Shown here: piece after piece, positions 1 through 64,000 of the stretch | How the letters are laid out: each line of letters begins with the position of its first letter | Numbering within the stretch: position 1 is the stretch's first letter | Notes under the pieces: generated by a model | What the model was told of the DNA's origin: nothing | Database searches by the model: none | The model's input: only the letters and a program-made list of their open reading frames with translations | From: a bacterium | GTDB taxonomy: Bacteria > Patescibacteriota > Doudnabacteria > UBA920 > 2-01-FULL-46-14 | Assembly (NCBI GenBank): GCA_030700065.1 | Contig: JAUYKH010000041.1 | Coordinates: forward strand, 4,659-68,658 | Direction: 5' to 3' | Length of the DNA stretch: 64,000 bases | Translations under genes and position numbers: made by a program

Positions 1-185
1 ATTTAAAAAATTATTTTGTCATCCTCCCCGAAAACGGCGAAACATTTGATGTCAAAACCCGCTTTGCCAAGTATTTGGAAACTGGCCGGCCGCTTGATGG
101 GGGATTTAGTTATCGCAGCAATAATAATGGTCAATTCTTGACTGCGGAAGAGCTCCAGAAGCTGGTCGAAAATCTTAATTTATGA
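1..185 (+). CDS. 3' end of an upstream gene (partial; C-terminal ~60 aa, stop TGA 183-185), function unknown
   Basis: Open frame from window edge to TGA at 183-185 (..GRPLDGGFSYRSNNNGQFLTAEELQKLVENLNL*), co-directional and 4 nt before the next start. Confidence 0.3.
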   Translation, partial: LKNYFVILPENGETFDVKTRFAKYLETGRPLDGGFSYRSNNNGQFLTAEELQKLVENLNL

Positions 186-189
186 TGCG

Positions 190-1311
190 ATGATCCCATA
201 TAGCCGACAAACAATTGACCAAAGCGATGTCCGGACAGTGCTTTGGGTTTTAAATTCCGAGTATCTTACGCAAGGACCGAAGATTTTGAAGTTCGAAAAA
301 GCCCTCTCCAGAGCCTACGGCGCGCGTTACGCAGTTGCGGTATCAAGCGGCACGGCGGCTCTGCACTTGGCTTATCTGGCGGCAGGTCTCGAGAAGGGGA
401 ATGAGGTAATTACCACTCCGAATACTTTTGCCGCCACTGCGAATATGCTCCTCGCGGTGGGGGCGAAGCCAATCTTTTGCGATATTCGCCAAGACACCTA
501 CAATGTTGACGAAAAGCAGATAGAAAGATTGATCAATAAAAGGACAAAGGCGATAGTGCCGGTTCACTTTGCCGGACAACCTTGCGACATGGATGCTATT
601 TTGCGAATTGCAAGAAAACACAAGCTGATTGTCATTGAGGACGCCTGTCACGCGCTGGGCGCGAGATACAAGAATCGAAAAATAGGCTCTTTAGGTTCGG
701 ATATGAGTGTGTTTAGTTTTCATGCTGTCAAAGCCATTACGACTGGCGAAGGCGGCGCCATTTTGACAGATAACAAAATTTTTTATCAAAAGCTTTTGCT
801 GCAGCGAACCCATGGGATTTCCAAAAATCACCAAGGGAAGAACATAATGACGACCCTCGGCTATAATTACCGGTTGACAGACATACAGGCGGCTCTGGGA
901 ATTTCTCAACTGCAAAAGCTTGATAAGTTTATAAAGATGCGCCGGCAAATATCCACTTGGTATAGGAGTGAACTCAAAGACTTGCAAGCGGTAATTTTGC
1001 CAAAAGAAGTAAAAGGTAACAATTCCGGATGGCATTTGTATGTGATTCTGCTGAAAAATTCGAGCTTGCGCGATTCGCTTTGGTCTTATTTGAGGGGAAA
1101 AGGCATTGGCGCGAATTTTCATTACCCGGCGGTTTACGGCCACCCTTATTATCGAAAAATCGGATATCAAAAAACGAAACTTCCAGTAATGGAGGATTAT
1201 CAACGCTCTTGCCTGACCCTGCCATGCTACCCCGCGCTTTCGCGCCGACAGGTTGGTTTCATCGCCAGGACAATTAAACAGTTTTTCATAAAGCATGGAA
1301 AAGCTCACTGA
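190..1311 (+). CDS. DegT/DnrJ/EryC1/StrS-family PLP-dependent sugar aminotransferase (PseC-like)
   Basis: 373 aa. N-term MIPYSRQTIDQSDV..LTQGPKILKFEKAL and putative PLP-lysine context SFHAVKAITTGEGG are typical of DegT/PseC sugar aminotransferases. Confidence 0.8.
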   Translation: MIPYSRQTIDQSDVRTVLWVLNSEYLTQGPKILKFEKALSRAYGARYAVAVSSGTAALHLAYLAAGLEKGNEVITTPNTFAATANMLLAVGAKPIFCDIRQDTYNVDEKQIERLINKRTKAIVPVHFAGQPCDMDAILRIARKHKLIVIEDACHALGARYKNRKIGSLGSDMSVFSFHAVKAITTGEGGAILTDNKIFYQKLLLQRTHGISKNHQGKNIMTTLGYNYRLTDIQAALGISQLQKLDKFIKMRRQISTWYRSELKDLQAVILPKEVKGNNSGWHLYVILLKNSSLRDSLWSYLRGKGIGANFHYPAVYGHPYYRKIGYQKTKLPVMEDYQRSCLTLPCYPALSRRQVGFIARTIKQFFIKHGKAH

Positions 1312-2311
1312 CGAGTACCCCTACAACAAAAAACATACCCGACATCAAGCCAACCGACTCGCGGAAATTGAGGGTTATCTTTCGGGGTTTTGGAGGCGGC
1401 CCGCTTTGGTTTTGGGTTCCGCGCGAGCGGTAATTTACCACACCGTGAAGCATTTCGGACTTAAACGTCAGGATCACATTCTGGTGCCCGATTTTTTGTG
1501 CCAGTCAATCCTCAATATTTTGAACACCACGAGTTTCCCCGTGAAATACCCGGATGAGCGAACACGAGCTGTGCTGGTTTTTCACCAGTGGGGCTATCCG
1601 CAGAAAATGGATGAGGTGATGGGCGAGGCAAAGAGGCGCGGGTTTATCGTCGTTGAAGATTGCGCGCACGCGTTCGATTCTAAATACAAGGGCCGTTTGG
1701 TGGGAACCTTTGGCGATGCAGCCGTGTTTAGCTTTGCCAAAATGTTTCCGACTTATTTGGGAGGAGTGTTGCTGTCCGAGAATGAGGAGCTAATGAGGCA
1801 TGTTAGTAAGGAGCGGCAGTTGCGCAATAATTTTTCGAATCGTCTGTTCAATTTTTTCGCGTTCAAGATTGCGAAGCGAAGCTTTGAGAAGGGAAAATCA
1901 AGATTTTGGCTCGACCTCATTTACCTCAAGAGCATCCACTATCTAAATGTCGGCAAAAAGGCGTTGGAATTTTTGCCCTCCGACATTACCGCGTTCACGA
2001 GAGGTTTGTCAGCACGCAGAGCAAACTATCTATATCTTCGCGGTGCCATAAGAAGGGAATATCTGATTCCCGATTGGGAGGATGATATTGAAGCTAACCC
2101 AATACTTATGCCGGTATTTTTACCGAGTGAAAAGTTGCCCGCGGCCAGCCAGACGCTTCTCAAGGCGGGGATACTGGCGGAAGTTTTGCATTTTGACGTG
2201 AATCGCAATGTTTTTGCGGCAAATTACCGGAAGTGCTTGGCCATCCCTTGTCATCAGGAAATTGAAAAAGAGCAGCTTTCCTTAATTGCAGAAACAATTA
2301 ACCGCATTTGA
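1295..2311 (+). CDS. Divergent DegT-like aminotransferase-fold protein (paralog A)
   Basis: 338 aa. ILVPDFL..RTRAVLVFHQWGYPQKMDEVM..VVEDCAHAF..FSFAKMFP has the DegT core pattern (ViEDcAha, SF-K lysine). Clearly paralogous to 3046-4044. Confidence 0.5.
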   Translation: MEKLTDEYPYNKKHTRHQANRLAEIEGYLSGFWRRPALVLGSARAVIYHTVKHFGLKRQDHILVPDFLCQSILNILNTTSFPVKYPDERTRAVLVFHQWGYPQKMDEVMGEAKRRGFIVVEDCAHAFDSKYKGRLVGTFGDAAVFSFAKMFPTYLGGVLLSENEELMRHVSKERQLRNNFSNRLFNFFAFKIAKRSFEKGKSRFWLDLIYLKSIHYLNVGKKALEFLPSDITAFTRGLSARRANYLYLRGAIRREYLIPDWEDDIEANPILMPVFLPSEKLPAASQTLLKAGILAEVLHFDVNRNVFAANYRKCLAIPCHQEIEKEQLSLIAETINRI

Positions 2312-3049
2312 ATGGGCAATATTCAATTTTTCAATGAGTTAGCTCGCCGGAAGATTTTGTCCAATGCACGGATGGCCTCGCTGGATTTTGGCGTCTATGA
2401 TCGGACCTTTGCTGATATCGATCGAAAAATTGAATTTCTGCCGGGCGATGTGGTTTTGGATTTGGGCGGAGGGACAGGGCAGATTTCGGGTTTGATCGCC
2501 GGAAAGGCAGGTCGCGTCGTTCTCGCGGACGGGGCCGGGGAAGCACTTCGGGCCGCGCGCGAAATTTTAGCCGATTTGCCGAACCTGTCTTTCGTACACT
2601 TGAATATAGAGCAAAGTCCGTTGGTTTTTGCAAACTCTGCTTTCGATAAGATTATATGTTATAGCGTCGTACATTATTTAAAGGATCAAAGCAGTTTCGC
2701 GGCGCTCATCTCCGAAATGCTAAGGATCGTTAAATCTGAAGGCAAGATTTTTATCGGTGATATTCCGCTTTCCGATAAAGGAAAGCGCTATCTTGACGAA
2801 CGAAAGAAGCATTTTTTTCAAAACTTGTTGGGGAACTTGAAATATTATTTTAGGAAATTTTTGACCGCGTTTTTTTACCGCCTGAAAGGAATTCGCGACA
2901 CACAAGTTTCGGGCGTGGTTTATTCGAAGGACGGTATGGAAGAAGTGCTTAGCCGTATCGGGGGTATAAACTATCGCTTCCTCGAACAGGATGCCTCGCT
3001 TCCCTTCGCCAATTCACGTGAAGATTTGTTGATTATCAAAAAACAATGA
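2312..3049 (+). CDS. Class I SAM-dependent methyltransferase
   Basis: 245 aa with motif I VLDLGGGTGQISGLIA and downstream acidic/hydrophobic methyltransferase motifs. Confidence 0.6.
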   Translation: MGNIQFFNELARRKILSNARMASLDFGVYDRTFADIDRKIEFLPGDVVLDLGGGTGQISGLIAGKAGRVVLADGAGEALRAAREILADLPNLSFVHLNIEQSPLVFANSAFDKIICYSVVHYLKDQSSFAALISEMLRIVKSEGKIFIGDIPLSDKGKRYLDERKKHFFQNLLGNLKYYFRKFLTAFFYRLKGIRDTQVSGVVYSKDGMEEVLSRIGGINYRFLEQDASLPFANSREDLLIIKKQ

Positions 3050-4044
3050 TTTATGAGGTGGAACAACCTAATTTTTTGGATCTTTTGGGCTTTGCGAGGC
3101 CGCGACCCAACAACCCCGATCTCCTAAAGGGGATTACTCTTGTCGGGTCAGGGAAAGGCGCCTTGGCTTTGGTCTTGAGGCACTTGAAAGAACGAGGGGT
3201 TATCAGAAACAAATTGGACGAGATACTTGTTCCAGATTGGCTGGGGTATTGGGTGTATAACCAAATTCAACCCTACGCTTTTCCGGCCAAGCGTTTGTCA
3301 GATCGCACGCGGGCGATATTGGTGTATCATCAATACGGTTTTCCGCAGGACATGGACAAAATAATGGCAACAGCTAGAGAAAAAAATTTGGTCGTCATTG
3401 AAGATTGCGCGCATGCGGTTTTTTCCCATTACCGGGGAAGGCGTTTGGGCTTCATTGGCGATTATTCGATATTTAGCTTTTCCAAGTGGGCGTTTTGTTA
3501 CGCCCTCGGCGGAGTACGGGGAAATGATGAATTTGAGGAATTTGCCAAAGAGGCAATAGGGAATACCGCCTTCGGATTGACAATGTTCAAGGATAGCGCG
3601 AAATGGTTTTATGAAAAAAGCAGACACTCCAAATATGCGAATTATTTGATTCAGATGTCTTATGCCCTCTATGGGCAGGCCCTCAAACCGGGGGCAGCCG
3701 CAGTCCGCCTTTTGAAGGCCAAACTGGAAGCGGAGATTAATTTGCGGCAAAAACGCTACCAGGAGTTCCGTCGAGCAACCGATTCGTCAGGTCTGTGCGA
3801 CCGTTTGGAAAAGGATGGGGTAACGCCTTATGTCATCCCGATACGAGTAAGGTTGGATCGGCAGGAATCCGTCGTCAGCGCGTTGGCCGTAGCCGGCATA
3901 GAATCCGGGATTTATCAATTTGACGCAAACCGCAATTTATTGGCGCCAAATTATATCTCGACCGTTTGGATTCCCTGCCACGGTGGAATATCGGAAAATG
4001 CATTTGCACAAATCATTGAAATTGTAAAAAAAAACAATGAATGA
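3046..4044 (+). CDS. Divergent DegT-like aminotransferase-fold protein (paralog B)
   Basis: 332 aa. ILVPDWL..RTRAILVYHQYGFPQDMDKIM..VIEDCAHAV..FSFSKWAF is collinear with paralog A. Confidence 0.5.
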   Translation: MIYEVEQPNFLDLLGFARPRPNNPDLLKGITLVGSGKGALALVLRHLKERGVIRNKLDEILVPDWLGYWVYNQIQPYAFPAKRLSDRTRAILVYHQYGFPQDMDKIMATAREKNLVVIEDCAHAVFSHYRGRRLGFIGDYSIFSFSKWAFCYALGGVRGNDEFEEFAKEAIGNTAFGLTMFKDSAKWFYEKSRHSKYANYLIQMSYALYGQALKPGAAAVRLLKAKLEAEINLRQKRYQEFRRATDSSGLCDRLEKDGVTPYVIPIRVRLDRQESVVSALAVAGIESGIYQFDANRNLLAPNYISTVWIPCHGGISENAFAQIIEIVKKNNE

Positions 4045-5080
4045 TTTTCGGACAATTTCAATCGAAACTAGCCCGCAGGAGTTCACTGATGTATGGGTGA
4101 AGTTCCAGGCTACGCACGAAACAAGTCCTTACTATCTGCCCACGACCTTGGAATATTTTCGCGCCTACTCCGGGAAGCGTCTTGCGGCAGAACGAAGTTT
4201 TGTCGTGGTTAGGGGGGATGAACCGGTGGCATTAGCCTTCGTTCCGATTGAAGAGGTGAAGGGGAAAAGGAGCATCAGCATCGGACAATATTTTACCCTT
4301 GCTCCTCTCTGGGAGCCTCTAAAAAATCTTTTGGGTTTTGTTATGGCTGAAATTGACCGTATCGCGACAGAAACTAAAGCCGCGAAAGCAATGTTTCGCA
4401 TCGACCTTTTGCAGCACAAACAATATCCCTATAATTTTTTATTGAACTACGATTATTTAAACACCTCACTTTTGGGATATTTGGTTGACTGTGGGAGTCC
4501 GTCCTGGCGGCGCAACCACGAGCGCGCGATTCGAAAAATTTCTTCTAATCCCGATTATTCAGTTTATATTATGGATCAAACCAATAAAGACTATGTTGTT
4601 CACGAACATTACCGCCAATTGCATCACAAAGCCGCAGGCAAGGTAACTCGGAGCAAGGAAAGTTTTGATTTGCAGTATCGGATGCTTGAAGAAGGAAATG
4701 CGATTTTGGTTGGCCTTAAACACAAAGATCGATTTATTGCGTTTACTTACTTTATGTTTTATAAAAACGGCGCTATCTCTTTTTCTGCCGCAGATGATCC
4801 CGAATATAACGAGTTGCCATTGTATCACATTATCAATGCCGAAGGATTAAAGTATTTGCAAAAGCATGGGGTTTTAGAAATGGACATGGGTCAGCCGCTT
4901 AATATCTCAAACCAGCCCTTTAATTTTCCCGATCAAAAACAGAAAAATATCACGCTTTTCAAAACCGGCTTCGAGGGGCGGTTTATGAATGAATTTCGCG
5001 CAATTAAGTATTTCACCAAAGAAACGTTTTTAGAGGACCAGCAAAATTTTTCCAAAAGGTATCAAGAGGCATTGTCATGA
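4037..5080 (+). CDS. FemAB/BioF2-like GNAT-fold acyltransferase (putative)
   Basis: 347 aa, about twice GNAT length. The C-terminal half (ILVGLKHKDRFIAFTYFMFYKNGAISFSAADDPEY) resembles the Acetyltransf_6/FemAB family. Call made by pattern only. Confidence 0.4.
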   Translation: MNDFRTISIETSPQEFTDVWVKFQATHETSPYYLPTTLEYFRAYSGKRLAAERSFVVVRGDEPVALAFVPIEEVKGKRSISIGQYFTLAPLWEPLKNLLGFVMAEIDRIATETKAAKAMFRIDLLQHKQYPYNFLLNYDYLNTSLLGYLVDCGSPSWRRNHERAIRKISSNPDYSVYIMDQTNKDYVVHEHYRQLHHKAAGKVTRSKESFDLQYRMLEEGNAILVGLKHKDRFIAFTYFMFYKNGAISFSAADDPEYNELPLYHIINAEGLKYLQKHGVLEMDMGQPLNISNQPFNFPDQKQKNITLFKTGFEGRFMNEFRAIKYFTKETFLEDQQNFSKRYQEALS

Positions 5081-6024
5081 ACAAAAATACCCCAATTTTA
5101 ATAATAGGTTTTGGTTCAATCGGGCGCAGGCACTACGCGAATTTGTTGAAACTAGGTTATAAGAATGTCTGGGTTTATGATATTAATCAGAGACGAATTA
5201 AGAATTACGAATTAAGAATTACGAAATTGAGTAAGTCGAACCTGCAAAATTTCAAAATAGTATTTGTCTGTTCGCCGAACCACCTGCATTTAAAACATGC
5301 CCTCGCGGCCGTAAAGGCCGGATGTGATCTGTTCATTGAAAAACCGCTGTCGCATAATTTGAAAGGGGTTGCGTGGTTAAGCAAACTGGCACGGAAAAAT
5401 AGGTTAATCAATATGGTTGCGTGTAATATGCGTTTTCATCCGGCTCTCGAGTTTGTCAAAAAATGTTTACAAACTCGAAAACTTGGGAAAATTTATAGCA
5501 TAGCTCACGAATGCGGGCATTATTTACCATTTTGGCGAAAGGCAGAGGATTATCGAAAAAATTACGCAGCCAAAAAATCAACCGGCGGGGGAATTATTCT
5601 GGATGACGTTCACGAATTCGATCTGCTTTTCTGGCTAAACAACTTTTCAGCAGTGAAAAAACGATTTTTGATTTTTGATCACATTTCAGATTTGCGGATT
5701 GAAACCGAGGACATGAGTTTGGCTGGTTACGAGTTTGATAATAAAGTTTTTGGTTTGGTAAAGAGCGATTACCTGCAGAAGTATTACAGTCGAAGCGTAA
5801 AAATTGTCGGTGAAAAAGGTAACTTGATTTGGGATTACAAGGAAAATATCGTTTGGTTTGCTGACGAAAAAAGAAAAAACAAGTTATTGACAATCAAGAA
5901 TTACGATTCAAACGAGATGTATGTCCGCGAGCTAGAATATTTTTTGAACAGCGTACGTACTCGAAAAAAAACCGAAAACGATATAGCCCATGCCCGCACA
6001 GTCCTTAAAAATTGTTTGCCATGA
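5077..6024 (+). CDS. Gfo/Idh/MocA-family NAD(P)-dependent oxidoreductase
   Basis: N-terminal Rossmann ILIIGFGSIGRRHYANL and VFVCSPNHLHLKHALAAVKAGCDLFIEKPL pattern. Confidence 0.6.
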   Translation: MNKNTPILIIGFGSIGRRHYANLLKLGYKNVWVYDINQRRIKNYELRITKLSKSNLQNFKIVFVCSPNHLHLKHALAAVKAGCDLFIEKPLSHNLKGVAWLSKLARKNRLINMVACNMRFHPALEFVKKCLQTRKLGKIYSIAHECGHYLPFWRKAEDYRKNYAAKKSTGGGIILDDVHEFDLLFWLNNFSAVKKRFLIFDHISDLRIETEDMSLAGYEFDNKVFGLVKSDYLQKYYSRSVKIVGEKGNLIWDYKENIVWFADEKRKNKLLTIKNYDSNEMYVRELEYFLNSVRTRKKTENDIAHARTVLKNCLP

Positions 6025-6770
6025 CTAAAACACTTTGTATAATCCAAGCCAGAATGAGTTCCACGCGGCTGCCCGGTAAGGTTTTGAAAGAAGTTAGCGG
6101 GGCAAGTCTTATTGAACATGAAATTCGCAAGCTCAAAATGGCTCGTTTGATTGATAAAATTGTCCTGGCCACGACCACTGGTTCAGAAGACGACAGGCTG
6201 GTGGGTGCGTGCCGCCGGCTGGAAATTGATTGTTTTCGCGGCAGCAAAGATGACGTTTTGGGTAGGTACCTTAAATGTGCGAAGCAGTTTCCAGAGTATG
6301 ACGTAATCATTCGGGCCACTGGCGACTGCCCCCTTATCGATCCTGGTGTCGCAGATAATACAATATTTTTTTTCAAAAGCAATAATTACGATTATGTGAG
6401 CAATTCTAACCCACCGACTTTCCCAGATGGAATGGATATCGAAGTTTTTAGCAGGCAATCTCTTGAAAAAGCCGACCGCGAGGCACAGAAGACGGCCGAG
6501 CGAGAACACGTGACTCTCTATATCAGAGAAAGCGGAAAATTTAAAATCGGCAACTTTATCGGGGATAAAGATTATTCCAAGTACCGCTTGACGGTCGACA
6601 ATCCCGAGGATTTTGAAGTTATAAAGGCTGTGATTGAGAATTTCAACCCCGATTCGACCTTTCTGGATTATATTGATTTTCTTGAAGGGCATCCGGACAT
6701 CATGGCCAAGAACATGTCCATTAAAAGAAATGAGGGCTTAATCAAATCGTTAAATAAAGAGAAAATATGA
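6012..6770 (+). CDS. Cytidylyltransferase (SpsF / acylneuraminate cytidylyltransferase-like, CTP_transf_3)
   Basis: MTKTLCIIQARMSSTRLPGKVLKEVSGASLI..ATGDCPLIDP is the classic SpsF/PseF-type N-terminus. Confidence 0.65.
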   Translation: MFAMTKTLCIIQARMSSTRLPGKVLKEVSGASLIEHEIRKLKMARLIDKIVLATTTGSEDDRLVGACRRLEIDCFRGSKDDVLGRYLKCAKQFPEYDVIIRATGDCPLIDPGVADNTIFFFKSNNYDYVSNSNPPTFPDGMDIEVFSRQSLEKADREAQKTAEREHVTLYIRESGKFKIGNFIGDKDYSKYRLTVDNPEDFEVIKAVIENFNPDSTFLDYIDFLEGHPDIMAKNMSIKRNEGLIKSLNKEKI

Positions 6771-8053
6771 AGCGATTCAAGAAAAGCAATAAATTTTTCA
6801 AAAAAGTCAGCCGAGTGATTCCACTTGCGTCTCAAACCTTTAGTAAGAGTTATTTGCAGTTTATCAAGGGGCAAGCGCCTCTGTTCTTGGAGCGCGGGGC
6901 GGGAGCGCGAGTTTGGGATATTGATGGCCATGAGTATATAGATTTTATCAACGGGCTTTTGTCAGTAATTTTGGGTTATCGCTACCCGGCAGTGGACAAA
7001 GCGATTAAAAAGCAGTTGGAACGCGGAATCAGTTTATCCCTTTCCTCGCCCTTGGAATACGAACTGGCCGAGCTTCTAAAAAAACATATCCCATGTGCGG
7101 AAATGGTGCGTTTTGGGAAAAATGGTTCAGATGTAACGAGTGGCGCCGTCCGGTTGGCCCGGGCGGTCACAAAGCGCGACCACATTATAGTTTGTGGTTA
7201 TCACGGGTGGCATGATTGGTATATCGGTTCGACCACGAGACATTTGGGAGTTCCAGAGAGCACTCGGAAGCTTACCCATAAGTTTGTCTATAATAATATT
7301 GACTCACTTGAAAAAATATTGAAGAGATACAAAGGCCAGGTTGCGGCAGTGATCATGGAGCCGATGAGCTATGAAGAACCAAAAGATAACTTCTTGCAAA
7401 AGGTAAAAAAAATCACGCATGAGCATGGGGCTTTGCTTATTTTTGACGAGGTCATCACTGGTTTTCACTTCAGTCTAGGGGGAGCTCAAAAATATTATGG
7501 CGTCACTCCGGATTTGGCCGCCTTTGGCAAGGCCATGGCCAATGGTATGCCGATCGCCGCTTTGGTGGGGCGGCGCAAATACATGCAAAAAGTCGGAGAC
7601 ATATTCTACTCATTTACGTTCGGCGGGGAAGCGCTATCTTTGGCCGCAGCCATTGCCACAATTAAGGAAATGGAGCGTCGAAATGTGATCGGGTATCTTT
7701 GGCGCCTCGGGAAATACTTGCAGGACAACACCAGGGGACTGCTTGCAAAATATGGTCTGGACGTCATCATCAAGGTTGAAGGAAAGCCCTTTTGGCAGGT
7801 GTTTATTATCTCCCAGCATAAAAAATACTCTGGCTTAGAGATTAAAAGCTTCATTCAGCAAGAAGTCTTACAGGCGGGTTTCTTGTGGTATGGACAGCAT
7901 AATATGAGCTTTAGTCATACTCGCCGTGATATTGATAAGCTTTTGGTTGCGTATGATGATATTTTTGGCCGATTGAAAGAATATCTGGAAAGCGACAAGT
8001 TGAGAAGACATCTGAAGGGGAAGCCTATTACGAATATTTTTAAAGTAAGATGA
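6767..8053 (+). CDS. Class III (GSA-aminomutase-like) PLP aminotransferase
   Basis: 428 aa: GKNGSDVTSGAVRLARA..FDEVITGFHF..AAFGKAMANGMPIAALVG is the HemL-like aminotransferase class-III pattern often paired with SpsF-type genes. Confidence 0.7.
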   Translation: MKRFKKSNKFFKKVSRVIPLASQTFSKSYLQFIKGQAPLFLERGAGARVWDIDGHEYIDFINGLLSVILGYRYPAVDKAIKKQLERGISLSLSSPLEYELAELLKKHIPCAEMVRFGKNGSDVTSGAVRLARAVTKRDHIIVCGYHGWHDWYIGSTTRHLGVPESTRKLTHKFVYNNIDSLEKILKRYKGQVAAVIMEPMSYEEPKDNFLQKVKKITHEHGALLIFDEVITGFHFSLGGAQKYYGVTPDLAAFGKAMANGMPIAALVGRRKYMQKVGDIFYSFTFGGEALSLAAAIATIKEMERRNVIGYLWRLGKYLQDNTRGLLAKYGLDVIIKVEGKPFWQVFIISQHKKYSGLEIKSFIQQEVLQAGFLWYGQHNMSFSHTRRDIDKLLVAYDDIFGRLKEYLESDKLRRHLKGKPITNIFKVR

Positions 8054-8670
8054 AAAATTTACAAGGAAAAGTTATTGTTTTCATTCTGGGCGGGTGGATA
8101 AAAAAAGAGCCGGATGGAACCTGGCATACAGTGGAGTTCGAGGAAGACGCGGAAGAAGTCAGTGGTTTTGGGGGCCGATTGCGGGTTCTGGCTGCGAAGT
8201 ACCTTCTAGACGAGCATCCGGATTATTGGGTCGTGCCTTCGGGTAGTAAAGGGAAATTTGAAAAAATTGAGGATGCACCGACCCTGGCAGAATTAATGAA
8301 AAAGGAGCTTATACAGCTTGGGGTAGGTGAGGCAAAAATCATCAAGGAGGAGAAGGCGGGAACGACTCATCAGGAATTGCAGGAACTTAAAAAAATAGTG
8401 CGCGAATTTGGAGTCAAAAAAGCAATTGTTTTGTCTAATCGCTATCATTTGGCCAGGGTAGAAGCATTTGTCGAAAAAGATGTGGAGTTAAGAGAGCTTG
8501 TTCAACGAAGTATCCTTGAATTTCAGGAGGCAGAAGAGGTGGTATTGAGGCATGACGAGGCATGGGGTCAGAGGATAAAGGATGCCTATGAAAGTGAAAA
8601 AATGAAATCGATTATTGCTAGTGAAAACGAGGGTATAGAGCAGATAAAAAACAGCACTTATAAATACTAA
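8050..8670 (+). CDS. DUF218 (YdcF/SanA-like) domain protein
   Basis: ILGGW..GGRLRVLAAKYLL..VVPSGSKG..APTLAELMKKELIQLGV..AGTTHQELQEL..KKAIVLSNRYHLAR matches the DUF218 motif arrangement. Confidence 0.45.
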   Translation: MKNLQGKVIVFILGGWIKKEPDGTWHTVEFEEDAEEVSGFGGRLRVLAAKYLLDEHPDYWVVPSGSKGKFEKIEDAPTLAELMKKELIQLGVGEAKIIKEEKAGTTHQELQELKKIVREFGVKKAIVLSNRYHLARVEAFVEKDVELRELVQRSILEFQEAEEVVLRHDEAWGQRIKDAYESEKMKSIIASENEGIEQIKNSTYKY

Positions 8671-8676
8671 TCTGTT

Positions 8677-9426
8677 ATGAACAGTCAGGCTAAAAATTTA
8701 CTAATTATTTTCGGAACCTCTGGCGGATTAGGTCGGGCAATTTATGATCATGCCGCGCAATTTCCCGAGAATGATTTTTTGGTCGTAAATCGGAAGGCAT
8801 TGAAGCTTGATCACAAAAATACGGTTTCGGTCCAATTAGATTTGTCCAAAATTTTATCCGCAAGCGAACTGGCTGAATTATTTAGGAAGATTAAGGTTGA
8901 CGGTTACAATAATATTTTTCTGATTAACAACGCGGGGACGATACAGCCGATCAAGCCCCTGGGCCGAATCCAGCACGAAGATATCTTTAAAGCATCTTAT
9001 GTTAATTATTTAAATTACGCGGCAATTATTAACGCGTTTATCAAGTCGTTTGGCAAACTCCCTGGGCAAAAGAGGGTTGTGAATATTACTTCCGGCTCTG
9101 CCGTGTCTCCGCAGTATGGGATTTCGTTATATTGCAGTGCCAAGGCCGCCCTGGAAATGTTGACCATGAGCGTTTACAAGGAACAAGAAATTTTACACGA
9201 GATCAAAATTATGGCGATAAGACCCGGTGCGATGAATACTGCCATGCAGCAGTCAATCAGACAGAGCTCCGCAGAGGACTTTAAGGCGGTTGCACACAGC
9301 AAACAACTATTTGAAGATGACAGGCTGTGTCCGCCAGAAGACGTAGCAAAACGTATTTACAAAGTTTTGTTTGACGATAAGTATTGGTCAAAACCAATTT
9401 TAGAGATAAGCGAGGTAACATTATGA
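8677..9426 (+). CDS. Short-chain dehydrogenase/reductase (SDR)
   Basis: FGTSGGLGRAI Rossmann, NNAG, and catalytic YCSAKAAL (YxxxK). Confidence 0.65.
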   Translation: MNSQAKNLLIIFGTSGGLGRAIYDHAAQFPENDFLVVNRKALKLDHKNTVSVQLDLSKILSASELAELFRKIKVDGYNNIFLINNAGTIQPIKPLGRIQHEDIFKASYVNYLNYAAIINAFIKSFGKLPGQKRVVNITSGSAVSPQYGISLYCSAKAALEMLTMSVYKEQEILHEIKIMAIRPGAMNTAMQQSIRQSSAEDFKAVAHSKQLFEDDRLCPPEDVAKRIYKVLFDDKYWSKPILEISEVTL

Positions 9427-10433
9427 ATGTTTTGGTAACAGCTATTGGGGGCGATTTGGGGCAGGGGGTCTTGAAATCTCTCCGATTATTAAAGTATAAA
9501 CCGAGAATTGTGGGTACAGACATTACCCCAACCGCACCCGGTTTGTTTTTGGCGGACAAGGGGTATGTCGTCGAGCCGGTTACTAATGAAAAAAAGTTTC
9601 TGTGGCAGATTGTCAAAATTTGTCGGAAGGAAAAGATTGACATTGTTTTCGTCTGTTTTGAGAAGGAACAGTTTTTAATTGCCGCTCACCTCGGCGACTT
9701 GGCCCTACAAACTAAAGCTTATTTTTTGGTGCAGCCGTATTCAGTGCTGAAAATGTGCCAAAATAAATTAAAGCTTTATCGTTTTTTGGCAAGACACGGG
9801 GTCAGGATTCCCGCGACCGCCGCCACAAAACCGGAAGCCGGAAAACTCATTCGAAAATTTGCTTTTCCCCTGGTGATTAAATCCCGAAGAGGAAGTGGTT
9901 CGCGGAGTTTTCGGCTCATAAACAGCAAGCGGGAGTTTGGGTGGTGGTGGCGAAATACTGAATATCCGATACTGCAAGAGCATATCGCCAATAGAAATGG
10001 TGACGAATTTACGGTCGGAGTTTTCTTGGACAAGAAAGCTAGGGCGTTAGGCAGCATTGCCATGAAGCGCGAGCTTAAAGGCGGCGTAACCATTCATGCT
10101 ATTGTTGATGAATTTCCCAGGATTGAGGCGTTGGCCGCCGGAACCGCCGAAGCAATCGGGGCGATCGGCCCTTGCAACGTGCAAATCAGAATGGATAAAA
10201 ACAACCAGCCGTGTATTATCGAAGTCAATGCCAGGATTTCAGGGACTGCGATATTTCGATCCAAGCTTGGATTTAATGAGGCCGGGGCGGCGATTGATTA
10301 TTTTATGTTCAATAAAAGGCCGCAGCTTCGAACCAGAAAGGCAGTTGTTATGAAAATTTGGGATGAGCTCATTATTGATCCAAAGAAGTATGAATTCTTA
10401 AAAAGACGCGGCTACCTAAGCGCCGGCAAATAG
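9423..10433 (+). CDS. ATP-grasp domain protein
   Basis: MNVLVTAIGGDLGQG..; LVIKSRRGSGSRSF; C-terminal IEVNARISG pattern typical of ATP-grasp ligases. ATG at 9423 is preceded by GAGGT. The ORF-track start at 9384 is in the same frame. Confidence 0.55.
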   Translation: MNVLVTAIGGDLGQGVLKSLRLLKYKPRIVGTDITPTAPGLFLADKGYVVEPVTNEKKFLWQIVKICRKEKIDIVFVCFEKEQFLIAAHLGDLALQTKAYFLVQPYSVLKMCQNKLKLYRFLARHGVRIPATAATKPEAGKLIRKFAFPLVIKSRRGSGSRSFRLINSKREFGWWWRNTEYPILQEHIANRNGDEFTVGVFLDKKARALGSIAMKRELKGGVTIHAIVDEFPRIEALAAGTAEAIGAIGPCNVQIRMDKNNQPCIIEVNARISGTAIFRSKLGFNEAGAAIDYFMFNKRPQLRTRKAVVMKIWDELIIDPKKYEFLKRRGYLSAGK

Positions 10434-10434
10434 C

Positions 10435-11115
10435 ATGAAAAAACTTCTTGTCTTTGATTGCTACCAAACCCTAATTTATAAACCGGGTCTCGGAACGGCC
10501 CTGCAAAAATTCCTGGCTAAAGAGTTAAAAGCCCAGGTATCTTTGAAGCACATAAATTTGGCTTTTAAAATAATGTATAATCGGCATAAATTCCAGCACG
10601 CAAAATTTAGCACCGAAAAACAACGAAGGAATTATTACCGCGGATATAATCAATATCTCCTGAACACCCTGGGCCTTGATATTTCCATCCCGGTGGCCGA
10701 CAGATTAAATAAAGTTTTATCCCGGGTGCCCTACGTTAGTTATCCAGACGTGATCTCGACCCTCCAATATTTGAAATCGCGACATTACCAGTTGGGGTTG
10801 CTGGCGAATTGGACAAGCCAACTCGAGCAAGTATTGAGCAGGATAAAACTTACGAAATATTTTGATTTCGTGTTTGCTTCTCACAATTTGGGGGTTCAAA
10901 AGCCGGACCCAAGGTTTTTTACCAAGGCTTTACGCAGGCACAGAAAAAAATACGATAAAGTTTACTACGTTGGGGACGATTATGATCTTGATGTTATACC
11001 GGCCAGAAGGGCGAAATTAATACCCGTTTTGATTGATCGCGAGAATAATTATCCGACACAAACAGACTGTACAAAGGTGAAAACCCTGCGAAGCTTAATT
11101 CATATCATTAATTAG
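10435..11115 (+). CDS. HAD-superfamily hydrolase (haloacid-dehalogenase-like, DxYxT motif I)
   Basis: Motif I VFDCYQTL, a DxYxT variant as in L-2-haloacid dehalogenase-like HADs, and motif IV VGDDYDLDV. Confidence 0.5.
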   Translation: MKKLLVFDCYQTLIYKPGLGTALQKFLAKELKAQVSLKHINLAFKIMYNRHKFQHAKFSTEKQRRNYYRGYNQYLLNTLGLDISIPVADRLNKVLSRVPYVSYPDVISTLQYLKSRHYQLGLLANWTSQLEQVLSRIKLTKYFDFVFASHNLGVQKPDPRFFTKALRRHRKKYDKVYYVGDDYDLDVIPARRAKLIPVLIDRENNYPTQTDCTKVKTLRSLIHIIN

Positions 11116-11124
11116 ATAAATTCC

Positions 11125-12177
11125 ATGGAAATGACAATCGGCAATAAAAAGATCGGGCATGATTTTCCTACGTTTGTCGTCGCGGAAATGTCGGGTAATC
11201 ACAACCAAGATATTAACAGGGCGTATCAAATTATTGACGCGGCCGCCGAAGCCGGAGCAGATGCCATTAAGCTCCAAACTTATACTGCTGACACAATCAC
11301 GATTGATTCTGATGAGGCGCCTTTTCGTCTCGGTGCCGATGTTAATGAAGCGTGGGCCGGACAGACATTATATAAATTGTATCAACAGGCTTTCACTCCT
11401 TGGGGGTGGCAACCTAAACTTAAAGAATATGCAGAAAAGAAAGGCCTGATTTGTTTCTCAACGCCCTTTGACGAAACATCGGTAGACTTTCTGGAAAACC
11501 TGAATGTCCCGGCATACAAAGTTGCATCTTTTGAGTTGGTTGATATTCCACTTTTGAAAAAGATCGGGCAGACAAAAAAACCGGTGATTATATCCCGGGG
11601 CATGGCTTCACTCGAAGAAATTGAACTAGCGGTGGAAACTCTCAAAAAGGCCGGAACGTCTGGGGTAGCGGTTTTGCACTGTGTGAGTGCTTATCCAGCG
11701 CGGCCAGATCAGATGAACCTCGCAACAATTCCTGATTTGGCAAAAAGATTTGATGTGATTCCTGGCCTCTCCGACCACACTTTAGGTATTACCGTCCCAA
11801 TTGCGGCAGTGACTTTAGGGGCGAAAATAATAGAAAAGCACTTTACCTTGGCTCGCGCTGATGGGGGGCCGGATGCCTCATTTTCTTTGGAACCTAAAGA
11901 ATTGAAGGAGTTGGTGGATGCCATCAGGGACATAGAAAAGGCCGTGGGTAAACCGACTTATGGGGCTTCGGGCGGTGAATCAGAATACTTAAAGTATAGG
12001 CGTTCATTGTTTGCGGTAGCAGATATCAAGAAAGGCGAAGCGTTTACCAAAGATAACATTCGTTCGATTCGGCCCGGTTTCGGTCTGCCGCCAAAATATT
12101 TTGAACAAATAATTGGGAAAAAAGCGAAACAAGACATCAAACGAGGAACACCTTTGGGTTGGGAGATGATCAAGTGA
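11125..12177 (+). CDS. N-acetylneuraminate/pseudaminate/legionaminate-type synthase (NeuB family) #1
   Basis: FVVAEMSGNHNQDINRAYQIIDAAAEAGADAIKLQTY..LHCVSAYPA..GLSDHTLG plus a C-terminal SAF/antifreeze-like tail. This is the hallmark NeuB TIM-barrel pattern. Confidence 0.8.
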   Translation: MEMTIGNKKIGHDFPTFVVAEMSGNHNQDINRAYQIIDAAAEAGADAIKLQTYTADTITIDSDEAPFRLGADVNEAWAGQTLYKLYQQAFTPWGWQPKLKEYAEKKGLICFSTPFDETSVDFLENLNVPAYKVASFELVDIPLLKKIGQTKKPVIISRGMASLEEIELAVETLKKAGTSGVAVLHCVSAYPARPDQMNLATIPDLAKRFDVIPGLSDHTLGITVPIAAVTLGAKIIEKHFTLARADGGPDASFSLEPKELKELVDAIRDIEKAVGKPTYGASGGESEYLKYRRSLFAVADIKKGEAFTKDNIRSIRPGFGLPPKYFEQIIGKKAKQDIKRGTPLGWEMIK

Positions 12178-12251
12178 ATTGCTCCTTGTTGAGAGCGGGC
12201 GAACAGAGTAAAATGTATAGACGAATAAATTAATTTTTTGAAGAAAAAACT

Positions 12252-13364
12252 ATGAAGTGGACACGAACAATCTCATTCAAACCTGAAAAAATCCAGCAAG
12301 AAGCCTGGACTTTCGAAGATGGGAACGAAACAAAAAAATATTCAGTCGAAGTGACTTTGGGTAAGCCGATTGATATTTTGTCCCTTAAAATGAGCAGGGT
12401 TGAGGATTTTAAATCCAAGGTTGAGACTGTGAAGGCTTCGCGGACTGAAGTTTACGCAAATCCTGTCAACCTGGAAGAGGTCAAGAATTGTCCGATATGC
12501 CAAAACCCGTCTGACCGATTGAGGCAGATCCTCAATATATATGGCGCCGTTTACACTTCCTGCGAGAAATGTTTCCATTGCTACGCCCTTTCTAAGCCCA
12601 CGGACGCGTACCTCGCGAGTTTTTACAAAACGAACGATTCTTACCAAAGCACATATGCCGACAAAAATACTCAAAAGCAGCGTCTGGAATGGATCTCCAA
12701 ACCCAAGGCAGAATACGTACTAAATGAATATAAAAAGCGATACGGCAGATTGCCCAAAAAAGTTCTTGATATTGGCGCGGGAAGCGGGCATTTCGTTTAC
12801 CAATTGAGACAAATGGGAATAGATTGCGATGGAGTTGAGATCAGCGAGTCAGGAATCGCTTTCGCGAAAGAAGTTTTTGGCGTCGAACTTTTGAACATTG
12901 ATTTTTTGAAGGAAGCGGATAAATTTGAATGCGACATTGTAACATTTTGGGGACTGATCGAACACGTGAGCAAACCTGTCGAGATGCTCGCGGCTGCGAG
13001 GCGCGCGCTTGGCCCAGACGGCATGGTTGTCGCCGAAGTACCGCGGTTTGAGAGTCTTAGCACAGCAGTACATCGGGCCTTTCCCGATTCAGTAATCAGA
13101 CATTTGGATCCCATGGATCATAATCAGTGTTTTTCAGATTCGTCACTGGCAACTGCTTTTGTTTTGAGCGGTTTGGATATTGTTTCTGCGTGGTATTTTG
13201 GCATGGATGCCTATGAGTTCATATCGCAATTGGCGTACCGTGCGCAAGAAGACAAAGTCATCAAGGTCGCTGGCGAAAAAATTCCTGTGTTTCAGGAGCA
13301 AATCGACCTTGGCCGTCTTTCAGATTTCGTTCTATTTATTGGTATCCCTTCAAAGAAACAATAG
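12252..13364 (+). CDS. Class I SAM-dependent methyltransferase with N-terminal Cys4 zinc-ribbon
   Basis: CPICQN..CEKCFHCY Zn-ribbon, then VLDIGAGSGHFVYQL motif I. Architecture resembles sugar C-/O-methyltransferases (TylC3-like). Confidence 0.55.
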   Translation: MKWTRTISFKPEKIQQEAWTFEDGNETKKYSVEVTLGKPIDILSLKMSRVEDFKSKVETVKASRTEVYANPVNLEEVKNCPICQNPSDRLRQILNIYGAVYTSCEKCFHCYALSKPTDAYLASFYKTNDSYQSTYADKNTQKQRLEWISKPKAEYVLNEYKKRYGRLPKKVLDIGAGSGHFVYQLRQMGIDCDGVEISESGIAFAKEVFGVELLNIDFLKEADKFECDIVTFWGLIEHVSKPVEMLAAARRALGPDGMVVAEVPRFESLSTAVHRAFPDSVIRHLDPMDHNQCFSDSSLATAFVLSGLDIVSAWYFGMDAYEFISQLAYRAQEDKVIKVAGEKIPVFQEQIDLGRLSDFVLFIGIPSKKQ

Positions 13365-13370
13365 TTATTT

Positions 13371-15800
13371 ATGCCTGCAAACAATAAAAAAAGAAAAGCG
13401 ATTATTTTAGGAGCCGGCCCTTTAGGTTTGGTGACCGCGTGGAAACTCCTGGAAAACGGCTGGAAGGTTGAGATTTACGAGAAGCAGAATATGGTTGGCG
13501 GCTTGTGCCGCACGTGGAGGTGGCGGGATTTCCTGGTTGATACCGGCCCGCATATATACCACACTCCAGACCCCCAGCTGGCGAAATTTTGGGAAGCGGA
13601 GTTTGGTGATCTTATGCTGAAGGGAGAATTTTGGTGTAAGAACGTGCGCGGTGATCAATTCGAAGAATATTGGGATTACCCTCTGTCCTGGGAAAGCATA
13701 TCGCGGTATCCGCTTAAGCTTAAGGAAAAAGTCTTGAAAGAATTGCAGGAACGCTCCGAGGAGTCCAAAGTCAAAGCAAGAAATTATACGCAATATATGG
13801 AGGCTCAAGTTGGTCCGACACTGCGTGAAATGTTTTTCAAATCGTATCCCGAAAAAATTTGGGGTATCACAACCGATGAAATGACGCCTGGCTGGGCGCC
13901 AAAACGCATTGAATTTCGGCAGAAAGTAACCCCTTTTTATCACAATCAATGGAACGCGGTCGGCAAATTCGGAACGGGATGCGTCTATGAACGAATTAAG
14001 GAAAAAATTGATTCGTTGGGCGGGAAGGTTTATTTAGGCGCGCAGGTGACCAACATAGTTCCAGAGGGCGGTGGGCGGCTGAAACGGATAACCTTCGCCG
14101 ATCGAGAGGCTGTCGAGATTGGACCGGATGACGTTGTCATCTCCAGTCTGCCAATTACCCTAACCGCCAGATTTTTTGGACATGAAAGCTCGCTGCGCTT
14201 CCGCGGCATTACTTCCGTGTATCTGGCCTACAAAAAAGAGTCGATCCTCCCAAAAGGGATTCATTGGCTCTATTATGGCTCCCCGAATGTTGATTTTAAC
14301 CGCATTACCGAACCCAAAAAACTCTCTCCTTACGTCGCGCCTACGGGCGAGACTTATCTCACTGTGGAAATTACCATGAGCCCCGGGGATGAAATCGACC
14401 GCATGGATCCGCAGGAGTTGTCAGGGCGCGTGGCCGCTCAAGTGGAAAAAGCCGGTCTGGCCCGAAAAGAGGAAGTGATTGACTCGAGCGTGAATAAGGA
14501 AAGGTTTGTCTATCCCTTGCAGTACGCGGGATATCAGGAAGAACTGGCAAAAACACGCGCTGTTGTTTCCAAATATCAGCAGCTGTTTTCCATCGGCACT
14601 GGCGGGGATTTTAGTTACGCTGATAGTCAAATTCTTTTTCATAAGGCATTTGATACGGTCTCCATTCTATGCGGAAAAGATTCGTCTTATACCCAGGTGA
14701 TTCGCCAGACTCCGCAAATTAGTTTCAACCAGATAGTTCGAATGGGTGAACGTAAAGTTGGTGATGGCGAGCAGCCCTATATCATCGCCGAAGCGGGACT
14801 CAATCACAACGGGAGCCTCGATCTGGCCAAACAGCTGGTTGACGCGGCCGCGAAAACCGGCGCGGATGCTGTAAAGTTTCAAACGTTTCAGGCGAAAAAT
14901 CGAATTTCCAGGAAAGTGAAGGCCGTCAAATATGCTGAAACAGTCATTGGCACGGAAGAGACGCTTTACGAGATGTTTGACCGATTGGCCATGTCGTTTG
15001 AGGACCAGAAACAACTGTTTGCTTACGCCAAGGATAGGGGAATCGAGGTTTTTTCGACCCCCTTTGACGAGGAAAGTGTGGATTTTCTCGAGTCGGTCGG
15101 CGTGAGGTTTTATAAAATTGCCTCAATGGATCTCGTCAATTTACCCTTGATTGAGCGCGCGGCAAAAACTGGCAAACCGATTATTCTTTCGACCGGGATG
15201 TCGACGCTTGGGCAAATAGAAGAGGCGGTCGAGGTCGTACAGAAAGCCGGTAACCCGAATTTGGTGCTTTTGCATTGCAATTCATCGTACCCGGCCGCGC
15301 CCGAGGAGATGAACCTCAATGTTATCAAGACCTTAAAGCAAGCGTTCGGGGTACCGGTGGGGCTTTCTGACCATACTTTGGGTTTAACAGTTTCCCAGAC
15401 TGCTTTAGCGATTGGAGCCAACATGATCGAGAGACATTTTACCCTGGATCGGACGTTTGAGGGACCAGACCACATTCTTTCGTCCGAGCCTCAAGAGTTT
15501 GCCGAGCTTGTGAGATTGTCCAAAAACACCCCCCCGATCAAATTGACAAAACAGATTTCCCAAATCCTTGGCGATGGAGTGAAGCGGATTCAGCCGAGCG
15601 AATACTCAACACTCAACACCCAGCGCAAGAGTCTGTATGCCGCGGCGGATATAGAGACTGGCGAGCCAATTACCAAAGAGAAGATTATTATTAAAGGCCC
15701 GGGCGGGGGACTGCTGCCAAAGTATTTGGATATGGTCGTGGGGCGCGTCGCCCGCAAACGCATCGAGAGCGATTATCCGATTACTTGGGAAGTTATTTAA
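13371..15800 (+). CDS. Fusion protein: N-terminal FAD/NAD(P)-binding amine-oxidase/UDP-galactopyranose-mutase-like oxidoreductase + C-terminal NeuB-family synthase #2
   Basis: 809-aa continuous ORF. N-term ILGAGPLGLVTAWKLLENGWKVEIYEKQNMVGGLCRT is a dinucleotide-binding fold. From about aa 440, YIIAEAGLNHNGSLDLAKQLVDAAAKTGADAVKFQTF..LHCNSSYPA..GLSDHTLG is a full NeuB domain. Confidence 0.7.
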   Translation: MPANNKKRKAIILGAGPLGLVTAWKLLENGWKVEIYEKQNMVGGLCRTWRWRDFLVDTGPHIYHTPDPQLAKFWEAEFGDLMLKGEFWCKNVRGDQFEEYWDYPLSWESISRYPLKLKEKVLKELQERSEESKVKARNYTQYMEAQVGPTLREMFFKSYPEKIWGITTDEMTPGWAPKRIEFRQKVTPFYHNQWNAVGKFGTGCVYERIKEKIDSLGGKVYLGAQVTNIVPEGGGRLKRITFADREAVEIGPDDVVISSLPITLTARFFGHESSLRFRGITSVYLAYKKESILPKGIHWLYYGSPNVDFNRITEPKKLSPYVAPTGETYLTVEITMSPGDEIDRMDPQELSGRVAAQVEKAGLARKEEVIDSSVNKERFVYPLQYAGYQEELAKTRAVVSKYQQLFSIGTGGDFSYADSQILFHKAFDTVSILCGKDSSYTQVIRQTPQISFNQIVRMGERKVGDGEQPYIIAEAGLNHNGSLDLAKQLVDAAAKTGADAVKFQTFQAKNRISRKVKAVKYAETVIGTEETLYEMFDRLAMSFEDQKQLFAYAKDRGIEVFSTPFDEESVDFLESVGVRFYKIASMDLVNLPLIERAAKTGKPIILSTGMSTLGQIEEAVEVVQKAGNPNLVLLHCNSSYPAAPEEMNLNVIKTLKQAFGVPVGLSDHTLGLTVSQTALAIGANMIERHFTLDRTFEGPDHILSSEPQEFAELVRLSKNTPPIKLTKQISQILGDGVKRIQPSEYSTLNTQRKSLYAAADIETGEPITKEKIIIKGPGGGLLPKYLDMVVGRVARKRIESDYPITWEVI

Positions 15801-15809
15801 GGAGAAAAC

Positions 15810-16577
15810 ATGATGAATTTAAAGGATAAAAAAGTTTTGATCACAGGGGCGGCGGGTCAGCTCGGCAGACAATACTGTCAGGCTTTTGCGCAAGCCGGAG
15901 CCGTTGTGATCGCGTCCGATATTGATCTTGAAGCCTGTCAGGAAATCCCGGGTCAGCTCGAGGGGGGTATCGCAAAGCATTATGCCTTGGCATGTGATGT
16001 CGCAGATCCGTCGTCAGTCGAAGCGGCTTTTGCTGAAATTACGAGCCGGTTTGGCTCGCTCGACGTGCTCATCAATAACGCGGGCATCGGCGTATTCGAG
16101 CCTTGGCTTGAGCGGAAGTTTGAGGATTTTATGAAGGTGTTTCGAGTAAACGCGGGCGGGACCTTTCTGTGCACGAAAGCCGCCAGTGTGCTGATGCGCG
16201 ATTCGAAAACCAAGGGGTCTATCATCAATATCGGCTCGATTTACGGTTTGGGAAGCAGTGATCCGAGGATATACGGCGACACGCCCCGGATGAACTCTGA
16301 ATGCTACACCGGGTCAAAAGCAGCCGTTATCGCCATGACCAAATATTTTGCCATCCACTTGGCGCCATATGGTATTCGAGTGAACTGTATTAGCCCGGGT
16401 GGGGTTTTCAACCGGCAAGGCAGTTATTTTGTGGAGCAGTACAGCAATCGCACGCCGATGGGGCGCATGGCGAACGAGGATGAACTGCCAGCTACTGCCG
16501 TATTTTTGGCGTCAGATGGAGCTTCATACATCACCGGACAAAATATAGCGGTTGACGGGGGTTGGACTGCGTGGTGA
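15810..16577 (+). CDS. Short-chain dehydrogenase/reductase (SDR)
   Basis: VLITGAAGQLGRQY, NNAG, YTGSKAAV. Confidence 0.7.
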   Translation: MMNLKDKKVLITGAAGQLGRQYCQAFAQAGAVVIASDIDLEACQEIPGQLEGGIAKHYALACDVADPSSVEAAFAEITSRFGSLDVLINNAGIGVFEPWLERKFEDFMKVFRVNAGGTFLCTKAASVLMRDSKTKGSIINIGSIYGLGSSDPRIYGDTPRMNSECYTGSKAAVIAMTKYFAIHLAPYGIRVNCISPGGVFNRQGSYFVEQYSNRTPMGRMANEDELPATAVFLASDGASYITGQNIAVDGGWTAW

Positions 16578-16595
16578 AAATAATTAGCTAAAAGT

Positions 16596-17744
16596 ATGGA
16601 ACAGGAAATACAATATTTAGAAGCGTGGCTCAAGGAGGCGGAGCTACTGGCCAGAAAAATTAGAAATCAGGCTGATCGGAAGAATGGCATGGCGGTTTTT
16701 ACTATTTCCGCCACGGTCAAGGCCCAGGATAAAAGAAAACCCTTTTTGACGCCTTTGCGGGAAATTACGCATGGGTCTGTCGGAGGGTCGCTCGTATTTT
16801 CTCAAACACAGGCCGCTCTGCTTTGTAAACAAATCGACGGCATCGTAGATTGGATTTTGGTTGATGCCGAAAAAAAGATTCCGATCAGTTTTGGCTACAA
16901 TAAAGAAATTTTGTCGCACTTTAAGCTTCAGCTTTTGGGGCGCAAGGTCGGATATTCCCGCGAGCATATCGAGATGGGGAATCTAAGCGCGGTATGCGCC
17001 CTATATGTCAAGCAAAGCGATTTGCACGAATTTAAGGCCAATGACATTACTGTTGATTCCGTATGGCACGCGCTCTCCCACGCGAAGGGGATACTAAGCG
17101 GAAAAAAGATCGCGATTATCGGCGCCGGCAACATTGGGTTCAAGCTGGCACAACGACTCGTCGAGAGTGGGTGCAGTGTTGATCTAGTGCGCCGTGATGC
17201 GACCCGCGGAACATTGATGGCGGATCTTATCAATGCGGTCAAGCCGAAATCTACGCTGGCCGTGGCGCATTACAATCCTGATCCGCTGCAGGCGTCCGTG
17301 TTTTCCGACGCGATAATCGGCTGCACCAACGGGGTGCCGGTGATTACATGGGAGATGATGCGGGCCATGCGTCCTGATGGGGTTGTCATTGATGTCGGGA
17401 AAGGAACGATCCATGGTGATGCCTTGAGAAAGGGATTAGAGGATGGTGTAAAAATTATCCGCACGGATGTAGCACCGGGAATAGACGGGTTGATTGCCAC
17501 CATTCGAAGCACAAAAAATTTAATGGCTAATGTGATGGGCCGGAAGCTTTTGGGTGATGTGAATGTGGTGTCCGGCGGTTTTATGGGATTGGACGGTGAT
17601 GTCGTCGTAGACAATTATGAGCATCCAACTTATGTCATCGGTATTTCGGACGGTAACGGCGATATCAAGAAAGATTATCCCGAGGCAGACGCCGTGCGAA
17701 TCGACGCGGTAAAAAAATTTATTGGCGTGGAAAAGCAACTATGA
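16596..17744 (+). CDS. NAD(P)-binding Rossmann-fold dehydrogenase (AlaDH/PNT- or shikimate-DH-like C-terminal domain), function unknown
   Basis: GKKIAIIGAGNIGFKLAQRLVESGCSVDLVRRD and IIGCTNGVPVITWEMMRAMRPDGVVIDVGKGTI resemble the AlaDH/PNT C-domain pattern. Confidence 0.35.
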   Translation: MEQEIQYLEAWLKEAELLARKIRNQADRKNGMAVFTISATVKAQDKRKPFLTPLREITHGSVGGSLVFSQTQAALLCKQIDGIVDWILVDAEKKIPISFGYNKEILSHFKLQLLGRKVGYSREHIEMGNLSAVCALYVKQSDLHEFKANDITVDSVWHALSHAKGILSGKKIAIIGAGNIGFKLAQRLVESGCSVDLVRRDATRGTLMADLINAVKPKSTLAVAHYNPDPLQASVFSDAIIGCTNGVPVITWEMMRAMRPDGVVIDVGKGTIHGDALRKGLEDGVKIIRTDVAPGIDGLIATIRSTKNLMANVMGRKLLGDVNVVSGGFMGLDGDVVVDNYEHPTYVIGISDGNGDIKKDYPEADAVRIDAVKKFIGVEKQL

Positions 17745-18427
17745 AAATCTATACTGTTATCCCGGCTCGTTCCGGCAGCAAAAGCATACCAAAAAAGAAT
17801 ATTCGACCGCTGAACGGTAAGCCCCTTTTGCAGTATTCGGTTGAATATTCCCTGCAGTGCCCGCTCGTGTCGCGCACGGTTGTCTCCACGGACTCTGAAG
17901 AGTTTGCCCAAGTTGCCAGAAGCTGCGGGGCGGATGTTCCCTTTATTCGGCCGGCGGAATTCGCGCAGGACGATACGCAGGATTATCCGGTAATGCGGCA
18001 TGCTCTCGACACCCTCGAGTCTATATACAAAGAACAAATAGACGTGCTGGTTTTGCTCCGTCCGACCTCGCCATTTCGTCCGCCAAAGTTAATCGAACGG
18101 GCGGTGGAATTGTTGCAGAAGCATCCGGAAGCTACATCGGTCAGGGCAGTTACTAGGTCTACAGAGCACCCTTACAGGCAATGGGTTATAGAAGAGCCTT
18201 TTATGATTGGATTCGCGAGAGACGTGCACGAGCCTTACAATATTCCCCGTCAAAAATTGCCGAAGGTTCTTTTCCAAACCGGCGATTTGGAAATGGTGAC
18301 TAGGTCAACACTGCTTAGCGGTTCGGTTTCGGGAGATCATGTTTTGCCGCTTTACATCGCTCCGGAAGAGATGCTGGATCTCGACACTTTTTCAGACTGG
18401 GAGGAAGCAGAGAGGAGACAAACCTAA
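17741..18427 (+). CDS. Acylneuraminate cytidylyltransferase (CMP-nonulosonic acid synthetase, NeuA-like) #1
   Basis: MKIYTVIPARSGSKSIPKKNIRPLNGKPLL..VLLRPTSPFR is the classic CMP-NeuAc synthetase N-terminus. Confidence 0.75.
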   Translation: MKIYTVIPARSGSKSIPKKNIRPLNGKPLLQYSVEYSLQCPLVSRTVVSTDSEEFAQVARSCGADVPFIRPAEFAQDDTQDYPVMRHALDTLESIYKEQIDVLVLLRPTSPFRPPKLIERAVELLQKHPEATSVRAVTRSTEHPYRQWVIEEPFMIGFARDVHEPYNIPRQKLPKVLFQTGDLEMVTRSTLLSGSVSGDHVLPLYIAPEEMLDLDTFSDWEEAERRQT

Positions 18428-18428
18428 A

Positions 18429-19328
18429 ATGCGCACCGCGGCGGATCTTTTTCTCGGAACAGTTAAATTAGGAGTACCGGAATACGGCTTCTCTTCGACT
18501 GCTCCGGTAGTCAGCTTTGACGCCCAGCAATTTTTGTGCGAGGCAGTCAAATTAGGAATCAGCCGTTTTGATACGTCCCCTCGTTATGGCAATAGCGAGG
18601 AGGTAATCGGCCAATATATAGGGCAAGCTTCTTCTAAACCATTCGTTGCTTCAAAAATTGACAATCTTGCCCCGAACAATTCAGACACACCAGGGTTGAT
18701 GGAAAAGAGTGTGAATGATTCGTTGGCCAAACTCCACCTTTCTACTCTCGATATTTGTTATTTGCATCAAAACGAGATGGAAATTATCAGCGACCCGTAC
18801 ATCCATCAAGGACTTTCGTTGTTAAAGGAGAAGGGGCTCGTACGACAAGCGGGGGCATCGGTTTACAGCAAAGAAGAATGCTCGTACGCCGTAGATTGCG
18901 GAATTTTTGACGTAATCCAGGCCCCTGTTAGCGTTTTTGATCTTGGGTTTTACAATGACTTCGTTCTTAACAAAAACCCCCCTGTGACCTTGATTGCCCG
19001 TTCTTTGCTTCTGCAAGGCATTCTGGTTAATCGAAGACAAATCAAGGGACAGATCAAACAATCCGACGCTGTGCTTCAATATCTCGATAATTTGGATCAG
19101 CTCGCAAAAGAAGCTGACATGTCAACCCTTGATATGGCACTTGCCTTTGTCTATGGGCTCTCCGGAATCGATTATTACATTATTGGAACCACATCGCTCG
19201 AAAATCTGAAACATAACATTGAATGCTTGAAGCTTGAATTACCGCGGCATATTATAAGTGAAATTAAAGTATTGGCGGGTACTCCGAAACAATGGACTAA
19301 TCCCCGCAATTGGAGTTTAAATGGATAA
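18429..19328 (+). CDS. Aldo/keto reductase family oxidoreductase
   Basis: ..FDTSPRYGNSEEVIG.. and the AKR barrel pattern. ATG at 18429 lies 2 nt after the upstream stop, and the longer in-frame 18339 start would overlap neuA. Confidence 0.55.
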   Translation: MRTAADLFLGTVKLGVPEYGFSSTAPVVSFDAQQFLCEAVKLGISRFDTSPRYGNSEEVIGQYIGQASSKPFVASKIDNLAPNNSDTPGLMEKSVNDSLAKLHLSTLDICYLHQNEMEIISDPYIHQGLSLLKEKGLVRQAGASVYSKEECSYAVDCGIFDVIQAPVSVFDLGFYNDFVLNKNPPVTLIARSLLLQGILVNRRQIKGQIKQSDAVLQYLDNLDQLAKEADMSTLDMALAFVYGLSGIDYYIIGTTSLENLKHNIECLKLELPRHIISEIKVLAGTPKQWTNPRNWSLNG

Positions 19329-20829
19329 ATTTATAGGTAAAAGAATATTGATTTTTCAACAGCGAAGCTGGGGCATCGGCATTGGTCATTTTTTGGCGCA
19401 AAAACTCAAGAGAGAAGGTTGTCGTCTTGCCGCCATAACCTTTAAAAAGTCTACCCAAGATTTTGTGGCGGGTCAACGGGAGGTAGAATACGAGCTTGTA
19501 ATCAATGATGACGAGGTATTGGGGAATTCTCGAGCCTATTTGGCAGGTCAAGATTATTCCCTCGGAGAGATTTGTCGGGATTTGGGGGTGGAAACAATTT
19601 GGCCGCTCGTTCAGAGCATGAGAAATCTTGTGAGATCTTATGGAGAAAAATACTACTACAGTTTTAAGCAGAATGTTCCTGACGAAGAAATTGAGCTTTA
19701 CATCAAAGCCGTTTATAAGTATATACGAGTGATTTTTGAACAATTCAATCCCGACCTTATCCTAAGTCCAAATTTTGTCGCGCTACCTTTTATTATGATG
19801 AATCTTTACGCTGCTCGGCGGAACGTGAAAATGATTGCCGTTACCGACGCAAAAATTAAGGGTATGTTTATGTTCAGCTACAGTTACCGCGATGATGACG
19901 GCCCGCTATTTACCAGACTGGCGGAGTTAAACATCGAAAAAGAAGAAAGCCCAAATAAAGAAAGAGCCAGACAATACATCGCCGAGTTCAGGCAGAAATT
20001 CAAAAATCCCGATCACTTGAATGTCCAGGATAAACCCATCTCACCTTACAAAACTTTACGCCACGAGCTTTCGCCCTATTACCACAGTTTACTTTGGCTA
20101 ATAAAAAAACCGCGGCACGATCTTAAGAACCTTGGCGTAATTATGGACTACCGTCCTCCCCGGATCATTTTGCGCGATCATTATATGCACAAGCGGTATA
20201 AAAGGTTTGCCCAGAATTTCTCCTATTTTCCCTTTGACCGTCTTCGAAAGTTTGTGTATTTTCCTCTGCAGTTTCAGCCCGAGGCCTCGATAGACGTCAT
20301 TGCGCCGTATTTCAGCAACCAAATTGAAACAGCCCGGCTGGTTGCAATGGCCTTGCCGGATGATTATACCCTGGTCGCAAAGGATCACCCTTCGATGGTT
20401 GGTTTGCACTCCCCGGGTTATTTGGAAAAAATTGTACGAACGCCTAATGTGAAATTGATTGATCACCGTCTTGGCAGCGAACAAATTTTGAAAAAAGCCG
20501 ATTTGGTGGTTAGTCCGAACAGCACCACATTGGCAGAGGCCGCGTTTTATAACAAGCCGGCGATCCAGCTCGGGGATTTGGGAATTACTCTTTGTCTTCC
20601 AAATGTTTTTAGGCATACGGATTTTACCACCTTGTCGTCAAAGATCCGAGATGTACTGAAAATTGATTTGCACACATTAGAGTATGAGCGTCTGCTTCAA
20701 AATTTTGTGGCCGCGGTCTACGACACAGGGTTTGATTTTAACTACACCAAGGCATGGGCGAAGGGCTTGAAAGGCGGAGGGGAAGAGCTTTGGCAAATTT
20801 ATAAGAAGGAGATTGAAAGGAACTTATGA
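19321..20829 (+). CDS. Capsule-polysaccharide-biosynthesis (KpsS/KpsC-like, Capsule_synth) family putative glycosyltransferase
   Basis: FVYFPLQFQPEASIDV..VAKDHPSMVG..ADLVVSPNSTTLAEAAFYNKPAIQLGD resembles retaining KpsS/KpsC-type (beta-Kdo-like) transferases. Pattern only. Confidence 0.4.
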   Translation: MDKFIGKRILIFQQRSWGIGIGHFLAQKLKREGCRLAAITFKKSTQDFVAGQREVEYELVINDDEVLGNSRAYLAGQDYSLGEICRDLGVETIWPLVQSMRNLVRSYGEKYYYSFKQNVPDEEIELYIKAVYKYIRVIFEQFNPDLILSPNFVALPFIMMNLYAARRNVKMIAVTDAKIKGMFMFSYSYRDDDGPLFTRLAELNIEKEESPNKERARQYIAEFRQKFKNPDHLNVQDKPISPYKTLRHELSPYYHSLLWLIKKPRHDLKNLGVIMDYRPPRIILRDHYMHKRYKRFAQNFSYFPFDRLRKFVYFPLQFQPEASIDVIAPYFSNQIETARLVAMALPDDYTLVAKDHPSMVGLHSPGYLEKIVRTPNVKLIDHRLGSEQILKKADLVVSPNSTTLAEAAFYNKPAIQLGDLGITLCLPNVFRHTDFTTLSSKIRDVLKIDLHTLEYERLLQNFVAAVYDTGFDFNYTKAWAKGLKGGGEELWQIYKKEIERNL

Positions 20830-22583
20830 ATACGAAAAATTCAAAAACCTATATTGGCATCAATGCTGAACCCGTGGATCCGTCAGTGGCCATAGTGCGA
20901 GACGGGAAAGTGTTGGCGTTCGCGGAAGAAGAGCGTTTTATCCGCTATAAACATGCCCTGAAGGTATACCCGATTCGGGCTTTGCGGTATTGTCTGAAGC
21001 AGACTGGCATATCCCTTCAAGATGTATCAGGCGTGGGAATTGCCTGGGACGTTGAAGCTTATTCGGACGGAAGATTGCGGGAATTTTTTGACAACATGGC
21101 TAAAACTTTGCCTGTGGACAAGGGAACTAAGGCCTGGCAGAATTACATGATCTCAACTCATAATTTCGAAGGCATCAAGAACGTCCATGTAAGGAATTGG
21201 CGGAAAATGGCCGGCGACATCAATATGCCAAAAATTCTATCATTTCCCCATCATTATACCCATGCCTTTCATGCTTATATGCAATCAGGCTTTGACAAGG
21301 CTGTTTGTCTGACAATAGACGGCTCGGGCGATAAGCACTGCACTGTGGTGTGGCGCTGTGAAGGCGACAAGATAGAACCTTTGCGCGAAATCACGATGCC
21401 CTATTCCTTGGGTTGGTTATATGGCGCGATAACCGAATATCTGGGTTTCAAATCCAAAGATGGGGAATATAAAGTGATGGGATTCGGGGCATATGGCGAA
21501 GCTGATCCGGAATTATTACGGAAGTTTGAACAGATTATCTCGGTCGCAGGGGACGGAGTGGAATACCGCCTGAATTCCCGATACATTCATTATGGCCAGC
21601 ATTCTTACTCGGATAGATTCACCGACGAGCTAGTAACTCTTTTTGGGAAACCTCCTCGCTTGCCGGACGAAGAAATCAATCATTGGCACGAAAATTTAGC
21701 TTTTGTGCTGCAAAAAAAACTGGAGGAGGCGGCAGTTCGGCTTGTGCATTGGGGGATTTCCAAAACGGGCATTCAAAACGTCTGCGTTGGCGGCGGCGTT
21801 GGGCACAATATTAAAATGAACAATGCTATTTTTGCCCTGCCGGAAGTTGAGTCGATATTCGTCCATCCCTTGTGCAGTGATTTGGGCGGCGCGGCCGGCG
21901 CAGCTTTGGCGGCTTGTTTTAATGAAACAGGCATCCGACCCGAAAAATTGGAAACCTTAGCTCTGGGACCAGAATTCTCTGACCAGGAAATTGAGGAAAT
22001 GCTAAAAATCGTCCGCGTGCCGTACGAAAAATTTGATGATATTTGCGCACCTGTCTCAAAAGAACTGGCGCGCGGCCGAGTTGTGGGGTGGTTTCAGGGC
22101 CGTATGGAAGCCGGTCCCCGCGCTTTGGGACAGCGCAGCATCTTGGCTGATCCCCGCGATGTAAAAAGTCGCGACAGAGTGAATGGAGTGGTCAAATTTA
22201 GGGAATACTGGCGGCCATTTTGTCCCTCCCTCACCTTGGAGTCCATGGAACATTACTTTGATAAGTATACAGAGGCTCCTTTTATGAATCTGGCATTTGT
22301 TGCCAATGAAAGATTAAAAAAAGAAGCGCCCGCTGTCGTGCACATTGACGGCACAGCGCGAGTGCAGACTGTCAGGCCCGACCACAATCCGCTTTTCCAC
22401 CGGCTACTCAAGACTTTTGAGAAAGAGTCAGGGGTGCCCGTGCTCCTTAATACCTCGTTTAACGTAAAAGGCGAGCCGATCGTTTGTACCCCCCAAGATG
22501 CCTTGCGCACCTTCTGGTCCACCGGACTTGACGCGCTCGCGATTGGCAGTTATTTCATTAACAAACATAACCGAAATCAATAG
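20826..22583 (+). CDS. NodU/CmcH-family carbamoyltransferase
   Basis: YIGINAEPVDPSVAIVRDGKVLAFAEEERFIRYKHA.. N-terminus with ~585 aa length and a C-terminal YrdC-like region. Confidence 0.75.
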   Translation: MNTKNSKTYIGINAEPVDPSVAIVRDGKVLAFAEEERFIRYKHALKVYPIRALRYCLKQTGISLQDVSGVGIAWDVEAYSDGRLREFFDNMAKTLPVDKGTKAWQNYMISTHNFEGIKNVHVRNWRKMAGDINMPKILSFPHHYTHAFHAYMQSGFDKAVCLTIDGSGDKHCTVVWRCEGDKIEPLREITMPYSLGWLYGAITEYLGFKSKDGEYKVMGFGAYGEADPELLRKFEQIISVAGDGVEYRLNSRYIHYGQHSYSDRFTDELVTLFGKPPRLPDEEINHWHENLAFVLQKKLEEAAVRLVHWGISKTGIQNVCVGGGVGHNIKMNNAIFALPEVESIFVHPLCSDLGGAAGAALAACFNETGIRPEKLETLALGPEFSDQEIEEMLKIVRVPYEKFDDICAPVSKELARGRVVGWFQGRMEAGPRALGQRSILADPRDVKSRDRVNGVVKFREYWRPFCPSLTLESMEHYFDKYTEAPFMNLAFVANERLKKEAPAVVHIDGTARVQTVRPDHNPLFHRLLKTFEKESGVPVLLNTSFNVKGEPIVCTPQDALRTFWSTGLDALAIGSYFINKHNRNQ

Positions 22584-22585
22584 GT

Positions 22586-23374
22586 ATGTTCGAACAAAAG
22601 CTCAACATCAGTTGCATTATCCCTACCTGCGATCGATCGGAGTATTTAAGAGAAGCATTGGATTCCGTTCTGAAGCAGACTTATGAGCCCTATGAGATAA
22701 TCGTGATAAATAACGGCAAGGATAAGGTTCACCTTTCATCAGAGTTAGCAGACAAAGTTCAGGTATACGACATTATTCCTTATGCCGGCGTGGCTCAAGC
22801 CAGAAATTTTGGGGCGAGCATGGCGACGGGTCATTACCTTGCTTTTTTGGACGATGATTGTCAGTGGGGAGAAAAATATTTGGAAAATATCGTCCCGGTT
22901 TTATTCAAAGGAATCGACTGCGTGTTGAGCGGTCAGTATGTAGTGGAAAACGGCAAGTTTAAACCGCTTCGAATCCCGGTCGGGCAGCTTCGGCAGGAAG
23001 TGTTGTTGGTCCAAAACCCCGGTGCTGGAGGCCCGAACGTTGTCATTTCAAAAGATCTTTTTTTCCGCGTTCGGGGTTATGACCCCAAACTCCCGCCGTC
23101 CGAGGATAAAGCCATGATATTGGAGGTTTTGCGAACTGGAACGGAAGTTTCCTTATTGCCGGAGAACAAGGTGATAATCGGGGTCAATGAAGGGCAAACA
23201 CTTTCGACTAATTATACAAAATTCATTGAAGGGGTTTTTCAGTTCACTCGCAAATATCGTTTTCTGATGAACCGCGAACAATATTTTTTCAATCGATGGA
23301 AGATCGCAAAATCCCGCCTGGCGAAATTATTTTGGGCGGTGCAGTATAGGGTAGCCAGATTTTTAAGGGTTTAA
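22586..23374 (+). CDS. Family 2 glycosyltransferase
   Basis: SCIIPTCDRSEYLREALDSVLKQTY..IIVINNG..AFLDDDC (DxD). Confidence 0.65.
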   Translation: MFEQKLNISCIIPTCDRSEYLREALDSVLKQTYEPYEIIVINNGKDKVHLSSELADKVQVYDIIPYAGVAQARNFGASMATGHYLAFLDDDCQWGEKYLENIVPVLFKGIDCVLSGQYVVENGKFKPLRIPVGQLRQEVLLVQNPGAGGPNVVISKDLFFRVRGYDPKLPPSEDKAMILEVLRTGTEVSLLPENKVIIGVNEGQTLSTNYTKFIEGVFQFTRKYRFLMNREQYFFNRWKIAKSRLAKLFWAVQYRVARFLRV

Positions 23375-23379
23375 TTTTT

Positions 23380-26130
23380 ATGGATTTTTATAGCAAAAAA
23401 TCAATCAAAATAATAGTGACCCTTGGTCCCGCCACCAGAACCGAGGCTGATTTGCGTCAAATCAAGGCGCGCGGGGTTGATTTTGTCCGCATCAATATGT
23501 CTCATTCCACCCTGGAAGATTTAAAGTATTTTATCGGTCTCGCGAAAAAAGTTGATATCCCGTTTATCATTGATACTGAAGGGTCCCAGGTGCGAACCGG
23601 TGAGTTGGCAGAAAATTCGATTGAGCTTGCTGAAAACGGCGAAGTCAAAATTTTTGCATACCCGAAGATTGGCGGGCCGCGGGAAATTGCGCTCAAACCC
23701 GCGTACATTCTACCCCTGCTCGAAAAAGGTGACATCCTGCATGTGGATTTTGAGAGTGCGATTTTGCGTGTCACAGACACTTCGACTCTTCCTCGGGGGT
23801 TTGTCCGAGCAAGAGCCATCAGCGCCGGCAGGGTTGGACGAAATAAAGCCGTAGTAATTGATTCTGTCATGCCCAAACTTCTCAATCTGCCGCCATTATC
23901 CAGCAAGGATTACGAATCAATCAGAATTGGCCTTCAGGAGGGGATAGGGCATGTGGGCGCTTCGTTTATGCGTTCAGCTGATTTTGTTGAGGAGGTACGC
24001 AAAGCAAGCCGGGACAAAATGCAGATCATTTCCAAAATTGAGTGCGTGGACGCGCTTAACAATCTTGGGGAAATTATCCAAGCGTCCGATTATTTGCTTT
24101 TGGACCGCGGTGATTTGAGCAAAGAGGTCCCGATCGAGAAAATTCCATTTTTGCAAAAACATATTATCAACGAGGCGCGCACTTTGGGCAAAGGCGTGTT
24201 TGTCGCCACAAACTTTTTGGAATCAATGGTCGCAAACAAGCGGCCGACCCGCGCGGAGGTGAGTGATGTTATAAACACAATTTTGGACGGGGTGTATGGC
24301 GTGGTGCTTTCGTCCGAGACAGCCATTGGCCGCTATCCCATCCGGAGTATCAACATGATGAACAAACTCATCGCAGAGGGGGAAGGAATGGTAGGCCATC
24401 AGGTGAATGGATTGTCAGATATTGGCCAAAGCAACCTCATACTCCCGCACGGGGGAAAACTGATTGATCGAGTTTTGAGGGAAATTCCCGAGTTTGACTT
24501 TCGCAACATGCCAAAGATTCAAATTGATGACGAGACTTATATGGATCTGGAACAAATCGCTCAAGGAACCTTTAGCCCGCTGGAGGGATTTATGTCCAAA
24601 GAGGAAGTACAAAGCGTGCTCGACCACACGCGTCTGCCAAGCGGAACCATCTGGCCTCTTCCCATTGTTTTGAGCGTTCCCAGCGAGCGAGCGGATAGCA
24701 TTGAAGCCGGACAAACAGTGGTTTTGACGGATCAGACCAGTCAGCCAGTGGCGCTACTGCACGTGGATGATAAGTACCAGTTTGGTTTGAGCGAGTTTGC
24801 GAAAAAATTATATGAAACAGAAAATTTGGAGCATCCGGGAGTTAGAAGGGTGACAAATTATCATCCTTGGTTTCTCGGCGGAAAAATTGATCTCATCAGA
24901 AGGCGGCCTTCGGATCACAAGGAATACGAGCTGACCCCGCGGCAGGCCAGACGTCTCTTTGCCGAACGCGGATGGCGGAGGATTGTCGGATTTCACACCC
25001 GAAATGTCATTCATCGCAGTCACGAGTTCATTCAACTCGCTGCCATGGACCGTGCTTCGGCTGACGGGCTTTTTGTCCATCCCGTGGTCGGCAAAAAAAA
25101 ACCGGGAGATTTTCATGCCGGATACATTATTCGAGCTTACGAAACAATGATGGAAAAATTTTATCCCAAGGACAGCGTGGTTTTGGGAACCTTCGCCACT
25201 TATTCCCGTTACGCCGGACCGCGCGAAGCGCTCTTTACGGCCATTTGCCGGCAAAATTTCGGCTGCAGTCATTTTATTGTAGGTCGGGACCATACCGGCG
25301 TAGGAAATTTTTACCATCCAAAGGCCAGTCACGAAATTTTTGACAAGTTTCCGGAACTTGAAATTATTCCTATCAGATTTGATAAAGTCTTTTATTCAAA
25401 AAAATTGCAAGACCACGTCCACGAGCCAGATGACCTGGGTCACGCGGAAGATGATAAGCTGCATATAAGCGGAACTGATGCGCGAAAACTTTTTGAAAAA
25501 GGCGAAGCCCCGCCGGAGTGGTTCATGCGCCCCGAGATTTCGCAAATAATTTTGGATGCAATAAATCAGGGCGAAGAAGTATTTGTTAAGGACGATCGGC
25601 CGAGCGGGTGCGTATTATGGTTCACGGGGCTTTCCGGTTCGGGCAAGACTACTGTCGCGGACCATTTGAAAGAAAAATTAGAGGTTAGAGGTTACACAGC
25701 GAAAATTTTGGACGGCGATGCCGTCAGGGCGACTCTACACAAAAATTTGGGTTTTACTCGCGAGGATATCAGGAAAAACAATGAAACCATAACGCGTTTA
25801 GCGAAGCAGGAGAGTCAAAAGCACGATTTTGTCTTGGTTCCGGTTATTTCTCCTTACGCAGAGGATCGGCAGATGGCGCGTGAGATAATGGGAAAGAATT
25901 TTTTTCTAGTCTATGCCGACTGTCCGCTTGAGGAATGTATTAAGCGAGACACGAAGGGTCTGTATCGGCGCGCGAGAGCGGGCGAGATCGAAAATCTTAT
26001 TGGTTTTTCAGAAACTAACCCTTATGAAGCGCCACAGGATTCTGATGTGACAATCAGCGCGCACCTGGAAAACCCCGAGCAAAGCTTAAAGAAGGTTTGG
26101 CAGTTTCTTAAAAGCAGGAGATTTGTATGA
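23380..26130 (+). CDS. Tri-domain fusion: pyruvate-kinase-like catalytic domain + ATP sulfurylase (sulfate adenylyltransferase) + APS kinase
   Basis: aa 1-330 carry PK barrel/A-domain signatures (IVTLGPATRT, RINMSHS, IIDTEGSQVRTG, ISKIE, LLLDRGDLSKEV, ATNFLESMVANKRPTRAEVSDV, VVLSSETAIG). The middle domain has IVGFHTRNVIHRSHE and HPVVGKKKPGDF of ATP sulfurylase. The C-terminal domain has WFTGLSGSGKTTVA of APS kinase. It is one 916-aa ORF. Confidence 0.75.
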   Translation: MDFYSKKSIKIIVTLGPATRTEADLRQIKARGVDFVRINMSHSTLEDLKYFIGLAKKVDIPFIIDTEGSQVRTGELAENSIELAENGEVKIFAYPKIGGPREIALKPAYILPLLEKGDILHVDFESAILRVTDTSTLPRGFVRARAISAGRVGRNKAVVIDSVMPKLLNLPPLSSKDYESIRIGLQEGIGHVGASFMRSADFVEEVRKASRDKMQIISKIECVDALNNLGEIIQASDYLLLDRGDLSKEVPIEKIPFLQKHIINEARTLGKGVFVATNFLESMVANKRPTRAEVSDVINTILDGVYGVVLSSETAIGRYPIRSINMMNKLIAEGEGMVGHQVNGLSDIGQSNLILPHGGKLIDRVLREIPEFDFRNMPKIQIDDETYMDLEQIAQGTFSPLEGFMSKEEVQSVLDHTRLPSGTIWPLPIVLSVPSERADSIEAGQTVVLTDQTSQPVALLHVDDKYQFGLSEFAKKLYETENLEHPGVRRVTNYHPWFLGGKIDLIRRRPSDHKEYELTPRQARRLFAERGWRRIVGFHTRNVIHRSHEFIQLAAMDRASADGLFVHPVVGKKKPGDFHAGYIIRAYETMMEKFYPKDSVVLGTFATYSRYAGPREALFTAICRQNFGCSHFIVGRDHTGVGNFYHPKASHEIFDKFPELEIIPIRFDKVFYSKKLQDHVHEPDDLGHAEDDKLHISGTDARKLFEKGEAPPEWFMRPEISQIILDAINQGEEVFVKDDRPSGCVLWFTGLSGSGKTTVADHLKEKLEVRGYTAKILDGDAVRATLHKNLGFTREDIRKNNETITRLAKQESQKHDFVLVPVISPYAEDRQMAREIMGKNFFLVYADCPLEECIKRDTKGLYRRARAGEIENLIGFSETNPYEAPQDSDVTISAHLENPEQSLKKVWQFLKSRRFV

Positions 26131-26948
26131 TAAAATTTTGGGACGAAACCAATTTGGCGATTGAGGCGGCCAGGGCGGCTGGCAAGAAAATTTTGCAGGT
26201 GTATCAAACTGATTTCAAGACAGAACGAAAGGCTGACTATGAACCGATAACTTTGGCGGACCGGACAAGTCAAAAGACAATTCTTGAAGTTTTGGGTTCC
26301 TCTCATCTGCCGGTCCTTTCCGAAGAGCAGGAGGACGATTTATTACGTTTGAAGCAGGAACGCGTGTGGATTGTGGATCCTCTGGATGGGACAGCTGATT
26401 TCGTGGCTCGGACTGATGAATTTTGCGTAATGATTGCATTGGTAGAGAGTCAGATTTCCATACTCGGAGTAATTTATGAGCCGACTAATGATACTTTGTT
26501 TGTGGCCCAAAAGGGGGAAGGGGCGTATATCTGCAAGAATGGTCATTGGGAAAGACTGCGGGTGAGCAATGTACAGGGTCTTGACCAAATTCGGGCGGTC
26601 ATGAGCAGAAATCATTTGTTGGAAGAAGAAAAGGACATTCTGGCAAAAATAGGAGTTAAAAACTTTGTCCAAATGGGCAGTGCGGGACTGAAGGCCGCGG
26701 GGATTGCGGAAGGACGGTTTGATTTGTATTTCACGATGACAAACAAAATAAAACAATGGGATACAGCCGCGGCAAATTGTCTAATAAACGAGGCGGGCGG
26801 AAAAATAACAGATCTCGCGGGCAAAGACCTTATCTATAATATGGAAGATGTTTATCACAGAGATGGTATTTTGATGAGCAATGGAAAGATTCACGGGGAA
26901 GTGCTCAAGATTTATAGGGGTTTCAAAAATAAGCAATCAAATAATTAA
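26127..26948 (+). CDS. Inositol-monophosphatase-family protein (CysQ-like 3'(2'),5'-bisphosphate nucleotidase, putative)
   Basis: WIVDPLDGTADF motif of the IMPase/CysQ family. CysQ role is inferred from adjacency to the PAPS synthase. Confidence 0.55.
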   Translation: MIKFWDETNLAIEAARAAGKKILQVYQTDFKTERKADYEPITLADRTSQKTILEVLGSSHLPVLSEEQEDDLLRLKQERVWIVDPLDGTADFVARTDEFCVMIALVESQISILGVIYEPTNDTLFVAQKGEGAYICKNGHWERLRVSNVQGLDQIRAVMSRNHLLEEEKDILAKIGVKNFVQMGSAGLKAAGIAEGRFDLYFTMTNKIKQWDTAAANCLINEAGGKITDLAGKDLIYNMEDVYHRDGILMSNGKIHGEVLKIYRGFKNKQSNN

Positions 26949-26965
26949 CTTTCTAAAAATCGTTT

Positions 26966-27940
26966 ATGTTGGAACAATTCACTGACAAATTAAGAGGGAA
27001 AAGGATATTAGTCACCGGGGGTGCCGGGTTTTTGGGTTCGCACTTATGCGGAAGACTTCTCGCACATGGAGCAAAAGTGATCTGTTTTGATGATTTGAGC
27101 ACGGGGACAAGGGAAAACATTAACGAATATCTCGGTAGGGACGAATTTGCCTTCGTTACTGGCGATGCAAATAAATTTGCCGATCTTTCGAACGTTTTTG
27201 ACGCAGAGAAGATTGACTATGTTTTTCACTACGCCGCACGGGTTGGCGTAAAACGCACTACAGAACAGCCCCTCGAGGTCCTGGAAGACGTGGAAGGTAT
27301 AAAAAATGTGTTGCATCTTTCCAATAAGCATAACGTCGAAAAGGTTATCTTTTCTTCTTCGTCGGAAGTGTACGGCGAGCCGGTCGAGTTTCCAGAACGG
27401 GAGAACGGTCACGTTAACCCCAAACTCCCATATGCTTCAGTTAAACACATTGGCGAGAAATTCATGGAGTCTTACCACAAAGTCCACGGCCTGCGGACCT
27501 GTTCACTTCGCTTCTTCAATATTTATGGGCCCAAGCAAGACTCCTCGGCTTACGGTTTTGTGGTAGGGATATTTATCAAACAGGCGCTTTCTGGTGGCCC
27601 CTTGACCGTGCTCGGCGACGGGACGCAGACGCGGGATTTTGTGTTCGTGGATGACAATATCAACAGTTCCATTCTCGCCTTGCTCACGAACGCAACCGAT
27701 GGGCATGTGGTCAATATCGGCACTGGCCGTCCCATGACCATCTTGGATATGGCCGAGCTTGTAATCAAAGTCACCGGCAAAGATGTAAAGATTGAATTTT
27801 TGCCTTTCCGCGAGGGTGAAATCAGACATCGCTTCCCCGACGTGAGCAAAATGCGCAGCCTCCTGGGTTACAGGCCGATGCACACGATCGAGGAAGGCGT
27901 TCGTAAAACCATGGAGTGGTATCAGGGGCGATTATCGTAA
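26966..27940 (+). CDS. NAD-dependent epimerase/dehydratase (extended SDR; UDP-sugar 4-epimerase/decarboxylase-like)
   Basis: ILVTGGAGFLGSHLCGRLL and catalytic YASVKHIGEK. Confidence 0.7.
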   Translation: MLEQFTDKLRGKRILVTGGAGFLGSHLCGRLLAHGAKVICFDDLSTGTRENINEYLGRDEFAFVTGDANKFADLSNVFDAEKIDYVFHYAARVGVKRTTEQPLEVLEDVEGIKNVLHLSNKHNVEKVIFSSSSEVYGEPVEFPERENGHVNPKLPYASVKHIGEKFMESYHKVHGLRTCSLRFFNIYGPKQDSSAYGFVVGIFIKQALSGGPLTVLGDGTQTRDFVFVDDNINSSILALLTNATDGHVVNIGTGRPMTILDMAELVIKVTGKDVKIEFLPFREGEIRHRFPDVSKMRSLLGYRPMHTIEEGVRKTMEWYQGRLS

Positions 27941-27951
27941 TTTTAGAAGCC

Positions 27952-29253
27952 ATGTTATTTCGAAAGTTGAAAAATAAATTTCGCTCAAGTATTGTCCCCT
28001 TCTTTATCAAGTTGAGCGTTGCATTGAACTGGCCGCGGCTAACCGCCTGGATTTTGGTCGCGGTTGTTCAGCAGATGAACGAGGGCGGAGAATATAGCGT
28101 GCTGTGTCTGCGACGGAGTGTTTTTATGGACGATATCCAGGCAATGATTCGCTATAGTGGTCGCATTCGGTATTTTGCGATTGAGAGAATGCATTTTACC
28201 ATAATCCTCACCCATTTTTTGTCCAAGGACGAGCAGAGAGCGATTACCGAGAACAATTATCACACACATCCAATTGGGCTCGAGGGAAAAAAGAAATACT
28301 ATGAGTATCTGGGACAAGTACTTCCGATTTTACAAAAAAAGATCGGCTTTCAAGCCATTTTCTCGGGAAATTTTGGATACGTTCAGCAACAGGAGCTGAT
28401 GCAGCTTTGCAAAGACTCAAATATTCCCTTCATAGTTTTTCACAAGGAAGGGCTGATTGCCGGATTTTTTGAGGGGGCGAACGAAATGTACCAGGGACGC
28501 AAGTTCGTGGGCGATAGGTTGCTCATCTACAACGAGAAAATAACCCGGGCATTATTGGATAAAGTATCCGAGTTAACTCCGGAAAAAATCCGTTTAGTCG
28601 GGGTGCCGCGACTTGATCGTTACAAGGAGCCGTTTTACATCCCTCGACGCGCACAAATAGTTTTTTTCTCCTTTTACATAAAAAATTGGATGCCGAAAAT
28701 CATCCATGACGAAAAAAAATATGAAGCAGCCGAAGAGCGGGCATTGTCTTTTCACCGGTGGATTTTAAATTTTGCCAAAAAACATCCAGAGTTTGATGTG
28801 ATTTTAAAAACGAAGGCCGCTGATTTTTACTTGGAATACGCAAAAAAAATATTCGCCGACCCCTCACTACTGAAATTGCCGAACTTAACGGTAAGAAATT
28901 ATGGGGATCCTGTCGAACTGATCAAACAGTCGAGGGCGGTCTTGGGCTACAATTCAATGGCATTAATTGAAGCGCTCATCGCCGGTAAACCGATTTTTTC
29001 ACCTTTTTTTGGGGATTTGGCTGGTCCAGGGAAAGCTTGGGACTATTTTAGCAATTATCCGGAATTGATTAATTATATAAAAACTGAGGATGACCTGGAA
29101 ATGCTTCTTGACCTGGAACGGTTTACGCCTCACGATCAGAAGCTGGTCACGGAGTTTGTCGAGCAGTTTGCCTATCGCCCCGATGGTCAGGCGAGCTTTC
29201 GGGCGGAGCAGGAAGTAATCAACGTTATCGAGGAGTACGCCAATGCCGGTTAA
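27952..29253 (+). CDS. Putative GT-B-like glycosyl/glycerophosphotransferase (TagF-like), start uncertain
   Basis: LVGVPRLDRY and GYNSMALIEALIAGKPIF resemble the Glyphos_transf/GT-B C-terminal pattern. ATG 27952 follows the upstream stop, and an alternative ATG lies at 28126. Confidence 0.3.
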   Translation: MLFRKLKNKFRSSIVPFFIKLSVALNWPRLTAWILVAVVQQMNEGGEYSVLCLRRSVFMDDIQAMIRYSGRIRYFAIERMHFTIILTHFLSKDEQRAITENNYHTHPIGLEGKKKYYEYLGQVLPILQKKIGFQAIFSGNFGYVQQQELMQLCKDSNIPFIVFHKEGLIAGFFEGANEMYQGRKFVGDRLLIYNEKITRALLDKVSELTPEKIRLVGVPRLDRYKEPFYIPRRAQIVFFSFYIKNWMPKIIHDEKKYEAAEERALSFHRWILNFAKKHPEFDVILKTKAADFYLEYAKKIFADPSLLKLPNLTVRNYGDPVELIKQSRAVLGYNSMALIEALIAGKPIFSPFFGDLAGPGKAWDYFSNYPELINYIKTEDDLEMLLDLERFTPHDQKLVTEFVEQFAYRPDGQASFRAEQEVINVIEEYANAG

Positions 29254-29959
29254 TAAAGTCAAATTTGCAGCGTTTAGCCCAGAAGTGGTAGAAATTCACG
29301 AAATGTTTCGCGCGCAGCCAGCGTCGGAGCATATCGCAAAACCGCCGACGCTTGAAGCATTATTTCAGGTGTGCCAGGCGAATGATTTAAAGCGAGTTTT
29401 GGAACTGGGCGGGGGTTTGGGGACAATTAGCCGTCTTTTGCTAAAATATTCCAACGCGCAACTTGATATTTACGAGCATGATGTCTATTTTCGGGATCGC
29501 CTGCGCGAAAATCTCGCCGAATTTACCGGTCGGTATCAAATTTTATCAGATTATAGAACACTACCTCCGCACCGCGACTACGATTTGGTTGTGGTGGACG
29601 GGGGGCATAGCCGCAAAGATGCCCCGGGCGAGGCGAGCGGTTTCAATGCCGCGATTTGGTTTTATTTGAATTATTTGCAATCAGCGCCATTAGTGTATGT
29701 CGAAGGGAAGCGCCATATTCAAAGACTTTGGGCCAGAAAAGCGATTGCCAAACGGTATATCTACTCTCTTCAGCGTTTTGCTGATACAGAATATTTAGGC
29801 GAGCTTGCAAGTGGGGGAGTTCTCATCCACAAAGTGCGAAGTGCTATCTTTCCACGGCGATTGCTCAATTTCATTTTTTGGGAAATAATCGAGGGGAATA
29901 CAGTTCGCAACCATCTATCATTTCGACTGCGGAAATTAACGGACAGGTTTAAAATATGA
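29243..29959 (+). CDS. Class I SAM-dependent O-methyltransferase (family-3/CmcI-like)
   Basis: VLELGGGLGTISRLL motif I and DLVVVDGGH, typical of Methyltransf_24-type enzymes. Confidence 0.5.
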   Translation: MPVNKVKFAAFSPEVVEIHEMFRAQPASEHIAKPPTLEALFQVCQANDLKRVLELGGGLGTISRLLLKYSNAQLDIYEHDVYFRDRLRENLAEFTGRYQILSDYRTLPPHRDYDLVVVDGGHSRKDAPGEASGFNAAIWFYLNYLQSAPLVYVEGKRHIQRLWARKAIAKRYIYSLQRFADTEYLGELASGGVLIHKVRSAIFPRRLLNFIFWEIIEGNTVRNHLSFRLRKLTDRFKI

Positions 29960-30861
29960 CCAAAGTAAGTTTGGTTTGTTATCATTACCTGGCTCGCCAT
30001 GACGAATTCGCAAAAATTCGAGGCCATTCGAAACTGCAATTTCAGGAGCACCTTGATTATTACAGGAAAAATTTTCATTTTGTTTCAGTGAGCGAGCTTT
30101 TAACCGGACTGACCGAAAGCCAGCGGACAAATTTGTTAATCACCTTTGATGATGGACTCAAGGAGCACATTCAAACTTTTGCCCCGCTCCTGGAACAGCA
30201 TGGAATTAGTGGCGTCTTTAGCGTGCCTTCGTGCATTTTGCGCGGCGAGCCGGCCAATCCGCAGATTACTCGATTCGCGGAAAGTTATTACGGGGAGGAT
30301 GAATTCTATAATTTAGTTTCCGCGGAAATCACGTCCGTTTTTCCCGATCATAGCTTTCTGCTTGAGGAAAAAATATCAAATAAAACGTTGTTCAAATGGA
30401 AGCTCCCTATCCAAATGGCTAGACAAATTCTGCTAAATCTGTATAATAAATATTTACTGCCGAAGTTTCCGGACTTTATGCAGAGGATTTATCTGAGTGA
30501 AAATGATATAAAACAAATGCGCGCTTCCGGCCATGTTATTGCTGTCCATTCCGATACTCATCCGGTTATTAGTCGAATCAAAAAAGAAGATCAGGAGCTT
30601 TTGTCTCAACAGATAATTTTTCCCAAAAGGGAATTAGAAAAGCTATTGGGCGAAGAAGTGAATATATTTACCTATCCTCACGGACAGAAAGAAGAAATTT
30701 TTAGTGATCCCGCAGTACTGCAGGACGCAGGATATAAATTTGTTTTTACCACCTTTCAAGACAATACCAGCTTTAATCCATTGTCGGTTGGCCGCTACCA
30801 GTCGTTTGTGGCTGACACAATTCAATCATTAAGCGACAATATCTGGACCTACACAATATGA
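29956..30861 (+). CDS. Polysaccharide deacetylase (NodB/CE4 family)
   Basis: LITFDDGLKEH and IAVHSDTHP metal-binding motifs of CE4 deacetylases. Confidence 0.55.
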   Translation: MTKVSLVCYHYLARHDEFAKIRGHSKLQFQEHLDYYRKNFHFVSVSELLTGLTESQRTNLLITFDDGLKEHIQTFAPLLEQHGISGVFSVPSCILRGEPANPQITRFAESYYGEDEFYNLVSAEITSVFPDHSFLLEEKISNKTLFKWKLPIQMARQILLNLYNKYLLPKFPDFMQRIYLSENDIKQMRASGHVIAVHSDTHPVISRIKKEDQELLSQQIIFPKRELEKLLGEEVNIFTYPHGQKEEIFSDPAVLQDAGYKFVFTTFQDNTSFNPLSVGRYQSFVADTIQSLSDNIWTYTI

Positions 30862-31973
30862 AAGTCAAAATTTTCGGAGCGGGATCAATTGGAAATCACC
30901 TTACCCAGGCCTCAAGGCGGAAGGGGTGGGATGTCACGGTCGTGGATATTGATCCGGCCGCGCTCAAGCGCATGAAAGAAGAGATTTATCCAAAGCGATA
31001 CGGTAGTTGGGACCCGCAAATCAAACTGATGACCCCCGAAGAGGCACCAAAGGGAGGATTTGACGTCATCATGGTAGGTACGCCGCCGCCGGCCAGACTG
31101 AAAGTCGCCATGGAGGCTTTGGAGGGAAAACCTAGAGTTTTACAGCTTGAAAAGCCCTACTTCGTCCCCATGCTAGATGAAAGCCTGAAACGTGAAAACC
31201 AAGAGTTTATGGAGAAGGCAAAATCTTTGGGCATAAAAGTAGTGGTTGGGTACGAATACGCTCTTGGAGAGAGCGCAAAAAAGGCGTTAGATTTTATTTC
31301 GGATAAGGGTTTTGGAAAAATCCGGGTTTTGGAAGTTGCCGTGCGGGAGGAATGGAGCGGGGCATTGGCTGCCCATCCATGGCTCAAAGGGCCGGCTGAT
31401 ACCTATCTTGGTTTTTGGCAGAAAGGGGGAGGCGCGTTAAGCGAGCATTCGCATGCTATACACTACTGGCAACATTTCGCCAGTCACTTAGGTCTGGGAA
31501 CGATTGATGAAGTTTCTGCATCAATGAGAATGGTAAAAGACGCGTTGTTAGATTACGACGAATTAACATATTTGAACATAAAAACTGACCAGAGTTTTAC
31601 CGGCACGATTGTTCAGGATGTGGTAACCGATCCTCCGTATCTGTCTTTGTTTATTCAAAGAGAGAAGGCCTTTGTTAAATGGCTGCGACGGTCTGTTCCG
31701 GGCAAAGGAAATGTCGAGACAATCACGTATGGGAAAAAAGACGAGAATGGTTGGCTGGTCACGACAGAAGATATCCCCGTCGCGAGACCGGACGACTTTT
31801 ACCCAGAGATAAACCATATTGCTGATCTGCTCGAGGAAAAAGTGAAAATTGAGGATTCCCCGATTCGTTTGGAGATGGGTGCACACGTAACCGCGGTAGT
31901 GACGGCAGCACACGAGTCTCGGCTGAACAATGGAAAATTTATTAAAGTAACAAAATATGCCGGTTATCGATAA
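30858..31973 (+). CDS. NAD(P)-binding oxidoreductase (Gfo/Idh/MocA-like N-terminus)
   Basis: MKVKIFGAGSIGNHLTQASRRKGWDVTVVDID Rossmann fold. Confidence 0.45.
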   Translation: MKVKIFGAGSIGNHLTQASRRKGWDVTVVDIDPAALKRMKEEIYPKRYGSWDPQIKLMTPEEAPKGGFDVIMVGTPPPARLKVAMEALEGKPRVLQLEKPYFVPMLDESLKRENQEFMEKAKSLGIKVVVGYEYALGESAKKALDFISDKGFGKIRVLEVAVREEWSGALAAHPWLKGPADTYLGFWQKGGGALSEHSHAIHYWQHFASHLGLGTIDEVSASMRMVKDALLDYDELTYLNIKTDQSFTGTIVQDVVTDPPYLSLFIQREKAFVKWLRRSVPGKGNVETITYGKKDENGWLVTTEDIPVARPDDFYPEINHIADLLEEKVKIEDSPIRLEMGAHVTAVVTAAHESRLNNGKFIKVTKYAGYR

Positions 31974-32649
31974 AAAAATACTTGCGATCATCCCGGCCCG
32001 CGGCGGATCCAAAGGCTTGCCGGGCAAAAATATAAAATTGTTGGTGGGTAAACCGCTCATCGCTTATTCAATTGAAGCGGCAAAAAAATCAAAGCACGTT
32101 GATCGTGTAATCGTGACCAGCGACGACAAGAATATTTTGGAAACTTCTGCACCATTTGGGGCTGAACTTATCCAAAGACCCGCAGAGCTGGCGCTTGATG
32201 AAACCAAGATGCCTCCAGTAATCCAACATGTTATTGACACATTAAAAACAAAGGATAATTATCGACCGGATATTGTTTTGCTTTTGCAGCCAACGTGTCC
32301 ATTGCGCACGAGCAAGCATATAGATGAGGCCATCGAGCATTTTTCGGCCAATGATTTTGACAGCCTCCTAAGCGTTCTGGTTTTATACAAGCAGCAGTTT
32401 GTGGTCGAGAATGAAAAATACTTGCAGCCGCTTCTGAAGGAAAGGCCAAACCGGCAGGACAGAAAGCCGGTGATATTGGAAAATGGCGTGATTTATTTGA
32501 CCATGATAAATCTGATGGAGCAGGGGACAATAGTGGGTGGAAAGATAGGTTATTATCCGATGCATATCGCTGATTCGCCAAACATTGACGACCAGGAAGA
32601 TTTTTTGTTTGCCGAAAGATTGATAAAAGGATCGCGTGACCATGAATAA
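31957..32649 (+). CDS. neuA: Acylneuraminate cytidylyltransferase (NeuA-like) #2
   Basis: ILAIIPARGGSKGLPGKNIKLLVGKPLIAYSIEAA..LLQPTCPLR. Confidence 0.75.
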   Translation: MPVIDKKILAIIPARGGSKGLPGKNIKLLVGKPLIAYSIEAAKKSKHVDRVIVTSDDKNILETSAPFGAELIQRPAELALDETKMPPVIQHVIDTLKTKDNYRPDIVLLLQPTCPLRTSKHIDEAIEHFSANDFDSLLSVLVLYKQQFVVENEKYLQPLLKERPNRQDRKPVILENGVIYLTMINLMEQGTIVGGKIGYYPMHIADSPNIDDQEDFLFAERLIKGSRDHE

Positions 32650-33730
32650 AGAAATCAAAATTGGACGAGTGGTTATTGGAGAGCAATATCCGTTTGTAGT
32701 CATTCCCGAGGCGGGCGATAATCACCACGGCAGCCTCGCCTCCGCCAAAGAGATTGCCCATGCCGCGCTTGAGGCCGGATCCAAGATTATTAAATTTCAA
32801 CTGCACTTGCCGGACGAGGAGATGGATCGAGAGGGCATGCGTCAAACGTCCTCGGAGATGTTTAAGAAATGGGGCGATTTGTACGGCTTTATTCAGAAAA
32901 ATCAGTTGTCTGTCGAAGATCACTCGGAACTTATCCGTTACTGCGAAAAGATCGGCATCCAGTATTTTTGCACACCTTTCTCGGCGAAGGCGGCACAAAT
33001 ACTAACAGAAATTGGCGGTGATGCCGCGTTCAAAATTGGTTCTGGAGAAACCGAAGATCTGCCAATGATTGAGGAGGTCGCTGCTTTGGGTAAGCCGATG
33101 ATGGTTTCCACTGGAATGAGCACTTATGAGGAGATTGATTTAACAGTCGCTGCTATTAAGCAGAAAAATATCCCGTTTTCGTTGGCGCATTGCATATCGT
33201 CCTATCCACCAAAGTCCCTTTCTGAACTTCACCTGGGAGTCATCAGAGAGCTTGGAGCGCGCTACGATACAGTTGTCGGTTTTTCGGATCATACGCCGCC
33301 CGAAGGGCTGGTAATCGAGGGAGGAAAGCCAATTTCAGAAGAGGCAATTTTGTTCGGCGCGATGGGCGCAGGTGCCAGATATCTAGAGAAACATTTTACT
33401 GTCGATAGAAAAGGAAAAGACGCGGATAGCTGGTTTTCTCATGATCCGCAGACCCTCAAAGATCTTATAAATACTGCCGCCGAACTTGATAAGGCGATGG
33501 ATAATAAGCGGGAGGTGTTTGAAGAGGAAAAAGGCGTCTGGATTTGGGCCAAGCGGAGCCTGGTCGCGGCCGAAGATATTCCGGCCGGAGCGAAGATTAC
33601 CCGAGAAATGCTCAAAAGCAAACGTCCGGGAACAGGAATTAGGTCCAAAGATTATCACTCGATTTTGGGGAAAATTGTTAAACACAACATCGCCAAGGAT
33701 AAAATATTACTGTTAACTGATTTAGAATGA
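32636..33730 (+). CDS. neuB: NeuB-family sialic-acid-type synthase #3
   Basis: FVVIPEAGDNHHGSLASAKEIAHAALEAGSKIIKFQLH..AHCISSYPP..GFSDHTPP plus SAF tail. Confidence 0.8.
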   Translation: MTMNKEIKIGRVVIGEQYPFVVIPEAGDNHHGSLASAKEIAHAALEAGSKIIKFQLHLPDEEMDREGMRQTSSEMFKKWGDLYGFIQKNQLSVEDHSELIRYCEKIGIQYFCTPFSAKAAQILTEIGGDAAFKIGSGETEDLPMIEEVAALGKPMMVSTGMSTYEEIDLTVAAIKQKNIPFSLAHCISSYPPKSLSELHLGVIRELGARYDTVVGFSDHTPPEGLVIEGGKPISEEAILFGAMGAGARYLEKHFTVDRKGKDADSWFSHDPQTLKDLINTAAELDKAMDNKREVFEEEKGVWIWAKRSLVAAEDIPAGAKITREMLKSKRPGTGIRSKDYHSILGKIVKHNIAKDKILLLTDLE

Positions 33731-34881
33731 GAAAAATTTGCGCAATCACGGCAAACCGGGCGGATTTCAGCCGGATGGAAACCGCGCTGCGGGAAATAAA
33801 AAAGCATAAAGATCTCGAGCTGCAGCTGGTCGTCATGGGATCTCACCTTTTGTACGATACCGGCAACACGATCGAAGAGATCAGGCAAAAGGGGTTTGGT
33901 GTTGACCGGACTATTTATATGGAAGTGAGCGGCAGCAATCCTTCGACAATGAGCAAATCAGTGGGGCTCGCGATTATCGAACTCTCCTCGGTCTTGGATA
34001 ATTTAAAACCTGATCTGGTTTTGGTTCCAGTGGATCGTTTTGAGTCCCTCGCCATGGGGGTGGCGGCGTCTCTGATGAATTTGCCTATCGCACACATTCA
34101 GGGCGGCGAGATTACTGGCACGATCGATGAGAGCATTAGGCATGCTCTAACCAAGTTGTCGCATATTCATTTTCCGGCCACTGAACTCTCCCGTCAGCGA
34201 ATTATCCGGATGGGGGAGCCGGAAGACCTGGTGTTCAATGTCGGGTGTCCGGGGACTGATTTATTGCTTGAGGCGCCGGTTTTGAACGCCAAGCAGACGA
34301 TTGAGTTGCTTAACCAGGATCTTGCCAATCCGCTCGATCCCGAGAGACCTTTTATATTGATGGTGCAGCATCCAGTGACAACGGAGTTTGGAAGTGCCAC
34401 TAAAGAGATTACGGAATCAATGGAGGCCATGTCCGAGTTTGAAGAGCAGATCATTATTCTCTGGCCGAATATTGACGCGGGAGCGGATGAATTGTCCAGG
34501 GTCCTGCGAAAATATACAATTTTTGCGAAAAACGGAAAAGGAATGAGGATTTTTAAACATTGGCCGACCGAAACTTTCGCCAATATCATGCGTAATGCGG
34601 TCTGCCAGGTAGGAAATTCCTCGAGCGGGATCAGGGAATCGTGTTATTTCGGCACCCCGGTAGTGAATGTTGGCTCGCGCCAACAGGATCGGGAAAGGGG
34701 GAAAAACGTGATGGATGTAGGGTATGATCGTCGCGAGATCGCCGCGGCTGTCCGCCAGCAAATCAAACACGGGAAGTATAAGATGGAGGCAATATATGGC
34801 GATGGCACAGCCGGGAGACAAATTGCCGATATTTTGGCATCCATAAAAATTCCAAGCGTACAAAAGAGGATCAGATACTAG
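33727..34881 (+). CDS. neuC: UDP-N-acetylglucosamine 2-epimerase (hydrolysing; NeuC-like)
   Basis: MRKICAITANRADFSRMETALREI..LVVMGSHLL..HIQGGEITGTIDESIRHALTKLSHIHF is the Epimerase_2 pattern. Confidence 0.8.
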   Translation: MRKICAITANRADFSRMETALREIKKHKDLELQLVVMGSHLLYDTGNTIEEIRQKGFGVDRTIYMEVSGSNPSTMSKSVGLAIIELSSVLDNLKPDLVLVPVDRFESLAMGVAASLMNLPIAHIQGGEITGTIDESIRHALTKLSHIHFPATELSRQRIIRMGEPEDLVFNVGCPGTDLLLEAPVLNAKQTIELLNQDLANPLDPERPFILMVQHPVTTEFGSATKEITESMEAMSEFEEQIIILWPNIDAGADELSRVLRKYTIFAKNGKGMRIFKHWPTETFANIMRNAVCQVGNSSSGIRESCYFGTPVVNVGSRQQDRERGKNVMDVGYDRREIAAAVRQQIKHGKYKMEAIYGDGTAGRQIADILASIKIPSVQKRIRY

Positions 34882-34883
34882 AT

Positions 34884-35807
34884 ATGTCTAAAAGCAAGGG
34901 TCCGGATTTTTTGATAGTCGGGTTGGAAAGAAGCGGAACAAGCTGGGTTTCGGCCCTGCTGAATAGTCATCCGGAGATTGCCTGCATCCCCCCGATGCCG
35001 TTTCGCAAGGAGTCGGGAGAATTTAGAGAAATCGGGGAGATTCATTTGTTTAATACGCTCGCGAGTCTAGAAGTTGGAACAACAGACAAATTTACACGGC
35101 CGGTCGCCAACTACAAAACGACTGATATCAAAATATTCGCAGATTTTGCTGACCTGGAAGGAAAAATTCCCAAAGAGGAGCTGTATAATACATTTATTGA
35201 GCGGTACAACGAGCTTTGCGAATCTTATCGGAAAGGCAAGAAACTTGTGGGAGAGTCTACGCCGGCCTATGTCTTTCACCTTAATTTTATTGACCGATTT
35301 TATCCCGGGATTAAAAAACTTTGCATCATCCGCGATCCCAAAGACAAAGTCGTCTCCTGGCATTTCAATCTTGTGAGAAAAGGGCGGAAACAGGAAGACG
35401 AAAAAATTTCCGATGAATTTATCAAGGAATATTGCGAGACGAGGATTGCCAAAGAATATCAGGCCTTGCTGGATTACCAGGGGCAGATTCACTGTTTTAC
35501 TTACGAAGCCCTGACACACAACCCCCGCAAGGTTGTATCGGGAGTTTTGCGGCACCTTGAAGTAAATGACGACATTGCGCTTACTGACCAAATGGTCAAA
35601 GAAGCATCGTTTGAAAATTTAACCGCAAAGGACAGCGGAAGGGGTAGACAGCAAGGCGAGCAATCTCTAAAAAGTCATTTCCGCAAAGGCATTATTGGAG
35701 ACTGGAAAACCCATCTAACCAATACCCAGATCCATTATATCGAGGGCGAGACCCTACAACTTCGGAAAGAGGTCTTCGAAAAGTACCGCGTCGATCCAAT
35801 CGAATAA
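34884..35807 (+). CDS. PAPS-dependent sulfotransferase
   Basis: 5'-PSB motif LERSGTSW and 3'-PB motif RDPKDKVVSWHF. Confidence 0.65.
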   Translation: MSKSKGPDFLIVGLERSGTSWVSALLNSHPEIACIPPMPFRKESGEFREIGEIHLFNTLASLEVGTTDKFTRPVANYKTTDIKIFADFADLEGKIPKEELYNTFIERYNELCESYRKGKKLVGESTPAYVFHLNFIDRFYPGIKKLCIIRDPKDKVVSWHFNLVRKGRKQEDEKISDEFIKEYCETRIAKEYQALLDYQGQIHCFTYEALTHNPRKVVSGVLRHLEVNDDIALTDQMVKEASFENLTAKDSGRGRQQGEQSLKSHFRKGIIGDWKTHLTNTQIHYIEGETLQLRKEVFEKYRVDPIE

Positions 35808-35820
35808 TTAACCCGAATTC

Positions 35821-36696
35821 ATGTCGAAATTTTTATTTGAGTTTGAAATGCTCGAGGCTTGTCCGGTTTGCGAAAGCCGGGTGATGGTTCCCAATGGCCG
35901 CATCAGCTGGCTGGAGAACGATTTTTGGTATGTGGTCTGTCCCGGATGCGGGCTCAAATATATGAATCCTCGGCCCACAACGCAGTCTTACCGCGATTTT
36001 TATCGGGATTATTTCTGGCAGCAAAAAATTCGAAATGCCGGTTTCCGCGAAGCTGGCCAGACTTGGCAGGGGAAGCCGCAGGAATGGCACAACGAGGAGC
36101 CGTGGAAACCTGAAGATGGGAGAAAAATTTTTATGGACAAATTCAGGAAGGTAAGAGTAGATGCCATTTCTGGCGTTCTGCAAAAATGTATTAATTTGGG
36201 GAAGGACTCCCTGATTCTTGAGGTGGGATGTGGTTTCCCGGCGACCCTGGAAGCACTGCGCGACAAATACGATGCGCAGGTTTATGCTATTGAGCCGTCG
36301 GAAGATGCAAGGCAGATAATCGGAGAAAAAAATATCGAGCTTCTAGGATCTTACGCCGAAGAGCTCCGGGACTTGGCCGCAGGGGACTTACGGTTTGACG
36401 CGATCATCTTTTCTCATGTTCTTGAAAACGCCACTGATCCCTTGCAGGTTATTCGGTGGGCAAATTCATGCCTTTCCGCCAATGGCGTCATTTATATTCA
36501 AACTCCAAATTTGCTAGTATTTGATCAGATGAATCCTTATCATCCTTTCATTTTCTCCAGAAATTCGCTCCGAGTACTCATAGAGAAAGCCGGTCTTGTT
36601 TACGAACCCGTTTCACAGCCAATAGACAAAATGTTGACCGTAATATGTTCTAAAAAACGACAATCCAATTGGCGTATCAATCCGGATGGAAAATAG
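35821..36696 (+). CDS. Class I SAM-dependent methyltransferase with N-terminal Cys4 zinc-ribbon
   Basis: CPVCESR..CPGCG then LEVGCGFPATLEAL motif I. Same architecture as 12252-13364. Confidence 0.55.
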   Translation: MSKFLFEFEMLEACPVCESRVMVPNGRISWLENDFWYVVCPGCGLKYMNPRPTTQSYRDFYRDYFWQQKIRNAGFREAGQTWQGKPQEWHNEEPWKPEDGRKIFMDKFRKVRVDAISGVLQKCINLGKDSLILEVGCGFPATLEALRDKYDAQVYAIEPSEDARQIIGEKNIELLGSYAEELRDLAAGDLRFDAIIFSHVLENATDPLQVIRWANSCLSANGVIYIQTPNLLVFDQMNPYHPFIFSRNSLRVLIEKAGLVYEPVSQPIDKMLTVICSKKRQSNWRINPDGK

Positions 36697-36715
36697 GTTA
36701 TCCACAAGGCCTAAA

Positions 36716-36744
36716 TTGACATATTAAAAAAAATATCATAAACT
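36716..36744 (+). promoter_or_regulatory. Sigma70-like promoter (TTGACA-N17-TAAACT) in the AT-rich gap before the repeat-protein genes
   Basis: TTGACA 36716-36721, 17-nt spacer, TAAACT 36739-36744. The 121-nt intergenic gap is AT-rich. Confidence 0.35.
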
Positions 36745-36817
36745 AATGCTGGATGTTTTTCCATCTATATTTGAAACCAAAATTTGAAAAAATAATTAAA
36801 GTTTTATTAAACAAAAT

Positions 36818-37474
36818 ATGCATAATGCAAGGCAAGTTTTACAAGGTTACTTCGGTCCAAAATATCCCATTGCTGTCGGCGTTTTGACAGCTTTAATTTT
36901 GTCCCCGTTGATTGTGATTTTTATTAGCGCGGCCGTGGCCGTTACCACTGTCAGCACGGACGTCGTAACCGGCGGAAATCTCCAGGCCTCCTCCACCCTT
37001 TTGGTTACTGGTGATGTTTTAACTTATGGCAATAGCACTTTTGGCAATGCCGCCACAGATATCAATCTATTTACCGGTACGCTTCAGGCCACCACAACCG
37101 CTTTGTTTACCGCCGGGATTACGACCTATGGAAATTCAATTTTTGGAGACACCAATGCCGACACAAATACGTTCGCCGGCAACATCACTTTGGAAAATTC
37201 GGAGACACTCGGCAACGCGACGAATAACAATATTTTCTTGGGTGCCAATACCATTTCGCTCGCCACCACGACTGCGACAACCACTGGATCAGTGTGGGTT
37301 TCAGCGAAAGGCGGCATTACCACGACGACCTTGCAGGTTAACGGGAATATTGAGGGCAATGCAGGCGGCGCTACAAGGGGGAGCTGTCTTCAACTTTGGC
37401 AGGAGGATGTGATTTACCGCATCTATGTTGTTGAAGCGAATGCGCTTATGGTTGAGGCCGGAACCTGTCAGTAG
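36818..37474 (+). CDS. Membrane-anchored Thr/Gly/Asn-rich repeat protein (putative surface protein)
   Basis: N-terminal hydrophobic anchor, then periodic T-x-Y-G-N-S-x-F-G-N/D repeats (LTYGNSTFGNAATD, TTYGNSIFGDTNAD). Composition is very high in Thr/Ser/Asn/Gly. Confidence 0.5.
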   Translation: MHNARQVLQGYFGPKYPIAVGVLTALILSPLIVIFISAAVAVTTVSTDVVTGGNLQASSTLLVTGDVLTYGNSTFGNAATDINLFTGTLQATTTALFTAGITTYGNSIFGDTNADTNTFAGNITLENSETLGNATNNNIFLGANTISLATTTATTTGSVWVSAKGGITTTTLQVNGNIEGNAGGATRGSCLQLWQEDVIYRIYVVEANALMVEAGTCQ

Positions 37475-37509
37475 TCCTCGATTCAGCACGATTAAATTAG
37501 CGAAAGCAG

Positions 37510-38769
37510 ATGCTGAAACAAAAAGTTTTTTTAGGGAAAGTCGCTTTAGCAATTTTGATTGTTTGGGGTGCTTTTTTTTCAAGCACGCCGAATGTCGCGG
37601 CAGTAGAATCAGATGTGCTGTTTGATACAGATACACCGATTGCTCTGACCCTCGAAGGGAGAACCAGGACATTTCTGGTGGGGGACGGCTCGAGGGCGGT
37701 AAGTATTCAGGTTGGCGCCAGCAGTATTACTGTCATAGTGGGAACTGCCGGAGAGGGTGAAGACAGTGATACTTTTACCCTGCAGAACAACGCTTCTACG
37801 CCGGCGATGAATTTCTTGATCAACAGCGCGTATGATCCAGTGACTACTTGCAGTGGGGGTTTTGGTTCAGTAAGCCTATCCAATACGGCCACCACCACCT
37901 ATATTATTGCTCCCCAGCCAGACAATCTTTGCGAGACTGGCGCCAGCGGCTCGAGTTCTGGAGGAGGCGGTGGTGGGGGCGGTGGTGTGACCACTCCGAC
38001 CACCCCGACGGTTCCCGCGGAAACTCCCTCTGTGACGGCTCCAGTTGCCGGAGCTCATCCGAACGGCACTTTGATTTTGGATAACGGTACAATTTACCTC
38101 GTGGTTGAGGGCAAAAAGCGCGGGTTTCGGAACCCCGAAGAGTATTTTTCGCACGGTTATAAATTTGCCCAAGCGGTCGCGGCCAATGATGCCGATCGCA
38201 GCTTGTCGGACAGTGACGAGCCGATTGAAAAGGCTCTTGACGGCACGCTGGCGCTGGATAAGACCGACAACCGGACGATTTATATGATTGCCGGCGGACA
38301 GAAGCGCGGGTTCACCTCTGCCGAGGTTTTTCACGCCTTAGGCTACCAGTTTAACCAGGCCGTGCCGATTGATCTGGGCGATTATCCGGCTGGCGATCCT
38401 ATAACTGGCGAATCCACCACCCATCCCAACGGCGCTCTGCTTTTGGACAAAAATGACGGCCGCACTGTTTGGTGGGTCCTAAACGGTCAGCGCCAAGGAT
38501 TTCAGTCGGCCGAGGTATTCTTCACCTATGGATTCTCGTTTGGCAAAATTGTCCCTGCCACTGATGCGGATATGGCTTTGGCAGAAGGCGCTTTGGTTAA
38601 ATTCCGCGACGGCACCATCGTGGCCGACGGCAGCGATTATTATCTTATTTCCGAAGGGAAAAAACGGAAGTTCGTGAATCTTGAGGCAATGCAAAACTTG
38701 GGCTATCAGATGACGAATGCGATTGCGGCATCGCTTGGCGCTTACAAGGTTGGCGACGATATCAACTAA
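37510..38769 (+). CDS. Secreted protein with Gly8/Thr-Pro linker and four tandem ~55-aa G-x-K-R-G-F repeat domains
   Basis: Signal-like N-terminus, then GGGGGGGGVTTPTTPTVP linker. Four repeats follow: GTLILDNGTIYLVVEGKKRGF.., GTLALDKTDNRTIYMIAGGQKRGF.., GALLLDKNDGRTVWWVLNGQRQGF.., GTIVADGSDYYLISEGKKRKF.. Confidence 0.55.
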   Translation: MLKQKVFLGKVALAILIVWGAFFSSTPNVAAVESDVLFDTDTPIALTLEGRTRTFLVGDGSRAVSIQVGASSITVIVGTAGEGEDSDTFTLQNNASTPAMNFLINSAYDPVTTCSGGFGSVSLSNTATTTYIIAPQPDNLCETGASGSSSGGGGGGGGGVTTPTTPTVPAETPSVTAPVAGAHPNGTLILDNGTIYLVVEGKKRGFRNPEEYFSHGYKFAQAVAANDADRSLSDSDEPIEKALDGTLALDKTDNRTIYMIAGGQKRGFTSAEVFHALGYQFNQAVPIDLGDYPAGDPITGESTTHPNGALLLDKNDGRTVWWVLNGQRQGFQSAEVFFTYGFSFGKIVPATDADMALAEGALVKFRDGTIVADGSDYYLISEGKKRKFVNLEAMQNLGYQMTNAIAASLGAYKVGDDIN

Positions 38770-38796
38770 AATAATTATTTTTTTCGCTATCTAAAA

Positions 38797-38828
38797 TTTT
38801 CCCGCTTATGAGCGGGGAAATTTTATTT
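38797..38828 (+). terminator. Rho-independent terminator
   Basis: TTTTCCCGCT-TATG-AGCGGGGAAA hairpin followed by TTTTATTT. Confidence 0.5.
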
Positions 38829-38836
38829 GATATATA

Positions 38837-41092
38837 ATGAACGAGATGATCACAGCTTTTGAAACAAATATTGGGTACAAATTTCTACGCGTGATTTTAT
38901 ACGCGCTCCTTTTGACGCCTTTATGGATTTGGAGCGGTTTTTTGTTTCCTTTTATTACGACCAAAGCTTTATACTTCCGCCTGTTGGTGGAACTGGCGCT
39001 AATAATTTATATTCCACTCGCCTTGAAATATCCCCAGCTTAGGCCACGCTGGAATTGGCTCACCGGCAGCGTTTGGATTTATATAGGCGCAATTTTTTTT
39101 ACCAGCCTTGTTGGGCTTGATTTCAATCATAGTTTTTGGGGGACAGTCGAGCGCGGTGAAGGCATTATCACGCTGCTTCACTTTGCCGCCTATTTTACGA
39201 TTCTGCCCACGGTTTTTCGGACCACCACCGATTGGTATCGTTATCTATTTTCTGCTGTGCTGGTCACACTGGCCGTGGCCGTCTATGGGCTGGCTCAATT
39301 GCTGAATCTTCCCTTTACCGTTGAAACTGGAGGGGGGACGAGAATTTCCGGCACCATCGGCAACGCCGCTTTTTTTGCCGCTTTTCTTGTTTTTGGCATC
39401 TTTCTGTCGCTTTATTTGCTCAAACTGACCCCGTCGGGCGGCAAACGGTTGTTTTTGAAGTCAATATTCGTTTTCGAGTTAATTATGCTTTTTCAGTCGC
39501 AAACTCGGGGAGCCCTGGTGGGCATAGCAGTGGCTTTTGTTCTATACTTCGCTGTCAATTTTTTCCTTATCCATGGTAAGCGAGCGAGAATTATTCACGC
39601 CAGTCTGTTGGCCCTGCTGATTTTAGGCTCTGTTTTGATCTATACAAATCGAGGTAGCGAATGGGTAAAGGGAAATGCTACTTTGCGCCGCATGGCAACT
39701 ATTTCTTTAAGCGATGTTACCACCCAGTCTCGCCTGGACACCTGGAGCGCGTCCTGGAAAGGGTGGAAAGAGAGATTTTGGGGCGGGTATGGCTACGAGA
39801 ATTACGATATAGCTTTCAACAAACATTTTCCGGCTAGAATTTTCAAGGATCAAGGCAGCCAAATTTGGTTTGACCGGGCGCATAACGTCGTCCTGGATAT
39901 CGGCGTTACTTCAGGAATTTTCGGACTCCTGGCCTATTTGGGGATTTTTGGCGTGGCCGTCGCGGGCCTTTATCGCCTTTTTCGATTAAAGGCGGAAGAA
40001 GTGAAACCCCAGCAGAGCGTAATTTTAGCCCTTCTGCTTCTGGCTTACTTTCTGCAAAATTTATTTCTATTCGATACCCACGCCACTTATCTAATGTTTT
40101 TTGTCGCGCTGGCACACGTCGTATTTTTACAGGAAAAATATTTTTTTGCTGAAGATACGCGAATAATTCCAGCAGACAACCGCCGGTTTGTGGTCGCGGC
40201 CGGGTCTATCTTTGGCTTAGCCATACTTGTCGGAGCATATTTCATCAATCTAAAACCCGCAATGGCGAATATTGCCTCAATCAAGGCCATCACCGCCTCA
40301 AGGACCGGCAATTTCGAGCAGGCGAAAGTGTTATTCGAGCAATCACTTTCTTACGGCACATATATGGACCAGGAGATCAGAGAGAGGCTGGTTGATTATC
40401 TGCAAATAACCATTGGCTCGAACAGATCTCAAGAAGAAAAACAAGAAATTTATCAGTTCGTTTTGCAGGAGCTCAAAAAAAGCATTGAGGAGTCGCCGCA
40501 CGACGCCAAAAATTATCTATATTTGATCACTGTTTTAAACCGTTACTCTTCGCAGGTGCCCGCCAATTATGATCGGGTGATGGCGTTGGGTGAAAAAGCC
40601 CTTGAGCTTTCGCCGACCCGCCCGCAAATTTATTTTGAATTAGGATGGTCGTCATTGGCCCAGCATTATTATGATACGGGACTGGGATATTTCCTTACTG
40701 CGATTGACCTAAATCCCTATCCAAAGGAGTCACATTTGAATTTTATAACCGCTGCAATTATTGCCGGCCGCGAGGATCTGGCCGAACAACAAAAAGAAGT
40801 TTTAACCCAAAAAATCGGATACCCGTTGACTGCTGTTGATTATGATGCAATTGGTAAAGCCTACATTGCAGCGAAAAATTACACAAAAGCCGCCGAGAGC
40901 TACGGCGAAGCTACGGCTCTGGATCCTGCGAATTTTGAATATTTGGTGAGGTTGGCTGCCATTTACGGCGAGCTATGCGAACAAGAAAAAGCCGCTTCCG
41001 CGGTCTACAAGGCCATTGATTTGAACCAATCTTTCATCAAGGAGGGGAGAAATTTCTTGACCCAGGTCGAAAACAAATGCGACAAGCAGTAG
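38837..41092 (+). CDS. O-antigen-ligase/Wzy_C-family polytopic membrane protein with C-terminal TPR repeats (candidate O-oligosaccharyltransferase or ligase)
   Basis: About 10 predicted TM helices, a Wzy_C-like loop (QSQTRGALVGIAVAF), and a C-terminal ~300 aa of TPR-like helical repeats. Confidence 0.6.
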   Translation: MNEMITAFETNIGYKFLRVILYALLLTPLWIWSGFLFPFITTKALYFRLLVELALIIYIPLALKYPQLRPRWNWLTGSVWIYIGAIFFTSLVGLDFNHSFWGTVERGEGIITLLHFAAYFTILPTVFRTTTDWYRYLFSAVLVTLAVAVYGLAQLLNLPFTVETGGGTRISGTIGNAAFFAAFLVFGIFLSLYLLKLTPSGGKRLFLKSIFVFELIMLFQSQTRGALVGIAVAFVLYFAVNFFLIHGKRARIIHASLLALLILGSVLIYTNRGSEWVKGNATLRRMATISLSDVTTQSRLDTWSASWKGWKERFWGGYGYENYDIAFNKHFPARIFKDQGSQIWFDRAHNVVLDIGVTSGIFGLLAYLGIFGVAVAGLYRLFRLKAEEVKPQQSVILALLLLAYFLQNLFLFDTHATYLMFFVALAHVVFLQEKYFFAEDTRIIPADNRRFVVAAGSIFGLAILVGAYFINLKPAMANIASIKAITASRTGNFEQAKVLFEQSLSYGTYMDQEIRERLVDYLQITIGSNRSQEEKQEIYQFVLQELKKSIEESPHDAKNYLYLITVLNRYSSQVPANYDRVMALGEKALELSPTRPQIYFELGWSSLAQHYYDTGLGYFLTAIDLNPYPKESHLNFITAAIIAGREDLAEQQKEVLTQKIGYPLTAVDYDAIGKAYIAAKNYTKAAESYGEATALDPANFEYLVRLAAIYGELCEQEKAASAVYKAIDLNQSFIKEGRNFLTQVENKCDKQ

Positions 41093-41095
41093 GAG

Positions 41096-42472
41096 TCACT
41101 GCCCCTTGCCGGAGAGAATGATGTTGATGGTTTTTAGTATTATGCCGATGTCCAGGGCGAAGGAACGGTTCTTGACGTAAAATAAATCATACTGCAATTT
41201 TTTAAAAGCGTCTTTGGCTGACGCGCCGTACTGGAAATTGATCTGGGCCCAACCGGTGAGACCCGGTTTGACCAAATGCCGCTCGTTGTAGAAGGGGATG
41301 ATTGTAAGCAAATCCTTCACTAATTCCGGCCGCTCGGGTCGAGGTCCCACAAGCGTCATCTCGCCCCGCAGAATATTCCAAAATTGAGGAATTTCATCAA
41401 GCCGCATCTTCCGCAGCATTCGCCCGATTTTTGTTACCCGGGGATCATTATTGGTTGCCCACTGCGGTTTTCCGTCTTTTTCCGCGTCTGCGATCATGCT
41501 CCGAAATTTTATGGCCACAAATCGGCGACTAAGGTGGCCGGTTCGCAGCTGTTTGAAAAAAATCCCCCCCCCATCATTAAATTTGATCAGTAGAACAATC
41601 AGGGGGAACAACGGCAGAGAAGCAACCAGCGCGAGAGACGCAAACAATATGTCAAACAATCTTTTGAAAAATTCATAGACGTCTTTTTCGCTTTCAACCA
41701 GATTTTCCAGAAACCAAATATGGCCGATGGTGGTAACAGGGATTTTGCCGGTTAATTTTTCATAAAAAGCAGGCAAGTCACGGAACTCGAGCCGAAGCGA
41801 GAGGCTTTCGTACAGCTGTTCCACGAATTTTGGAGCGGATCGCGGGTCCAGGGCCGTGACTACTGTACCGATATGGTGTTCCCGCAGAAGTTTTTTTAGA
41901 TCGCCGAAGCCGTTGTAGATGATAATGCCGGGAAAATCATTTTGATCCAGGTAGCCGTCGTGTATTATCGCGGCAATTCGGTAGCCAAGCTGCGGTTTTT
42001 GGTTGATTTCATTGATCAGCTCTTTGGCCTCATCGTTTATCCCCAAAACCAAAACCTTGCGCAGGTGGGTCGGCCGCGAAACAAAACCGTTGTACCAATA
42101 GCGCCACAAGGAGAACAGCACGGTATAAACCGCGATGAAAACAAAAAAGACGGTTTGCGGCTTGATGTCGAAAAGTTTGTCGGTGAGCAGGTAAAAATAG
42201 GCGGTTGCCAAACCATAGTTGATCAGCAGCACCGCGATGATTCGGTTGTAAAAACCAATGTCATTGCGACTCGTTACGATGTCATAAAGCCCGCTGATAT
42301 AAAAAACCAGAAGCCAAACAGCAAACAAGACAGTAAACGGCGAGAGGTTTTGGAGCCAATTGTCTCGACTGGGCAATTCCCAATAGCGGATGAGCAGGGT
42401 CAGCCATAACGCGGAAAACAGCAGCAAGATATCCCCCGCGACGAGCATTATTTTTTTGAACCGATTAGGCAT
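41096..42472 (-). CDS. Initiating phosphoglycosyltransferase (bacterial sugar transferase, WbaP/PssY-like)
   Basis: C-terminal KRLFDILFASLALVASLPLF..RFVAIKFRSM..DEIPQFWNILRGEMTLVGPRPERPE is the Bac_transf signature. ATG 42472 (MPNRFKK..) is chosen, and the ORF track extends in frame to a TTG at 42538. Confidence 0.7.
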   Translation of the reverse strand: MPNRFKKIMLVAGDILLLFSALWLTLLIRYWELPSRDNWLQNLSPFTVLFAVWLLVFYISGLYDIVTSRNDIGFYNRIIAVLLINYGLATAYFYLLTDKLFDIKPQTVFFVFIAVYTVLFSLWRYWYNGFVSRPTHLRKVLVLGINDEAKELINEINQKPQLGYRIAAIIHDGYLDQNDFPGIIIYNGFGDLKKLLREHHIGTVVTALDPRSAPKFVEQLYESLSLRLEFRDLPAFYEKLTGKIPVTTIGHIWFLENLVESEKDVYEFFKRLFDILFASLALVASLPLFPLIVLLIKFNDGGGIFFKQLRTGHLSRRFVAIKFRSMIADAEKDGKPQWATNNDPRVTKIGRMLRKMRLDEIPQFWNILRGEMTLVGPRPERPELVKDLLTIIPFYNERHLVKPGLTGWAQINFQYGASAKDAFKKLQYDLFYVKNRSFALDIGIILKTINIILSGKGQ

Positions 42473-42560
42473 TATGCAGGGGATTATAGCAAAAATCCGG
42501 CATATTGCATAGATTTTGGAATTTGAAAAAAAGTCCAAAAAATGATATAATATTAATAAT

Positions 42561-42618
42561 CCGAATCCACTAATGTATCCGAATGCCCCTAATGATTCGG
42601 AGCATTAGGATGGATTCG
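42561..42618. promoter_or_regulatory. Nested inverted repeats (CCGAAT/ATTCGG and CTAATG/CATTAG half-sites) in the divergent promoter region
   Basis: CCGAATCCACTAATG ... CATTAGGATGGATTCG outer imperfect inverted repeat. Inner CCGAATG..CTAATGATTCGG..CATTAGG gives mutually exclusive hairpins or a repeated operator. TATAAT at 42632-42637 is immediately downstream. Confidence 0.3.
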
Positions 42619-42652
42619 TAGATTGGGATTATATAATAGAAACAAAACTAAA

Positions 42653-44407
42653 ATGGCGTTGGCATCAACAGATCTGAAAAAAATATTGGTCGACCAAAAA
42701 GTTATTCAAGCGGAGGATTTTGAAAAATTGGAAAAAGAGGCGAAGGATAAGAAACAAACCGTCGCCAATTATTTGGTGTTCCGCAAAATCATCCCCGAGG
42801 ATCGCCTGGCCAAATTGGTGAGTGATTTTTTGGATGTCCCGGCGATTGATCTCACAAGCTCGGAAATTCCCCAAGACGTGCTCAAGGTCATTCCCGAGCC
42901 GATTGCCCGCCGTCATCAGGTCGTGGCTTTCAAGAAGAAAGGCAACGAACTCGATTTGGCGATGACTGACCCGGAGGATTTGCAGACGAGAGAATTCGTG
43001 AAAAAGAAAACCGGATTTGTCATCAAGCCCTTTTTGGCGACCAAAACCAGTATGGATTACGCGTTGTCGCAATACCACGGCAATTTGAAGGCGGAATTTG
43101 AGAATATCCTGACATCCAAAAAAGAAGGCAAGGGAGGCAGCGTCAAGACTGGGGAAACCGAAGGGGCGGATCTGGCAAAAATGGCGGAAGAGATCCCTGT
43201 CGTCAGAGTGGTTGACACACTCTTGGAGTACTCGATTTTTGAGGGGGCGTCGGATATTCATATCGAACCGCAGGAAAAAGAGGTGATGGTCCGTTATCGC
43301 ATTGATGGAATATTACACGACGCAATGACTCTGCCGAAGGTCATTCAACTCGCGGTCGTGGCGAGGATCAAAGTGCTTTCCAATTTGAAAATTGACGAAC
43401 ACCGCCTGCCCCAGGACGGCAGATTCAAACTGCAGACCGATGAGTATAACATTTCGTTTCGCGTCTCAACTATTCCGATCTTCGACGGAGAGAAGGTGGT
43501 GTTGCGGCTCCTGGACGAGGGGGCAAAGGCCCTGACATTCGAAGAACTCGGGTTTGCCCGGACTTCCCTTGAGGTAATCAAAAGGAATTTGGGCCGCCCC
43601 CACGGAATGACTCTCATTACTGGTCCGACCGGCTCTGGAAAATCAACAACCTTGTACACGATATTGACGAAGTTAAACGTCAAAGGTGTCAATATCAGCA
43701 CGATCGAGGACCCGATTGAATATCGTATTCCGTTCATAAACCAAATGCAGGTGAACCCCAAAATCGGACTTACTTTCGCGGTCGGTCTTCGCGCGCTTTT
43801 GCGGCAGGACCCGAATATTATAATGATCGGTGAAATTCGGGATTTAGAGACATCGGAGGAAGCCATCCATGCGGCAATGACCGGGCACATTGTGCTCTCC
43901 ACATTGCATACGAACAATGCGGCCGGTGCCATTCCCCGCCTGCTGGACATGGGGGTGGAACCTTACCTGATCGCTTCCACTCTGAATACCGTCATCGGCC
44001 AGCGTTTGGTCAGGAAGATTTGTGAGCATTGCAAAAAGTCAGTTTTGCTTTCCGAAAAAGAGGCGAAGAGTTTGTCGCAGGATTTTGACCTGGAAAATCT
44101 TTTGGAAGTGATGAAGCGGGAACAGGTTTTGGACAAGAAGCTCAAGCATATTGAAGACGTGGAATTTTTTGAGGGGGAAGGCTGCGAGAAATGCGGCCGC
44201 ACGGGGTATAAAGGCCGGATGGGCATCTATGAGACTTTGGATATTACTGAAAATATCGCGAAATTGATCATGGGCAGGATGACCACCGCTCAAATACAGG
44301 GGCAGGGCGTCAATGAAGGAATGGTGTTGATGTGGCAGGACGGGTTTATCAAGGCTCATACCGGACTGACTACGATTTCCGAAGTTTTAAGAGTCAGCAA
44401 GGAGTAA
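42653..44407 (+). CDS. pilB: Type IV pilus assembly ATPase PilB (GspE family)
   Basis: N-terminal GspE_N domain, Walker A GPTGSGKSTT, Asp/His boxes, and the tetracysteine CEHC..CEKC motif. ATG 42653 is preferred over the upstream TTG. Confidence 0.8.
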   Translation: MALASTDLKKILVDQKVIQAEDFEKLEKEAKDKKQTVANYLVFRKIIPEDRLAKLVSDFLDVPAIDLTSSEIPQDVLKVIPEPIARRHQVVAFKKKGNELDLAMTDPEDLQTREFVKKKTGFVIKPFLATKTSMDYALSQYHGNLKAEFENILTSKKEGKGGSVKTGETEGADLAKMAEEIPVVRVVDTLLEYSIFEGASDIHIEPQEKEVMVRYRIDGILHDAMTLPKVIQLAVVARIKVLSNLKIDEHRLPQDGRFKLQTDEYNISFRVSTIPIFDGEKVVLRLLDEGAKALTFEELGFARTSLEVIKRNLGRPHGMTLITGPTGSGKSTTLYTILTKLNVKGVNISTIEDPIEYRIPFINQMQVNPKIGLTFAVGLRALLRQDPNIIMIGEIRDLETSEEAIHAAMTGHIVLSTLHTNNAAGAIPRLLDMGVEPYLIASTLNTVIGQRLVRKICEHCKKSVLLSEKEAKSLSQDFDLENLLEVMKREQVLDKKLKHIEDVEFFEGEGCEKCGRTGYKGRMGIYETLDITENIAKLIMGRMTTAQIQGQGVNEGMVLMWQDGFIKAHTGLTTISEVLRVSKE

Positions 44408-44411
44408 CTAC

Positions 44412-45626
44412 ATTCCAGAATTTACTTACACCGCAAAAGACAGGGATGGGAAAACAGTAACCGATACGATTCAATCGGCTTCACGAGAATTATTGGGCCA
44501 AACTTTGAGAACCCAGGGACTTTTACCGACTTCTATTCGGGAAAAAGGGACTCGCGTGTCCCCCATCAGTTTTTTGAAGAATTTTTTAGGACACGTCTCC
44601 CTGCTGGAAAAATTAACTTTCATAAACAATTTGGCCGTGACAATAAGGGCGGGGTTGCCCGTATCGAAAGCGCTCAATGTATTGACCAAGCAGATGCCGA
44701 ACCATTATTTTCGAAAGATCATCGGGGAGATTGCGCATAATGTGGAGGAAGGCAAGACACTTTCGGAAAGCATGGCTCCTTACAAAAATGTCTTTACTCC
44801 GATAGTGGTGAATATGGTCAAGGTGGGGGAGGAAAGCGGCGAGTTGGATAAAACGCTCGAGTATCTCGGCAAACAGGTGGCCAGGGATTACAACCTCATC
44901 CGGAGGACGAGAAGCGCCTTGATTTATCCCGCGGTAGTTGGAGTTGCGCTTGTTGTCATCGGCTACATTATGTTTGCCTTTGTCTTGCCGAAATTGACCG
45001 CCACTTTTAAGGCGTTTGACACTGATTTACCCTTTTTGACAGTGACCATCATCAAGATAGTGGATATTGTTTCGCATTATTCAATTTTGATTTTGGTAAT
45101 GGCGGTAGGGGCGGTTTTTGCGTTTTTGTACTGGCGCAAAACTTCGAACGGGCGTATTATACTGCACCGCATCGTCTTTGCCATCCCAATCGTTAGGATA
45201 TTGGTCAAGAAAATAAATATGGCGCGTTTTACTATCATCTTCAGCGGCCTGATGCGTTCGGGAATGCCAATCGTGGAAGCCCTTCGCATCACCGCGAATA
45301 CCATGACCAATTTGTACTACCAGAGAGCCTTGTCTGACGTATCCGAAAAAGTGAAGGTCGGGGTGGATCTCGTCGTTGCTTTGGAAAAATACCCGAAACT
45401 ATTCACGCCGATGGTTACCGAGATGATTCAGGTCGGAGAGGAGTCCGGCACTATGGAAAAAGTCCTGGGAGAAGTCGCCAACTTTTATGAAGCGGACATT
45501 GATGATACCATGAAAAATTTATCATCGATTGTTGAGCCGGTTTTGGTCATGGTTATCGGCGCGGTCGTGGGAGTCCTGGCCGTCGGACTTATCTTGCCGA
45601 TTTATAGCATTGGGCAGAACATATGA
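44412..45626 (+). CDS. pilC: Type IV pilus platform protein PilC (GspF family), apparent ATT start
   Basis: Two GspF repeats. The conserved N-terminus IPEFTYTAKDRDGKTVTDTIQSASRELLGQTLRTQGLLP lies upstream of the first ATG/TTG/GTG in frame. AAGGAG (44399-44404) sits 7 nt before ATT 44412. Confidence 0.65.
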   Translation: MPEFTYTAKDRDGKTVTDTIQSASRELLGQTLRTQGLLPTSIREKGTRVSPISFLKNFLGHVSLLEKLTFINNLAVTIRAGLPVSKALNVLTKQMPNHYFRKIIGEIAHNVEEGKTLSESMAPYKNVFTPIVVNMVKVGEESGELDKTLEYLGKQVARDYNLIRRTRSALIYPAVVGVALVVIGYIMFAFVLPKLTATFKAFDTDLPFLTVTIIKIVDIVSHYSILILVMAVGAVFAFLYWRKTSNGRIILHRIVFAIPIVRILVKKINMARFTIIFSGLMRSGMPIVEALRITANTMTNLYYQRALSDVSEKVKVGVDLVVALEKYPKLFTPMVTEMIQVGEESGTMEKVLGEVANFYEADIDDTMKNLSSIVEPVLVMVIGAVVGVLAVGLILPIYSIGQNI

Positions 45627-46006
45627 AAAAAAACGGGTTCACAATCATCGAGACAACGATTGCCTTGCTTCTGGTCATGGTGACTATAACTATCTTTGGG
45701 GTCGCACTATCGAGTTTGCCTTTAACGAGAACTGCGCGCAATCAGAACATTGCCTATCACATCGCGGTAAAAAAAATGGAAGAGCTCCGGGATACGCAAT
45801 TTGCGTCTCTGCCCGCAAACTCGACCTTTGCGGACCCCGGACTTGCCAATTTAAGTAACCCCTCCGCAGACTTTACTATTGAAGACTACGCGGGAAGCAG
45901 TCAGATAAAGACAGCGACTGTGACGGTGCAGTGGCAGGAAGAAAGCCATACCCGTGAGGTTGTTTTGGAAACATTGATGAGCGATCATGGCTTGAATAGA
46001 CCATGA
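45623..46006 (+). CDS. Prepilin-type (type IV pilin/pseudopilin) protein
   Basis: MKKNGFTIIETTIALLLVMV has the class III signal with the G-FTxIE cleavage/methylation motif. ATGA overlap with the pilC stop. Confidence 0.6.
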   Translation: MKKNGFTIIETTIALLLVMVTITIFGVALSSLPLTRTARNQNIAYHIAVKKMEELRDTQFASLPANSTFADPGLANLSNPSADFTIEDYAGSSQIKTATVTVQWQEESHTREVVLETLMSDHGLNRP

Positions 46007-46641
46007 AGGAGGGGGTTTACCCAGCACCACTTTTGTATATTATGTTTATTTTTTATAAAAAAAGAATAGGATTATTTATAAAAAGTGGTGTTGGGTTTAC
46101 GTTGGCGGAGATCCTGGTCGTGATTGCGCTTTTAGTCATTCTGATCACAATCGGCGTGCAAATTTTTCTTTATAATAACCGGTTCTACGAAAATCAGGCC
46201 GGAGAGATATTTTCAATCACCGCGACCCGCGAAACGGCGGACCGAATAAATGAGTACGCTCGCGCGGCCGTGGCTTTGGAAAACACACATCTCTACGGTT
46301 CAACAACCTACGCGACGGACGCGCAAACCGTGATCTTCAGAATTCCCGGAATAGACGCGGCCGGCCAGACAATCAGCGGAGTTTATGACTACGCGATTAT
46401 GGGACCCAACCCTTCCGATACAAAGCGCTTGGAATTGATCGTTGATTCGCCTGATCCGGCGAGCGTGCGCGAGCCGCGCCTCCTACTTCTGACCGACAAG
46501 CTGACGAGCATTGCTTTTACTTATGACAATGCCGACCCCGCCCTGGTAAGAAAAGTGGATTACGAGATTATCGTTACGCACACGGGCCGAACCCCGGCTT
46601 CGGAGCAGATTTTCGGGTCGGCAACTTTAAGAAATAAATAA
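46003..46641 (+). CDS. Prepilin-type protein with unusually long leader
   Basis: ..KSGVGFTLAEILVVIALLVIL prepilin motif. ATGA-coupled start 46003 gives a 31-aa leader, and an alternative ATG at 46042 gives 18 aa. Confidence 0.5.
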   Translation: MKEGVYPAPLLYIMFIFYKKRIGLFIKSGVGFTLAEILVVIALLVILITIGVQIFLYNNRFYENQAGEIFSITATRETADRINEYARAAVALENTHLYGSTTYATDAQTVIFRIPGIDAAGQTISGVYDYAIMGPNPSDTKRLELIVDSPDPASVREPRLLLLTDKLTSIAFTYDNADPALVRKVDYEIIVTHTGRTPASEQIFGSATLRNK

Positions 46642-46645
46642 TAAT

Positions 46646-47995
46646 ATGAAACAAAAAAATCAAACCGGCCAAGCCTTAATCATTTCCGTATTGTTTTTGG
46701 TAGTCGTGCTGGTATTGGTCAGCAGTTTGCTGGATTTCGTGGGGTTGAACGTTCGCGGCACAAGAGGCGCGGTGGCAAGAGAGCAGGCGCTGCAGCTCGC
46801 CGAGGCCGGGATTGACAAGGCCGTCTGGCAGCTCAACCAGACAGCCGGGAGCTATATTGGGGAAACCGGCACGGCCCTGTCAACCGGAGTATTTGATGTC
46901 AATGTCGCGACCATCTCCGCTGTTTTGAGGGAGATCACCGCGACTGGCTACGTTCCGGATAAAATCAATACGATCGCAACCAAACAAATCAAGGTTCGGG
47001 CCACAATCGAAACCACGGGGGCAAGTTTTTTCTACGGGATTCAGGTAGGCGAGGGTGGCTTGGTGATGGGCAACAACACTTTTGTTGATGGAAACGTGTA
47101 CAGCAACGGCATCATTGACGGCGATAGCGGCGCGATTATCACGGGCGACGCTTTTTCTGCCGGCCCTTTGGGGCGCATTTTTGACCGATTACAAGTAAGC
47201 GGTCATGCCCATGCCAACCGGATTGATACAAATGTGACCATAGGAGGCAACGCTTATGGGCAAACCATGAACCAGGTTACTGTTGCCGGGAATGTCTATA
47301 CCAACTCGATGAGCAATTGCAGCGTCGATGGGGACGCTTTTTACACCACGCGTGTCTCCTGCACTGTTGGAGGGACTTCGAACACGCCATATTTGGGAGC
47401 GGCGGATCCGCCGATGGAGACCATGCCTCTCTCTGATGAGCAGATCGCGGAGTGGAAATCGCAGGCCGAGGCGGGCGGGACGATTATTGGGGATCTGAAT
47501 GTGCTGAATGGTTCTCAACAAAATTTGGGGCCCAAGAAAATTACTGGAAATATGCTTGTCGATAATAATGCGCGGTTGACAATCACCGGGAAAATCTGGG
47601 TTCAGGGCAATATCATATTTTCCAATAACGCGATTATTGAGCTTCATCCATCCTACGGCGACTTGAGCGAGGCCATTATTGCCGATGGTTTGGCAGACGT
47701 GGTAAATAACGTGGTGTTCCAGAGGGCCGGGCCGGCGAGTTATATCTTGATGGTCACAACTTCAGCCGATCTGAACGCTTTCGATATCAACAACAATGCC
47801 GACACGCTTATTGCGTACGCCGCGAATGGCGGAATTAATATCGCCAATAACGCCAACTTGCGCGAAGTGACGGGTTGGCGAGTGAATTTGGCGAATAATG
47901 CGTCAATCACTTACGAAACCGGACTGGCCAGCCTTTTATTCTCGTCCGGGCCAGGCGCGTCATGGACTATTCTGCGCGGGACATGGCGCGAATGA
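46646..47995 (+). CDS. PilX-N-like minor pilin / pilus-associated protein with Gly/Asn-rich beta-helix-like C-terminal region
   Basis: MKQKNQTGQALIISVLFLVVVLVLV is a PilX_N-type N-terminus. It is followed by degenerate G-N/D-x-repeat stretches (GNNTFVDGNVYSNGIIDGDSGAIITGDAF..). Confidence 0.45.
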   Translation: MKQKNQTGQALIISVLFLVVVLVLVSSLLDFVGLNVRGTRGAVAREQALQLAEAGIDKAVWQLNQTAGSYIGETGTALSTGVFDVNVATISAVLREITATGYVPDKINTIATKQIKVRATIETTGASFFYGIQVGEGGLVMGNNTFVDGNVYSNGIIDGDSGAIITGDAFSAGPLGRIFDRLQVSGHAHANRIDTNVTIGGNAYGQTMNQVTVAGNVYTNSMSNCSVDGDAFYTTRVSCTVGGTSNTPYLGAADPPMETMPLSDEQIAEWKSQAEAGGTIIGDLNVLNGSQQNLGPKKITGNMLVDNNARLTITGKIWVQGNIIFSNNAIIELHPSYGDLSEAIIADGLADVVNNVVFQRAGPASYILMVTTSADLNAFDINNNADTLIAYAANGGINIANNANLREVTGWRVNLANNASITYETGLASLLFSSGPGASWTILRGTWRE

Positions 47996-50495
47996 ATTTT
48001 TTGAACTGGTTGCCGCGGTCAGCGTAGTCTCTGAACATCCCGAAACTCGCCGAGGCCGGGGAGAGCAGACAAATTTTGCCCCGCGGGGTCACTTTGAACG
48101 CAATCGCGACCGCCTTTTTCATGGATGAGACGGCATATTTTTTTGTTTTCAACTTCGTTTTCTTGTCCAAAGCATTCCATATCTTATCGCCAGTGGCAGG
48201 AAATAGAACAAGTGACCGAAGCTGCGATGTTTTAATACGAGATGCAAGCTTCGCAAAAGACAGCCCTCGGTCAAATCCGCCGGCAATAAGTGTTGATACA
48301 TCATCACCCAAAACGTCCAGCGCGCGAATTGTCGCCACAGGGACAGTGGCCAGCGAATCATTGTAAAATTTAATTCCTCGAAATCTGCCGACGTATTCGA
48401 GCCGGTGCGGAAGGGTTTTAAATTTCCTGATAGCCTCCAAAGACAGCCGCGGGGCGATTTTGAAAAGTTTCGCTACCGCCATCGCGGCGGCCACGGCTTC
48501 GGGCGGAATGAGTTTGGGAAGATATTGAGCTTTGGACTCAATGACCCGAACTTTTTTGCTGCGGCTTTTCGAAGCAATTTGCGCCGGAATTTTATTTTTG
48601 GGATTAAAAACAACCGCATCGTCGCTGTTTTGGTGTTGGATAATCCTGCTTTTCGCCCAGGCGTATTTCGCAAAGCTCCCGTGATGGTCCAGATGTTCGG
48701 GAACAATATTCAGTATCACGGCCACGTGCGGGCTGTATCTGATATCCTCCAATTGCTGGCTTGAAAGTTCCATCACAAACAGGGTTTGATCGGTCGCACC
48801 CTCTAGATAATCAAGCGCGGGTTTGCCAATATTGCCGACCAATCTAACGTCTCGATATTTTTGCTTCAAGATCGAGTAGATGAGCGAGGACGTCGTGCTT
48901 TTGCCTTTGGTTCCGGTGATGCCGATAATTTTCCCAGGCGCGTTTGCGAAAAATAGATTCGTGGCCGTGGTCACGTCTTTGCCGCGCAGTTGCGGCAAGC
49001 CAGGCTTGATTCCAGGCGAGCGGATAATCATATCGTAGTTCGCAATGGAATCAAGGTAATTCTTGTTTATTTTTTTATCAGCAATGCCCATTGTGAGGTG
49101 CGGATAGTGTTTTTTCAAATACTTGAGGGTGCTTTGTCCCTCGCGGCCAAAACCCAGGATTAAAATCGAGGGACGCGCAACGGCTCGAAGTCTGCGTTCA
49201 TATTCCGCCGGCAGGAAATGATTTTTATTCCAGGAGCCCAGAACTTTATTATTTATATCCTTGTGTTTAACGAGTTCAAGTGCGAGCCTTATCTCTTCTC
49301 TCGTTGCCACGCACTCGAACGGCTTAATACCAGTTCCTGTCATTTGACGAATATATTTTTTTATTTGAGCGTTTCGGAGGAGATCACTGCCAAAGATTTC
49401 TATCATCTTTGATTTCGGCAAAAACGGCGCCAAAAGAAGATAAGATGACGCGCATTTGGCGCAGTGACCGCACCAGGTATTGGTTTTTTGTCCGACATTG
49501 CAACTGCGAAACGCGAGGCGATGCCTTGTAAAGTGCGAAAAAAGCTGGCTGATTTGTATTTCATAAAGCGGCCGCAAGAAACTGAAGTAATATATATTAA
49601 AATATTTATTTAAATAAGTATTAGAATATTCGCGAAACAGCTTTTCAAACGCAAAAGATTTGGAATACTGATGATTGATTTTTTTGCCTTTGTAAACGAC
49701 GTTTTCCTCATCGGCGCTTCGTTCATTGGAAGCAATAACGTTTTTGTAGCCGTGAATCGCGGCGGCCAGAGCTCCCAAGAAAGCCAGGTACGCGGAAAAA
49801 GGCGTATGGCCGTTGAGGTAGCCGGACTTATTGAGTTTGAGCAACTTGGAATCAATTGTCCTTTTAACATTGATAATGTTTTTATACCCGGCAATGCGAG
49901 CGTTTTCAATGGCGGGCTTCACGTTCCCCAAGACCATCACAGCTTGGCGTTTGTTGAGACCTTTTAGAATTTCTAATGTTACAGCCGAATCTTTTCCTCC
50001 GCCGGCCAAGATAAGATCGCCTTCGGCGATCTTAGAATGTAGAATATGGAATGTAGAATGTTGGGAAGAAACAATGCGGACGAAATCGGGTGTAGTGAAG
50101 TCTATTTTATTCTGATAGAAAAATTCACCCAGGCCGTTTAATAGGAGGTTTTTCCACCAGGTGATCTGCGCGTTGTTTAATTTTCCAGCCTTGATAACAA
50201 TCTCCCTCGGACACGCCGCTTTCCAGTAACTGATTAGTTCAATTAACCCAAGATTAAATACCAAGTTTCTAATTGAACTTGTCATCCCCGACCCGGTCGG
50301 GGATCCACTTGTCGGTATTACAATTTCCGGCCGAAAAACAATATCCGGTTCAAGCACAAACCGGAATTTAATATGTAGGTTGCGACCCAGTTGGCGGATA
50401 TCGAAAGATTCGTAAACCAACCGCGGATGTTTCTTGCGAAGCTCGGAGAGCGTCATAATAATTATGATTTTACCATAAAAATTGTTATTCCGCAC
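47967..50495 (-). CDS. murD: Fusion ORF: N-terminal PP-loop (SGGKDS-type) ATP-pyrophosphatase-like domain + C-terminal UDP-N-acetylmuramoylalanine--D-glutamate ligase MurD
   Basis: 842-aa continuous ORF with a GTG start. N-terminal LAGGGKDSAV PP-loop plus CGHCAKC cysteines. The C-terminal half carries ILGFGREGQS, GITGTKGKSTT and the MurD-type ending ASFGMFRDYADRGNQF. No plausible internal start separates the two halves. Confidence 0.65.
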   Translation of the reverse strand: MRNNNFYGKIIIIMTLSELRKKHPRLVYESFDIRQLGRNLHIKFRFVLEPDIVFRPEIVIPTSGSPTGSGMTSSIRNLVFNLGLIELISYWKAACPREIVIKAGKLNNAQITWWKNLLLNGLGEFFYQNKIDFTTPDFVRIVSSQHSTFHILHSKIAEGDLILAGGGKDSAVTLEILKGLNKRQAVMVLGNVKPAIENARIAGYKNIINVKRTIDSKLLKLNKSGYLNGHTPFSAYLAFLGALAAAIHGYKNVIASNERSADEENVVYKGKKINHQYSKSFAFEKLFREYSNTYLNKYFNIYYFSFLRPLYEIQISQLFSHFTRHRLAFRSCNVGQKTNTWCGHCAKCASSYLLLAPFLPKSKMIEIFGSDLLRNAQIKKYIRQMTGTGIKPFECVATREEIRLALELVKHKDINNKVLGSWNKNHFLPAEYERRLRAVARPSILILGFGREGQSTLKYLKKHYPHLTMGIADKKINKNYLDSIANYDMIIRSPGIKPGLPQLRGKDVTTATNLFFANAPGKIIGITGTKGKSTTSSLIYSILKQKYRDVRLVGNIGKPALDYLEGATDQTLFVMELSSQQLEDIRYSPHVAVILNIVPEHLDHHGSFAKYAWAKSRIIQHQNSDDAVVFNPKNKIPAQIASKSRSKKVRVIESKAQYLPKLIPPEAVAAAMAVAKLFKIAPRLSLEAIRKFKTLPHRLEYVGRFRGIKFYNDSLATVPVATIRALDVLGDDVSTLIAGGFDRGLSFAKLASRIKTSQLRSLVLFPATGDKIWNALDKKTKLKTKKYAVSSMKKAVAIAFKVTPRGKICLLSPASASFGMFRDYADRGNQFKKFIRAMSRAE

Positions 50496-50547
50496 TTGGG
50501 CGAATGATTTGTTTTTGTTATAATGCCTAAAGGGATTGGTGCTTTTG

Positions 50548-50619
50548 GCCCTCGTGGTGAAATGGATATCACAACAGGCTTCGGACCTGTGGGTGGGGGT
50601 TCGATTCCCTCCGAGGGCA
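50548..50619 (+). tRNA. tRNA-Arg (anticodon TCG)
   Basis: Manual cloverleaf: acceptor GCCCTCG/CGAGGGC, D-stem GTGA/TCAC, anticodon stem ACAGG/CCTGT with loop CTTCGGA, T-loop TTCGATT, discriminator A. No CCA encoded. Confidence 0.7.
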
Positions 50620-50627
50620 TTGATAAT

Positions 50628-50837
50628 ATGTTAGAGGAAAAAGACAAAATTTACGGGGCGGAGGACTTGGCGAAGTTTTTCGGCGTTACCCAAAAAACCA
50701 TTTGGGAATGGTGCAAAAAAGGCAAATTGCCCGCGTTTAAGATCGGCAAGGAATGGAAGGTCAGGGTGAGCGATCTGAATAAGACGATCACCGGGAAAAT
50801 AAGTGCGCATAAAGAAAAAGGGACCCCGTTGTTTTAA
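50628..50837 (+). CDS. Excisionase-family helix-turn-helix DNA-binding protein
   Basis: LAKFFGVTQKTIWEWCKKGKLPAFKIGKEWKV is the excisionase/MerR-like HTH pattern. The gene starts immediately after tRNA-Arg. Confidence 0.45.
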   Translation: MLEEKDKIYGAEDLAKFFGVTQKTIWEWCKKGKLPAFKIGKEWKVRVSDLNKTITGKISAHKEKGTPLF

Positions 50838-50921
50838 TGTTCAATTCTCAATTTACAATTTTCAATGAATTTTCAATGTTACAATTATTTAATGTTTGAA
50901 AATTGGTAATTGGAAATTATT

Positions 50922-51962
50922 ATGTCTGTTTACTTCTTCTATGGGCAAGACACGTTCAGTCTTCTCGAGGAGCTCAAGGAATTCAAAGACAAATGGCGTG
51001 TTGATCACCCCAATGCCGGCATGGAAGAACTGCGCGTGGAAAGCAATTCGTCTGATCAGGAATTGCGCATGCGGCTTCGGGAACATCTGGAAAACCAGGG
51101 GCTTTTCGCGAACGAAAAGCTGATTATTATCCATGATTGCATAGATCGCCTAAGCAAACTTTCATCTACCGAAAGGTATATTTTGGACGTGTTGAACAAT
51201 CCGCCTCGTTCTACGGCGCTCATTTTTGTCGAAACCGAGGGGGTCGACAAGAGGCGAACCGCATTCAAGAAACTGAAAAAGGCGGCAACCGTCAGGGAGT
51301 TTGCGCCTCTGGCAAGGGCGAATTTGGAAACCTGGATAAAAAACAGACTGGAAAAACAGCGCGTGAAAATGGAAAAGTCGGCCATCGCCAAATTTTTGGA
51401 TTTGCTTCAGACCGATGATGAAGAAGAAATTTATAATCTTTGGCAGATCGTTTCAGAGCTTGAAAAGCTGATACTGTATTCGGGCGGGAAAAATATTGCC
51501 GAAGGTGACGTGACAAAATTGGTCGCTCCGAATATTTCCCAAAATGTTTTCGCGCTTACCAATCTCTTCGCGGAAGGGGATTCCGCTCAAGCGATCGCGC
51601 TTTTGGATGATCTGGTGGGGCGCGGCCAAATCGCCGAAGAGCGCAACCAATCCATTGCCATTGTCGGGGCGCTGGCTTCGCAAATTCGTTCCCTGCTTCT
51701 GGTGAAGGACCTGGAAGATCAGGGCCCTGCGGAAATTGCAAAAATATTGGACTGGAAAGAGGGGAGGGTGTGGATCAATCTCAAGCTGGCGAAAAAATTT
51801 ACGAAGGCCATCCTGGTTAAATCCCTTGAGGATTTGCGCGCGATTGATTTCCGGCTTAAAACGTCCGAGGAGCCCCCGAAACTTTTATTAAGTCTGTTTA
51901 TTCAAAAAGTGAGTTCGACGACCCGAGCGGATAAGGCATTCTTGCCGGCCTTAAAAATTTGA
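50922..51962 (+). CDS. holA: DNA polymerase III delta subunit (HolA-like)
   Basis: MSVYFFYGQDTFSLLEELKEF.. N-terminus and overall helical-domain pattern of holA. ATG 50922 is preferred over the upstream TTG. Confidence 0.55.
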   Translation: MSVYFFYGQDTFSLLEELKEFKDKWRVDHPNAGMEELRVESNSSDQELRMRLREHLENQGLFANEKLIIIHDCIDRLSKLSSTERYILDVLNNPPRSTALIFVETEGVDKRRTAFKKLKKAATVREFAPLARANLETWIKNRLEKQRVKMEKSAIAKFLDLLQTDDEEEIYNLWQIVSELEKLILYSGGKNIAEGDVTKLVAPNISQNVFALTNLFAEGDSAQAIALLDDLVGRGQIAEERNQSIAIVGALASQIRSLLLVKDLEDQGPAEIAKILDWKEGRVWINLKLAKKFTKAILVKSLEDLRAIDFRLKTSEEPPKLLLSLFIQKVSSTTRADKAFLPALKI

Positions 51963-51996
51963 GGTATATTTAAGGCAAGATATTTAATTTATTACC

Positions 51997-52500
51997 ATGA
52001 AAAATATATTGATTGCGGCGGGAATAATTTTGGCAGTCGGGCTGGGCGTTTGGTATTACGGCAACCGCGCGGAGGATACGGTTCCCAATGAAGACATGCA
52101 GGCAGATAACACGGATAATACCGATCAAACGAATGAAGACGCGGATAGTCCCGCGAACATTCCGCCAGCTGCAGATAACGGGCAGTCAAATAATCCACCC
52201 CCGCAGGAGGATGAAAAACCGGCCTTCGCGGCCGCCATTACCAATACGGAAGATGGATTTTCCCCCTCCTCTGTGACAATCAAAGTCGGCGATACGGTGA
52301 AATGGATAAATCAAGCCGGCGGAAATATGTGGGTTGCCTCTGCGCCCCACCCGGTACACACTGATTATCCGGAGTTCGATCAAAAAAGAGGCGTAGGCAC
52401 GGGCGGAGAATACACCTTTACCTTTACCAAAGCGGGCAACTGGAAATACCACGACCATTTGAATCCCCAGCATTTTGGGGTGGTAAACGTGACTCAATAA
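51997..52500 (+). CDS. Membrane-anchored cupredoxin-like domain protein lacking the Cys copper ligand
   Basis: N-terminal TM, D/N/Q/P-rich linker, and C-terminal VTIKVGDTVKWINQ..YHDHLNPQHFGVVNV plastocyanin-like pattern with no Cys. Confidence 0.35.
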   Translation: MKNILIAAGIILAVGLGVWYYGNRAEDTVPNEDMQADNTDNTDQTNEDADSPANIPPAADNGQSNNPPPQEDEKPAFAAAITNTEDGFSPSSVTIKVGDTVKWINQAGGNMWVASAPHPVHTDYPEFDQKRGVGTGGEYTFTFTKAGNWKYHDHLNPQHFGVVNVTQ

Positions 52501-52516
52501 GTGAATGCTCGTGATT

Positions 52517-53494
52517 TTAGTTCCGCGTGATGATAAAGATCAAATATGCCAGATAGCCGGCGGTGAGCAGAAATCCTTCTGATCGCCGGATGATTTTCCC
52601 CGTGAGGCTGACGAAAAACAGCATGAGGGAAAAAGCGATCATCACCCAGGCGTCGGCAAACCATTCGGTTTTGAACGGGACTGGGCTGATGACGGCATTG
52701 ATGCCGAGAATAAAAAAAGTATTGAAGATGTTACTGCCGACGATATTGCCGACTGCGATGTCGGCTTCTTTTTTGAAGGCGGCGGCAATGGATGTCGCCA
52801 GCTCGGGAAGCGATGTGCCAACTCCGACAATAGTGAGTCCAATCAAGATTTCCGATACGCCCAGAGAGCGGGCAAGCGCGGCGGCTTGGCCCACCACCAT
52901 CTGTCCTCCAACGACCACTCCAACCAGTCCGCCGAGTATGAAAAGAATCGCCCGCGTCCAGGTTTTGCCGCTTTGTTTGTACTCCCGGGCAAATTCTTCT
53001 TCCAGCACGACTTCCCGTTGAGCAAACACAGTTTTTGTAAGGTAATATAGGAAGATGGCAAAGAACAGAAGGAGGGTCAACCCATCGGCGCGGGACAGCT
53101 CGCTGGTCGTTTGCCCGGTCAATGCCTGGTCGGCTATTAGGATTAGAAAAGCGACCGCCGAGAGCGTCATAAACGGGATCTCACGGCTGATCAACACTTT
53201 TTTTATCACAAGCGGCGTAAGCAGGGCCGAAATTCCGACAATGAGCCCAATGTTCGCGATATTACTACCGATGATGTTTCCAAGTCCGAGATCAGATGTC
53301 CCAGGGTGGAGTGCGGAAATGACGTTTACTGCCAGTTCCGGCGAAGAGGTGCCAAAAGCGACAATGGTGAGTCCGATGATGAGCGGTGAAATCCGCAGCT
53401 TTTCGGCAGTGACGACCGCGCCGTCAACCAGAATACCGGCGCCTTTTATCAGAATCGCAAAGCCAAGGATTAGCAGAAGCAGTGTTGTGATCAT
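52517..53494 (-). CDS. CaCA-family cation/Ca2+ antiporter (YrbG-like)
   Basis: Two alpha-repeats with GNIIGSNIANIGLIVG / GNIVGSNIFNTFFILG. Confidence 0.7.
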   Translation of the reverse strand: MITTLLLLILGFAILIKGAGILVDGAVVTAEKLRISPLIIGLTIVAFGTSSPELAVNVISALHPGTSDLGLGNIIGSNIANIGLIVGISALLTPLVIKKVLISREIPFMTLSAVAFLILIADQALTGQTTSELSRADGLTLLLFFAIFLYYLTKTVFAQREVVLEEEFAREYKQSGKTWTRAILFILGGLVGVVVGGQMVVGQAAALARSLGVSEILIGLTIVGVGTSLPELATSIAAAFKKEADIAVGNIVGSNIFNTFFILGINAVISPVPFKTEWFADAWVMIAFSLMLFFVSLTGKIIRRSEGFLLTAGYLAYLIFIITRN

Positions 53495-53498
53495 AGGC

Positions 53499-54353
53499 TT
53501 ATCGCGGCGCTTTGTGCCAGACCCGTTGCGGGAAGGGAATCTCTATGCCTTCACGATCAAAGGCAATTTTGAGTCTTTTGCGCAGTTCGCCCGAGACGTC
53601 CCACTGGCGAATCGGTTTTGTCTCTCCCAAAATTTTGATAATTATGGCTGATTCGCCAAAATCGTCCACTCGCAGAAACTGCGGGGGTTTGACAATGTCT
53701 TTTTTCCATGCCGGATCTTTTGCCAGATCGTTGCCGACGCGGTTTACCACGGCGATGACTTTCTCGAGATTAGAGGAGTAGGCAACACCGACATTCATAT
53801 TGACGCGCGCGTAGTATTTGGACAGGTTGGAAACTTTTTTAATTTCGCCGTGCGGCACGTGGTGCACTGTGCCGTCCAAGTCTCGCAGAGTTGTCATGCG
53901 CAAACTAATGTCTTCCACGAGCCCGCAGGTTCCGTCAAAACACACCACGTCACCCACGCGGTATTGGTTTTCCATGATTATGAATACACCCGAGATAAGG
54001 TCGCGGATAAGATATTGTCCGCCAAAACCGAAAGCCAGGCCTGCGATGCCCGCTGCCGCCAGCAGAGGACCGATCTCCACTCCGACTTCGGATAATATCG
54101 TCAGGCCGGCGACTATCCACAGAAGGACCAGAAGCGTGCCGTTGGCAATGCGGATTAGCGTGTCTTCTCTTTGTTTTTCCGACTCTTTGGAAATAAAGTG
54201 GTCGGTCGTTACAGCCTTTCTTATGAATGTTTCTATAAACCGGCCGCCAAATTTTTTGATAACCAAAGCGAGGATAAGGACTCCCAAAATTGGCAGGCCG
54301 TGGAATACAAGCCACCCAGATAAGGAAGAATAGATGGTTGAAACGGTTTCCAT
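53499..54353 (-). CDS. Small-conductance mechanosensitive channel (MscS family)
   Basis: TM3-like segment plus FIIMENQYRVGDVVCFDGTCGLVEDISLRMTTLRDLDGTVHHVPHGEIK beta-domain pattern. Confidence 0.7.
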   Translation of the reverse strand: METVSTIYSSLSGWLVFHGLPILGVLILALVIKKFGGRFIETFIRKAVTTDHFISKESEKQREDTLIRIANGTLLVLLWIVAGLTILSEVGVEIGPLLAAAGIAGLAFGFGGQYLIRDLISGVFIIMENQYRVGDVVCFDGTCGLVEDISLRMTTLRDLDGTVHHVPHGEIKKVSNLSKYYARVNMNVGVAYSSNLEKVIAVVNRVGNDLAKDPAWKKDIVKPPQFLRVDDFGESAIIIKILGETKPIRQWDVSGELRKRLKIAFDREGIEIPFPQRVWHKAPR

Positions 54354-54400
54354 AGTTTTTGCGTTTTAATTCTCTTGTTTCAGATTAGCACGTATATATT

Positions 54401-54429
54401 TTGACGCAAGGCGCATAAACGTGTATAAT
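54401..54429 (+). promoter_or_regulatory. Near-consensus sigma70 promoter TTGACG-N17-TATAAT
   Basis: TTGACG 54401-54406, 17-nt spacer, TATAAT 54424-54429, upstream of the small membrane-protein gene. Confidence 0.45.
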
Positions 54430-54514
54430 TATATATGTATGGCACAGCATACATTTACCAGTACCAGCTCTTCACAACCTTCTGTGCAAGGGCTTTATTA
54501 TTTAAGTAGCAAAT

Positions 54515-54829
54515 ATGGACAATTCCAAATTGGTTTCCCGGTCTCTGCTTCACGCATTAGGCGTATTGGTTTACGTTTCAGCTGTGGCCTGGATAATGAC
54601 GAACGGCGACCGGCTCTTTGGCCGCGTGGAGGATACAATTTTTGGCCCAATGGTGTTTCTGCTTCTCTTTGTAATATCGGCTACCGTCGTCGGTTCACTC
54701 GTCTTAGCAAAACCAACAATGCTATATCTTGCCGGCCAAAAAGAAGAAGCAATCAAATTTTTCACGTATACTGTTGGGTGGTTGGTAGGAATAACAGTTT
54801 TGCTTATTGCGCTTTTGGCCACCCGTTGA
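54515..54829 (+). CDS. Small 3-TM membrane protein, unknown function
   Basis: ATG start 86 nt downstream of the promoter, with three hydrophobic segments. Preferred over the overlapping out-of-frame 54421-54858 ORF. Confidence 0.4.
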   Translation: MDNSKLVSRSLLHALGVLVYVSAVAWIMTNGDRLFGRVEDTIFGPMVFLLLFVISATVVGSLVLAKPTMLYLAGQKEEAIKFFTYTVGWLVGITVLLIALLATR

Positions 54830-55121
54830 CTTTTTGTACGAAATTTGCTATTAATTAATTGGATTATGATCCCGTCTGACACAGCAGACGAACGCTCTTA
54901 CGCAAAGCTGTGTAAGAGATTTTTGTTAGAGTGCTCGCAAACGTTTCGCTATTGATGGTCTTCTTACAAATTTTTATTTGAGCTGATTGGGCTTCTGCTT
55001 GAGTTCCCCAAAAGGGTCCCAAAAAATCGCGCAGCGGTTTTTGGGGAAGAGGGGGATTCGAGCGGAAGTTGCAGAGAACTCGCTTGCGAGTTTGCGTAAA
55101 CCGCAGCTCCGAATCATCCGA

Positions 55122-55196
55122 GGTGCCTGTAGTTCAATGGCCTGCCCGCCATCGCAAGCATGAGCTTGCTCAGGCGTTGCGGGCGGGTAGAACGCC
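55122..55196 (+). pseudogene. 5' fragment of tRNA-His (G-1, acceptor, D-arm; 28 nt) interrupted in the D-loop by a 47-nt GC-rich hairpin insert
   Basis: GGTGCCTGTAGTTCAATGG (55122-55140) + insert 55141-55187 (CCTGCCCGCCATCGCAAGCATGAGCTTGCTCAGGCGTTGCGGGCGGG) + TAGAACGCC (55188-55196). Identical to positions -1..28 of the intact tRNA-His 250 nt downstream. Confidence 0.45.
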
Positions 55197-55203
55197 TAAA
55201 ATC

Positions 55204-55440
55204 ATGTATTATACTTACGTTTTGGTAAGTAAAAAAGACGAGAAACAATATATTGGTTGGACCGATGATTTAAGACACCGAGTTGATCAGCACAATAAAG
55301 GATTGGTGAATGCGACCAAGAATAGAAGGCCTTTAACCCTGGAATATTATGAGGCCTGCAGGAGTAAAAGCAAAGCCATTGCTCGAGAAAAGTATTTCAA
55401 AACAGGGTTTGGCAGACGTTATTTGAAAAATCGGTTTTAA
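55204..55440 (+). CDS. GIY-YIG nuclease-family protein (UPF0213/YhbQ-like, 78 aa)
   Basis: MYYTYVLVSKKDEKQYIGWTDDLRHRVDQHNKG..EYYE..AIAREKYFK has GIY-YIG motifs. The in-frame N-terminal extension of the ORF track overlaps the tRNA fragment and is rejected. Confidence 0.65.
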   Translation: MYYTYVLVSKKDEKQYIGWTDDLRHRVDQHNKGLVNATKNRRPLTLEYYEACRSKSKAIAREKYFKTGFGRRYLKNRF

Positions 55441-55443
55441 TAT

Positions 55444-55518
55444 GGTGCCTGTAGTTCAATGGTAGAACGCCGCTCTGTGGCAGCGGTCACGAGGGTCCGA
55501 TTCCCTTCAGGCACCCCA
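55444..55518 (+). tRNA. tRNA-His (anticodon GTG) with genomically encoded G-1 and 3' CCA
   Basis: 8-bp acceptor G(-1)GTGCCTG/CAGGCACC, D-stem GTTC/GAAC, anticodon stem CCGCT/AGCGG with loop CTGTGGC, T-arm GAGGG-TCCGATT-CCCTT, then CCA. Confidence 0.75.
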
Positions 55519-55580
55519 CCAAGAAGGCATACCCAGTATTGACCGAAGTGCCTAAATAGATAGATTAGTTTAGCCAGACA

Positions 55581-55607
55581 AAAAATCGCCGAAAGGGCGG
55601 TTTTTTG
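55581..55607 (+). terminator. Rho-independent terminator (A-tract/hairpin/T-tract), simple member of a repeat family
   Basis: AAAAAATCGCC-GAAAG-GGCGGTTTTTTG. Confidence 0.5.
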
Positions 55608-55620
55608 TTATGGTGTAGAT

Positions 55621-56013
55621 ATGGAGAGTTACCAGAACGAACAGCAGAAACTATACCTTGAAGAACTGAAAGAGGTTTCTAAAAGGCGTAGTTTGAGAAA
55701 TGTTACTTTGCTTTCTGCTATGATAGAAGCACATATTTTTTCTTTGGCAAAAACATTTTTAGAGAAAAAAGGCGTTATTTATAGCCCATCAGAATTCGAC
55801 GAATATAGGATGTCAATAAACATTTTAAAATCTAATAATTTATTATCTCCAGACGAGTTAAGAGATGTTAATGAATTTCGTAGGTACAGAAAAGAGATTT
55901 TTCATAACCTATTTAAAGGAAAGCTAACCCGGGCTGGTTTGAACGACAACATTAATAAAGCTTGGACGATTGGTAAGAAGGTTGTTAAAAAATTGTCTCT
56001 TAAACAATTGTAA
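55621..56013 (+). CDS. Hypothetical alpha-helical protein with HEPN-like Rx4H motif
   Basis: 130 aa with ..EFRRYRKEIFHN.. (R-x4-H) near the C-terminus. Weak call. Confidence 0.35.
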   Translation: MESYQNEQQKLYLEELKEVSKRRSLRNVTLLSAMIEAHIFSLAKTFLEKKGVIYSPSEFDEYRMSINILKSNNLLSPDELRDVNEFRRYRKEIFHNLFKGKLTRAGLNDNINKAWTIGKKVVKKLSLKQL

Positions 56014-56056
56014 GAGTTTTATTTTTTGTTATGATAAACCCCGACCGGGGATATCA

Positions 56057-56410
56057 ATGATTTATTTAATAATAATTGGAATAATCGTTGTTTGGTCCAT
56101 AATTGCGTGGGCTGTTAGCAAATATAGGCAAGGAATACGCGACCGCGCCGCCCATGCCGTTTTAGATGACTTCAATTTTGAAGCCGAGAAACAAGAAATT
56201 CTCAATTTGGTTCCCGGCATCCTTCCCGCACCTCTACTTAATAAAGTGACTCATCAAAAGGAATTAGAAATTTACGCGCTTCGGAAAGAATACGAAAAGC
56301 AGTTTTGTCCTCGCGATCACGGCATTATGGTCCGTCGAGTTGGACACTATGGAACATTTTGGGGATGTGGTAATTATCCGAGATGCACATATACTAAGAA
56401 TAAATTGTAG
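56057..56410 (+). CDS. Membrane-anchored protein with C-terminal topoisomerase-type C4 zinc-ribbon
   Basis: MIYLIIIGIIVVWSIIAWAV TM helix. C-terminal CPRDHGIMVRRVGHYGTFWGCGNYPRCTYT matches the zf-C4_Topoisom pattern. Confidence 0.5.
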   Translation: MIYLIIIGIIVVWSIIAWAVSKYRQGIRDRAAHAVLDDFNFEAEKQEILNLVPGILPAPLLNKVTHQKELEIYALRKEYEKQFCPRDHGIMVRRVGHYGTFWGCGNYPRCTYTKNKL

Positions 56411-56412
56411 AC

Positions 56413-57531
56413 ATGGGATATTTTGAAACAAAAAAAGCAGATTTAGAAAATTTGATCGCCACTATCAGTAAAGAGAAGGCTGCTTTTGAGCAGGTCTTAA
56501 AAAGCGAAGTTGTATCGCTTGAAGATAAGATTTCTTGGTTTGAAAAATTGAAAGAGGGTGTTCAACAAATGGCTAAGGAGCGACAAGTTGGTTTTCCGTG
56601 GCTAGCAGAGGCCTACAAGGAGTTGTTTAAAATGCGCGATGAGGTTCTGGTTAAATACCTTAAGAATAAAAAACATGCTGCTATCCAAGCCAGTGAAGTT
56701 GTGAGAGAACAAGGCCGTTTGCGGCGTGAGGCGGTTAAAGAGGCAAAGATCGCCCAATACCTGGTCCAATACTATGAATCAATGGCCCCGTTCCTTCTAG
56801 ACTTTAAAGAGGAAGTCGATGTACCGACAGAAGAGGATCGGAAGTTGTTAGAGGAATATTCAGTCGAAGAAAAGCAGGATGAAGTTATTAGCTTTCTTGC
56901 AAAAGAAGAGTACAGAAAATTGCCAAGTGTAGAAAGAAATCAAATGGCACTCGACCGTTTTTGGAAGCGCCCGAAATCAAAGTGGTTAATTGGGCGGCTA
57001 TACGAGAGGTATGTTGGGTATCTTTATGAAGAGCAGGGTTATAACGTCGACTATATAGGCATTTTTAGAGGTTTTGAAGATTTGGGACGCGATTTAATTT
57101 GTAAAAAAGGGAATGAATTTATTATTATCCAATGCAAAAATTGGGCGCAGTTCAGAACGATATATGAAAAGCACATCTTCCAGTTCTTTGGGACAGTTTT
57201 TCAATATAAAGATGAAAATCCTGATAGACTCGTTAAGTCAATATTCTACACTGCCACGTCGCTTTCTGACCTTGCACGAAGATTTGCGAAAGAACTCGGC
57301 ATCGGCTTAATGGAAAATTTCAAATTGGATCAGCAGTACCCTTGTATCAAATGTAATATCTCCAAGGTCGATGGTACAAAAATATACCATCTTCCTTTTG
57401 ATCAGCAATATGATAAGACCAAGATTGAAGTTAAACGGGGAGAGTTTTATTGCAAAACCGCAAAAGAAGCCGAAGATAAAGGATTCAGGAGGGCGTTCCG
57501 ATATAAAGGTCTATCCAAGTCGAAAACGTAA
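56413..57531 (+). CDS. Restriction-endonuclease-fold (Mrr_cat, PD-(D/E)xK) nuclease-domain protein with N-terminal coiled-coil region
   Basis: YLYEEQGYNVDYIGIFRGFEDLGRDLICKKGNEFIIIQCKNWAQ is the Mrr_cat-type D..(E/Q)CK core. The N-terminal 200 aa are charged and helical. Confidence 0.55.
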   Translation: MGYFETKKADLENLIATISKEKAAFEQVLKSEVVSLEDKISWFEKLKEGVQQMAKERQVGFPWLAEAYKELFKMRDEVLVKYLKNKKHAAIQASEVVREQGRLRREAVKEAKIAQYLVQYYESMAPFLLDFKEEVDVPTEEDRKLLEEYSVEEKQDEVISFLAKEEYRKLPSVERNQMALDRFWKRPKSKWLIGRLYERYVGYLYEEQGYNVDYIGIFRGFEDLGRDLICKKGNEFIIIQCKNWAQFRTIYEKHIFQFFGTVFQYKDENPDRLVKSIFYTATSLSDLARRFAKELGIGLMENFKLDQQYPCIKCNISKVDGTKIYHLPFDQQYDKTKIEVKRGEFYCKTAKEAEDKGFRRAFRYKGLSKSKT

Positions 57532-57778
57532 GTAGCGTGAGTGAAAAGGGTGCCATAGTTCTTCTGGGGAGTCAAAATTGAGACACTAAAACACACCCTT
57601 AAGGACTGTCTCATTTGTCTCGCCCCAGTAGTAGAACAAGTTCACTACGGGGTAAATTTCTGCTAAAATGAGATGGACTGAAGTGCGTTAAAAAGTGCCG
57701 CCAAAGACTCCCAGAAAAGCCCTCAACCGTCTCACTCCGGCCGGTTCTAAACGGAGTTGGCACCCCACACCCAAGCCA

Positions 57779-58156
57779 ATGACAATGATCGATTCTGAAC
57801 AAATAATAAGTGAATATGGCATAGTTATGGAATTGACCTCAGGCTATTCGGCGACTTCAGAGAGGTTTCTGCCACACCCCAAAGACCAAATTAAGGCCGC
57901 CATTTTATCTGCACTTAATAGAGAAAAAGATGTAAAACAGCTTGATGCTTTAATCTCTGGATACGTCCGACTCGCAGCTTTTTTGTCTGATGAAGATGCG
58001 ATAGTCGTGAGAAGATTTGAGGATTTTGTACGTGATAAGGCAGATAATCAATCAAAATATCCAGGGGACGCTACTTTACAAGCTAAGTACTCTCAAATCC
58101 AAAATAATATCGCTAAAGAAATGGAAAAACTAAGCAAGGAAATCGGCATTTCTTAG
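57779..58156 (+). CDS. Hypothetical protein
   Basis: ATG 57779 (MTMIDSEQ..). The ORF track begins at an in-frame GTG at 57695 with a Pro/Lys-rich extension. No recognisable domain. Confidence 0.35.
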   Translation: MTMIDSEQIISEYGIVMELTSGYSATSERFLPHPKDQIKAAILSALNREKDVKQLDALISGYVRLAAFLSDEDAIVVRRFEDFVRDKADNQSKYPGDATLQAKYSQIQNNIAKEMEKLSKEIGIS

Positions 58157-58174
58157 GATGGGAGATATTTCATT

Positions 58175-58345
58175 ATGAGTTATTATTTTATTTGTACATG
58201 TAAAGAAACTTCACATCACCATAAAGGTAAGTGTAAGGACCTCGCTGATACTAATCGAGGCAAATGCCAGACGTGCAAAGATTTTGAACGAGGGTCAAAC
58301 CGAAATGCGAAAATGCATAATCCGATTTCTATTCCAAATAATTAA
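58175..58345 (+). CDS. Candidate small Cys-rich protein (56 aa), below the ORF-track cutoff
   Basis: GGAG 8 nt upstream of the ATG. MSYYFICTCKETSHHHKGKCKD..GKCQTCKDFERG has 6 Cys. Confidence 0.25.
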   Translation: MSYYFICTCKETSHHHKGKCKDLADTNRGKCQTCKDFERGSNRNAKMHNPISIPNN

Positions 58346-58568
58346 TACCATGGTTCAAGAATGCAGTTCTAATACTCCACACTATGCGACCCAGTTAAAT
58401 TTAATTACTTGACCATATGCGTATCAAGAGCAGAAGCGAAGTGAGTATCATTCACTTGCCCAGCAAAGAACATTAGCCCGTCTCGTTTCGGCTTCGCCGA
58501 GGTGGACGAAAGCTGGTAATTCGCTAGAATTGCGTAAATACGCCACCCGGCTGGCGTATTTAGCTCTC

Positions 58569-58590
58569 GGAACAATTCCATGGAATTGTT
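58569..58590. repeat. Perfect 22-bp palindrome GAACAATTCCATGGAATTGTTC (copy 1 of a repeated palindromic element)
   Basis: Self-complementary, and its core AACAATTCCATGGAATTGTT recurs at 59992-60019. Confidence 0.6.
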
Positions 58591-58614
58591 CAATGACTCA
58601 ATATGTGAGCCGTT

Positions 58615-58667
58615 GGGAAATCGCCTAAGGGTCGGAGATCGCGAGCGTAGTCGAGTGGGCGGTTTTT
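58615..58667 (+). repeat. Expanded-loop terminator-like repeat (AAATCGCC..TAGTCGAGTGGGCGGTTTTTT), copy A
   Basis: AAATCGCC..GGCGGTTTTTT outer stem enclosing ~35 nt (..GGTCGGAG..TAGTCGAGT). A near-identical copy lies at 60718-60770. Confidence 0.5.
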
Positions 58668-58682
58668 TGGTATACTTTTTGT

Positions 58683-59414
58683 ATGAAATCACATGATGCT
58701 TTTGGTAAATACCTTCTTTACCAATACAAAAATTTGCCAAATAAGATAAATGAAATCGTTGAAAGAGACGACGGTTTTATCGAGGGCAGTTCTTATTCAG
58801 ACAGGTACTTTGAAGATTATCCAAAGTGGTCAGAAAAAGAAAAAAAAGCTATTGCGCTGGCACGAGGTAGGGTTTTAGACATAGGGTGCGGCGCGGGCAG
58901 ACATTCGCTATATCTGCAACGAAAAGGTTTTGATGTAACAGGGATTGATAATTCTCCTGGGGCCATCAAAGTTTGTAAATTAAGAGGGCTGAAAAAAACA
59001 AGGCTGCTATCTGTTGAACAGATAGGTAATTTCAAGCCCGACTCGTTTGATACCATCATGATGATGGGTAATAATTTTGGGTTATTTGGTAGCTCGCGGA
59101 AGGCCAAAACTCTTCTGGGAAAGTTATCCAAAATAACTTCTCGCCATGCGAAAATTATTGCCGAAAATAGAAATCCTTACAGGACCAATAGAAAAGTTCA
59201 TCTTTCGTACCATGAATTCAATAGAAAGAGAGGGCGTCTGGCCGGGCAACTAAAATTAAGAGTAATATTTAATAAGATAATCGGCGATTGGTTTGATTAT
59301 TTGTTTGTTTCCCCTCAAGAAATGAGAAAGATACTGAATGGTACTGGATGGAAAATTAAAAGGATAATTTCTGAAAAAAGTCCTGATTACATTGTGGTGA
59401 TTGAAAAGTTATAG
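58683..59414 (+). CDS. Class I SAM-dependent methyltransferase
   Basis: VLDIGCGAGRHSLYLQRKGFDVTGIDNS motif I. Confidence 0.6.
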   Translation: MKSHDAFGKYLLYQYKNLPNKINEIVERDDGFIEGSSYSDRYFEDYPKWSEKEKKAIALARGRVLDIGCGAGRHSLYLQRKGFDVTGIDNSPGAIKVCKLRGLKKTRLLSVEQIGNFKPDSFDTIMMMGNNFGLFGSSRKAKTLLGKLSKITSRHAKIIAENRNPYRTNRKVHLSYHEFNRKRGRLAGQLKLRVIFNKIIGDWFDYLFVSPQEMRKILNGTGWKIKRIISEKSPDYIVVIEKL

Positions 59415-59492
59415 ATGGTTCTAGTTTCAACATCCTGCACCACCTGTCCTCCGAAGTTTTTAACGTAGTATGGCCGCGCCCCCAAGAAAATT

Positions 59493-59855
59493 ATGACAAA
59501 ACGAATTGACAAAAGGTTTGCGTATCAAAAAATGGGGTTTCACGAAAGTATTGTGCCGCAAGTTTTTGATGGGAAAATAAGTACTTGGAGATTAAGAGAC
59601 CACAAATTAAGAAAAGGCGATGTTGTGGCTTTTGAAAACAGTCAAACGGGAGAAATCTTCGGCTTCGGAAAGATAACCAAAGTCGTCAAAATAACCGTCG
59701 GACAGATAGACTTAAAGGACGAAACTCACTATAAAACATATAAAAATAGACAAGAACTCATAGGAGCATTCAAGCGTCATAATCCTACTTATAAAGTTAA
59801 CAATCATACACCAGTTTTTGCCTATACATACAAGTTCATAAAAATAAAACTATGA
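59493..59855 (+). CDS. ASCH (PUA-like) domain protein
   Basis: ..WRLRDHKLRKGDVVAFENSQTGEIFGFGKIT.. resembles the ASCH beta-barrel pattern. Confidence 0.45.
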   Translation: MTKRIDKRFAYQKMGFHESIVPQVFDGKISTWRLRDHKLRKGDVVAFENSQTGEIFGFGKITKVVKITVGQIDLKDETHYKTYKNRQELIGAFKRHNPTYKVNNHTPVFAYTYKFIKIKL

Positions 59856-59879
59856 ACGAAACCCAAAAACTCAATGGTT

Positions 59880-60050
59880 ATCCAGCGAAGATGTTAGGGC
59901 AGAAGTTGAAATAAAGTAAGTTCTAATCCTGTTCCCGCCAGAGGCGGGCAGGCACGAATCCGCCCCGGGCAAACGGCTCAGCCGTTGAGCCGTTCAACAA
60001 TTCCATGGAATTGTTGAACCAGCCCTACCGAGGACGGACCTCGTTTTTTG
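59880..60050 (+). ncRNA. Candidate structured non-coding element ending in an intrinsic terminator
   Basis: About 170 nt with no ORF. Stable hairpins CCCGCC-AGAG-GCGGG, AACGGCTCAGCCGTT and tandem AGCCGTT are present. It also holds the 28-bp perfect palindrome GTTCAACAATTCCATGGAATTGTTGAAC (59992-60019) and terminator CGAGG-ACGGA-CCTCG+T6 (60029-60050). Confidence 0.3.
59992..60019. repeat. Perfect 28-bp palindrome GTTCAACAATTCCATGGAATTGTTGAAC (copy 2)
   Basis: Shares a 20-bp core with 58569-58590. Confidence 0.6.
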
Positions 60051-60137
60051 TTTGTGGAAAACTGTCTCAAGGCTCGGTGGTATCGTTAGTCAAAACGACT
60101 TTGACAAAACAATCGGATAGATTAAGATAGACTCATT

Positions 60138-60314
60138 ATGCATATTCTAAAATGCGACAACTGTAGAAAAGAGATTAAAAATCGGGAACAGAGGGTTGTG
60201 GCTGGTTTGGGATGGAACGAAAAGGAATTATGTTTGGACTGCGGTCGGCCAGTCAAAAATTTTTTACTGAAGAAAAAATTGATCAGCGCAGAGGAGTTTG
60301 CCAAGCTCAAATAG
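60138..60314 (+). CDS. Candidate small zinc-ribbon protein (58 aa), below the ORF-track cutoff
   Basis: MHILKCDNCRKEI..LCLDCGRPVK has a CxxC..CxxC pair. More plausible than the overlapping antisense 60122-60361 ORF. Confidence 0.25.
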   Translation: MHILKCDNCRKEIKNREQRVVAGLGWNEKELCLDCGRPVKNFLLKKKLISAEEFAKLK

Positions 60315-60407
60315 CCTTGATCAAAACAGTAGCCGCGCGCATTCATTGACCCGGGGTGCACAACCCCGAAATTGACAAAATATTCAGAAGAAATTAGAGT
60401 AAAAGAT

Positions 60408-60677
60408 ATGAGTGATAATCATTTGAAACAATCTGTAACGAAGGAGTATTTAGGCGAATTCACGGAAAAGGTGCTTTTGCCTGCAATTGCGGAATTATTA
60501 AAGCCGTTGCAGGATGATATAGAGGCTTTGTCTGCCAAAGTCACGACCCATCTAGAGCTCTCCGACAAGCGCTATCTGCAACTAAAAAACAGGGAAAAAC
60601 TTTTAGCCAAATGGATCAAGCAGATTGCGGACAAAACCGGAGTCAGCATTGATCTTGCGGAACTTGAAAAATTTTAG
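60408..60677 (+). CDS. Hypothetical protein (89 aa)
   Basis: ATG 60408 is preceded by TTGACA-N17-TAGAGT. The ORF track starts at an in-frame TTG at 60372. Confidence 0.35.
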   Translation: MSDNHLKQSVTKEYLGEFTEKVLLPAIAELLKPLQDDIEALSAKVTTHLELSDKRYLQLKNREKLLAKWIKQIADKTGVSIDLAELEKF

Positions 60678-60717
60678 AGCGAGTCCATTTGAGGTTTGAA
60701 AACCGTAGGGAACTATT

Positions 60718-60770
60718 AAATCGCCCAAAAGGTCGTAGGCCCCGAGGATTAGTCGAGTGGGCGGTTTTTG
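60718..60770 (+). repeat. Expanded-loop terminator-like repeat, copy B
   Basis: AAATCGCCC AAAAGGTCGTAGGCCCCGAGGATTAGTCGAGT GGGCGGTTTTT is collinear with copy A. Confidence 0.5.
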
Positions 60771-60892
60771 TTCTTTCTTTTTTTATGCTAAACTATATCT
60801 AGGGGGCAGTCCCGACTCGCCCCAAAAAATATTAGAGTTGAGAAATAGTCGAGCTTAACCTTTATTTTAGCTAGTTTTACTTTTTAATAAAC

Positions 60893-61096
60893 ATGTCTAT
60901 GAATGGTGTAGTCAAGAAAAAGACTGACAAGGGTTTTGGATTCATAACCGTTGAAGGTCAGGAAAAGGATTTGTTTTTCCACAGCAAATCCCTCGTCGAC
61001 ATCACATTCGACGAGCTCAACGAGGGCGACAATGTCACCTTTGATGTTGAGGAATCGCCAAAAGGACCAAACGCGGTCAACGTAAAGCGCGTTTAA
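60893..61096 (+). CDS. cspA: Cold-shock protein (CspA family)
   Basis: GVVKKKTDKGFGFITVEGQEKDLFFHSKSL gives the RNP1 KGFGFI and RNP2 motifs. 67 aa. Confidence 0.85.
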   Translation: MSMNGVVKKKTDKGFGFITVEGQEKDLFFHSKSLVDITFDELNEGDNVTFDVEESPKGPNAVNVKRV

Positions 61097-61105
61097 GACC
61101 CTTTT

Positions 61106-61136
61106 CCAAAAAATCGCCCAAAGGGCGATTTTTTGT
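61106..61136 (+). terminator. Rho-independent terminator (simple member of the AAATCGCC..GGCGATTTTT family)
   Basis: AAAAAATCGCCC-AAA-GGGCGATTTTTTG. Confidence 0.55.
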
Positions 61137-61148
61137 TATAATTCGGCT

Positions 61149-62432
61149 ATGAGAATCTCAACTGAACCGCAAAACAGTTTCAACAACTTGGGGATAGCCC
61201 CCAAGCTTTTGGAAATCCTGACAAATTTGAAATTTATTCACCCCACGCCGATCCAGCAGCGTTCAATTCCCATTGCCATCGAAGGAAAGGACCTCATGGG
61301 GATCGCCCAGACGGGGACTGGGAAAACTTTGGCGTTTGGCGTACCTATGATTCAAAGGCTCGCTCAAAGCGGCGGGAAGATGAGAGGGCTGATAATCCTG
61401 CCGACCAGGGAGTTGGCTTTGCAGGTGGATGAAACGCTTCGAAAAGTTGGTGTTACCTTGGGCCTGAAGACCGCTGTTCTGATCGGCGGGCAGGCAATGG
61501 GGCAACAGCTCAAGGCGCTGCGGCAAAAACCGCATATCCTCGTTGCCACTCCTGGCCGGCTCATCGATCATCTGGAAAGCAGAACGGTTGATTTGTCGAA
61601 CGTGGGCATTCTGGTTTTGGACGAAGCGGACCGCATGCTGGATATGGGGTTTGCGCCCCAGATTAGAAAAATTCTCCAGCGGCTTCCGGCACACCGGCAA
61701 ACCATGCTCTTCTCCGCGACCATGCCGGACGAGATTGTAAAAATAGCGAAATCGTATATGAATTTTCCATTAAGCGTAGAGGTCGCCCCATCCGGTACGG
61801 CAGTTCATACTGTAACCCAAGAAGTTTTTTTTGTTGACCGCGAAGCCAAACCCCAAATGTTGCAATCGGTACTCGAAGATTATAAAGGGAGCGTTCTGAT
61901 TTTTTGCCGCACCAAATATGGTGCTAAAAAAATAACCCAAACCGTGCGAAACACCGGACACACGGCCGCCGAAATCCACTCCAACCGTTCATTGAATCAA
62001 AGACTGCAGGCGTTGGATGGATTCAAAATCGGCAAATATAGAGTCCTGGTGGCTACGGACATAGCCGCGCGGGGAATTGACGTCAGCGGCATCGAATTGG
62101 TGATCAACTATGATCTGCCGGCCACGGCCGAGGATTACGTCCACCGCATCGGCCGCACCGGCCGGGCGGGCCTTTCCGGACATGCCATTTCATTCGCGAT
62201 GCCTGATCAAAGGCGCGAGGTCAAAAATATCGAACGGCTGATCCGTAAAACCCTGCCTGTTTCAGTGGCTTCGACCAAGCCCGGTTACGCGCCCGCGCGC
62301 CGGCCGCAGTTTCAGCAACGGCGCCCAAAACCTTTTCACGGCCAATCCCGGCCGCCCCGCGGACGGGACAGGTCAAATTTCAAAAGCGACCGTGGTTATT
62401 TTATGTCCCGTCGCCACCGAACCAATCGCTAA
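61149..62432 (+). CDS. DEAD-box ATP-dependent RNA helicase
   Basis: Q-motif, AQTGTGKT, VLDEADRML, SAT, HRIGRTGRAG, and an Arg-rich C-terminal tail. Confidence 0.85.
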   Translation: MRISTEPQNSFNNLGIAPKLLEILTNLKFIHPTPIQQRSIPIAIEGKDLMGIAQTGTGKTLAFGVPMIQRLAQSGGKMRGLIILPTRELALQVDETLRKVGVTLGLKTAVLIGGQAMGQQLKALRQKPHILVATPGRLIDHLESRTVDLSNVGILVLDEADRMLDMGFAPQIRKILQRLPAHRQTMLFSATMPDEIVKIAKSYMNFPLSVEVAPSGTAVHTVTQEVFFVDREAKPQMLQSVLEDYKGSVLIFCRTKYGAKKITQTVRNTGHTAAEIHSNRSLNQRLQALDGFKIGKYRVLVATDIAARGIDVSGIELVINYDLPATAEDYVHRIGRTGRAGLSGHAISFAMPDQRREVKNIERLIRKTLPVSVASTKPGYAPARRPQFQQRRPKPFHGQSRPPRGRDRSNFKSDRGYFMSRRHRTNR

Positions 62433-62441
62433 AGTTCCTGC

Positions 62442-62855
62442 TTGCCCCATAGCCATATGAACGGATACATAGACAACATCGAAAAAATTACCTTGGAGAA
62501 CGAAAATTTCCGCAAAGTACTCTATACTGCCAAGCACAGTCAATTAGTTGTCATGAGCCTCAAGCCAGGCGAGGAGATAGGGGAGGAGATACACGATCTC
62601 GATCAATTTTTGCGCATTGAATCTGGAAATGGAAGAGCCGTGCTTGACGGGAAAGAAACTCCGATCAGCGACGGGACGGCGATTATCGTGCCCGCGGGAA
62701 CAAGGCACAATATAATAAACACGTCATCAAGCGACCGGTTGAAACTTTATACTATTTACAGTCCGCCGAACCATCGGGACGGCACTGTTCATGTTATAAA
62801 AGCGGATGCCGAAGCAGATGACGAACATTTTGACGGGCACACAACCGAATCCTAG
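62442..62855 (+). CDS. Cupin-domain protein
   Basis: Two-motif cupin pattern (GEEIGEEIHDLDQF .. GTAIIVPAGTRHNI). Confidence 0.55.
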   Translation: MPHSHMNGYIDNIEKITLENENFRKVLYTAKHSQLVVMSLKPGEEIGEEIHDLDQFLRIESGNGRAVLDGKETPISDGTAIIVPAGTRHNIINTSSSDRLKLYTIYSPPNHRDGTVHVIKADAEADDEHFDGHTTES

Positions 62856-62974
62856 TTATAAGTTCCCGCACCCTCAAAAAGAAAACGTCCGGGCATGAAA
62901 AAGCATTTTTTGCTATAATAACATCGCAAAACATGGCAGGGCCGGCCACGAGGCCTACAATTAATTTTAAATTT

Positions 62975-63748
62975 ATGAAACAAAAAACGATTGCCGAACT
63001 ATTTGACCTAAGCGGCAAAACCGCGGTCGTAACCGGAGGAGCGATGGGCATCGGCTACGGCATAGTGAAACGTCTGGCCGAGGCGGGTGCCAACATCGTC
63101 ATCGCGGATATGGCGGAGGCGGAGGGGATGCGTAGGGCGAAGGAGTTGAAGAGCGCAATTTTCGTCAAAACCGATGTGAGTTCTGAAAGCGACGTCAAAA
63201 GGCTGATTTCCGAAACCACTACAAAATTCGGCGGCTTGGATATTTTCGTGAATAACGCCGGGATTTATCCGCCAAAACCGGTTTTGGAGATGGGCCTTGA
63301 TCTCTGGGAAAAAATTCAGGCCGTGAATCTGCGCGGCGTTTTTCTCTGCAGCCGGGAAGCCGCCAAGATAATGATAGAAGGGGGCGGGGGCAGTATTATC
63401 AATATCGGTTCGATAGATTCTCTGCATCCCAGCATGGTTGGTCTGGCCGCTTACGACGCGTCCAAACACGGGGTCTGGGGGTTTACCAAGAACTTCGCTT
63501 TGGAATTGGCGAAAAATCGGATACGGGTCAATGCGATCGCTCCGGGCGGAATTTCGACGGAGGGGGTAGCCGACATGATGAAAGGCGCCGCGAAGGAGAC
63601 GCTCAAGGAGTTTGAAGCCAAAGTTCCCCTGGGCCGATTCGGCCAGCCGGATGATATTGCGACCGTGGCGCTGTTTTTGGCCAGTGGCGCGTCCGCTTAT
63701 ATGACCGGTTCGATGGTCGTGGTCGACGGCGGCGTTCTTCTTCGGTGA
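62975..63748 (+). CDS. SDR-family oxidoreductase (3-oxoacyl-ACP-reductase-like)
   Basis: GKTAVVTGGAMGIGYG, NNAGI, YDASKHGV. ATG 62975 is preferred over the in-frame 62933. Confidence 0.75.
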   Translation: MKQKTIAELFDLSGKTAVVTGGAMGIGYGIVKRLAEAGANIVIADMAEAEGMRRAKELKSAIFVKTDVSSESDVKRLISETTTKFGGLDIFVNNAGIYPPKPVLEMGLDLWEKIQAVNLRGVFLCSREAAKIMIEGGGGSIINIGSIDSLHPSMVGLAAYDASKHGVWGFTKNFALELAKNRIRVNAIAPGGISTEGVADMMKGAAKETLKEFEAKVPLGRFGQPDDIATVALFLASGASAYMTGSMVVVDGGVLLR

Positions 63749-63774
63749 TTTGACGGATTATTAAGCGAATAACT

Positions 63775-63960
63775 ATGAAAACTTATAAATTTTCGTGGGG
63801 CGTGGTCTTGCTCATCGGGATCGCGCTGTGGGTTTTCGAAAGCCTGGCCAAGCTGCTCGGGCTCGTGCTTGTCGTCTTGAGCATCATCTCTCTGTTTCAA
63901 AACAGAGACAAAGTCCACGTGAGCGTGGACGCGAATAAAAAAGACGAGTCAAGCTTTTGA
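63775..63960 (+). CDS. Small 2-TM membrane protein
   Basis: 61 aa with two hydrophobic helices. Followed by a GC hairpin (GGCCGC..GGGCGG) at the window edge. Confidence 0.35.
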   Translation: MKTYKFSWGVVLLIGIALWVFESLAKLLGLVLVVLSIISLFQNRDKVHVSVDANKKDESSF

Positions 63961-64000
63961 TTATTTAATTTGCAAAAAGGCCGCTTTCTGAAGGGCGGTT

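What the first reader, a model, noticed from the sequence alone, without database searches (positions are those of the whole stretch)
190..36696. 36-kb single-strand glycan locus encoding three independent NeuB-type nonulosonic-acid synthases and three CMP-sugar cytidylyltransferases
Three separate NeuB-like synthases are present (11125-12177, the C-domain of 13371-15800, and 32636-33730). Two are each paired with a NeuA-type cytidylyltransferase, at 17741 and 31957. The first module instead has a SpsF-type cytidylyltransferase (6012), a PseC-like and a class-III aminotransferase, an ATP-grasp and a HAD, suggesting a Pse/Leg-like or novel 9-carbon sugar. The second has an FAD-enzyme fusion, an SDR, an NAD-dehydrogenase and an AKR, which looks non-canonical. 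The third is a textbook NeuC-NeuB-NeuA Neu5Ac set. Three parallel 9-carbon-sugar pathways within one tightly coupled operon-like locus is unusual. Together with methyl-, carbamoyl-, sulfo- and deacetyl-tailoring it predicts a very elaborate surface glycan.
Basis: partly seen in the sequence, partly recalled or inferred. Interest (0 to 1): 0.75.

Follow-up and report, generated by a model that had tools for sequence, protein, structure and literature searches.

The report
Three-sialic-acid-like-sugar glycan locus in CPR bacterium
A tiny-genome candidate-phyla-radiation bacterium carries one long operon-like locus with three different pathways for sialic-acid-like sugars; two are recognisable (pseudaminic acid and a neuraminic-acid type), and the third is built on a widespread enzyme fusion for which I found no published description.

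Summary
Three NeuB+SAF synthases (11125-12177; aa 468-809 of 13371-15800; 32636-33730) and three CTP_transf_3 cytidylyltransferases (6012, 17741, 31957) lie in an unbroken run of 37 co-directional ORFs. Independent assemblies reproduce most of the gene order, so it is not chimeric.

- **Source:** a MAG contig whose proteins NCBI labels Candidatus Doudnabacteria (CPR).
- **Module 1** is a pseudaminic-acid pathway. PseB (just upstream of the window), PseC and PseI pass equivalog HMMs. Canonical PseG and PseH are absent, and there is heavy tailoring.
- **Module 3** is a divergent, CPR-specific NeuC-NeuB-NeuA set. It is probably Neu5Ac-type but not "textbook".
- **Module 2** is the interesting part. 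It is a UDP-galactopyranose-mutase-like flavodomain fused to NeuB, with a fold-orphan NAD(P) dehydrogenase and a NeuA-type cytidylyltransferase. The fusion is 60-80% identical across many bacterial and archaeal phyla. I found no description of it in the searched literature, and it almost never has a NeuC-type hydrolase nearby.

Several NeuB genes in one locus or genome is not new: Campylobacter jejuni, Leptospira and other loci fetched here show it. The locus also extends beyond the reported coordinates on both sides.

The parts
1..185 (+). 3' end of pseB (UDP-GlcNAc 4,6-dehydratase, inverting); the gene starts upstream of the window
   Evidence: Window 1-3522 matches L019 from position 4187 (3521/3522 identical). 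The full L019 gene, 3382-4368, scores 449.9 on TIGR03589 PseB against a cut-off of 407.75. Upstream of it in L019 are a 479-aa Capsule_synth transferase and a 600-aa ABC exporter.
190..1311 (+). PseC aminotransferase
   Evidence: TIGR03588 PseC 448.8 bits, cut-off 423.5. Pfam DegT_DnrJ_EryC1 1.8e-122.
1295..5080 (+). Tailoring block: DegT-like/PLP_IMCC1989 (1295-2311), methyltransferase (2312-3049), second DegT-like (3046-4044), FemAB/GNAT-type acyltransferase (4037-5080)
   Evidence: Pfam and NCBIfam hits. PF27889 PLP_IMCC1989 comes from the precomputed annotation. The two DegT-like proteins are 32% identical paralogues.
5077..6024 (+). Gfo/Idh/MocA oxidoreductase
   Evidence: Pfam GFO_IDH_MocA 1.1e-14 plus C-terminal domains.
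6012..6770 (+). Cytidylyltransferase 1 (SpsF/6oew type), presumed CMP-Pse synthetase
   Evidence: CTP_transf_3 3.5e-28. Only weak KdsB-type NCBIfam hits. Best solved relative is 6oew 'cytidylyltransferase', 1.7e-44.
6767..11115 (+). Further module-1 tailoring: class-III (GSA-like) aminotransferase 6767-8053, DUF218 8050-8670, SDR 8677-9426, ATP-grasp 9384-10433, HAD hydrolase 10435-11115
   Evidence: A similar pairing of SpsF-type cytidylyltransferase and GSA-like aminotransferase recurs in loci L007 and L011.
11125..12177 (+). NeuB #1 = pseudaminic acid synthase PseI
   Evidence: TIGR03586 PseI 483 bits, cut-off 340. Best solved relative is C. jejuni PseI 8h2c, 2e-84. Clusters with it at bootstrap 99. 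Catalytic residues and the R314 equivalent (R316) are kept.
12252..13364 (+). Methyltransferase (Methyltransf_23)
   Evidence: Pfam 3e-18.
13371..15800 (+). UDP-galactopyranose-mutase-like flavodomain (aa 1-~445) fused to NeuB #2 (aa ~468-809)
   Evidence: Pfam NeuB 3.5e-92, Amino_oxidase, NAD_binding_8 and GLF. NeuB_NnaB 387.9 bits, cut-off 399.65. N-domain: best solved relatives are UGMs, and it keeps GPHIYHT, FFKSYPEKIWG, R183, R311, Y381 and Y416. C-domain: E134 becomes D587, and R314 becomes G776. At least 120 clusters of 61-81% identical full-length homologues.
15810..16577 (+). SDR (FabG/glucose-1-dehydrogenase-like)
   Evidence: adh_short_C2 1e-54. 62% identical orthologue follows the fusion in L003.
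16596..17744 (+). Conserved partner 'DH2': NAD(P)-Rossmann protein with no close solved relative
17741..18427 (+). Cytidylyltransferase 2 (NeuA type)
   Evidence: CTP_transf_3 6.5e-22. PseF HMM 146.7 bits, below cut-off 205.7. Best solved relatives are CMP-Neu5Ac synthetases 6ifd, 9ftb and 1eyr.
18339..19328 (+). Aldo-keto reductase (true start probably 18429)
   Evidence: Aldo_ket_red 5.1e-29. Gene call of 299 aa in L001.
19321..20829 (+). Capsule_synth/KpsS-like transferase, candidate ulosonic-acid transferase for module 2
   Evidence: PF05159 4.7e-6 and a weak BFO_1060 hit. Paralogue of the transferase upstream of pseB (35% over 137 aa, 2e-19).
20826..23374 (+). Carbamoyltransferase (20826-22583) and GT2 glycosyltransferase (22586-23374)
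   Evidence: Carbam_trans_N/C 1.9e-46 and 6.7e-69; Glycos_transf_2 1.2e-24.
23380..26948 (+). PAPS supply: pyruvate-kinase barrel + PUA_2 + ATP sulfurylase + APS kinase fusion (23380-26130) and CysQ PAP phosphatase (26127-26948)
26966..27940 (+). Extended SDR epimerase/dehydratase (GalE-like)
   Evidence: Epimerase 1.9e-57. GalE 194 bits (cut-off 262) and LegB 149 bits (cut-off 475), both below cut-off.
27916..29253 (+). BFO_1060-family / 'surface carbohydrate biosynthesis' transferase, candidate NulO transferase for module 3
   Evidence: NF046086 9.4e-15, TIGR04396 6.7e-8, both below cut-off. L030 calls a 375-aa gene here.
29243..31973 (+). Unknown 238-aa protein with a SAM-methyltransferase-like GxGxG motif (29243-29959), polysaccharide deacetylase (29956-30861), NAD-binding 'DH3' (30858-31973)
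   Evidence: DH3 has no solved relative by sequence and is not similar to DH2.
31957..32649 (+). Cytidylyltransferase 3 (NeuA type)
   Evidence: CTP_transf_3 7.3e-27. Best solved relatives are CMP-Neu5Ac synthetases 6ifd 1.5e-28, 1eyr and 1qwj.
32636..33730 (+). NeuB #3, divergent CPR-type synthase, probably Neu5Ac-type
   Evidence: NeuB 6.7e-57 and SAF 6.2e-12. NeuB_NnaB 249.7 bits, cut-off 399.65. Nearest named relatives are Parcubacteria, Patescibacteria, Giovannonibacteria and Nealsonbacteria. CPR clade bootstrap 100, sister to N. meningitidis NeuB at 77. Keeps R330 (=R314) and H57, and has a 13-aa insertion after SDHT.
33727..34881 (+). NeuC hydrolysing UDP-GlcNAc 2-epimerase
   Evidence: TIGR03568 392.2 bits, cut-off 235.9. 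Best solved relative is the human GNE epimerase domain 4zht at 284.6 bits, against LegG-type 5xvs at 203 bits.
34884..36696 (+). Sulfotransferase (34884-35807) and methyltransferase (35821-36696)
36818..38769 (+). Two proteins with one N-terminal hydrophobic helix and no family match; the first (36818-37474) is 22.5% Ser+Thr. Candidate surface proteins or glycan acceptors.
38837..41092 (+). Wzy_C (O-antigen-ligase/PglL-like) membrane protein with C-terminal TPR
   Evidence: Wzy_C 7.1e-18 plus TPR. 11 predicted TM segments. The same architecture ends the NulO locus of a Giovannonibacteria genome (L024).
41096..42538 (-). Polyprenyl glycosylphosphotransferase (initiating enzyme)
   Evidence: Bac_transf 9.2e-64. 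TIGR03025 387.9 bits, cut-off 295.55.

Best explanation
This is a genuine surface-glycan locus of at least 45 kb from a CPR (Candidatus Doudnabacteria) bacterium. Its genes are co-directional apart from the convergent initiating phosphotransferase. It encodes three different CMP-activated 3-deoxy-2-ulosonic-acid pathways. Each has its own KpsS/BFO_1060-like transferase candidate. The locus also supplies methyl, carbamoyl, N-deacetyl and PAPS-dependent sulfo tailoring.

Module 1 (upstream pseB to 12177) makes a pseudaminic-acid derivative. The route is PseB, then PseC, then a non-canonical N-acylation and UDP-removal step, then PseI, then an SpsF-type cytidylyltransferase. Extra amino, acyl and methyl decoration comes from the DegT-like, FemAB, ATP-grasp, class-III aminotransferase and methyltransferase genes.

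Module 3 (about 26966-34881) makes a neuraminic-acid-type sugar. NeuC converts UDP-GlcNAc to ManNAc, NeuB3 condenses it with PEP, and a NeuA-type enzyme makes the CMP-sugar. These are CPR-specific, divergent versions of the enzymes. The product may then be de-N-acetylated, oxidised or methylated.

Module 2 (13371-19328) is a horizontally acquired cassette. It comprises the UGM-like flavodomain fused to NeuB, an SDR, the fold-orphan NAD(P) enzyme DH2, a NeuA-type cytidylyltransferase and an AKR. It makes an as yet unknown CMP-ulosonic acid.

My inferred mechanism for module 2 is as follows. The reduced flavin of the UGM-like domain attacks C1 of an NDP-sugar, expels NDP and opens the ring, as in UGM. 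Hydrolysis of the adduct then hands an acyclic aldose to the fused NeuB domain for condensation with PEP. This would replace the NeuC/LegG/PseG hydrolase that the cassette lacks.

The glycan is probably started on polyprenyl phosphate by the Bac_transf enzyme. It would be exported by the upstream ABC transporter and transferred by the Wzy_C/TPR protein to a surface protein or lipid.

Shown: domain identities, residue conservation, gene order, and the distribution and context of homologues.
Inferred: the sugar identities, the pairing of each cytidylyltransferase and transferase with a module, the flavin mechanism, and the acceptor.
For: Locus reality:
- The locus is continuous and tightly spaced.
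- Independent assemblies tile it.

Host:
- NCBI labels the identical proteins 'Candidatus Doudnabacteria bacterium' or 'bacterium'.
- NeuB3's nearest named relatives are Parcubacteria, Patescibacteria, Giovannonibacteria and Nealsonbacteria.
- The closest named relative of DH2 is from Buchananbacteria, at 65%.
- A Giovannonibacteria NulO locus ends with the same Wzy_C/TPR protein.

Module 1:
- PseB scores 450 (cut-off 408), PseC 449 (cut-off 423.5) and PseI 483 (cut-off 340).
- PseI groups with C. jejuni PseI at bootstrap 99.

Module 3:
- NeuC scores 392 (cut-off 236).
- NeuC matches the GNE epimerase domain at 285 bits against 203 for LegG.
- NeuB3 keeps R314 and H57 and is sister to N. meningitidis NeuB at bootstrap 77.
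- CTP3's best solved relatives are CMP-Neu5Ac synthetases.
- There is no aminotransferase or acetyltransferase in this module.
- The NeuB-NeuC-CTP trio recurs in other CPR genomes.

Module 2:
- The architecture is constant in at least 120 clusters at 61-81% identity. These come from Omnitrophota, Gammaproteobacteria, Nitrospina, Nitrospirota, Elusimicrobia, Marinimicrobia, Thermodesulfobacteriota, Margulisbacteria and Nitrososphaerales. A Pelagibacteraceae locus carries it at 49% identity.
- Of the 12 genome-collection loci with the full-length fusion, a DH2 homologue follows it in 11 and a cytidylyltransferase lies just downstream in 11. The same order is seen in two further loci.
- The UGM fold is supported (Foldseek E 3e-23, TM 0.73-0.82). 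The UGM motifs are aligned residue by residue.
- 13 of 14 fusion loci have no NeuC-like gene within 10 kb.
- In Omnitrophota, a GHMP kinase and a sugar-1-P nucleotidyltransferase sit directly upstream of the fusion. In the marine locus the nucleotidyltransferase lies a few genes upstream.
- The fusion-SDR2-DH2-CTP2 genes have GC 0.49-0.53, against 0.45 (MT2) and 0.45 (AKR) for the genes flanking them.
- R314, the sugar-contacting arginine of NeuB, is replaced by an invariant Gly in the fusion family.
Against: - No canonical PseG or PseH is in the window, so the middle of the Pse route is unassigned.
- No LegI reference sequence was available. A Leg-type product for NeuB3, or for the fusion's NeuB domain, is therefore not excluded by phylogeny. 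Some JGI records label fusion homologues 'N,N'-diacetyllegionaminate synthase'.
- The flavin 'hydrolase' role has no precedent that I could find and rests on gene absence plus motif conservation.
- Protoporphyrinogen-oxidase-type folds match the N-domain nearly as well as UGM.
- Inter-domain geometry is not confidently predicted (pTM 0.62).
- DH2, DH3, SDR2 and AKR have no assigned step.
- The CPR assignment rests on database labels and neighbours' taxonomy, not on a marker-gene phylogeny done here.
- No expression or chemical data exist.
Confidence: 0.65

Rival explanations
1. The N-terminal domain of the fusion is an ordinary NDP-sugar pyranose-furanose mutase, or another FAD oxidoreductase. 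It would supply or modify a different sugar of the same glycan. It would be fused to NeuB only for co-expression. The NeuB domain would then use an aldose made elsewhere, for example a Leg- or Pse-type trideoxyhexose from module-1-like enzymes.
For: - UGM motifs and fold are fully consistent with a normal mutase.
- PPO-type oxidases match the fold nearly as well.
- Many fusion loci in other phyla also carry DegT aminotransferases and 4,6-dehydratase-like SDRs that could make diamino-trideoxyhexoses.
- JGI labels some members LegI.
- NeuB_NnaB scores 388 bits, only just under the 400-bit cut-off.
Against: - The fusion is invariant in architecture and 60-80% identical across distant phyla. That argues for functional coupling rather than incidental fusion.
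- NeuC/LegG-type hydrolases are missing from 13 of 14 loci.
- The window's cassette has no aminotransferase or acetyltransferase of its own.
- The sugar-contacting Arg314 is replaced by Gly in the whole family.
Confidence: 0.25
2. Module 3 makes a legionaminic-acid-type (or other di-amino) sugar rather than Neu5Ac. It would use the hydrolysing 2-epimerase as LegG and borrow aminotransferase and acyltransferase steps from module 1.
For: - TIGR03568 covers both NeuC and LegG.
- NeuB3 and CTP3 are below all equivalog cut-offs.
- A LegB-like extended SDR opens the module (149 bits).
- Deacetylase-containing Leg clusters are known, for example in Ca. Kuenenia (preprint 10.64898/2026.04.20.719630).
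- No LegI reference was in my tree.
Against: - NeuC is much closer to the human GNE epimerase domain (285 bits) than to A. baumannii LegG (203 bits).
- NeuB3 is sister to a true Neu5Ac synthase (bootstrap 77) and shares its H57.
- No LegC or LegH homologue is in or near the module.
- LegB scores 149 bits against a cut-off of 475.
Confidence: 0.25
3. The triple arrangement is an artefact. It could be a chimeric metagenome assembly or a mis-binned contig joining pieces of different organisms. Alternatively, one or more copies could be decaying, non-functional paralogues.
For: - The source is a MAG.
- Module 2 has higher GC than its neighbours and its closest relatives are outside CPR.
- Window 3523-11875 was not covered by an independent contig.
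Against: - The module junctions 1/2 (L001), 2/sulfation block (L031) and sulfation block/3 (L030, from a different run, SRR13727534) are reproduced with the same order and essentially identical sequence.
- ORFs are intact, overlapping and co-directional.
- Catalytic residues are kept in all three synthases.
- The GC shift is what an integrated horizontally acquired cassette would show.
Confidence: 0.05

Closest known systems
Pseudaminic acid pathway (PseB-PseC-PseH-PseG-PseI-PseF) of Campylobacter jejuni / Helicobacter pylori
   Same: PseB, PseC and PseI orthologues pass equivalog HMMs. PseI is 43% identical to C. jejuni PseI (8h2c) and groups with it. A cytidylyltransferase lies in the same module.
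   Different: There is no recognisable PseH or PseG. The cytidylyltransferase is SpsF/6oew-type rather than PseF. Eleven extra tailoring genes sit between pseC and pseI: two degenerate DegT-like proteins, a FemAB-type acyltransferase, a Gfo oxidoreductase, a class-III aminotransferase, DUF218, an SDR, an ATP-grasp, a HAD and a methyltransferase.
Bacterial Neu5Ac pathway NeuC-NeuB-NeuA (E. coli K1, Neisseria meningitidis)
   Same: The same three enzyme families are adjacent. NeuC passes its equivalog HMM. NeuB3 keeps the metal ligands, the catalytic acids and Arg314. CTP3's best solved relatives are CMP-Neu5Ac synthetases.
   Different: NeuB3 is only 35% identical to N. meningitidis NeuB, scores 250/400 on the equivalog model and has a 13-residue insertion. 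Gene order is NeuA-NeuB-NeuC. The clade is essentially confined to CPR, apart from one MAG labelled 'archaeon'. It is embedded with a deacetylase, an orphan NAD-binding protein and a BFO_1060-type transferase.
Multi-NulO organisms: Campylobacter jejuni (NeuB1 Neu5Ac, NeuB2 Leg, NeuB3 Pse; PMC7591256) and the Leptospira interrogans NulO cluster (PMC3438082)
   Same: [quoted passage not shown]
   Different: Here all three sit in one co-directional operon-like run, in a CPR bacterium. One of the three is the UGM-like fusion type rather than a Leg synthase.
UDP-galactopyranose mutase (Glf/UGM)
   Same: The N-domain of 13371-15800 has the UGM fold (TM 0.73-0.82). It keeps the flavin-proximal His loop (GPHIYHT), the FFxxYxxKxWG motif, and the residues aligning with K. 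pneumoniae R174, R280, Y314 and Y349.
   Different: It shares only about 15-21% identity with solved UGMs. It is fused to a NeuB synthase and occurs without galactofuranosyltransferase context. I propose, without testing, that it releases an acyclic sugar rather than a furanose nucleotide.
Tannerella forsythia NulO transferases (BFO_1060 family; PMC5420450) and KpsS/KpsC Kdo transferases (Pfam Capsule_synth)
   Same: The three candidate transferases (upstream of pseB, 19321 and 27916) give weak hits to these families, which use CMP-ulosonic acid donors.
   Different: All hits are far below curated cut-offs. Donor and acceptor specificity are unknown.

Membership tests
NeuB / nonulosonic acid synthase family (all three ORFs) | NeuB TIM-barrel domain (PF03102) followed by SAF/antifreeze-like domain (PF08666) | tested here: met
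   all three are far above gathering scores.
NeuB / nonulosonic acid synthase family (all three ORFs) | Metal-binding His215/His236 and catalytic/PEP-binding residues of N. meningitidis NeuB (residue roles recalled from the published structure, not tested) | tested here: met
   E25, K53, Q55, K129, S132, S154, Y186, S213, D214, H215, E234, H236 and D247 are conserved in all three. The fusion has E134D and R314G.
Pseudaminic acid pathway | PseB inverting 4,6-dehydratase | tested here: met
   L019:3382-4368, continuous with window 1-185. TIGR03589 449.9 bits, cut-off 407.75.
Pseudaminic acid pathway | PseC aminotransferase | tested here: met
   TIGR03588 448.8 bits, cut-off 423.5.
Pseudaminic acid pathway | PseH N-acetyltransferase and PseG UDP-sugar hydrolase | tested here: not met
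   No ORF from 190 to 42538, nor in L019, hit a PseH or PseG model in NCBIfam. The FemAB/GNAT protein at 4037 is a possible substitute for PseH. No PseG substitute was identified. The rest of the genome was not available.
Pseudaminic acid pathway | PseI synthase | tested here: met
   TIGR03586 483 bits, cut-off 340.25. Bootstrap 99 with C. jejuni PseI.
Pseudaminic acid pathway | PseF CMP-Pse synthetase | tested here: inconclusive
   CTP1 (6012) is CTP_transf_3 but has no PseF hit. CTP2 and CTP3 hit TIGR03584 at 147 and 125 bits, below the 205.7 cut-off.
Neu5Ac pathway (NeuC/NeuB/NeuA) | Hydrolysing UDP-GlcNAc 2-epimerase NeuC | tested here: met
   TIGR03568 392.2 bits, cut-off 235.9. Closer to the GNE epimerase domain than to LegG.
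Neu5Ac pathway (NeuC/NeuB/NeuA) | N-acetylneuraminate synthase at equivalog level | tested here: not met
   NeuB3 scores 249.7 bits on TIGR03569 against a 399.65 cut-off. It is only sister to N. meningitidis NeuB at bootstrap 77. Substrate is not testable here.
Neu5Ac pathway (NeuC/NeuB/NeuA) | CMP-Neu5Ac synthetase NeuA | tested here: inconclusive
   CTP_transf_3 7.3e-27. Best solved relatives are CMP-Neu5Ac synthetases over the full length, at 1.5e-28. No equivalog model was passed.
Legionaminic acid pathway | LegB dehydratase, LegC aminotransferase and LegH acetyltransferase next to LegG/LegI/LegF | tested here: not met
   LegB model scores 149 bits (cut-off 475) at 26966. The LegC model scores only 260 bits (cut-off 420) on PseC. 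There is no LegH. No LegI-specific model or reference was available.
UDP-galactopyranose mutase family (N-domain of 13371-15800) | FAD-binding GxGxxG, UGM fold, flavin-proximal His loop GPHIFHT, diphosphate-binding Arg pair and Tyr residues | tested here: met
   ILGAGPLGL, GPHIYHT, R183, R311, Y381 and Y416 align with K. pneumoniae UGM motifs and are invariant in 40 homologues. Foldseek to 4dsg gives E 3e-23. TM relative to bacterial UGMs is up to 0.82.
UDP-galactopyranose mutase family (N-domain of 13371-15800) | Pyranose-furanose mutase activity on a UDP-sugar | not testable with these tools
   This needs an enzyme assay with reduced flavin.

The most novel reading that the evidence does not exclude
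The UGM-like-NeuB fusion, its always-adjacent fold-orphan NAD(P) enzyme (DH2) and a cytidylyltransferase together define a previously undescribed ulosonic-acid pathway. It would be horizontally mobile and spread across many bacterial and archaeal phyla. In it, flavin-mediated opening of an NDP-sugar replaces the NeuC/LegG/PseG hydrolase step and feeds an acyclic aldose directly to the synthase. Its product could be one of the unassigned CMP-ulosonic acids seen by mass spectrometry in environmental microbes. One example is the C10 species in Magnetospirillum (preprint 10.64898/2026.04.20.719630). In a CPR episymbiont, it would be one of three acidic capping sugars on one surface glycan.
Probability: 0.25. 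Interest if true: 0.85.

Novelty: new variant of a known kind. Interest (0 to 1): 0.62.

Why it matters
- **CPR biology.** CPR bacteria have small genomes and few biosynthetic pathways, and are thought to live attached to hosts (background knowledge, not tested here). A locus of at least 45 kb devoted to one elaborately capped, sulfated and carbamoylated acidic glycan suggests that surface sugar identity is central to their lifestyle. I found no paper linking CPR to nonulosonic acids.
- **Enzymology.** The fusion family is large, strongly conserved, spread by horizontal transfer and unstudied. It offers a directly testable route to a new ulosonic acid and possibly a new use of UGM-type flavin chemistry.
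- **Annotation practice.** The locus shows that 'N-acetylneuraminate synthase family protein' labels hide at least three functionally distinct enzyme types.

Tried and rejected
- **Exact look-up of PseC** found nothing. The neighbouring methyltransferase gave the upstream contig instead.
- **Literature searches.** I found nothing relevant for the NeuB/FAD fusion, for UGM plus sialic acid synthase, or for CPR/Patescibacteria/Parcubacteria plus nonulosonic, pseudaminic or sialic acid. A search of the large NulO-synthase phylogeny paper for 'fus', 'FAD' and 'Patescibacteria' found no mention of the fusion or of CPR.
- **DH3.** It has no solved relative by sequence and is not a paralogue of DH2. 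The idea that the two modules share a conserved dehydrogenase was dropped.
- **LegI phylogeny.** This was not possible because no LegI sequence was obtainable with the tools. The tree uses C. jejuni PseI, B. subtilis SpsE and N. meningitidis NeuB, reconstructed from PDB alignments.
- **Amine-oxidase idea.** I considered that the FAD domain is an amine oxidase that makes the aldehyde substrate. I set this aside because the sequence motifs are specifically UGM-type.
- **Chimeric assembly.** I considered and rejected this.
- **RNA scans.** Rfam and tRNA scans found nothing in the locus itself.

Full report
**What is there**

From 190 to 41092 the window holds 37 consecutive + strand ORFs. The gaps between them range from -89 to +121 nt, and most ORFs overlap or lie within 20 nt.

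Three proteins carry NeuB plus SAF domains:
- 11125-12177;
- residues 468-809 of 13371-15800;
- 32636-33730.

Three carry CTP_transf_3: 6012, 17741 and 31957. The E-values (1e-22 to 1e-92) leave no room for chance.

The three synthases are only 31-42% identical to one another. All keep the two metal-binding histidines and the acidic and PEP-binding residues of the N. meningitidis enzyme. None looks like a decaying copy.

**Source and integrity**

Exact-sequence look-ups show the window is part of a 74,289-nt NCBI MAG contig. Its proteins are also found, identical, in GCA_034374505.1, labelled Candidatus Doudnabacteria bacterium, a candidate phylum of the CPR. They are also found in two Logan read-set assemblies.

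Short contigs of the second MAG match the window at 3521/3522 and 7645/7646 bases. Together with a 29.5-kb contig from another run, they reproduce these stretches of gene order:
- PseI-MT-fusion-SDR-DH2-CTP-AKR;
- transferase-carbamoyltransferase-GT2-PAPS fusion-CysQ-epimerase;
- the whole third module through the sulfotransferase.

A chimeric join at a module boundary is therefore very unlikely. Only window 3523-11875 lacks an independent tile.

The CPR assignment is supported indirectly by three observations:
- the nearest named relatives of NeuB3 are from Parcubacteria, Patescibacteria, Giovannonibacteria and Nealsonbacteria;
- the closest named relative of DH2 is from Buchananbacteria;
- a Giovannonibacteria NulO locus ends with the same Wzy_C-plus-TPR protein.

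I did not build a marker-gene tree.

**Extent**

The locus is longer than reported. The first 185 bases of the window are the end of pseB. In the overlapping contig L019, pseB is preceded by a 479-aa Capsule_synth-type transferase and a HepA/MsbA/PglK-like ABC exporter.

Downstream of 36696 come four more genes:
- two proteins with a single N-terminal hydrophobic helix, one of them 22.5% Ser+Thr;
- an 11-TM Wzy_C protein with TPR repeats (38837-41092);
- a convergent polyprenyl glycosylphosphotransferase (41096-42538, minus strand).

**Module 1**

PseB (450 bits, cut-off 408), PseC (449, cut-off 423.5) and PseI (483, cut-off 340) all pass NCBIfam equivalog thresholds. PseI's best solved relative is C. 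jejuni PseI (2e-84), and it groups with it at bootstrap 99. So the first pathway is pseudaminic acid, not Leg.

It is not canonical. No PseH or PseG model is hit anywhere in the locus. The cytidylyltransferase is of the SpsF/6oew type. Eleven tailoring genes lie between pseC and pseI. A FemAB/GNAT-type acyltransferase (4037) may take the PseH role. The UDP-removal step is unassigned.

**Module 3**

NeuC passes its equivalog model (392, cut-off 236). It is much closer to the human GNE epimerase domain (285 bits) than to a LegG-type enzyme (203 bits). CTP3's best solved relatives are CMP-Neu5Ac synthetases.

NeuB3 keeps Arg314 and His57 of the meningococcal enzyme and is sister to it at bootstrap 77. 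No aminotransferase or acetyltransferase belongs to the module. A neuraminic-acid-type product is therefore the best reading.

The set is not textbook, for these reasons:
- NeuB3 scores 250 bits against a 400-bit cut-off and has a 13-residue insertion after the SDHT motif.
- It belongs to a clade (bootstrap 100) whose named members are nearly all CPR.
- The same NeuB-NeuC-cytidylyltransferase trio recurs in Parcubacteria and Giovannonibacteria loci.

A Leg-type product cannot be excluded by phylogeny because I had no LegI reference.

**Module 2**

This is the unusual part. The 809-aa protein joins a flavin domain to a NeuB domain.

*The flavin domain.* By sequence, all 20 closest solved relatives are UDP-galactopyranose mutases, down to E 8e-6. 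By fold, the T. cruzi enzyme matches at E 3e-23, and TM relative to bacterial UGMs reaches 0.82. The alignment to K. pneumoniae UGM shows these correspondences:
- the flavin-proximal His loop, GPHIYHT for GPHIFHT;
- FFKSYPEKIWG for FFKGYTIKQWG;
- counterparts of R174, R280, Y314 and Y349.

All of these are invariant in 40 homologues. Their roles in UDP-sugar binding are recalled from the UGM literature.

*The NeuB domain.* It keeps the metal and PEP sites. However, Glu134 is Asp, and Arg314 is an invariant Gly (KGPG instead of KRPG). From memory of the meningococcal structure, Arg314 is the SAF-domain arginine that contacts the N-acetyl group of ManNAc. Entries 4ipi and 4ipj are mutants of this residue. 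The change points to a different aldose substrate.

*Distribution.* The 120 best clusters (at 90% identity) all have this architecture, at 61-81% identity. They come from Omnitrophota, Gammaproteobacteria, Nitrospina, Nitrospirota, Elusimicrobia, Marinimicrobia, Thermodesulfobacteriota, Margulisbacteria, Magnetococcales and Nitrososphaerales archaea. A Pelagibacteraceae genome carries it at 49%. In the window, the fusion-to-CTP2 genes have GC 0.49-0.53, against 0.45 for the genes either side of them. Horizontal spread of a cassette explains both facts.

*Conserved neighbours.* Of the 12 genome-collection loci that encode the full-length fusion, 11 have a DH2 homologue directly after it, and 11 have a cytidylyltransferase just downstream. 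The Omnitrophota and marine loci show the same order. DH2 (16596) models confidently (pLDDT 92.6), yet only its Rossmann half matches anything solved.

In many phyla the cytidylyltransferase is itself fused to a second NeuB-like domain. In Omnitrophota, a GHMP kinase and a sugar-1-phosphate nucleotidyltransferase sit directly upstream of the fusion. In the marine locus the nucleotidyltransferase lies a few genes upstream. One Gammaproteobacteria MAG (L003) has the window's exact five-gene form.

A NeuC-like gene is absent within 10 kb in 13 of 14 fusion loci. In the fourteenth it sits beside a separate stand-alone NeuB.

**Mechanism proposed for module 2 (inferred)**

UGM chemistry starts with reduced-flavin attack at C1 of the NDP-sugar. 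This expels NDP and opens the ring through a flavin-iminium adduct. If that adduct is hydrolysed instead of re-closed, the product is the free acyclic aldose that a NeuB domain condenses with PEP.

This would explain three observations:
- the obligate fusion;
- the missing NeuC/LegG/PseG step;
- the adjacent NDP-sugar-forming genes in other phyla.

SDR2, DH2 and the AKR would then adjust oxidation state, and CTP2 would make the CMP-sugar. I give this about 0.25-0.3. The main rival is an ordinary mutase or oxidoreductase fused for co-expression. I found no paper describing the fusion.

A 2026 preprint reports CMP-activated C10 ulosonic acids in Magnetospirillum without assigning genes. The fusion occurs in other magnetotactic lineages, but I could not test a link.

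**Assembly of the glycan (inferred from families)**

Three weakly related Capsule_synth/BFO_1060-type proteins are candidate ulosonic-acid transferases. They sit upstream of pseB, at 19321 and at 27916, one beside each module. The families they resemble use CMP-Kdo or CMP-Pse/Leg donors (PMC5420450 for BFO_1060).

The other components fit lipid-linked assembly followed by transfer to a surface protein or lipid:
- the initiating phosphotransferase;
- a GT2 glycosyltransferase;
- the ABC exporter;
- the Wzy_C/TPR protein.

A type IV pilus-like gene set with prepilin-type N-termini follows at 42.6-48 kb. The acceptor is unknown.

**How unusual is it?**

Three characterised NeuB enzymes in one genome is the C. 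jejuni textbook case (PMC7591256). Leptospira has several NulO synthases and CMP-synthetases in one cluster (PMC3438082). In the loci fetched here, 11 of 14 have two or more NeuB-like ORFs, and two (a Gammaproteobacteria MAG and a Pelagibacteraceae single-cell genome) have three within 22 kb. A Parcubacteria locus has two NeuB and three cytidylyltransferases.

So the count of three is not new in itself. What is new is the combination in one operon-like run in a CPR bacterium, and above all the fusion-based cassette, for which I found no published description.

I rate the finding a new variant of a known kind, with interest 0.62.

Noticed in passing
window 23380-26130 (with 26127-26948 and 34884-35807): A 916-aa protein fuses a pyruvate-kinase barrel (no C-terminal PK domain) to PUA_2, ATP sulfurylase and APS kinase. 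It is followed by CysQ. An exhaustive search shows that the PK-barrel + ATP-sulfurylase architecture (~720-750 aa) recurs in dozens of 50%-identity clusters. The four-part form with APS kinase is rare: three full-length representatives of 904-930 aa. It may regenerate ATP from PEP for PAPS synthesis.
   Followed up: partly
window 36818-37474: A 218-aa protein with no family match. It has one N-terminal hydrophobic helix, is 22.5% Ser+Thr, and has repeated 'TG....YGNS.FG'-like motifs. It lies between the last tailoring gene and the Wzy_C/TPR protein, so it is a candidate glycosylation acceptor.
   Followed up: no
window 42623-47995: A type IV pilus / T2SS-like set: MshEN+T2SSE ATPase, T2SSF platform protein, and three small proteins. 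Two have prepilin-type N-termini (MKKNGFTIIET..., ...GVGFTLAEILVV...). It is directly adjacent to the glycan locus.
   Followed up: partly
L026/L027 13472-15223; L028 13595-15358; also L005, L006, L008, L010, L011, L013: In other phyla, the gene after the DH2 homologue is a 583-587-aa fusion of a second, very divergent NeuB-like domain (no SAF) with CTP_transf_3. B12-binding radical-SAM genes, a GHMP kinase and a sugar-1-P nucleotidyltransferase lie nearby. This is a second variant of the cassette, also apparently undescribed.
   Followed up: partly
window 13371-18427: The fusion, SDR2, DH2 and CTP2 genes have GC 0.49-0.53, against 0.45 for the genes immediately flanking them (MT2, AKR) and 0.38-0.49 for the rest of the biosynthetic genes up to 36696. 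This is consistent with recent horizontal acquisition of this cassette.
   Followed up: partly
window 47967-50495 (minus strand), 50548-50619, 55445-55518: An 841-aa protein with Mur-ligase middle and C domains (cyanophycin-synthetase-like size). tRNA-Arg(TCG) and tRNA-His(GTG) lie in the flanking chromosomal region.
   Followed up: no
window 29243-29959: A 238-aa ORF with no Pfam or NCBIfam hit. It carries a class-I SAM-methyltransferase-like motif (VLELGGGLGT), so it may be a fourth methyltransferase in the locus.
   Followed up: no

Follow-up and report, generated by a model that had tools for sequence, protein, structure and literature searches.

What would a flavin-binding domain be doing in one chain with a NeuB-type synthase? 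This question is raised by an open reading frame (ORF) at positions 13371..15800 of a 64,000-nucleotide stretch of DNA from a bacterium of the Doudnabacteria, referred to here as the window; this and all other features given below with coordinates lie on the + strand. Nonulosonic acids (NulOs), which include the sialic, legionaminic and pseudaminic acids and their relatives, shape bacterial surfaces, recognition by phages and grazers, and interactions with hosts. To our knowledge, the described bacterial routes to NulOs all use an enzyme of the GT-B fold to free the hexose from its nucleotide before NeuB acts. The ORF is a plausible candidate for a bifunctional NulO-pathway enzyme, encoded in a large surface-glycan island, whose flavin domain would open an NDP-sugar for NeuB, a reading to which we give somewhat less than an even chance.

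A first concern is whether the ORF is intact. It begins with ATG and runs in one continuous frame of 809 amino acids, with 0 internal stops in the ORF listing, through a UGM-like FAD domain (aa 1-437; 13371..14681), a linker (aa 438-460; 14682..14750), a NeuB TIM-barrel (14835..15527) and an SAF (antifreeze-like) domain (15627..15791). With the frame uninterrupted and both domains matched by Pfam, the original prediction of a single ORF joining a flavoenzyme to NeuB is borne out, and the Rossmann motif quoted for it, ILGAGPLGLVTAW...GGLCRT, is found in the N-domain. The domain join is an ordinary, poorly conserved linker of low pLDDT in the AlphaFold model (<50 at 438-447). A frameshift or assembly join could in principle have merged two separate genes here, and a few split versions of the protein do occur, all on low-quality MAG contigs. 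However, the domain-architecture check in public genomes that had been suggested returned the same full-length fusion of ~795 aa in >120 protein clusters (90% identity) and ~60 independent genomes from different projects, and the complete genomes CP136340, NZ_CP090177 and OY781917 carry it uninterrupted. Since the same architecture is present in independent clusters, genomes and contigs, the chance of an artefact is vanishingly small and can be set aside for practical purposes.

The flavin/NeuB fusion is a real, ancient and widespread family. Beyond the window, 60 fusion loci were collected from separate genomes or contigs, with hosts that include SAR11, SAR86, SAR116, Prochlorococcus, CPR bacteria, Omnitrophota, Magnetococcales, Nitrospirota, a thaumarchaeon and two cultured carriers, Arcobacter iocasae KX21116 and Rheinheimera sp. 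YQF-1. Identities range from 34 to 81%, the upper value being that of the nearest homolog of the window protein, and the flavin domain precedes NeuB in all fusions. In an exhaustive search, relatives at >=31% identity were mostly fused or fragments; the next shell of homologs (~25-33% identity) consists of stand-alone proteins. These stand-alone homologs are named merely 'FAD-dependent oxidoreductase' or 'protoporphyrinogen oxidase'.

The N-domain had been described as 'amine-oxidase/UGM-like', two options that do not fit equally well. Pfam finds NAD_binding_8 at 12-75 (1.3e-15), Amino_oxidase, a broad model overlapping the UGM fold, at 19-367 (2.3e-19), and GLF/UGM at 155-335 (5e-5), the last scoring 23.5 against a gathering score of 26.3 and so falling just under it. 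The score with TIGR00031 (UGM) is 36.9, below its cut-off of 303.75, and the best NCBIfam match is NF005547 (PRK07208-type), full length at 206 bits for a model cut-off of 380. A profile built from 31 diverse N-domains separates the two possibilities: its top 22 matches among solved structures are all UGMs, with E ~1e-24 and near full length, whereas amine oxidases, LSD1, PPOX and CrtI match only the first ~60 residues (about 2-70). The UGM-like part of the description therefore stands, and an amine-oxidase identity is ruled out by the confinement of that similarity to ~60 residues.

The details of the alignment agree with this assignment. An FAD-binding Rossmann motif and a UGM-type three-domain fold are present, so that the dinucleotide-binding fold expected of the N-domain is found by both structure prediction and Pfam. 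The dinucleotide-binding GxGxxG appears as ILGAGPLG (13404..13427; G14 and G16 invariant), and GPHIYHT (13545..13565; aa 59-65) corresponds, by alignment to 1wam, to the histidine loop of UGM (KpUGM G58-T64, with H60/H63), with no variation across either a 40-sequence set or 31 diverse fusions. The stretch FFKSYPEKIWG...WAPKR (13833..13907) aligns with KpUGM F151/F152/Y155/W160 and the mobile-loop Arg174 (R179 here) in an 80-bit domain alignment; FNRITE (14295..14312) supplies the second diphosphate-binding arginine (R311, invariant; KpUGM R280) in the high-confidence part of the 4dsg alignment; and VYP...YAD (14508..14624) covers KpUGM Y314 and Y349/D351 in domain 3 of the profile alignment, at 9 bits. 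The R280/Y314/Y349 region on its own scores weakly against bacterial UGMs, and R311 scores strongly against TcUGM. Across the family, GPHI(Y)HT, F155, W164, R179, R311 and Y381 are invariant and Y159, Y416 and D418 nearly so; F155/W164/R179/R311/Y381 align with KpUGM F151/W160/R174/R280/Y314, Y159/Y416/D418 with Y155/Y349/D351, and Y190 with Y185. In KpUGM, R174 and R280 are the arginines that bind the nucleotide diphosphate, and Y155, W160, Y185, Y314 and Y349 count with them among the hallmark residues. The predicted loop at 177-189 has low pLDDT. Judged by these residues, the N-domain belongs to the UGM family of flavoproteins and has a predicted intact NDP-sugar site and histidine loop.

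These observations also bear on the step that the flavin domain might catalyze, for which either an oxidation or a mutase-type reaction had been proposed. The mutase-type branch gains support; the oxidation branch is left unsupported, since the profile's top 22 matches among solved structures are all UGMs, near full length, and the UGM catalytic signature is invariant. An N-domain that oxidized or reduced the sugar or the NulO, giving an aldehyde for NeuB or a desaturated or oxidized product, with electrons shuttled by the NAD(P)-binding protein encoded downstream, is consequently an unlikely explanation: amine oxidases and desaturases resemble the family profile over its first ~60 residues where UGMs do so near full length, and the invariant residues are the UDP-sugar binders and flavin N5 contacts of UGM. 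Homologs of that NAD(P)-binding protein are also found without a nearby fusion in 2 of 3 distant cases sampled.

In the C-domain, Pfam assigns NeuB to 489-719 (3.5e-92) and SAF to 753-807 (9.6e-9), and the scores fall just below the cut-offs of the NCBIfam models NeuB_NnaB (387.9 versus 399.65) and PseI (330.1 versus 340.25). The barrel carries E474, K502/Q504, K582/S585, N637/Y640, S666/H668, H689 and D700; of these E474, K502, K582, N637, H668, H689 and D700 are invariant and correspond to NmNeuB E25, K53, K129, N184, H215, H236 and D247, which comprise the metal-binding histidines and the PEP/catalytic residues. With the metal, PEP and catalytic residues all in place, the complete NeuB domain claimed earlier is confirmed, and by its residue set the C-domain is predicted to be a catalytically complete PEP-condensing NeuB+SAF synthase. 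The accompanying claim of NeuB as normally a stand-alone enzyme holds only roughly, given a NeuB-like/cytidylyltransferase fusion in ~14 of the related loci.

One position in the SAF domain sets the family apart. The motif KGPGGG (15693..15710) places Gly776 where NmNeuB has Arg314, and no fusion has an arginine there: the residue is Gly or Pro in 11/11 fusions covering the site and Arg in 8/8 stand-alone NeuB/PseI sequences aligned. Arg314 of the SAF domain was reportedly found to be essential in NmNeuB (Joseph et al. 2013), and 4ipi is the structure of the R314A mutant. Loss of the equivalent residue suggests that NeuB has adapted to its fused state. This loss had escaped the earlier reading of the sequence, as had the near-obligate partner gene described below.

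A non-catalytic N-domain must be weighed at this point. It could serve as an allosteric sensor that binds NDP-sugar or nucleotide, or as a scaffold, with NeuB using free sugar from enzymes encoded elsewhere, and both the completeness of the NeuB domain by itself and the undefined domain orientation in the predicted model are compatible with such a role. The catalytic histidine loop and FAD site are nevertheless invariant down to 34% identity, and the adaptation of the NeuB domain just mentioned also counts against it; we consider this role very unlikely. The AlphaFold model has a pTM of 0.55, and its interdomain geometry is too uncertain to support a channel.

Under our preferred reading, in which the flavin domain opens an NDP-sugar for NeuB, known chemistry could be put to a new use. 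UGM forms a covalent, ring-opened C1 iminium on its reduced flavin in a redox-neutral reaction (PMC7662398), and NeuB builds its C–C bond on C1 of the open-chain sugar, the aldehyde carbon (PMC12531865). The N-domain would bind an NDP-sugar, probably one of the UDP-(6-deoxy)hexosamine type that the products of nearby dehydratase, aminotransferase and reductase genes make. N5 of reduced FAD would then attack C1, expelling the nucleotide as in UGM and leaving a ring-opened flavin-sugar iminium. Instead of being re-closed to a furanose, this adduct would be hydrolysed to free the acyclic aldose, possibly after C2 epimerization via an enamine, and the adjoining NeuB domain would join the aldose to PEP to yield a 3-deoxy-2-ulosonic acid. 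In this way the flavin domain would take over the nucleotide release otherwise performed by NeuC, LegG or PseG. We know of no biochemical precedent for productive hydrolysis of a UGM-type flavin-sugar adduct.

The genes around the fusion can be examined for enzymes that such a scheme would use or replace. In the window, spacing is tight (6, 9, 18 and -4 nt): a Methyltransf_23 methyltransferase (12252..13364) ends 6 nt 5' of the fusion, an SDR oxidoreductase (15810..16577) begins 9 nt past it, and there follow a 382-aa NAD(P)-binding 'DH-like' partner of no named family (16596..17744), a CMP-type cytidylyltransferase that is PseF-like below the cut-off (17741..18427; 4-nt overlap with the partner) and an aldo-keto reductase (AKR; 18339..19328). 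The SDR family is found in 36-37/60 fusion loci and the AKR family in 17, a CMP-transferase is likewise a common neighbour, and the SDR-fusion-partner-CMP-transferase-AKR module recurs in unrelated taxa. The window methyltransferase's own cluster recurs in a single other locus (L074); a different Methyltransf_23 neighbour family is found in 13 fusion loci. Genes for NDP-sugar metabolism are frequent near the fusion, namely 4,6-dehydratase/epimerases (34 loci), NTP-transferases (22), DegT proteins (19) and GHMP kinases (11). In the proposed pathway, the partner, SDR and AKR would modify the sugar or NulO through redox steps, and the cytidylyltransferase would convert the NulO into a CMP-activated donor.

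The most constant of these neighbours is the 'DH-like' partner: 57/61 fusion loci have it, mostly directly downstream. In one metagenomic protein (P0256) the UGM-like domain, NeuB and the partner form a single chain. The partner is modelled with a pLDDT of 93, and both fold and profile searches return Rossmann-core matches only, with no NCBIfam match for the 382-aa sequence. A role as a dedicated flavin reductase was entertained and is weakened, since 2 of 3 sampled distant homologs come from glycan loci that have no fusion nearby; the partner is thus not simply such a reductase. The flavin-opener mechanism leaves the role of this near-obligate partner unexplained.

The nucleotide-releasing enzymes of known pathways, in turn, are nearly absent from these loci. 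Ahead of NeuB, LegI and PseI, this step is carried out by the hydrolysing 2-epimerases NeuC and LegG and by the UDP-sugar hydrolase PseG. A strong NeuC-type (Epimerase_2) gene was found within 10 kb of the fusion in 1/60 loci, that of Arcobacter iocasae, where it lies four genes downstream. This count comes from a Pfam scan of 105 unclassified neighbour ORFs that gave 4 matches, one of them strong; of the three weak matches, two proved to be sub-threshold GT-B transferases. Among the frequent neighbours of the fusion, no PseG-type family was found. Both searches covered locus neighbourhoods, and a copy elsewhere in a genome is possible. The window itself has a stand-alone NeuB-type gene neighbouring the fusion, which passes the PseI cut-off with a score of 483, and its sole NeuC-like gene adjoins a third NeuB, 18 kb from the fusion.

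The same gene content helps in judging a genuine mutase, which would convert an NDP-pyranose to the NDP-furanose, to be hydrolysed by a separate enzyme before NeuB or used by a glycosyltransferase in the same glycan, with the fusion securing stoichiometry or co-regulation. The full UGM catalytic signature is kept, glycosyltransferases are common in fusion loci, and UGM-family enzymes that act on other NDP-sugars are known, all of which fit this alternative. Yet NeuB requires a free reducing sugar, and no recurrent hydrolase family was found in the fusion loci. Moreover, the fusion is always with NeuB and has been maintained across many phyla at 34-81% identity, which argues for consecutive steps, and relatives at >=31% identity are, as noted, mostly fused or fragments. 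Overall, we consider an ordinary mutase improbable.

The conserved fusion and its orphan NAD(P) partner, found across dozens of phyla, together point to an undescribed route and probably an undescribed sugar. The substrate channelling and the new route to the NulO precursor that the original prediction suggested are putative, and they fit the scarcity of NeuC/PseG-type genes in the fusion loci. They also agree with a literature search in which no publication describing a UGM-like/NeuB fusion was found; most subscription journals were outside its coverage, and earlier work is possible. Many environmental bacteria probably use the fusion to supply a NeuB-type synthase from a nucleotide-sugar by an undescribed route. 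More tentatively, and with more doubt than confidence, the UGM-fold domain may be a new covalent 'nucleotide-sugar opener' that hands an aldose, possibly 2-epimerized, to NeuB in place of NeuC/LegG/PseG and, with the partner, makes an undescribed NulO on the surfaces of bacteria that rank among the most abundant in the sea and in groundwater (SAR11, SAR86, SAR116, Prochlorococcus and CPR bacteria). If true, this would be a second biological outcome for UGM-type non-redox flavin chemistry. The hypothesis is directly testable because the family has cultured hosts.

Several known systems can be set beside the fusion. With UGM (Glf; PF03275, TIGR00031) the N-domain aligns at the FAD Rossmann motif, the histidine loop, both diphosphate arginines, the tyrosines of the active site and the aromatics of the uridine pocket, all of them invariant in the family, and the fold matches over 394 residues. 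In contrast to UGM, the N-domain has ~20% identity, lies below the curated thresholds, is always NeuB-fused and does not keep KpUGM R343 (T410 here); its outcome is probably no pyranose/furanose equilibrium. The PRK07208-type FAD-dependent oxidoreductases of ~430-480 aa differ in being stand-alone and are likewise uncharacterised. From NeuB/LegI/PseI/SpsE (PF03102 and PF08666) the fusion is distinguished by its 440-aa N-terminal flavin domain, by scores below both equivalog cut-offs and by the missing Arg314 equivalent. Finally, the fusion would share with NeuC/LegG/PseG a position in the pathway, the conversion of an NDP-sugar to a free aldose right before PEP condensation, but those enzymes are cofactor-free and of the GT-B fold, whereas the fusion is a flavoprotein with no kinship to them in sequence or fold.

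The fusion is a single, uninterrupted ORF of 809 aa on the forward strand (13371..15800), and the original prediction that one frame joins a flavin-type domain to a NeuB domain is borne out, with both halves matched in Pfam. The N-terminal half, in which the motif cited earlier was found, matches NAD_binding_8 (residues 12-75), Amino_oxidase (19-367, 2.3e-19) and, below threshold, GLF/UGM (UDP-galactopyranose mutase; 155-335), while the C-terminal half matches NeuB (489-719, 3.5e-92) and SAF (753-807). The linker (residues 438-460; 14682..14750, forward strand) is poorly conserved and has low model confidence. Homologous fusions were sought in public databases through a word-indexed search of 5.8 billion proteins, which gave 745 matches. 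The best 120 of these, from NCBI, ENA, JGI, Logan and TARA, are nearly all 755-819 aa long (almost all 780-819) and share the fusion's Pfam architecture at 61-81% identity. Scanning one genome per species gave 73 loci, and in 60 of them one ORF spans the whole fusion, with identities of 34-73%. Among the hosts are Pelagibacterales, SAR116, SAR86, Prochlorococcus, Saccharibacteria, Paceibacteria, Kaiserbacteria, Omnitrophota, Magnetococcales, Nitrospirota, Planctomycetota, Elusimicrobia, Zetaproteobacteria and one Nitrososphaerales archaeon, as well as the cultured or complete genomes of Arcobacter iocasae KX21116, Rheinheimera sp. YQF-1 and Pelagibacterales CODY6. Split versions are few and all lie in fragmentary MAG contigs. 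An artefact, to which we give almost no weight, is ruled out by the same architecture across many independent sources and hosts, including the 60 full-length loci. The fusion exists and is widespread, and cultured hosts make it open to testing; its chemistry is what we infer.

The fusion sits within a single-strand glycan island of ~42 kb, and gene spacing around it is operon-like. A methyltransferase precedes it by 6 nt; an SDR (15810..16577) follows after 9 nt and, 18 nt further, a 382-aa NAD(P)-binding 'DH-like' partner (16596..17744), which overlaps a cytidylyltransferase (17741..18427) by 4 nt; this gene then overlaps an aldo-keto reductase (AKR; 18339..19328), all on the forward strand. 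Directly downstream are a Capsule_synth-like protein (502 aa, 19321-20829) and a carbamoyltransferase (585 aa, 20826-22583), possibly the transfer and carbamoylation steps for a nonulosonic acid (NulO). The island holds three CTP_transf_3 genes (6012-6770, 17741-18427 and 31957-32649) and three NeuB paralogues: one that passes the PseI equivalog (11125..12177), the fusion, and a third (32636..33730) that has a NeuC-like epimerase (33727-34881) and a cytidylyltransferase of its own. Several different NulOs may be made from this single island. It also contains several DegT and class-III aminotransferases, methyltransferases and a PAPS-forming fusion of 916 aa (23380-26130, forward strand), in which a pyruvate-kinase barrel (residues 7-324) is joined to PUA_2, ATP-sulfurylase and APS-kinase. 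With the CysQ-like phosphatase after it (26127-26948) and a sulfotransferase further on (34884-35807), this resembles a PAPS-generating module whose pyruvate-kinase domain is unusual, and it suggests a sulfated glycan. At the island end (38837-41092; 41096-42538, reverse strand; 42623-45626), a Wzy_C and TPR O-antigen-ligase-like protein and a Bac_transf initiating transferase adjoin the type IV pilus genes PilB/PilC, and the glycosylation target may be pilin or LPS. Five ORFs of the window (27916-29253, 29243-29959, 37510-38769, 46646-47995 and 56413-57531; 238-449 aa) have no Pfam match at E<=1e-4, and an Rfam scan of the window found nothing at gathering score besides tRNA-Arg(TCG) (50548-50619) and tRNA-His(GTG) (55445-55518).

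To see which neighbours recur, every ORF lying up to 10 kb from the fusion was clustered at 61 loci. The partner is present at 57, usually immediately downstream, followed by SDR (36-37), NDP-sugar 4,6-dehydratase/epimerase (34), ABC exporter (30), NTP-transferase (22), two cytidylyltransferase clusters (20 each), DegT (19), AKR (17), class-III aminotransferase (16), Methyltransf_23 (13), B12-radical-SAM (12) and GHMP kinase (11). The SDR-fusion-partner-cytidylyltransferase-AKR module is also found in Aliarcobacter, SAR86, SAR116, a gammaproteobacterial MAG and an unrelated Logan contig. A metagenomic protein of 1141 aa (P0256, on an ENA contig of 4257 bp) even combines UGM-like, NeuB/SAF and DH-like parts, and is given cautious weight because it is the single such sequence on record. 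If the flavin had a redox role, the partner could be its electron shuttle, a reading that we consider improbable. In reverse sampling, Maridesulfovibrio frigidus and SAR324 had partner homologs but no fusion close by, and a sugar- or NulO-modifying oxidoreductase is thus more likely than a dedicated flavin reductase. Separately, a second, different NeuB fusion of ~585 aa lies right after the partner at ~14 related loci (13472-15223 in L001/L002; also L005, L009, L010, L011, L013, L016, L022, L023, L027, L028, L032 and L075); it joins CTP_transf_3 to a divergent NeuB-like domain with 24-29% identity to that of the fusion. At another locus, L003, a LAGLIDADG_3 match interrupts a 772-aa class-III aminotransferase (18157-20475) and resembles an intein-type insertion within an enzyme of the glycan pathway.

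The N-domain can be aligned with K. pneumoniae UGM (KpUGM) at the histidine loop (G58-P-H60-I-F-H63-T with G59-P-H61-I-Y-H64-T65 of the fusion), F151/F152/Y155/W160 (F155/F156/Y159/W164), mobile-loop R174 (R179), Y185 (Y190), R280 in YTRITE (R311 in FNRITE), Y314 (Y381) and Y349/D351 (Y416/D418), all invariant or near-invariant across the family. From KpUGM structures, we take these residues to serve nucleotide diphosphate and uridine binding and the flavin N5 environment. A non-catalytic nucleotide-sugar-binding module would share the former; the N5 positions are aligned as well, and we regard this reading as very unlikely. A true mutase, its furanose product put to other use, would also retain such residues and is unlikely. 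Despite the shared residues, the N-domain is distant from canonical UGM, scoring 36.9 bits on TIGR00031 (cut-off 303.75) and 23.5 on Pfam GLF (cut-off 26.3); in NCBIfam it matches the uncharacterised PRK07208 group best. When 1.84 billion representatives were scanned exhaustively with HMMER, relatives of at least 31% identity were mostly fusions of ~780-830 aa or fragments; a large stand-alone family (~430-480 aa), with generic names only, starts at ~25-33%.

In known NulO routes, NeuC/LegG (Epimerase_2) or PseG frees the hexose from its nucleotide ahead of the synthase. A strong Epimerase_2 gene occurs at one of the 60 other fusion loci (L072, Arcobacter iocasae), and PseG-type families are absent from the recurrent neighbours. 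Of three weaker Epimerase_2 matches, both that were traced are sub-threshold and look like GT-B transferases, one co-matching sialyltransferase and glycerophosphotransferase families. UGM uses N5 of reduced FAD as the nucleophile on the anomeric carbon; UDP is displaced, and the sugar covalently bound to the flavin ring-opens into an acyclic iminium in a redox-neutral process (PMC7662398). NeuB, for its part, joins C3 of PEP to the aldehyde C1 of an acyclic sugar (PMC12531865). The UGM intermediate is thus one hydrolysis from a NeuB substrate. We tentatively propose that the flavin domain would expel the nucleotide from an NDP-sugar and supply the NeuB domain with the acyclic aldose, which may first be epimerised at C2 through an enamine; it would thereby substitute for NeuC/LegG/PseG. 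Redox tailoring would fall to the partner, SDR and AKR, and activation of the product to the cytidylyltransferase. The analysis shows what the domains are, which residues are conserved, which genes co-occur and that the canonical genes are absent nearby, whereas the substrate, the hydrolytic outcome, channelling, the role of the partner and the product are inferred.

Databases use generic names ('N-acetylneuraminate synthase family protein', 'FAD-dependent oxidoreductase' or, in JGI, 'sialic acid synthase SpsE/protoporphyrinogen oxidase'). The UGM-like/NeuB architecture was found neither in a large NulO-synthase phylogeny paper nor in a full-text literature search, whose incomplete coverage makes earlier work possible. 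The fusion would place an unprecedented flavin front end on a NulO synthase pathway, together with an orphan partner. Its C-domain shows one clear departure from N. meningitidis NeuB, in that Gly776 occupies the position of Arg314, a residue that is reported to be essential and is replaced in the R314A structure 4ipi. All 11 fusions covering this position have Gly or Pro there, against Arg in all eight stand-alone NeuB/PseI sequences of the same alignment, and from this pattern the synthase domain appears to have co-evolved with the fusion; it probably recognises its sugar differently.

Follow-up and report, generated by a model that had tools for sequence, protein, structure and literature searches.

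PAPS is the universal sulfate donor, and the locus described here raises the question of why a bacterial gene for its synthesis should begin with a pyruvate kinase (PK), and whether this kinase serves the enzyme to which it is joined. The gene lies in a stretch of 64,000 nucleotides (GCA_030700065.1, JAUYKH010000041.1:4659-68658), which was analysed as a whole and is called the window below. According to our analysis, it encodes PK, ATP sulfurylase (Sat) and APS kinase (APSK) on one polypeptide, and we infer, with a probability of roughly 0.7, that a competent PK module at the N-terminus converts PEP and ADP to ATP inside a PAPS-making enzyme. The fusion and the gene that follows it are laid out as follows.

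23380..26130, + strand: fusion gene for PK, PUA-like domain, ATP sulfurylase and APS kinase (open reading frame from ATG to TGA, 916 aa)
23398..24390, + strand: PK A and B domains without the C (allosteric) domain, aa 7-337 (PF00224, alignment, Foldseek)
23599..23874, + strand: PK B domain (mobile lid), approximately aa 74-165 (predicted strands, PykF spacing, NK156)
24391..24441, + strand: flexible linker from PK to the PUA-like domain, aa 338-354 (low pLDDT, weak conservation)
24442..24900, + strand: PUA-like N-terminal domain of ATP sulfurylase, aa 355-507 (PF14306, E 5e-45)
24922..25557, + strand: ATP sulfurylase catalytic domain, aa 515-726 (PF01747, E 2e-77)
25606..26055, + strand: APS kinase domain, reaching the C-terminus, aa 743-892 (PF01583, E 1e-49)
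26127..26948, + strand: CysQ-like 3'(2'),5'-bisphosphate nucleotidase of the IMPase family (PF00459, E 3e-53)

The preliminary description of this DNA had proposed an in-frame fusion of PK, Sat and APSK with intact PK catalytic residues, and the Pfam and NCBIfam parse, the alignment to solved PKs, the AF2 model and Foldseek all bear this out. The PK barrel was recognized at aa 7-324, covering positions 2-328 of the 328 in the Pfam profile (E 6e-66), and every PK motif that had been quoted (RINMSHS, IDTEGSQVRTG, SKIE, DRGDLSKEV, ATNFLESM and LSSETA) was found. The domain junctions, previously placed near 24370 and 25560, lie close to the computed linker (nt 24391-24441) and to the Sat-to-APSK junction at aa 727-742 (about nt 25558-25605). 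The AF2 model of the whole fusion has a mean pLDDT of 89.5 and a pTM of 0.75; the only internal segment with a pLDDT below 50 is aa 340-350 in the PK-to-PUA linker, whose columns are poorly conserved in two family alignments.

The PK module can be aligned to the solved PKs 2e28 and 3t05 and to PykF, and the catalytic, metal, K+ and nucleotide ligands all match. Its catalytic residues are R37, N39, S41, H42, D65, T66, R72, K156, K219, E221, D245, T277 and E313, which we take to be the equivalents of R72, N74, S76, H77, D112, T113, R119, K206, K269, E271, D295, T327 and E363 in muscle numbering. Among 120 family representatives these residues are invariant or at least 96% conserved. Since the overall identity among the about 120 clusters compared is only 52-73%, their retention indicates that catalysis has been under purifying selection. 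The full-profile PF00224 match, the AF2 model and Foldseek all show a (beta/alpha)8 A domain into which a beta-barrel B domain is inserted; the Foldseek matches were to PKM2 and LmPYK, along some 350 residues (rmsd 2.4-3.4, 30-33% identity). The B-domain strands at 80-161 are predicted at high pLDDT and are spaced as in PykF in the alignment, and the nucleotide-binding motif NK156 is invariant in the family. No Pfam match to the PK_C domain was found in the fusion, and in the AF2 model the PUA-like domain of Sat occupies its expected place. Because the C domain is missing, the PK equivalog model TIGR01064 is matched over positions 3-342 of 476 only and scores 274.2 bits, below its cutoff of 306.4. 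On this evidence from the sequence, the PK domain is apparently active and catalytically competent. With canonical PKs (E. coli PykF, 1pky; G. stearothermophilus, 2e28) it shares a TIM barrel (A), a lid (B) and every catalytic residue, but it lacks their C-terminal allosteric/tetramerisation domain and differs in its constant association with sulfate activation and in subfamily motifs, with TEGSQ for TKGPE, DRGDLSKE for ARGDLGxE, ATN for ATQ and L[AS]AETA for LSGETA.

The Sat and APSK parts of the fusion pass the NCBIfam models TIGR00339 (sopT; 352.3 bits, cutoff 322.95) and TIGR00455 (apsK; 176.5 bits, cutoff 138.7), respectively. For the Sat part, Foldseek gave TM values of 0.93-0.94 and an rmsd of about 2 to 8a8d and 1v47. 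Its active-site motifs, the RNP-loop/HxxH and the GRD-loop, are FHTRNVIHRSHE and HFIVGRDHTG, whose R, N, H, H and G-R-D-H do not vary within the family. The APSK motifs conserved in the family, from the P-loop through DGD and ISP to the lid, are GLSGSGKTT, LDGDAVR, VISPY and KGLYRRARAGEI. Both the top PDB sequence match of the fusion (353 bits, aa 376-916) and its top Foldseek match are 2gks, the bifunctional Sat-APSK of Aquifex aeolicus (NCBIfam NF004040), which shares the PUA-like, Sat and APSK order on one chain and, like the fusion, has both catalytic motif sets, but is without a PK domain. The fusion also differs in its RNP loop, HTRNVIH as against QxRNPxH in the Aquifex-type enzyme; the Q to H and P to V changes are family-specific variants. 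The bifunctional Sat/APSK equivalog NF004040 (PRK05537) scored 433.1 bits and did not reach its cutoff of 669, and by sequence the Sat/APSK part has the NF004040 architecture with a divergent lineage. Sat precedes APSK in the fusion, the reverse of the metazoan-type order, in which APSK is N-terminal to Sat.

The downstream gene had been described as IMPase/CysQ-type, and it can be called CysQ-like: it has the PF00459 match, and its best NCBIfam model is CysQ (TIGR01331), although the score of 195.3 bits is under the cutoff of 228.8. Its translation contains the motifs DPLDGT and WDTAA. The ATG of this gene overlaps the TGA of the fusion as ATGA, and the two genes are translationally coupled. 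At other loci, CysQ homologues adjoin the PK module or are fused to it, and this recurring context, together with APSK-CysQ fusions, favors the CysQ assignment. A sulfotransferase and genes for nonulosonic acids share one cluster with the fusion.

190..41092, + strand: co-directional glycan cluster of 37 genes (Pfam/domain matches, gene spacing), including the six genes below
11125-12177, + strand: PseI
13371-15800, + strand: NeuB-FAD fusion
32636-33730, + strand: NeuB-like
33727-34881, + strand: NeuC
34884..35807, + strand: PAPS-dependent sulfotransferase (PF00685, 7e-24; PF13469, 7e-22)
38837-41092, + strand: Wzy_C-TPR

Other members of the cluster are three cytidylyltransferases, aminotransferases, methyltransferases, a carbamoyltransferase and GT2, and the genes mostly overlap. 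The sulfotransferase noted earlier at 34884-35807 starts 2 nt past NeuC and is confirmed by its PF00685 match (85 bits, cutoff 22) and by the putative 5'-PSB-like and 3'-PB-like PAPS-binding motifs GLERSGTSW and IIRDPKDKVVSW. It is the probable consumer of the PAPS, and the PAPS made by the fusion probably feeds sulfation of a surface glycan in the organism of the window.

The same architecture had been suggested as a target for searches in other genomes. A scan of 185,579 species genomes yielded 487 candidate stretches that passed tblastn, from which 80 loci were fetched and inspected. All 80 encode PK-Sat(-APSK), and they come from CPR, DPANN, Chloroflexota, Acidobacteriota and cultured Flavobacterium/[Flexibacter]. 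The sulfation-associated PKs form a distinct subfamily without the C domain, with the motifs TEG[SAP]Q, DRGDLS[KR]E and ATN and with at most 38% identity to canonical PKs. Its members occur as PK-Sat, PK-Sat-APSK, PK-APSK, PK-Sat-APSK-CysQ and short standalone PKs; APSK-CysQ and APSK-sulfotransferase fusions were found too. Sat is the commonest fusion partner of the PK and a fused APSK domain is absent in more than half of the family; the conserved linkage is that of PK with Sat or APSK. Standalone PK and PK-APSK members share operons with genes for Sat-APSK, APSK and sulfotransferases. Where a second adjacent "Sat-APSK" gene is present, its Sat motifs are degenerate, and PK-Sat is therefore the working sulfurylase.

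The family-wide linkage of the PK to APSK, sulfotransferase and CysQ is also seen in the flanking genes. A sulfotransferase lies within 10 kb at 35 of the 45 loci with full flanks, and an unbiased Pfam census, covering 133 flanking genes, was headed by APS_kinase (20), Sulfotransfer_3 (19), Sulfotransfer_1 (17) and Inositol_P (8). The earlier prediction that the sulfated residue is a nonulosonic acid finds no support here: the association of the PK-Sat module is with sulfotransferases in general, and in Flavobacterium/[Flexibacter] the gene serves an NRPS cluster instead. PAPS reductase was not among the top 25 families of this census. Neither a sulfate transporter nor a pyrophosphatase accompanies the module in the census, so the earlier wording of a "self-contained" PAPS supply was overstated, and PPi removal must come from elsewhere.

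In the mechanism that we propose, Sat would convert ATP and sulfate to APS and PPi, APSK would convert APS and ATP to PAPS and ADP, and PK would convert ADP and PEP to ATP and pyruvate; the net reaction of the three domains would be sulfate + ATP + PEP -> PAPS + PPi + pyruvate. Sat catalyses a highly endergonic reaction, APS kinase is caught in a dead-end E-ADP-APS complex, and ADP binds to Sat in the same mode as APS (PMC3734648). Regeneration of ATP from ADP on site could maintain a locally high ATP/ADP ratio for the sulfurylase, whose step is strongly endergonic, avert the dead-end APSK-ADP-APS complex and keep ADP out of the APS site of Sat, and through the PK step the pathway would gain the large free energy released when PEP is hydrolysed. 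The PAPS would then be consumed by the sulfotransferase(s) of the cluster, and the CysQ-like phosphatase would clear PAP, the inhibitory by-product. In the window, the module would supply a large glycan cluster that contains nonulosonic-acid genes. The regeneration of ATP from PEP, proposed at the outset for this PK, remains inferential; it is favored by the finding that the fused and the split forms always lie together with Sat, APSK or sulfotransferase genes and by an in vitro precedent, in which PAPSS1 made practically no PAPS unless ADP was removed by PK/PEP (PMC9885120). Against it stands the fact that Sat, the most frequent fusion partner of the PK, itself makes no ADP. Since the PK is mostly fused to Sat and not to APSK, ADP recycling accounts only indirectly for the design in over half of the family.

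This last point also bears on another reading, which we consider unlikely, namely that the PK domain has diverged in specificity and uses PEP, or acts on some other nucleotide or acceptor (for example GDP, an AMP-derived species or a ligand resembling APS), in a reaction different from plain regeneration of ATP from ADP. The subfamily forms a deep separate clade and has invariant substitutions close to the Mg site and to the site for K+ and nucleotide: next to the active site, presumably K114 to E, P116 to S and E117 to Q in canonical muscle numbering, and further G to S and I/V to K after the Mg-ligand Asp and Q to N after the Thr proton donor. Such changes beside the active site could affect which cations are needed or which substrate is preferred. 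However, all residues with a known role in binding PEP, Mg2+, K+ and the phosphates of ADP/ATP are retained and invariant, including N155-K156, the B-domain lid is intact in the AF2 model, and PK-APSK fusions and operons in which PK and APSK are separate genes fit ADP as the substrate.

It is quite improbable that the PK is an ordinary enzyme kinetically uncoupled from PAPS synthesis, either in a neutral or co-regulatory fusion or as the sole housekeeping PK of reduced CPR/DPANN genomes. Many carriers do belong to CPR/DPANN with minimal metabolism, and operon neighbours can become fused. Yet the subfamily also occurs in bacteria with large genomes, such as Ardenticatenaceae (a 10.4-Mb contig), Acidobacteriota and cultured Flavobacterium, which would be expected to own a housekeeping PK; whether fused or split, its companions are Sat, APSK or sulfotransferase genes, and no glycolytic genes were seen beside it at the loci inspected. 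Furthermore, the allosteric C domain used by housekeeping PKs is missing.

A non-catalytic barrel, acting as a scaffold or sensor for PEP/ADP-gated PAPS synthesis or as a stand-in for the PK C domain or the Sat oligomerisation surface, is very unlikely. Dead domains are known in sulfate-activation enzymes, among them the fungal APSK-like regulatory domain and the Sat-like domain of T. denitrificans in 3cr8 (a Foldseek match), and degenerate Sat-like domains occur in the neighbourhoods of the family. But dead domains shed their catalytic motifs, as these degenerate Sat neighbours have done, whereas here each PK catalytic residue is invariant across hundreds of lineages. The remaining explanation, that this metagenome-assembled genome was wrongly assembled into a chimeric contig or that the gene call overlooked a stop codon or frameshift where the domains join, was rejected with near certainty: two contigs with separate accessions carry the identical protein (MDP3994153.1 and MDZ4244263.1, exact match), the same junction occurs in at least 120 clusters (90% identity) and in all 80 fetched loci, isolate genomes included, the GC content is even from domain to domain, and the full-length model is confident. 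NCBI names the identical protein, from a Ca. Doudnabacteria MAG, "sulfate adenylyltransferase" only.

The preferred reading, PEP-driven ATP regeneration within the PAPS-making enzyme, can be taken further, although we regard the following version as doubtful. The sulfation PK subfamily, Sat and APSK might form an obligately coupled PAPS synthase, in which adenine nucleotide would be near-catalytic, PK-made ATP would pass directly to the Sat/APSK sites in the oligomer and Sat would replace the PK C domain. If this is true, sulfate activation runs on PEP and not on the bulk ATP pool, which would explain the commonness of the design in energy-poor CPR/DPANN symbionts and would give chemoenzymatic sulfation a source of PAPS that consists of one protein and needs no further construction.

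The fusion had been presented as an undescribed architecture. No paper describing a PK-Sat-APSK fusion was found in the searchable literature, but the architecture is not rare, being encoded at every inspected locus; a PAPS synthase with its own PK is a widespread design that this literature does not describe. Cluster-encoded sulfate activation adjoining a sulfotransferase is familiar from NodPQ/NodH and RaxPQ/RaxST, where the sulfurylase is of the CysD/CysN type and not of the Sat type; we know of no PK in these systems. Metazoan PAPSS1/2 resemble the fusion in leading from sulfate to PAPS on a single polypeptide, and inhibition by APS and ADP is central to their kinetics (PMC3734648); they differ in being eukaryotic, in having APSK before Sat and in lacking a PK domain. 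The Sat-inorganic pyrophosphatase fusions of stramenopiles and haptophytes follow the same logic and are a natural precedent for joining to Sat an enzyme that "pulls" its unfavourable equilibrium (PMC2275785), but there the partner removes PPi instead of converting ADP to ATP, and the fusions are eukaryotic and belong to an assimilatory pathway. Engineered PAPS cascades use the identical set of activities, Sat, APSK and PK with PEP, and need ADP removal for PAPS to accumulate (PMC9885120); they consist of separate commercial enzymes in vitro and not of a natural single polypeptide. In the case of sulfazecin, the APS-kinase domain of SulI and SulN are encoded in the cluster, with sulfate activation beside a sulfotransferase (PMC11298585) and without a PK.

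In other bacteria, the PK-Sat module probably supplies antibiotic sulfation. In Flavobacterium/[Flexibacter], the homologue is part of an NRPS cluster that also encodes a Cys-type TE and a sulfotransferase-like protein. ATCC 35103 carries the monobactam cluster BGC0001672 (PMC9248904), and the NRPS cluster served by the PK-Sat gene is probably a monobactam cluster.

The gene at 23380-26130 encodes a single polypeptide in which a pyruvate kinase (PK) barrel precedes an ATP sulfurylase (Sat) and an APS kinase (APSK); its 916-aa reading frame with four consecutive Pfam domains bears out the PK-Sat-APSK fusion and the domain parse proposed in the preliminary description. The features concerned are:

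23380-26130 (+), fusion gene, 916-aa ORF
aa 7-324 of the fusion, PK barrel (Pfam, whole 328-position profile, E 6e-66)
aa 355-507 of the fusion, PUA_2 (Pfam)
aa 515-726 of the fusion, ATP-sulfurylase (Pfam, E 2e-77)
aa 743-892 of the fusion, APS_kinase (Pfam, E 1e-49)
26127-26948, CysQ-like IMPase-family gene, next after the fusion (best NCBIfam model TIGR01331)
34884-35807, sulfotransferase (PF00685, 7e-24)

The Sat and APSK parts belong to their families by motifs and by NCBIfam score (TIGR00339, 352 bits, cutoff 323; TIGR00455, 176 bits, cutoff 139), and the closest relative of the C-terminal 560 aa is the Aquifex-type Sat-APSK (2gks). The N-terminal 340 aa are closest to canonical PKs. The PK C-terminal domain is absent from the Pfam parse of the 916 aa, and the score for the PK equivalog TIGR01064 (274 bits, cutoff 306) is low because the match spans only positions 3-342 of 476; for these reasons the fusion is not a full member of that equivalog. 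It also lies outside NF004040. The downstream gene, previously read as a CysQ-type PAP phosphatase, is placed in the IMPase family, with 195 bits against a cutoff of 229 for TIGR01331, and its ATG overlaps the TGA of the fusion as ATGA. The suspected sulfotransferase matches PF00685 and contains PAPS-loop-like motifs.

One genome from each of 185,579 species was scanned, which yielded 487 confirmed candidates; all 80 loci that were fetched encode the architecture, as PK-Sat (52) or PK-Sat-APSK (28), and any claim of rarity has to be tempered. Carriers include CPR/Patescibacteria, DPANN archaea, Chloroflexota, Acidobacteriota, NC10, Omnitrophota and Planctomycetota, together with the cultured Flavobacterium sp. 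Leaf82 and [Flexibacter] sp. ATCC 35103. PK, PUA_2 and ATP-sulfurylase are present in all of the best 120 clusters at 90% identity, and about two thirds of these have APS_kinase in addition. An assembly artefact is ruled out by these 80 loci, by the even GC and GC3 over all three parts of the gene, and by the identical protein on two contigs (MDP3994153.1 and MDZ4244263.1), titled [quoted passage not shown] in NCBI. Judged from sequence, PK-Sat(-APSK) is a widespread, conserved and mechanistically sensible arrangement. Two family members are larger: P0086 (1019 aa) joins PK-Sat to nucleotidyltransferase domains (PF00483, PF12804), and P0009 (1341 aa) has an extra region with no assigned domain.

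The PK domain looks catalytic on the basis of its residues and its predicted fold. Alignment to the solved PKs 2e28, 3t05 and PykF places R37, N39, S41, H42, D65, T66, R72, K156, K219, E221, D245, T277 and E313 at the ligand positions for PEP, Mg2+, K+ and nucleotide. All 13 residues are either invariant or conserved to 96% or more among 120 relatives whose overall identity is only 52-73%, in agreement with the catalytic signatures noticed earlier. The AlphaFold2 model (input alignment of 100 sequences; mean pLDDT 89.5, pTM 0.75) has an intact B-domain lid, and its sole disordered internal segment is the PK-to-PUA linker at aa 340-350. In Foldseek comparisons the N-domain fits PKM2 and Leishmania PK over about 350 residues (rmsd 2.4-3.4 A, 30-33% identity) and the Sat core fits archaeal and bacterial sulfurylases (TM 0.93-0.94); no PDB entry joining PK with Sat was found. 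A non-catalytic, PK-like barrel is ruled out by this residue conservation and fold.

The PK domain belongs to a specialised subfamily of C-domain-less PKs, marked by the invariant motifs TEG[SAP]Q, DRGDLS[KR]E and ATN, where canonical PKs have TKGPE, ARGDLGxE and ATQ. When 1.84 billion representatives were searched exhaustively by phmmer with the PK domain as query, this signature was found in all of roughly the top 125 matches; canonical PKs (~470 aa) came only after these and did not exceed 38% identity.

In every gene arrangement, members of the subfamily are linked to PAPS synthesis. PK-Sat proteins form the majority; the others are PK-Sat-APSK, PK-APSK without Sat (P0127, P0187) and standalone PKs of 324-376 aa. 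One locus encodes a PK-Sat-APSK-CysQ fusion (L021:3-3230; at least 1075 aa, with the N-terminus lost at the contig end). Standalone PKs are found in an operon with sulfotransferase-like and Sat-APSK genes (L084), or flanked by a sulfotransferase-like gene and an APS kinase (L086), and a Sulfotransfer_1 gene shares a glycan locus with a PK-APSK gene. The contigs of P0136 and P0231 are too short for gene context. PK-APSK fusions and one pair of separate PK and APSK genes occur at L082:3070-4671, L083:1805-3406 and L086:3958-5461; no ATP sulfurylase was found beside them on these contigs (6.6-11.3 kb), and the edge genes of the L086 and L084 contigs are not Sat. Fusions of APSK with CysQ or with a sulfotransferase are among L035:15042-16364, L008:5652-7028, L022:12134-13510 and L015:12269-13660, and the reverse-order CysQ-APSK is at L069:12243-13577.

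Directly downstream of PK-Sat, a standalone APS kinase is present in 13 of the 80 loci, and in six further loci the gene there is APSK fused to CysQ (2), to a sulfotransferase (2) or to a Sat-like domain (2). Of the 45 loci whose flanks extend 5 kb or more in both directions, 35 have a sulfotransferase within 10 kb, 10 have CysQ and 27 have nonulosonic acid (NulO) genes. The top Pfam families of the 133 immediate flanking genes are APS_kinase (20), Sulfotransfer_3 (19), Sulfotransfer_1 (17) and Inositol_P (8); PAPS reductase, sulfite reductase, pyrophosphatase and sulfate permease are all outside the top 25. The missing reductases argue against an assimilatory role, in which PAPS would be converted to sulfite. 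The idea of a self-contained PAPS supply thus stands in part: Sat, APSK, the CysQ-like gene and the sulfotransferase are local in the window, but pyrophosphatase and sulfate permease are not among the common neighbours of the family.

Five loci have two apparent sulfurylases. In four Chloroflexota-type loci (L053:14090-15784, L055:2828-4519, L056:9842-11605 and L061:4494-6251) the adjacent “Sat-APSK” gene is without the RNP/HxxH and GRD motifs, showing degenerate forms such as YQPHSSLYRMDE and VSRNHA, and its APSK is intact; in the fifth, L062, the neighbour keeps most Sat motifs. The four genes resemble the two-domain APS kinase of T. denitrificans (PDB 3cr8), and their annotation as bifunctional is probably wrong. 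A redundant double sulfurylase in Chloroflexota/NC10 is rejected: these neighbours are APS kinases whose Sat-like domain is dead, which leaves PK-Sat as the working sulfurylase of the four loci.

The universal sulfate donor, PAPS, is difficult to make for both thermodynamic and kinetic reasons; known natural remedies are fusions of Sat to APSK, pyrophosphatase or APS reductase. The Sat reaction is highly endergonic, its product APS is a strong inhibitor of it, the Sat site binds ADP nearly as it binds APS, and a dead-end E-ADP-APS complex traps APS kinase (PMC3734648). A PAPSS1 cascade without a PK/PEP module makes practically no PAPS and accumulates ADP (PMC9885120), and in stramenopiles and haptophytes Sat occurs fused to pyrophosphatase, likewise a “pulling” enzyme (PMC2275785). 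In the fusion, Sat would convert ATP and sulfate to APS and PPi, APSK would yield PAPS and ADP, and PK would return ADP to ATP with PEP, releasing pyruvate, for a predicted net reaction of sulfate + ATP + PEP -> PAPS + PPi + pyruvate. The protein would thus work like an engineered Sat, APSK and PK cascade. The analysis shows what the domains are, that their active sites are intact and that the genes are linked across genomes; the PK activity, its kinetic benefit and any channelling are inferred. The best-supported explanation is the one given in the preliminary description, a catalytic PK that regenerates ATP for the PAPS-making enzymes fused to it, with a probability of about 0.7 for the PK role. 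The best-supported roles of the neighbours are PAPS consumption by the sulfotransferase and hydrolysis of the PAP it leaves by the CysQ-like enzyme; the latter is proposed because of family-level support, fusion to APSK and translational coupling. The converse role, in which PK would make PEP for the three NeuB-type synthases of the window, is ruled out by established thermodynamics; moreover, the subfamily follows Sat, APSK and sulfotransferase genes rather than NeuB, with NulO genes in just 27 of the 45 loci and in none of the NRPS loci.

These NRPS loci are L074:820-17474 (Flavobacterium sp. Leaf82, NZ_LMMA01000008.1) and L075:818-12772 ([Flexibacter] sp. ATCC 35103, NZ_MTQF01000013.1), where a 925-aa homologue with the same four domains is 46% identical to the window protein and has an additional non-WGS accession, AQX14468.1. 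The gene order is PLP enzyme, 2442-aa NRPS, sulfotransferase-like gene, PK-Sat-APSK and second NRPS. In the TE closing the 2442-aa NRPS the nucleophile is Cys (GHCKG), as it is in the beta-lactam-forming SulM TE (C2818; PMC11298585). In the sulfazecin pathway SulN N-sulfonates the carrier-bound peptide with PAPS, and SulI carries an APS-kinase domain (PMC11298585). The monobactam cluster BGC0001672 has been assigned to ATCC 35103 and reported as unique to it (PMC9248904); contrary to that report, Leaf82 shares the arrangement. The locus looks like a monobactam cluster in which PK-Sat-APSK most likely provides PAPS for N-sulfonation; the module would therefore be a general PAPS unit and not glycan-specific.

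In the searchable full-text literature, which omits most subscription-journal papers, we came across no account of a PK-Sat fusion in nature; “pyruvate kinase” in the matches refers to coupled-assay reagents. If the proposed role is true, an ATP-regenerating PK, fused or linked in an operon, is a further natural solution to the PAPS synthesis problem and mirrors the module that biocatalysis engineers add by hand. Relatives are publicly labelled “sulfate adenylyltransferase”, “pyruvate kinase” or “hypothetical”, and the first two labels can mislead metabolic reconstructions of CPR/DPANN, for example when the protein is counted as a glycolytic PK. Loci for sulfated products can be recognised by the subfamily (a predicted cell-surface glycan in this uncultured Ca. 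Doudnabacteria bacterium, probable monobactam clusters elsewhere), which could therefore serve as a genome-mining handle; the cultured carriers Leaf82 and ATCC 35103 make the hypothesis directly testable.

In the window, the fusion is gene 23 of 37 co-directional, mostly overlapping genes (190-41092). They encode DegT-type and class-III aminotransferases, methyltransferases, an acetyltransferase, an ATP-grasp enzyme, PseI (TIGR03586, 483 bits, above cutoff) with two more NeuB-family synthases, NeuC (TIGR03568, 392 bits), a carbamoyltransferase, GT2, a Capsule_synth-like protein, a deacetylase, the sulfotransferase and a Wzy_C-TPR protein; beyond them lie a gene for an initiating sugar transferase, encoded on the opposite strand, and type IV pilus genes. 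From this content a sulfated, NulO-containing glycan is a reasonable prediction; a sulfate on the NulO itself would be speculative. Four cluster genes (27916-29253, 29243-29959, 36818-37474 and 37510-38769; 218-445 aa) have no Pfam match at E<=0.001-0.01. The synthases and cytidylyltransferases are:

11125-12177, NeuB-family synthase, clear PseI
13371-15800 (+), NeuB-family synthase
32636-33730, NeuB-family synthase
6012-6770, CMP-sugar-type cytidylyltransferase
17741-18427, CMP-sugar-type cytidylyltransferase
31957-32649, CMP-sugar-type cytidylyltransferase

Three enzymes of each kind point to the synthesis of more than one nonulosonic or ulosonic acid. The 809-aa product of 13371-15800 has an unusual architecture, an N-terminal FAD amine-oxidase/UDP-galactopyranose-mutase-like (GLF-like) domain joined to a NeuB-type synthase (TIGR03569, 388 bits, slightly under cutoff); homologues occur in 19 of the 80 related loci, a count for which the NeuB part alone may account.

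At 47967-50495 (-), an 842-aa Mur-ligase-like protein has Mur_ligase_M and Mur_ligase_C only in its C-terminal 320 residues, the ~520 N-terminal residues being without an assigned domain. In the region 38837-47995 the Wzy_C (O-antigen-ligase-like) and TPR protein and the initiating sugar transferase directly adjoin the type IV pilus genes:

42623-44407, PilB-like
44493-45626, PilC-like
46646-47995, PilX-like

A PglL/PilO-type O-oligosaccharyltransferase might move the glycan onto pilin.
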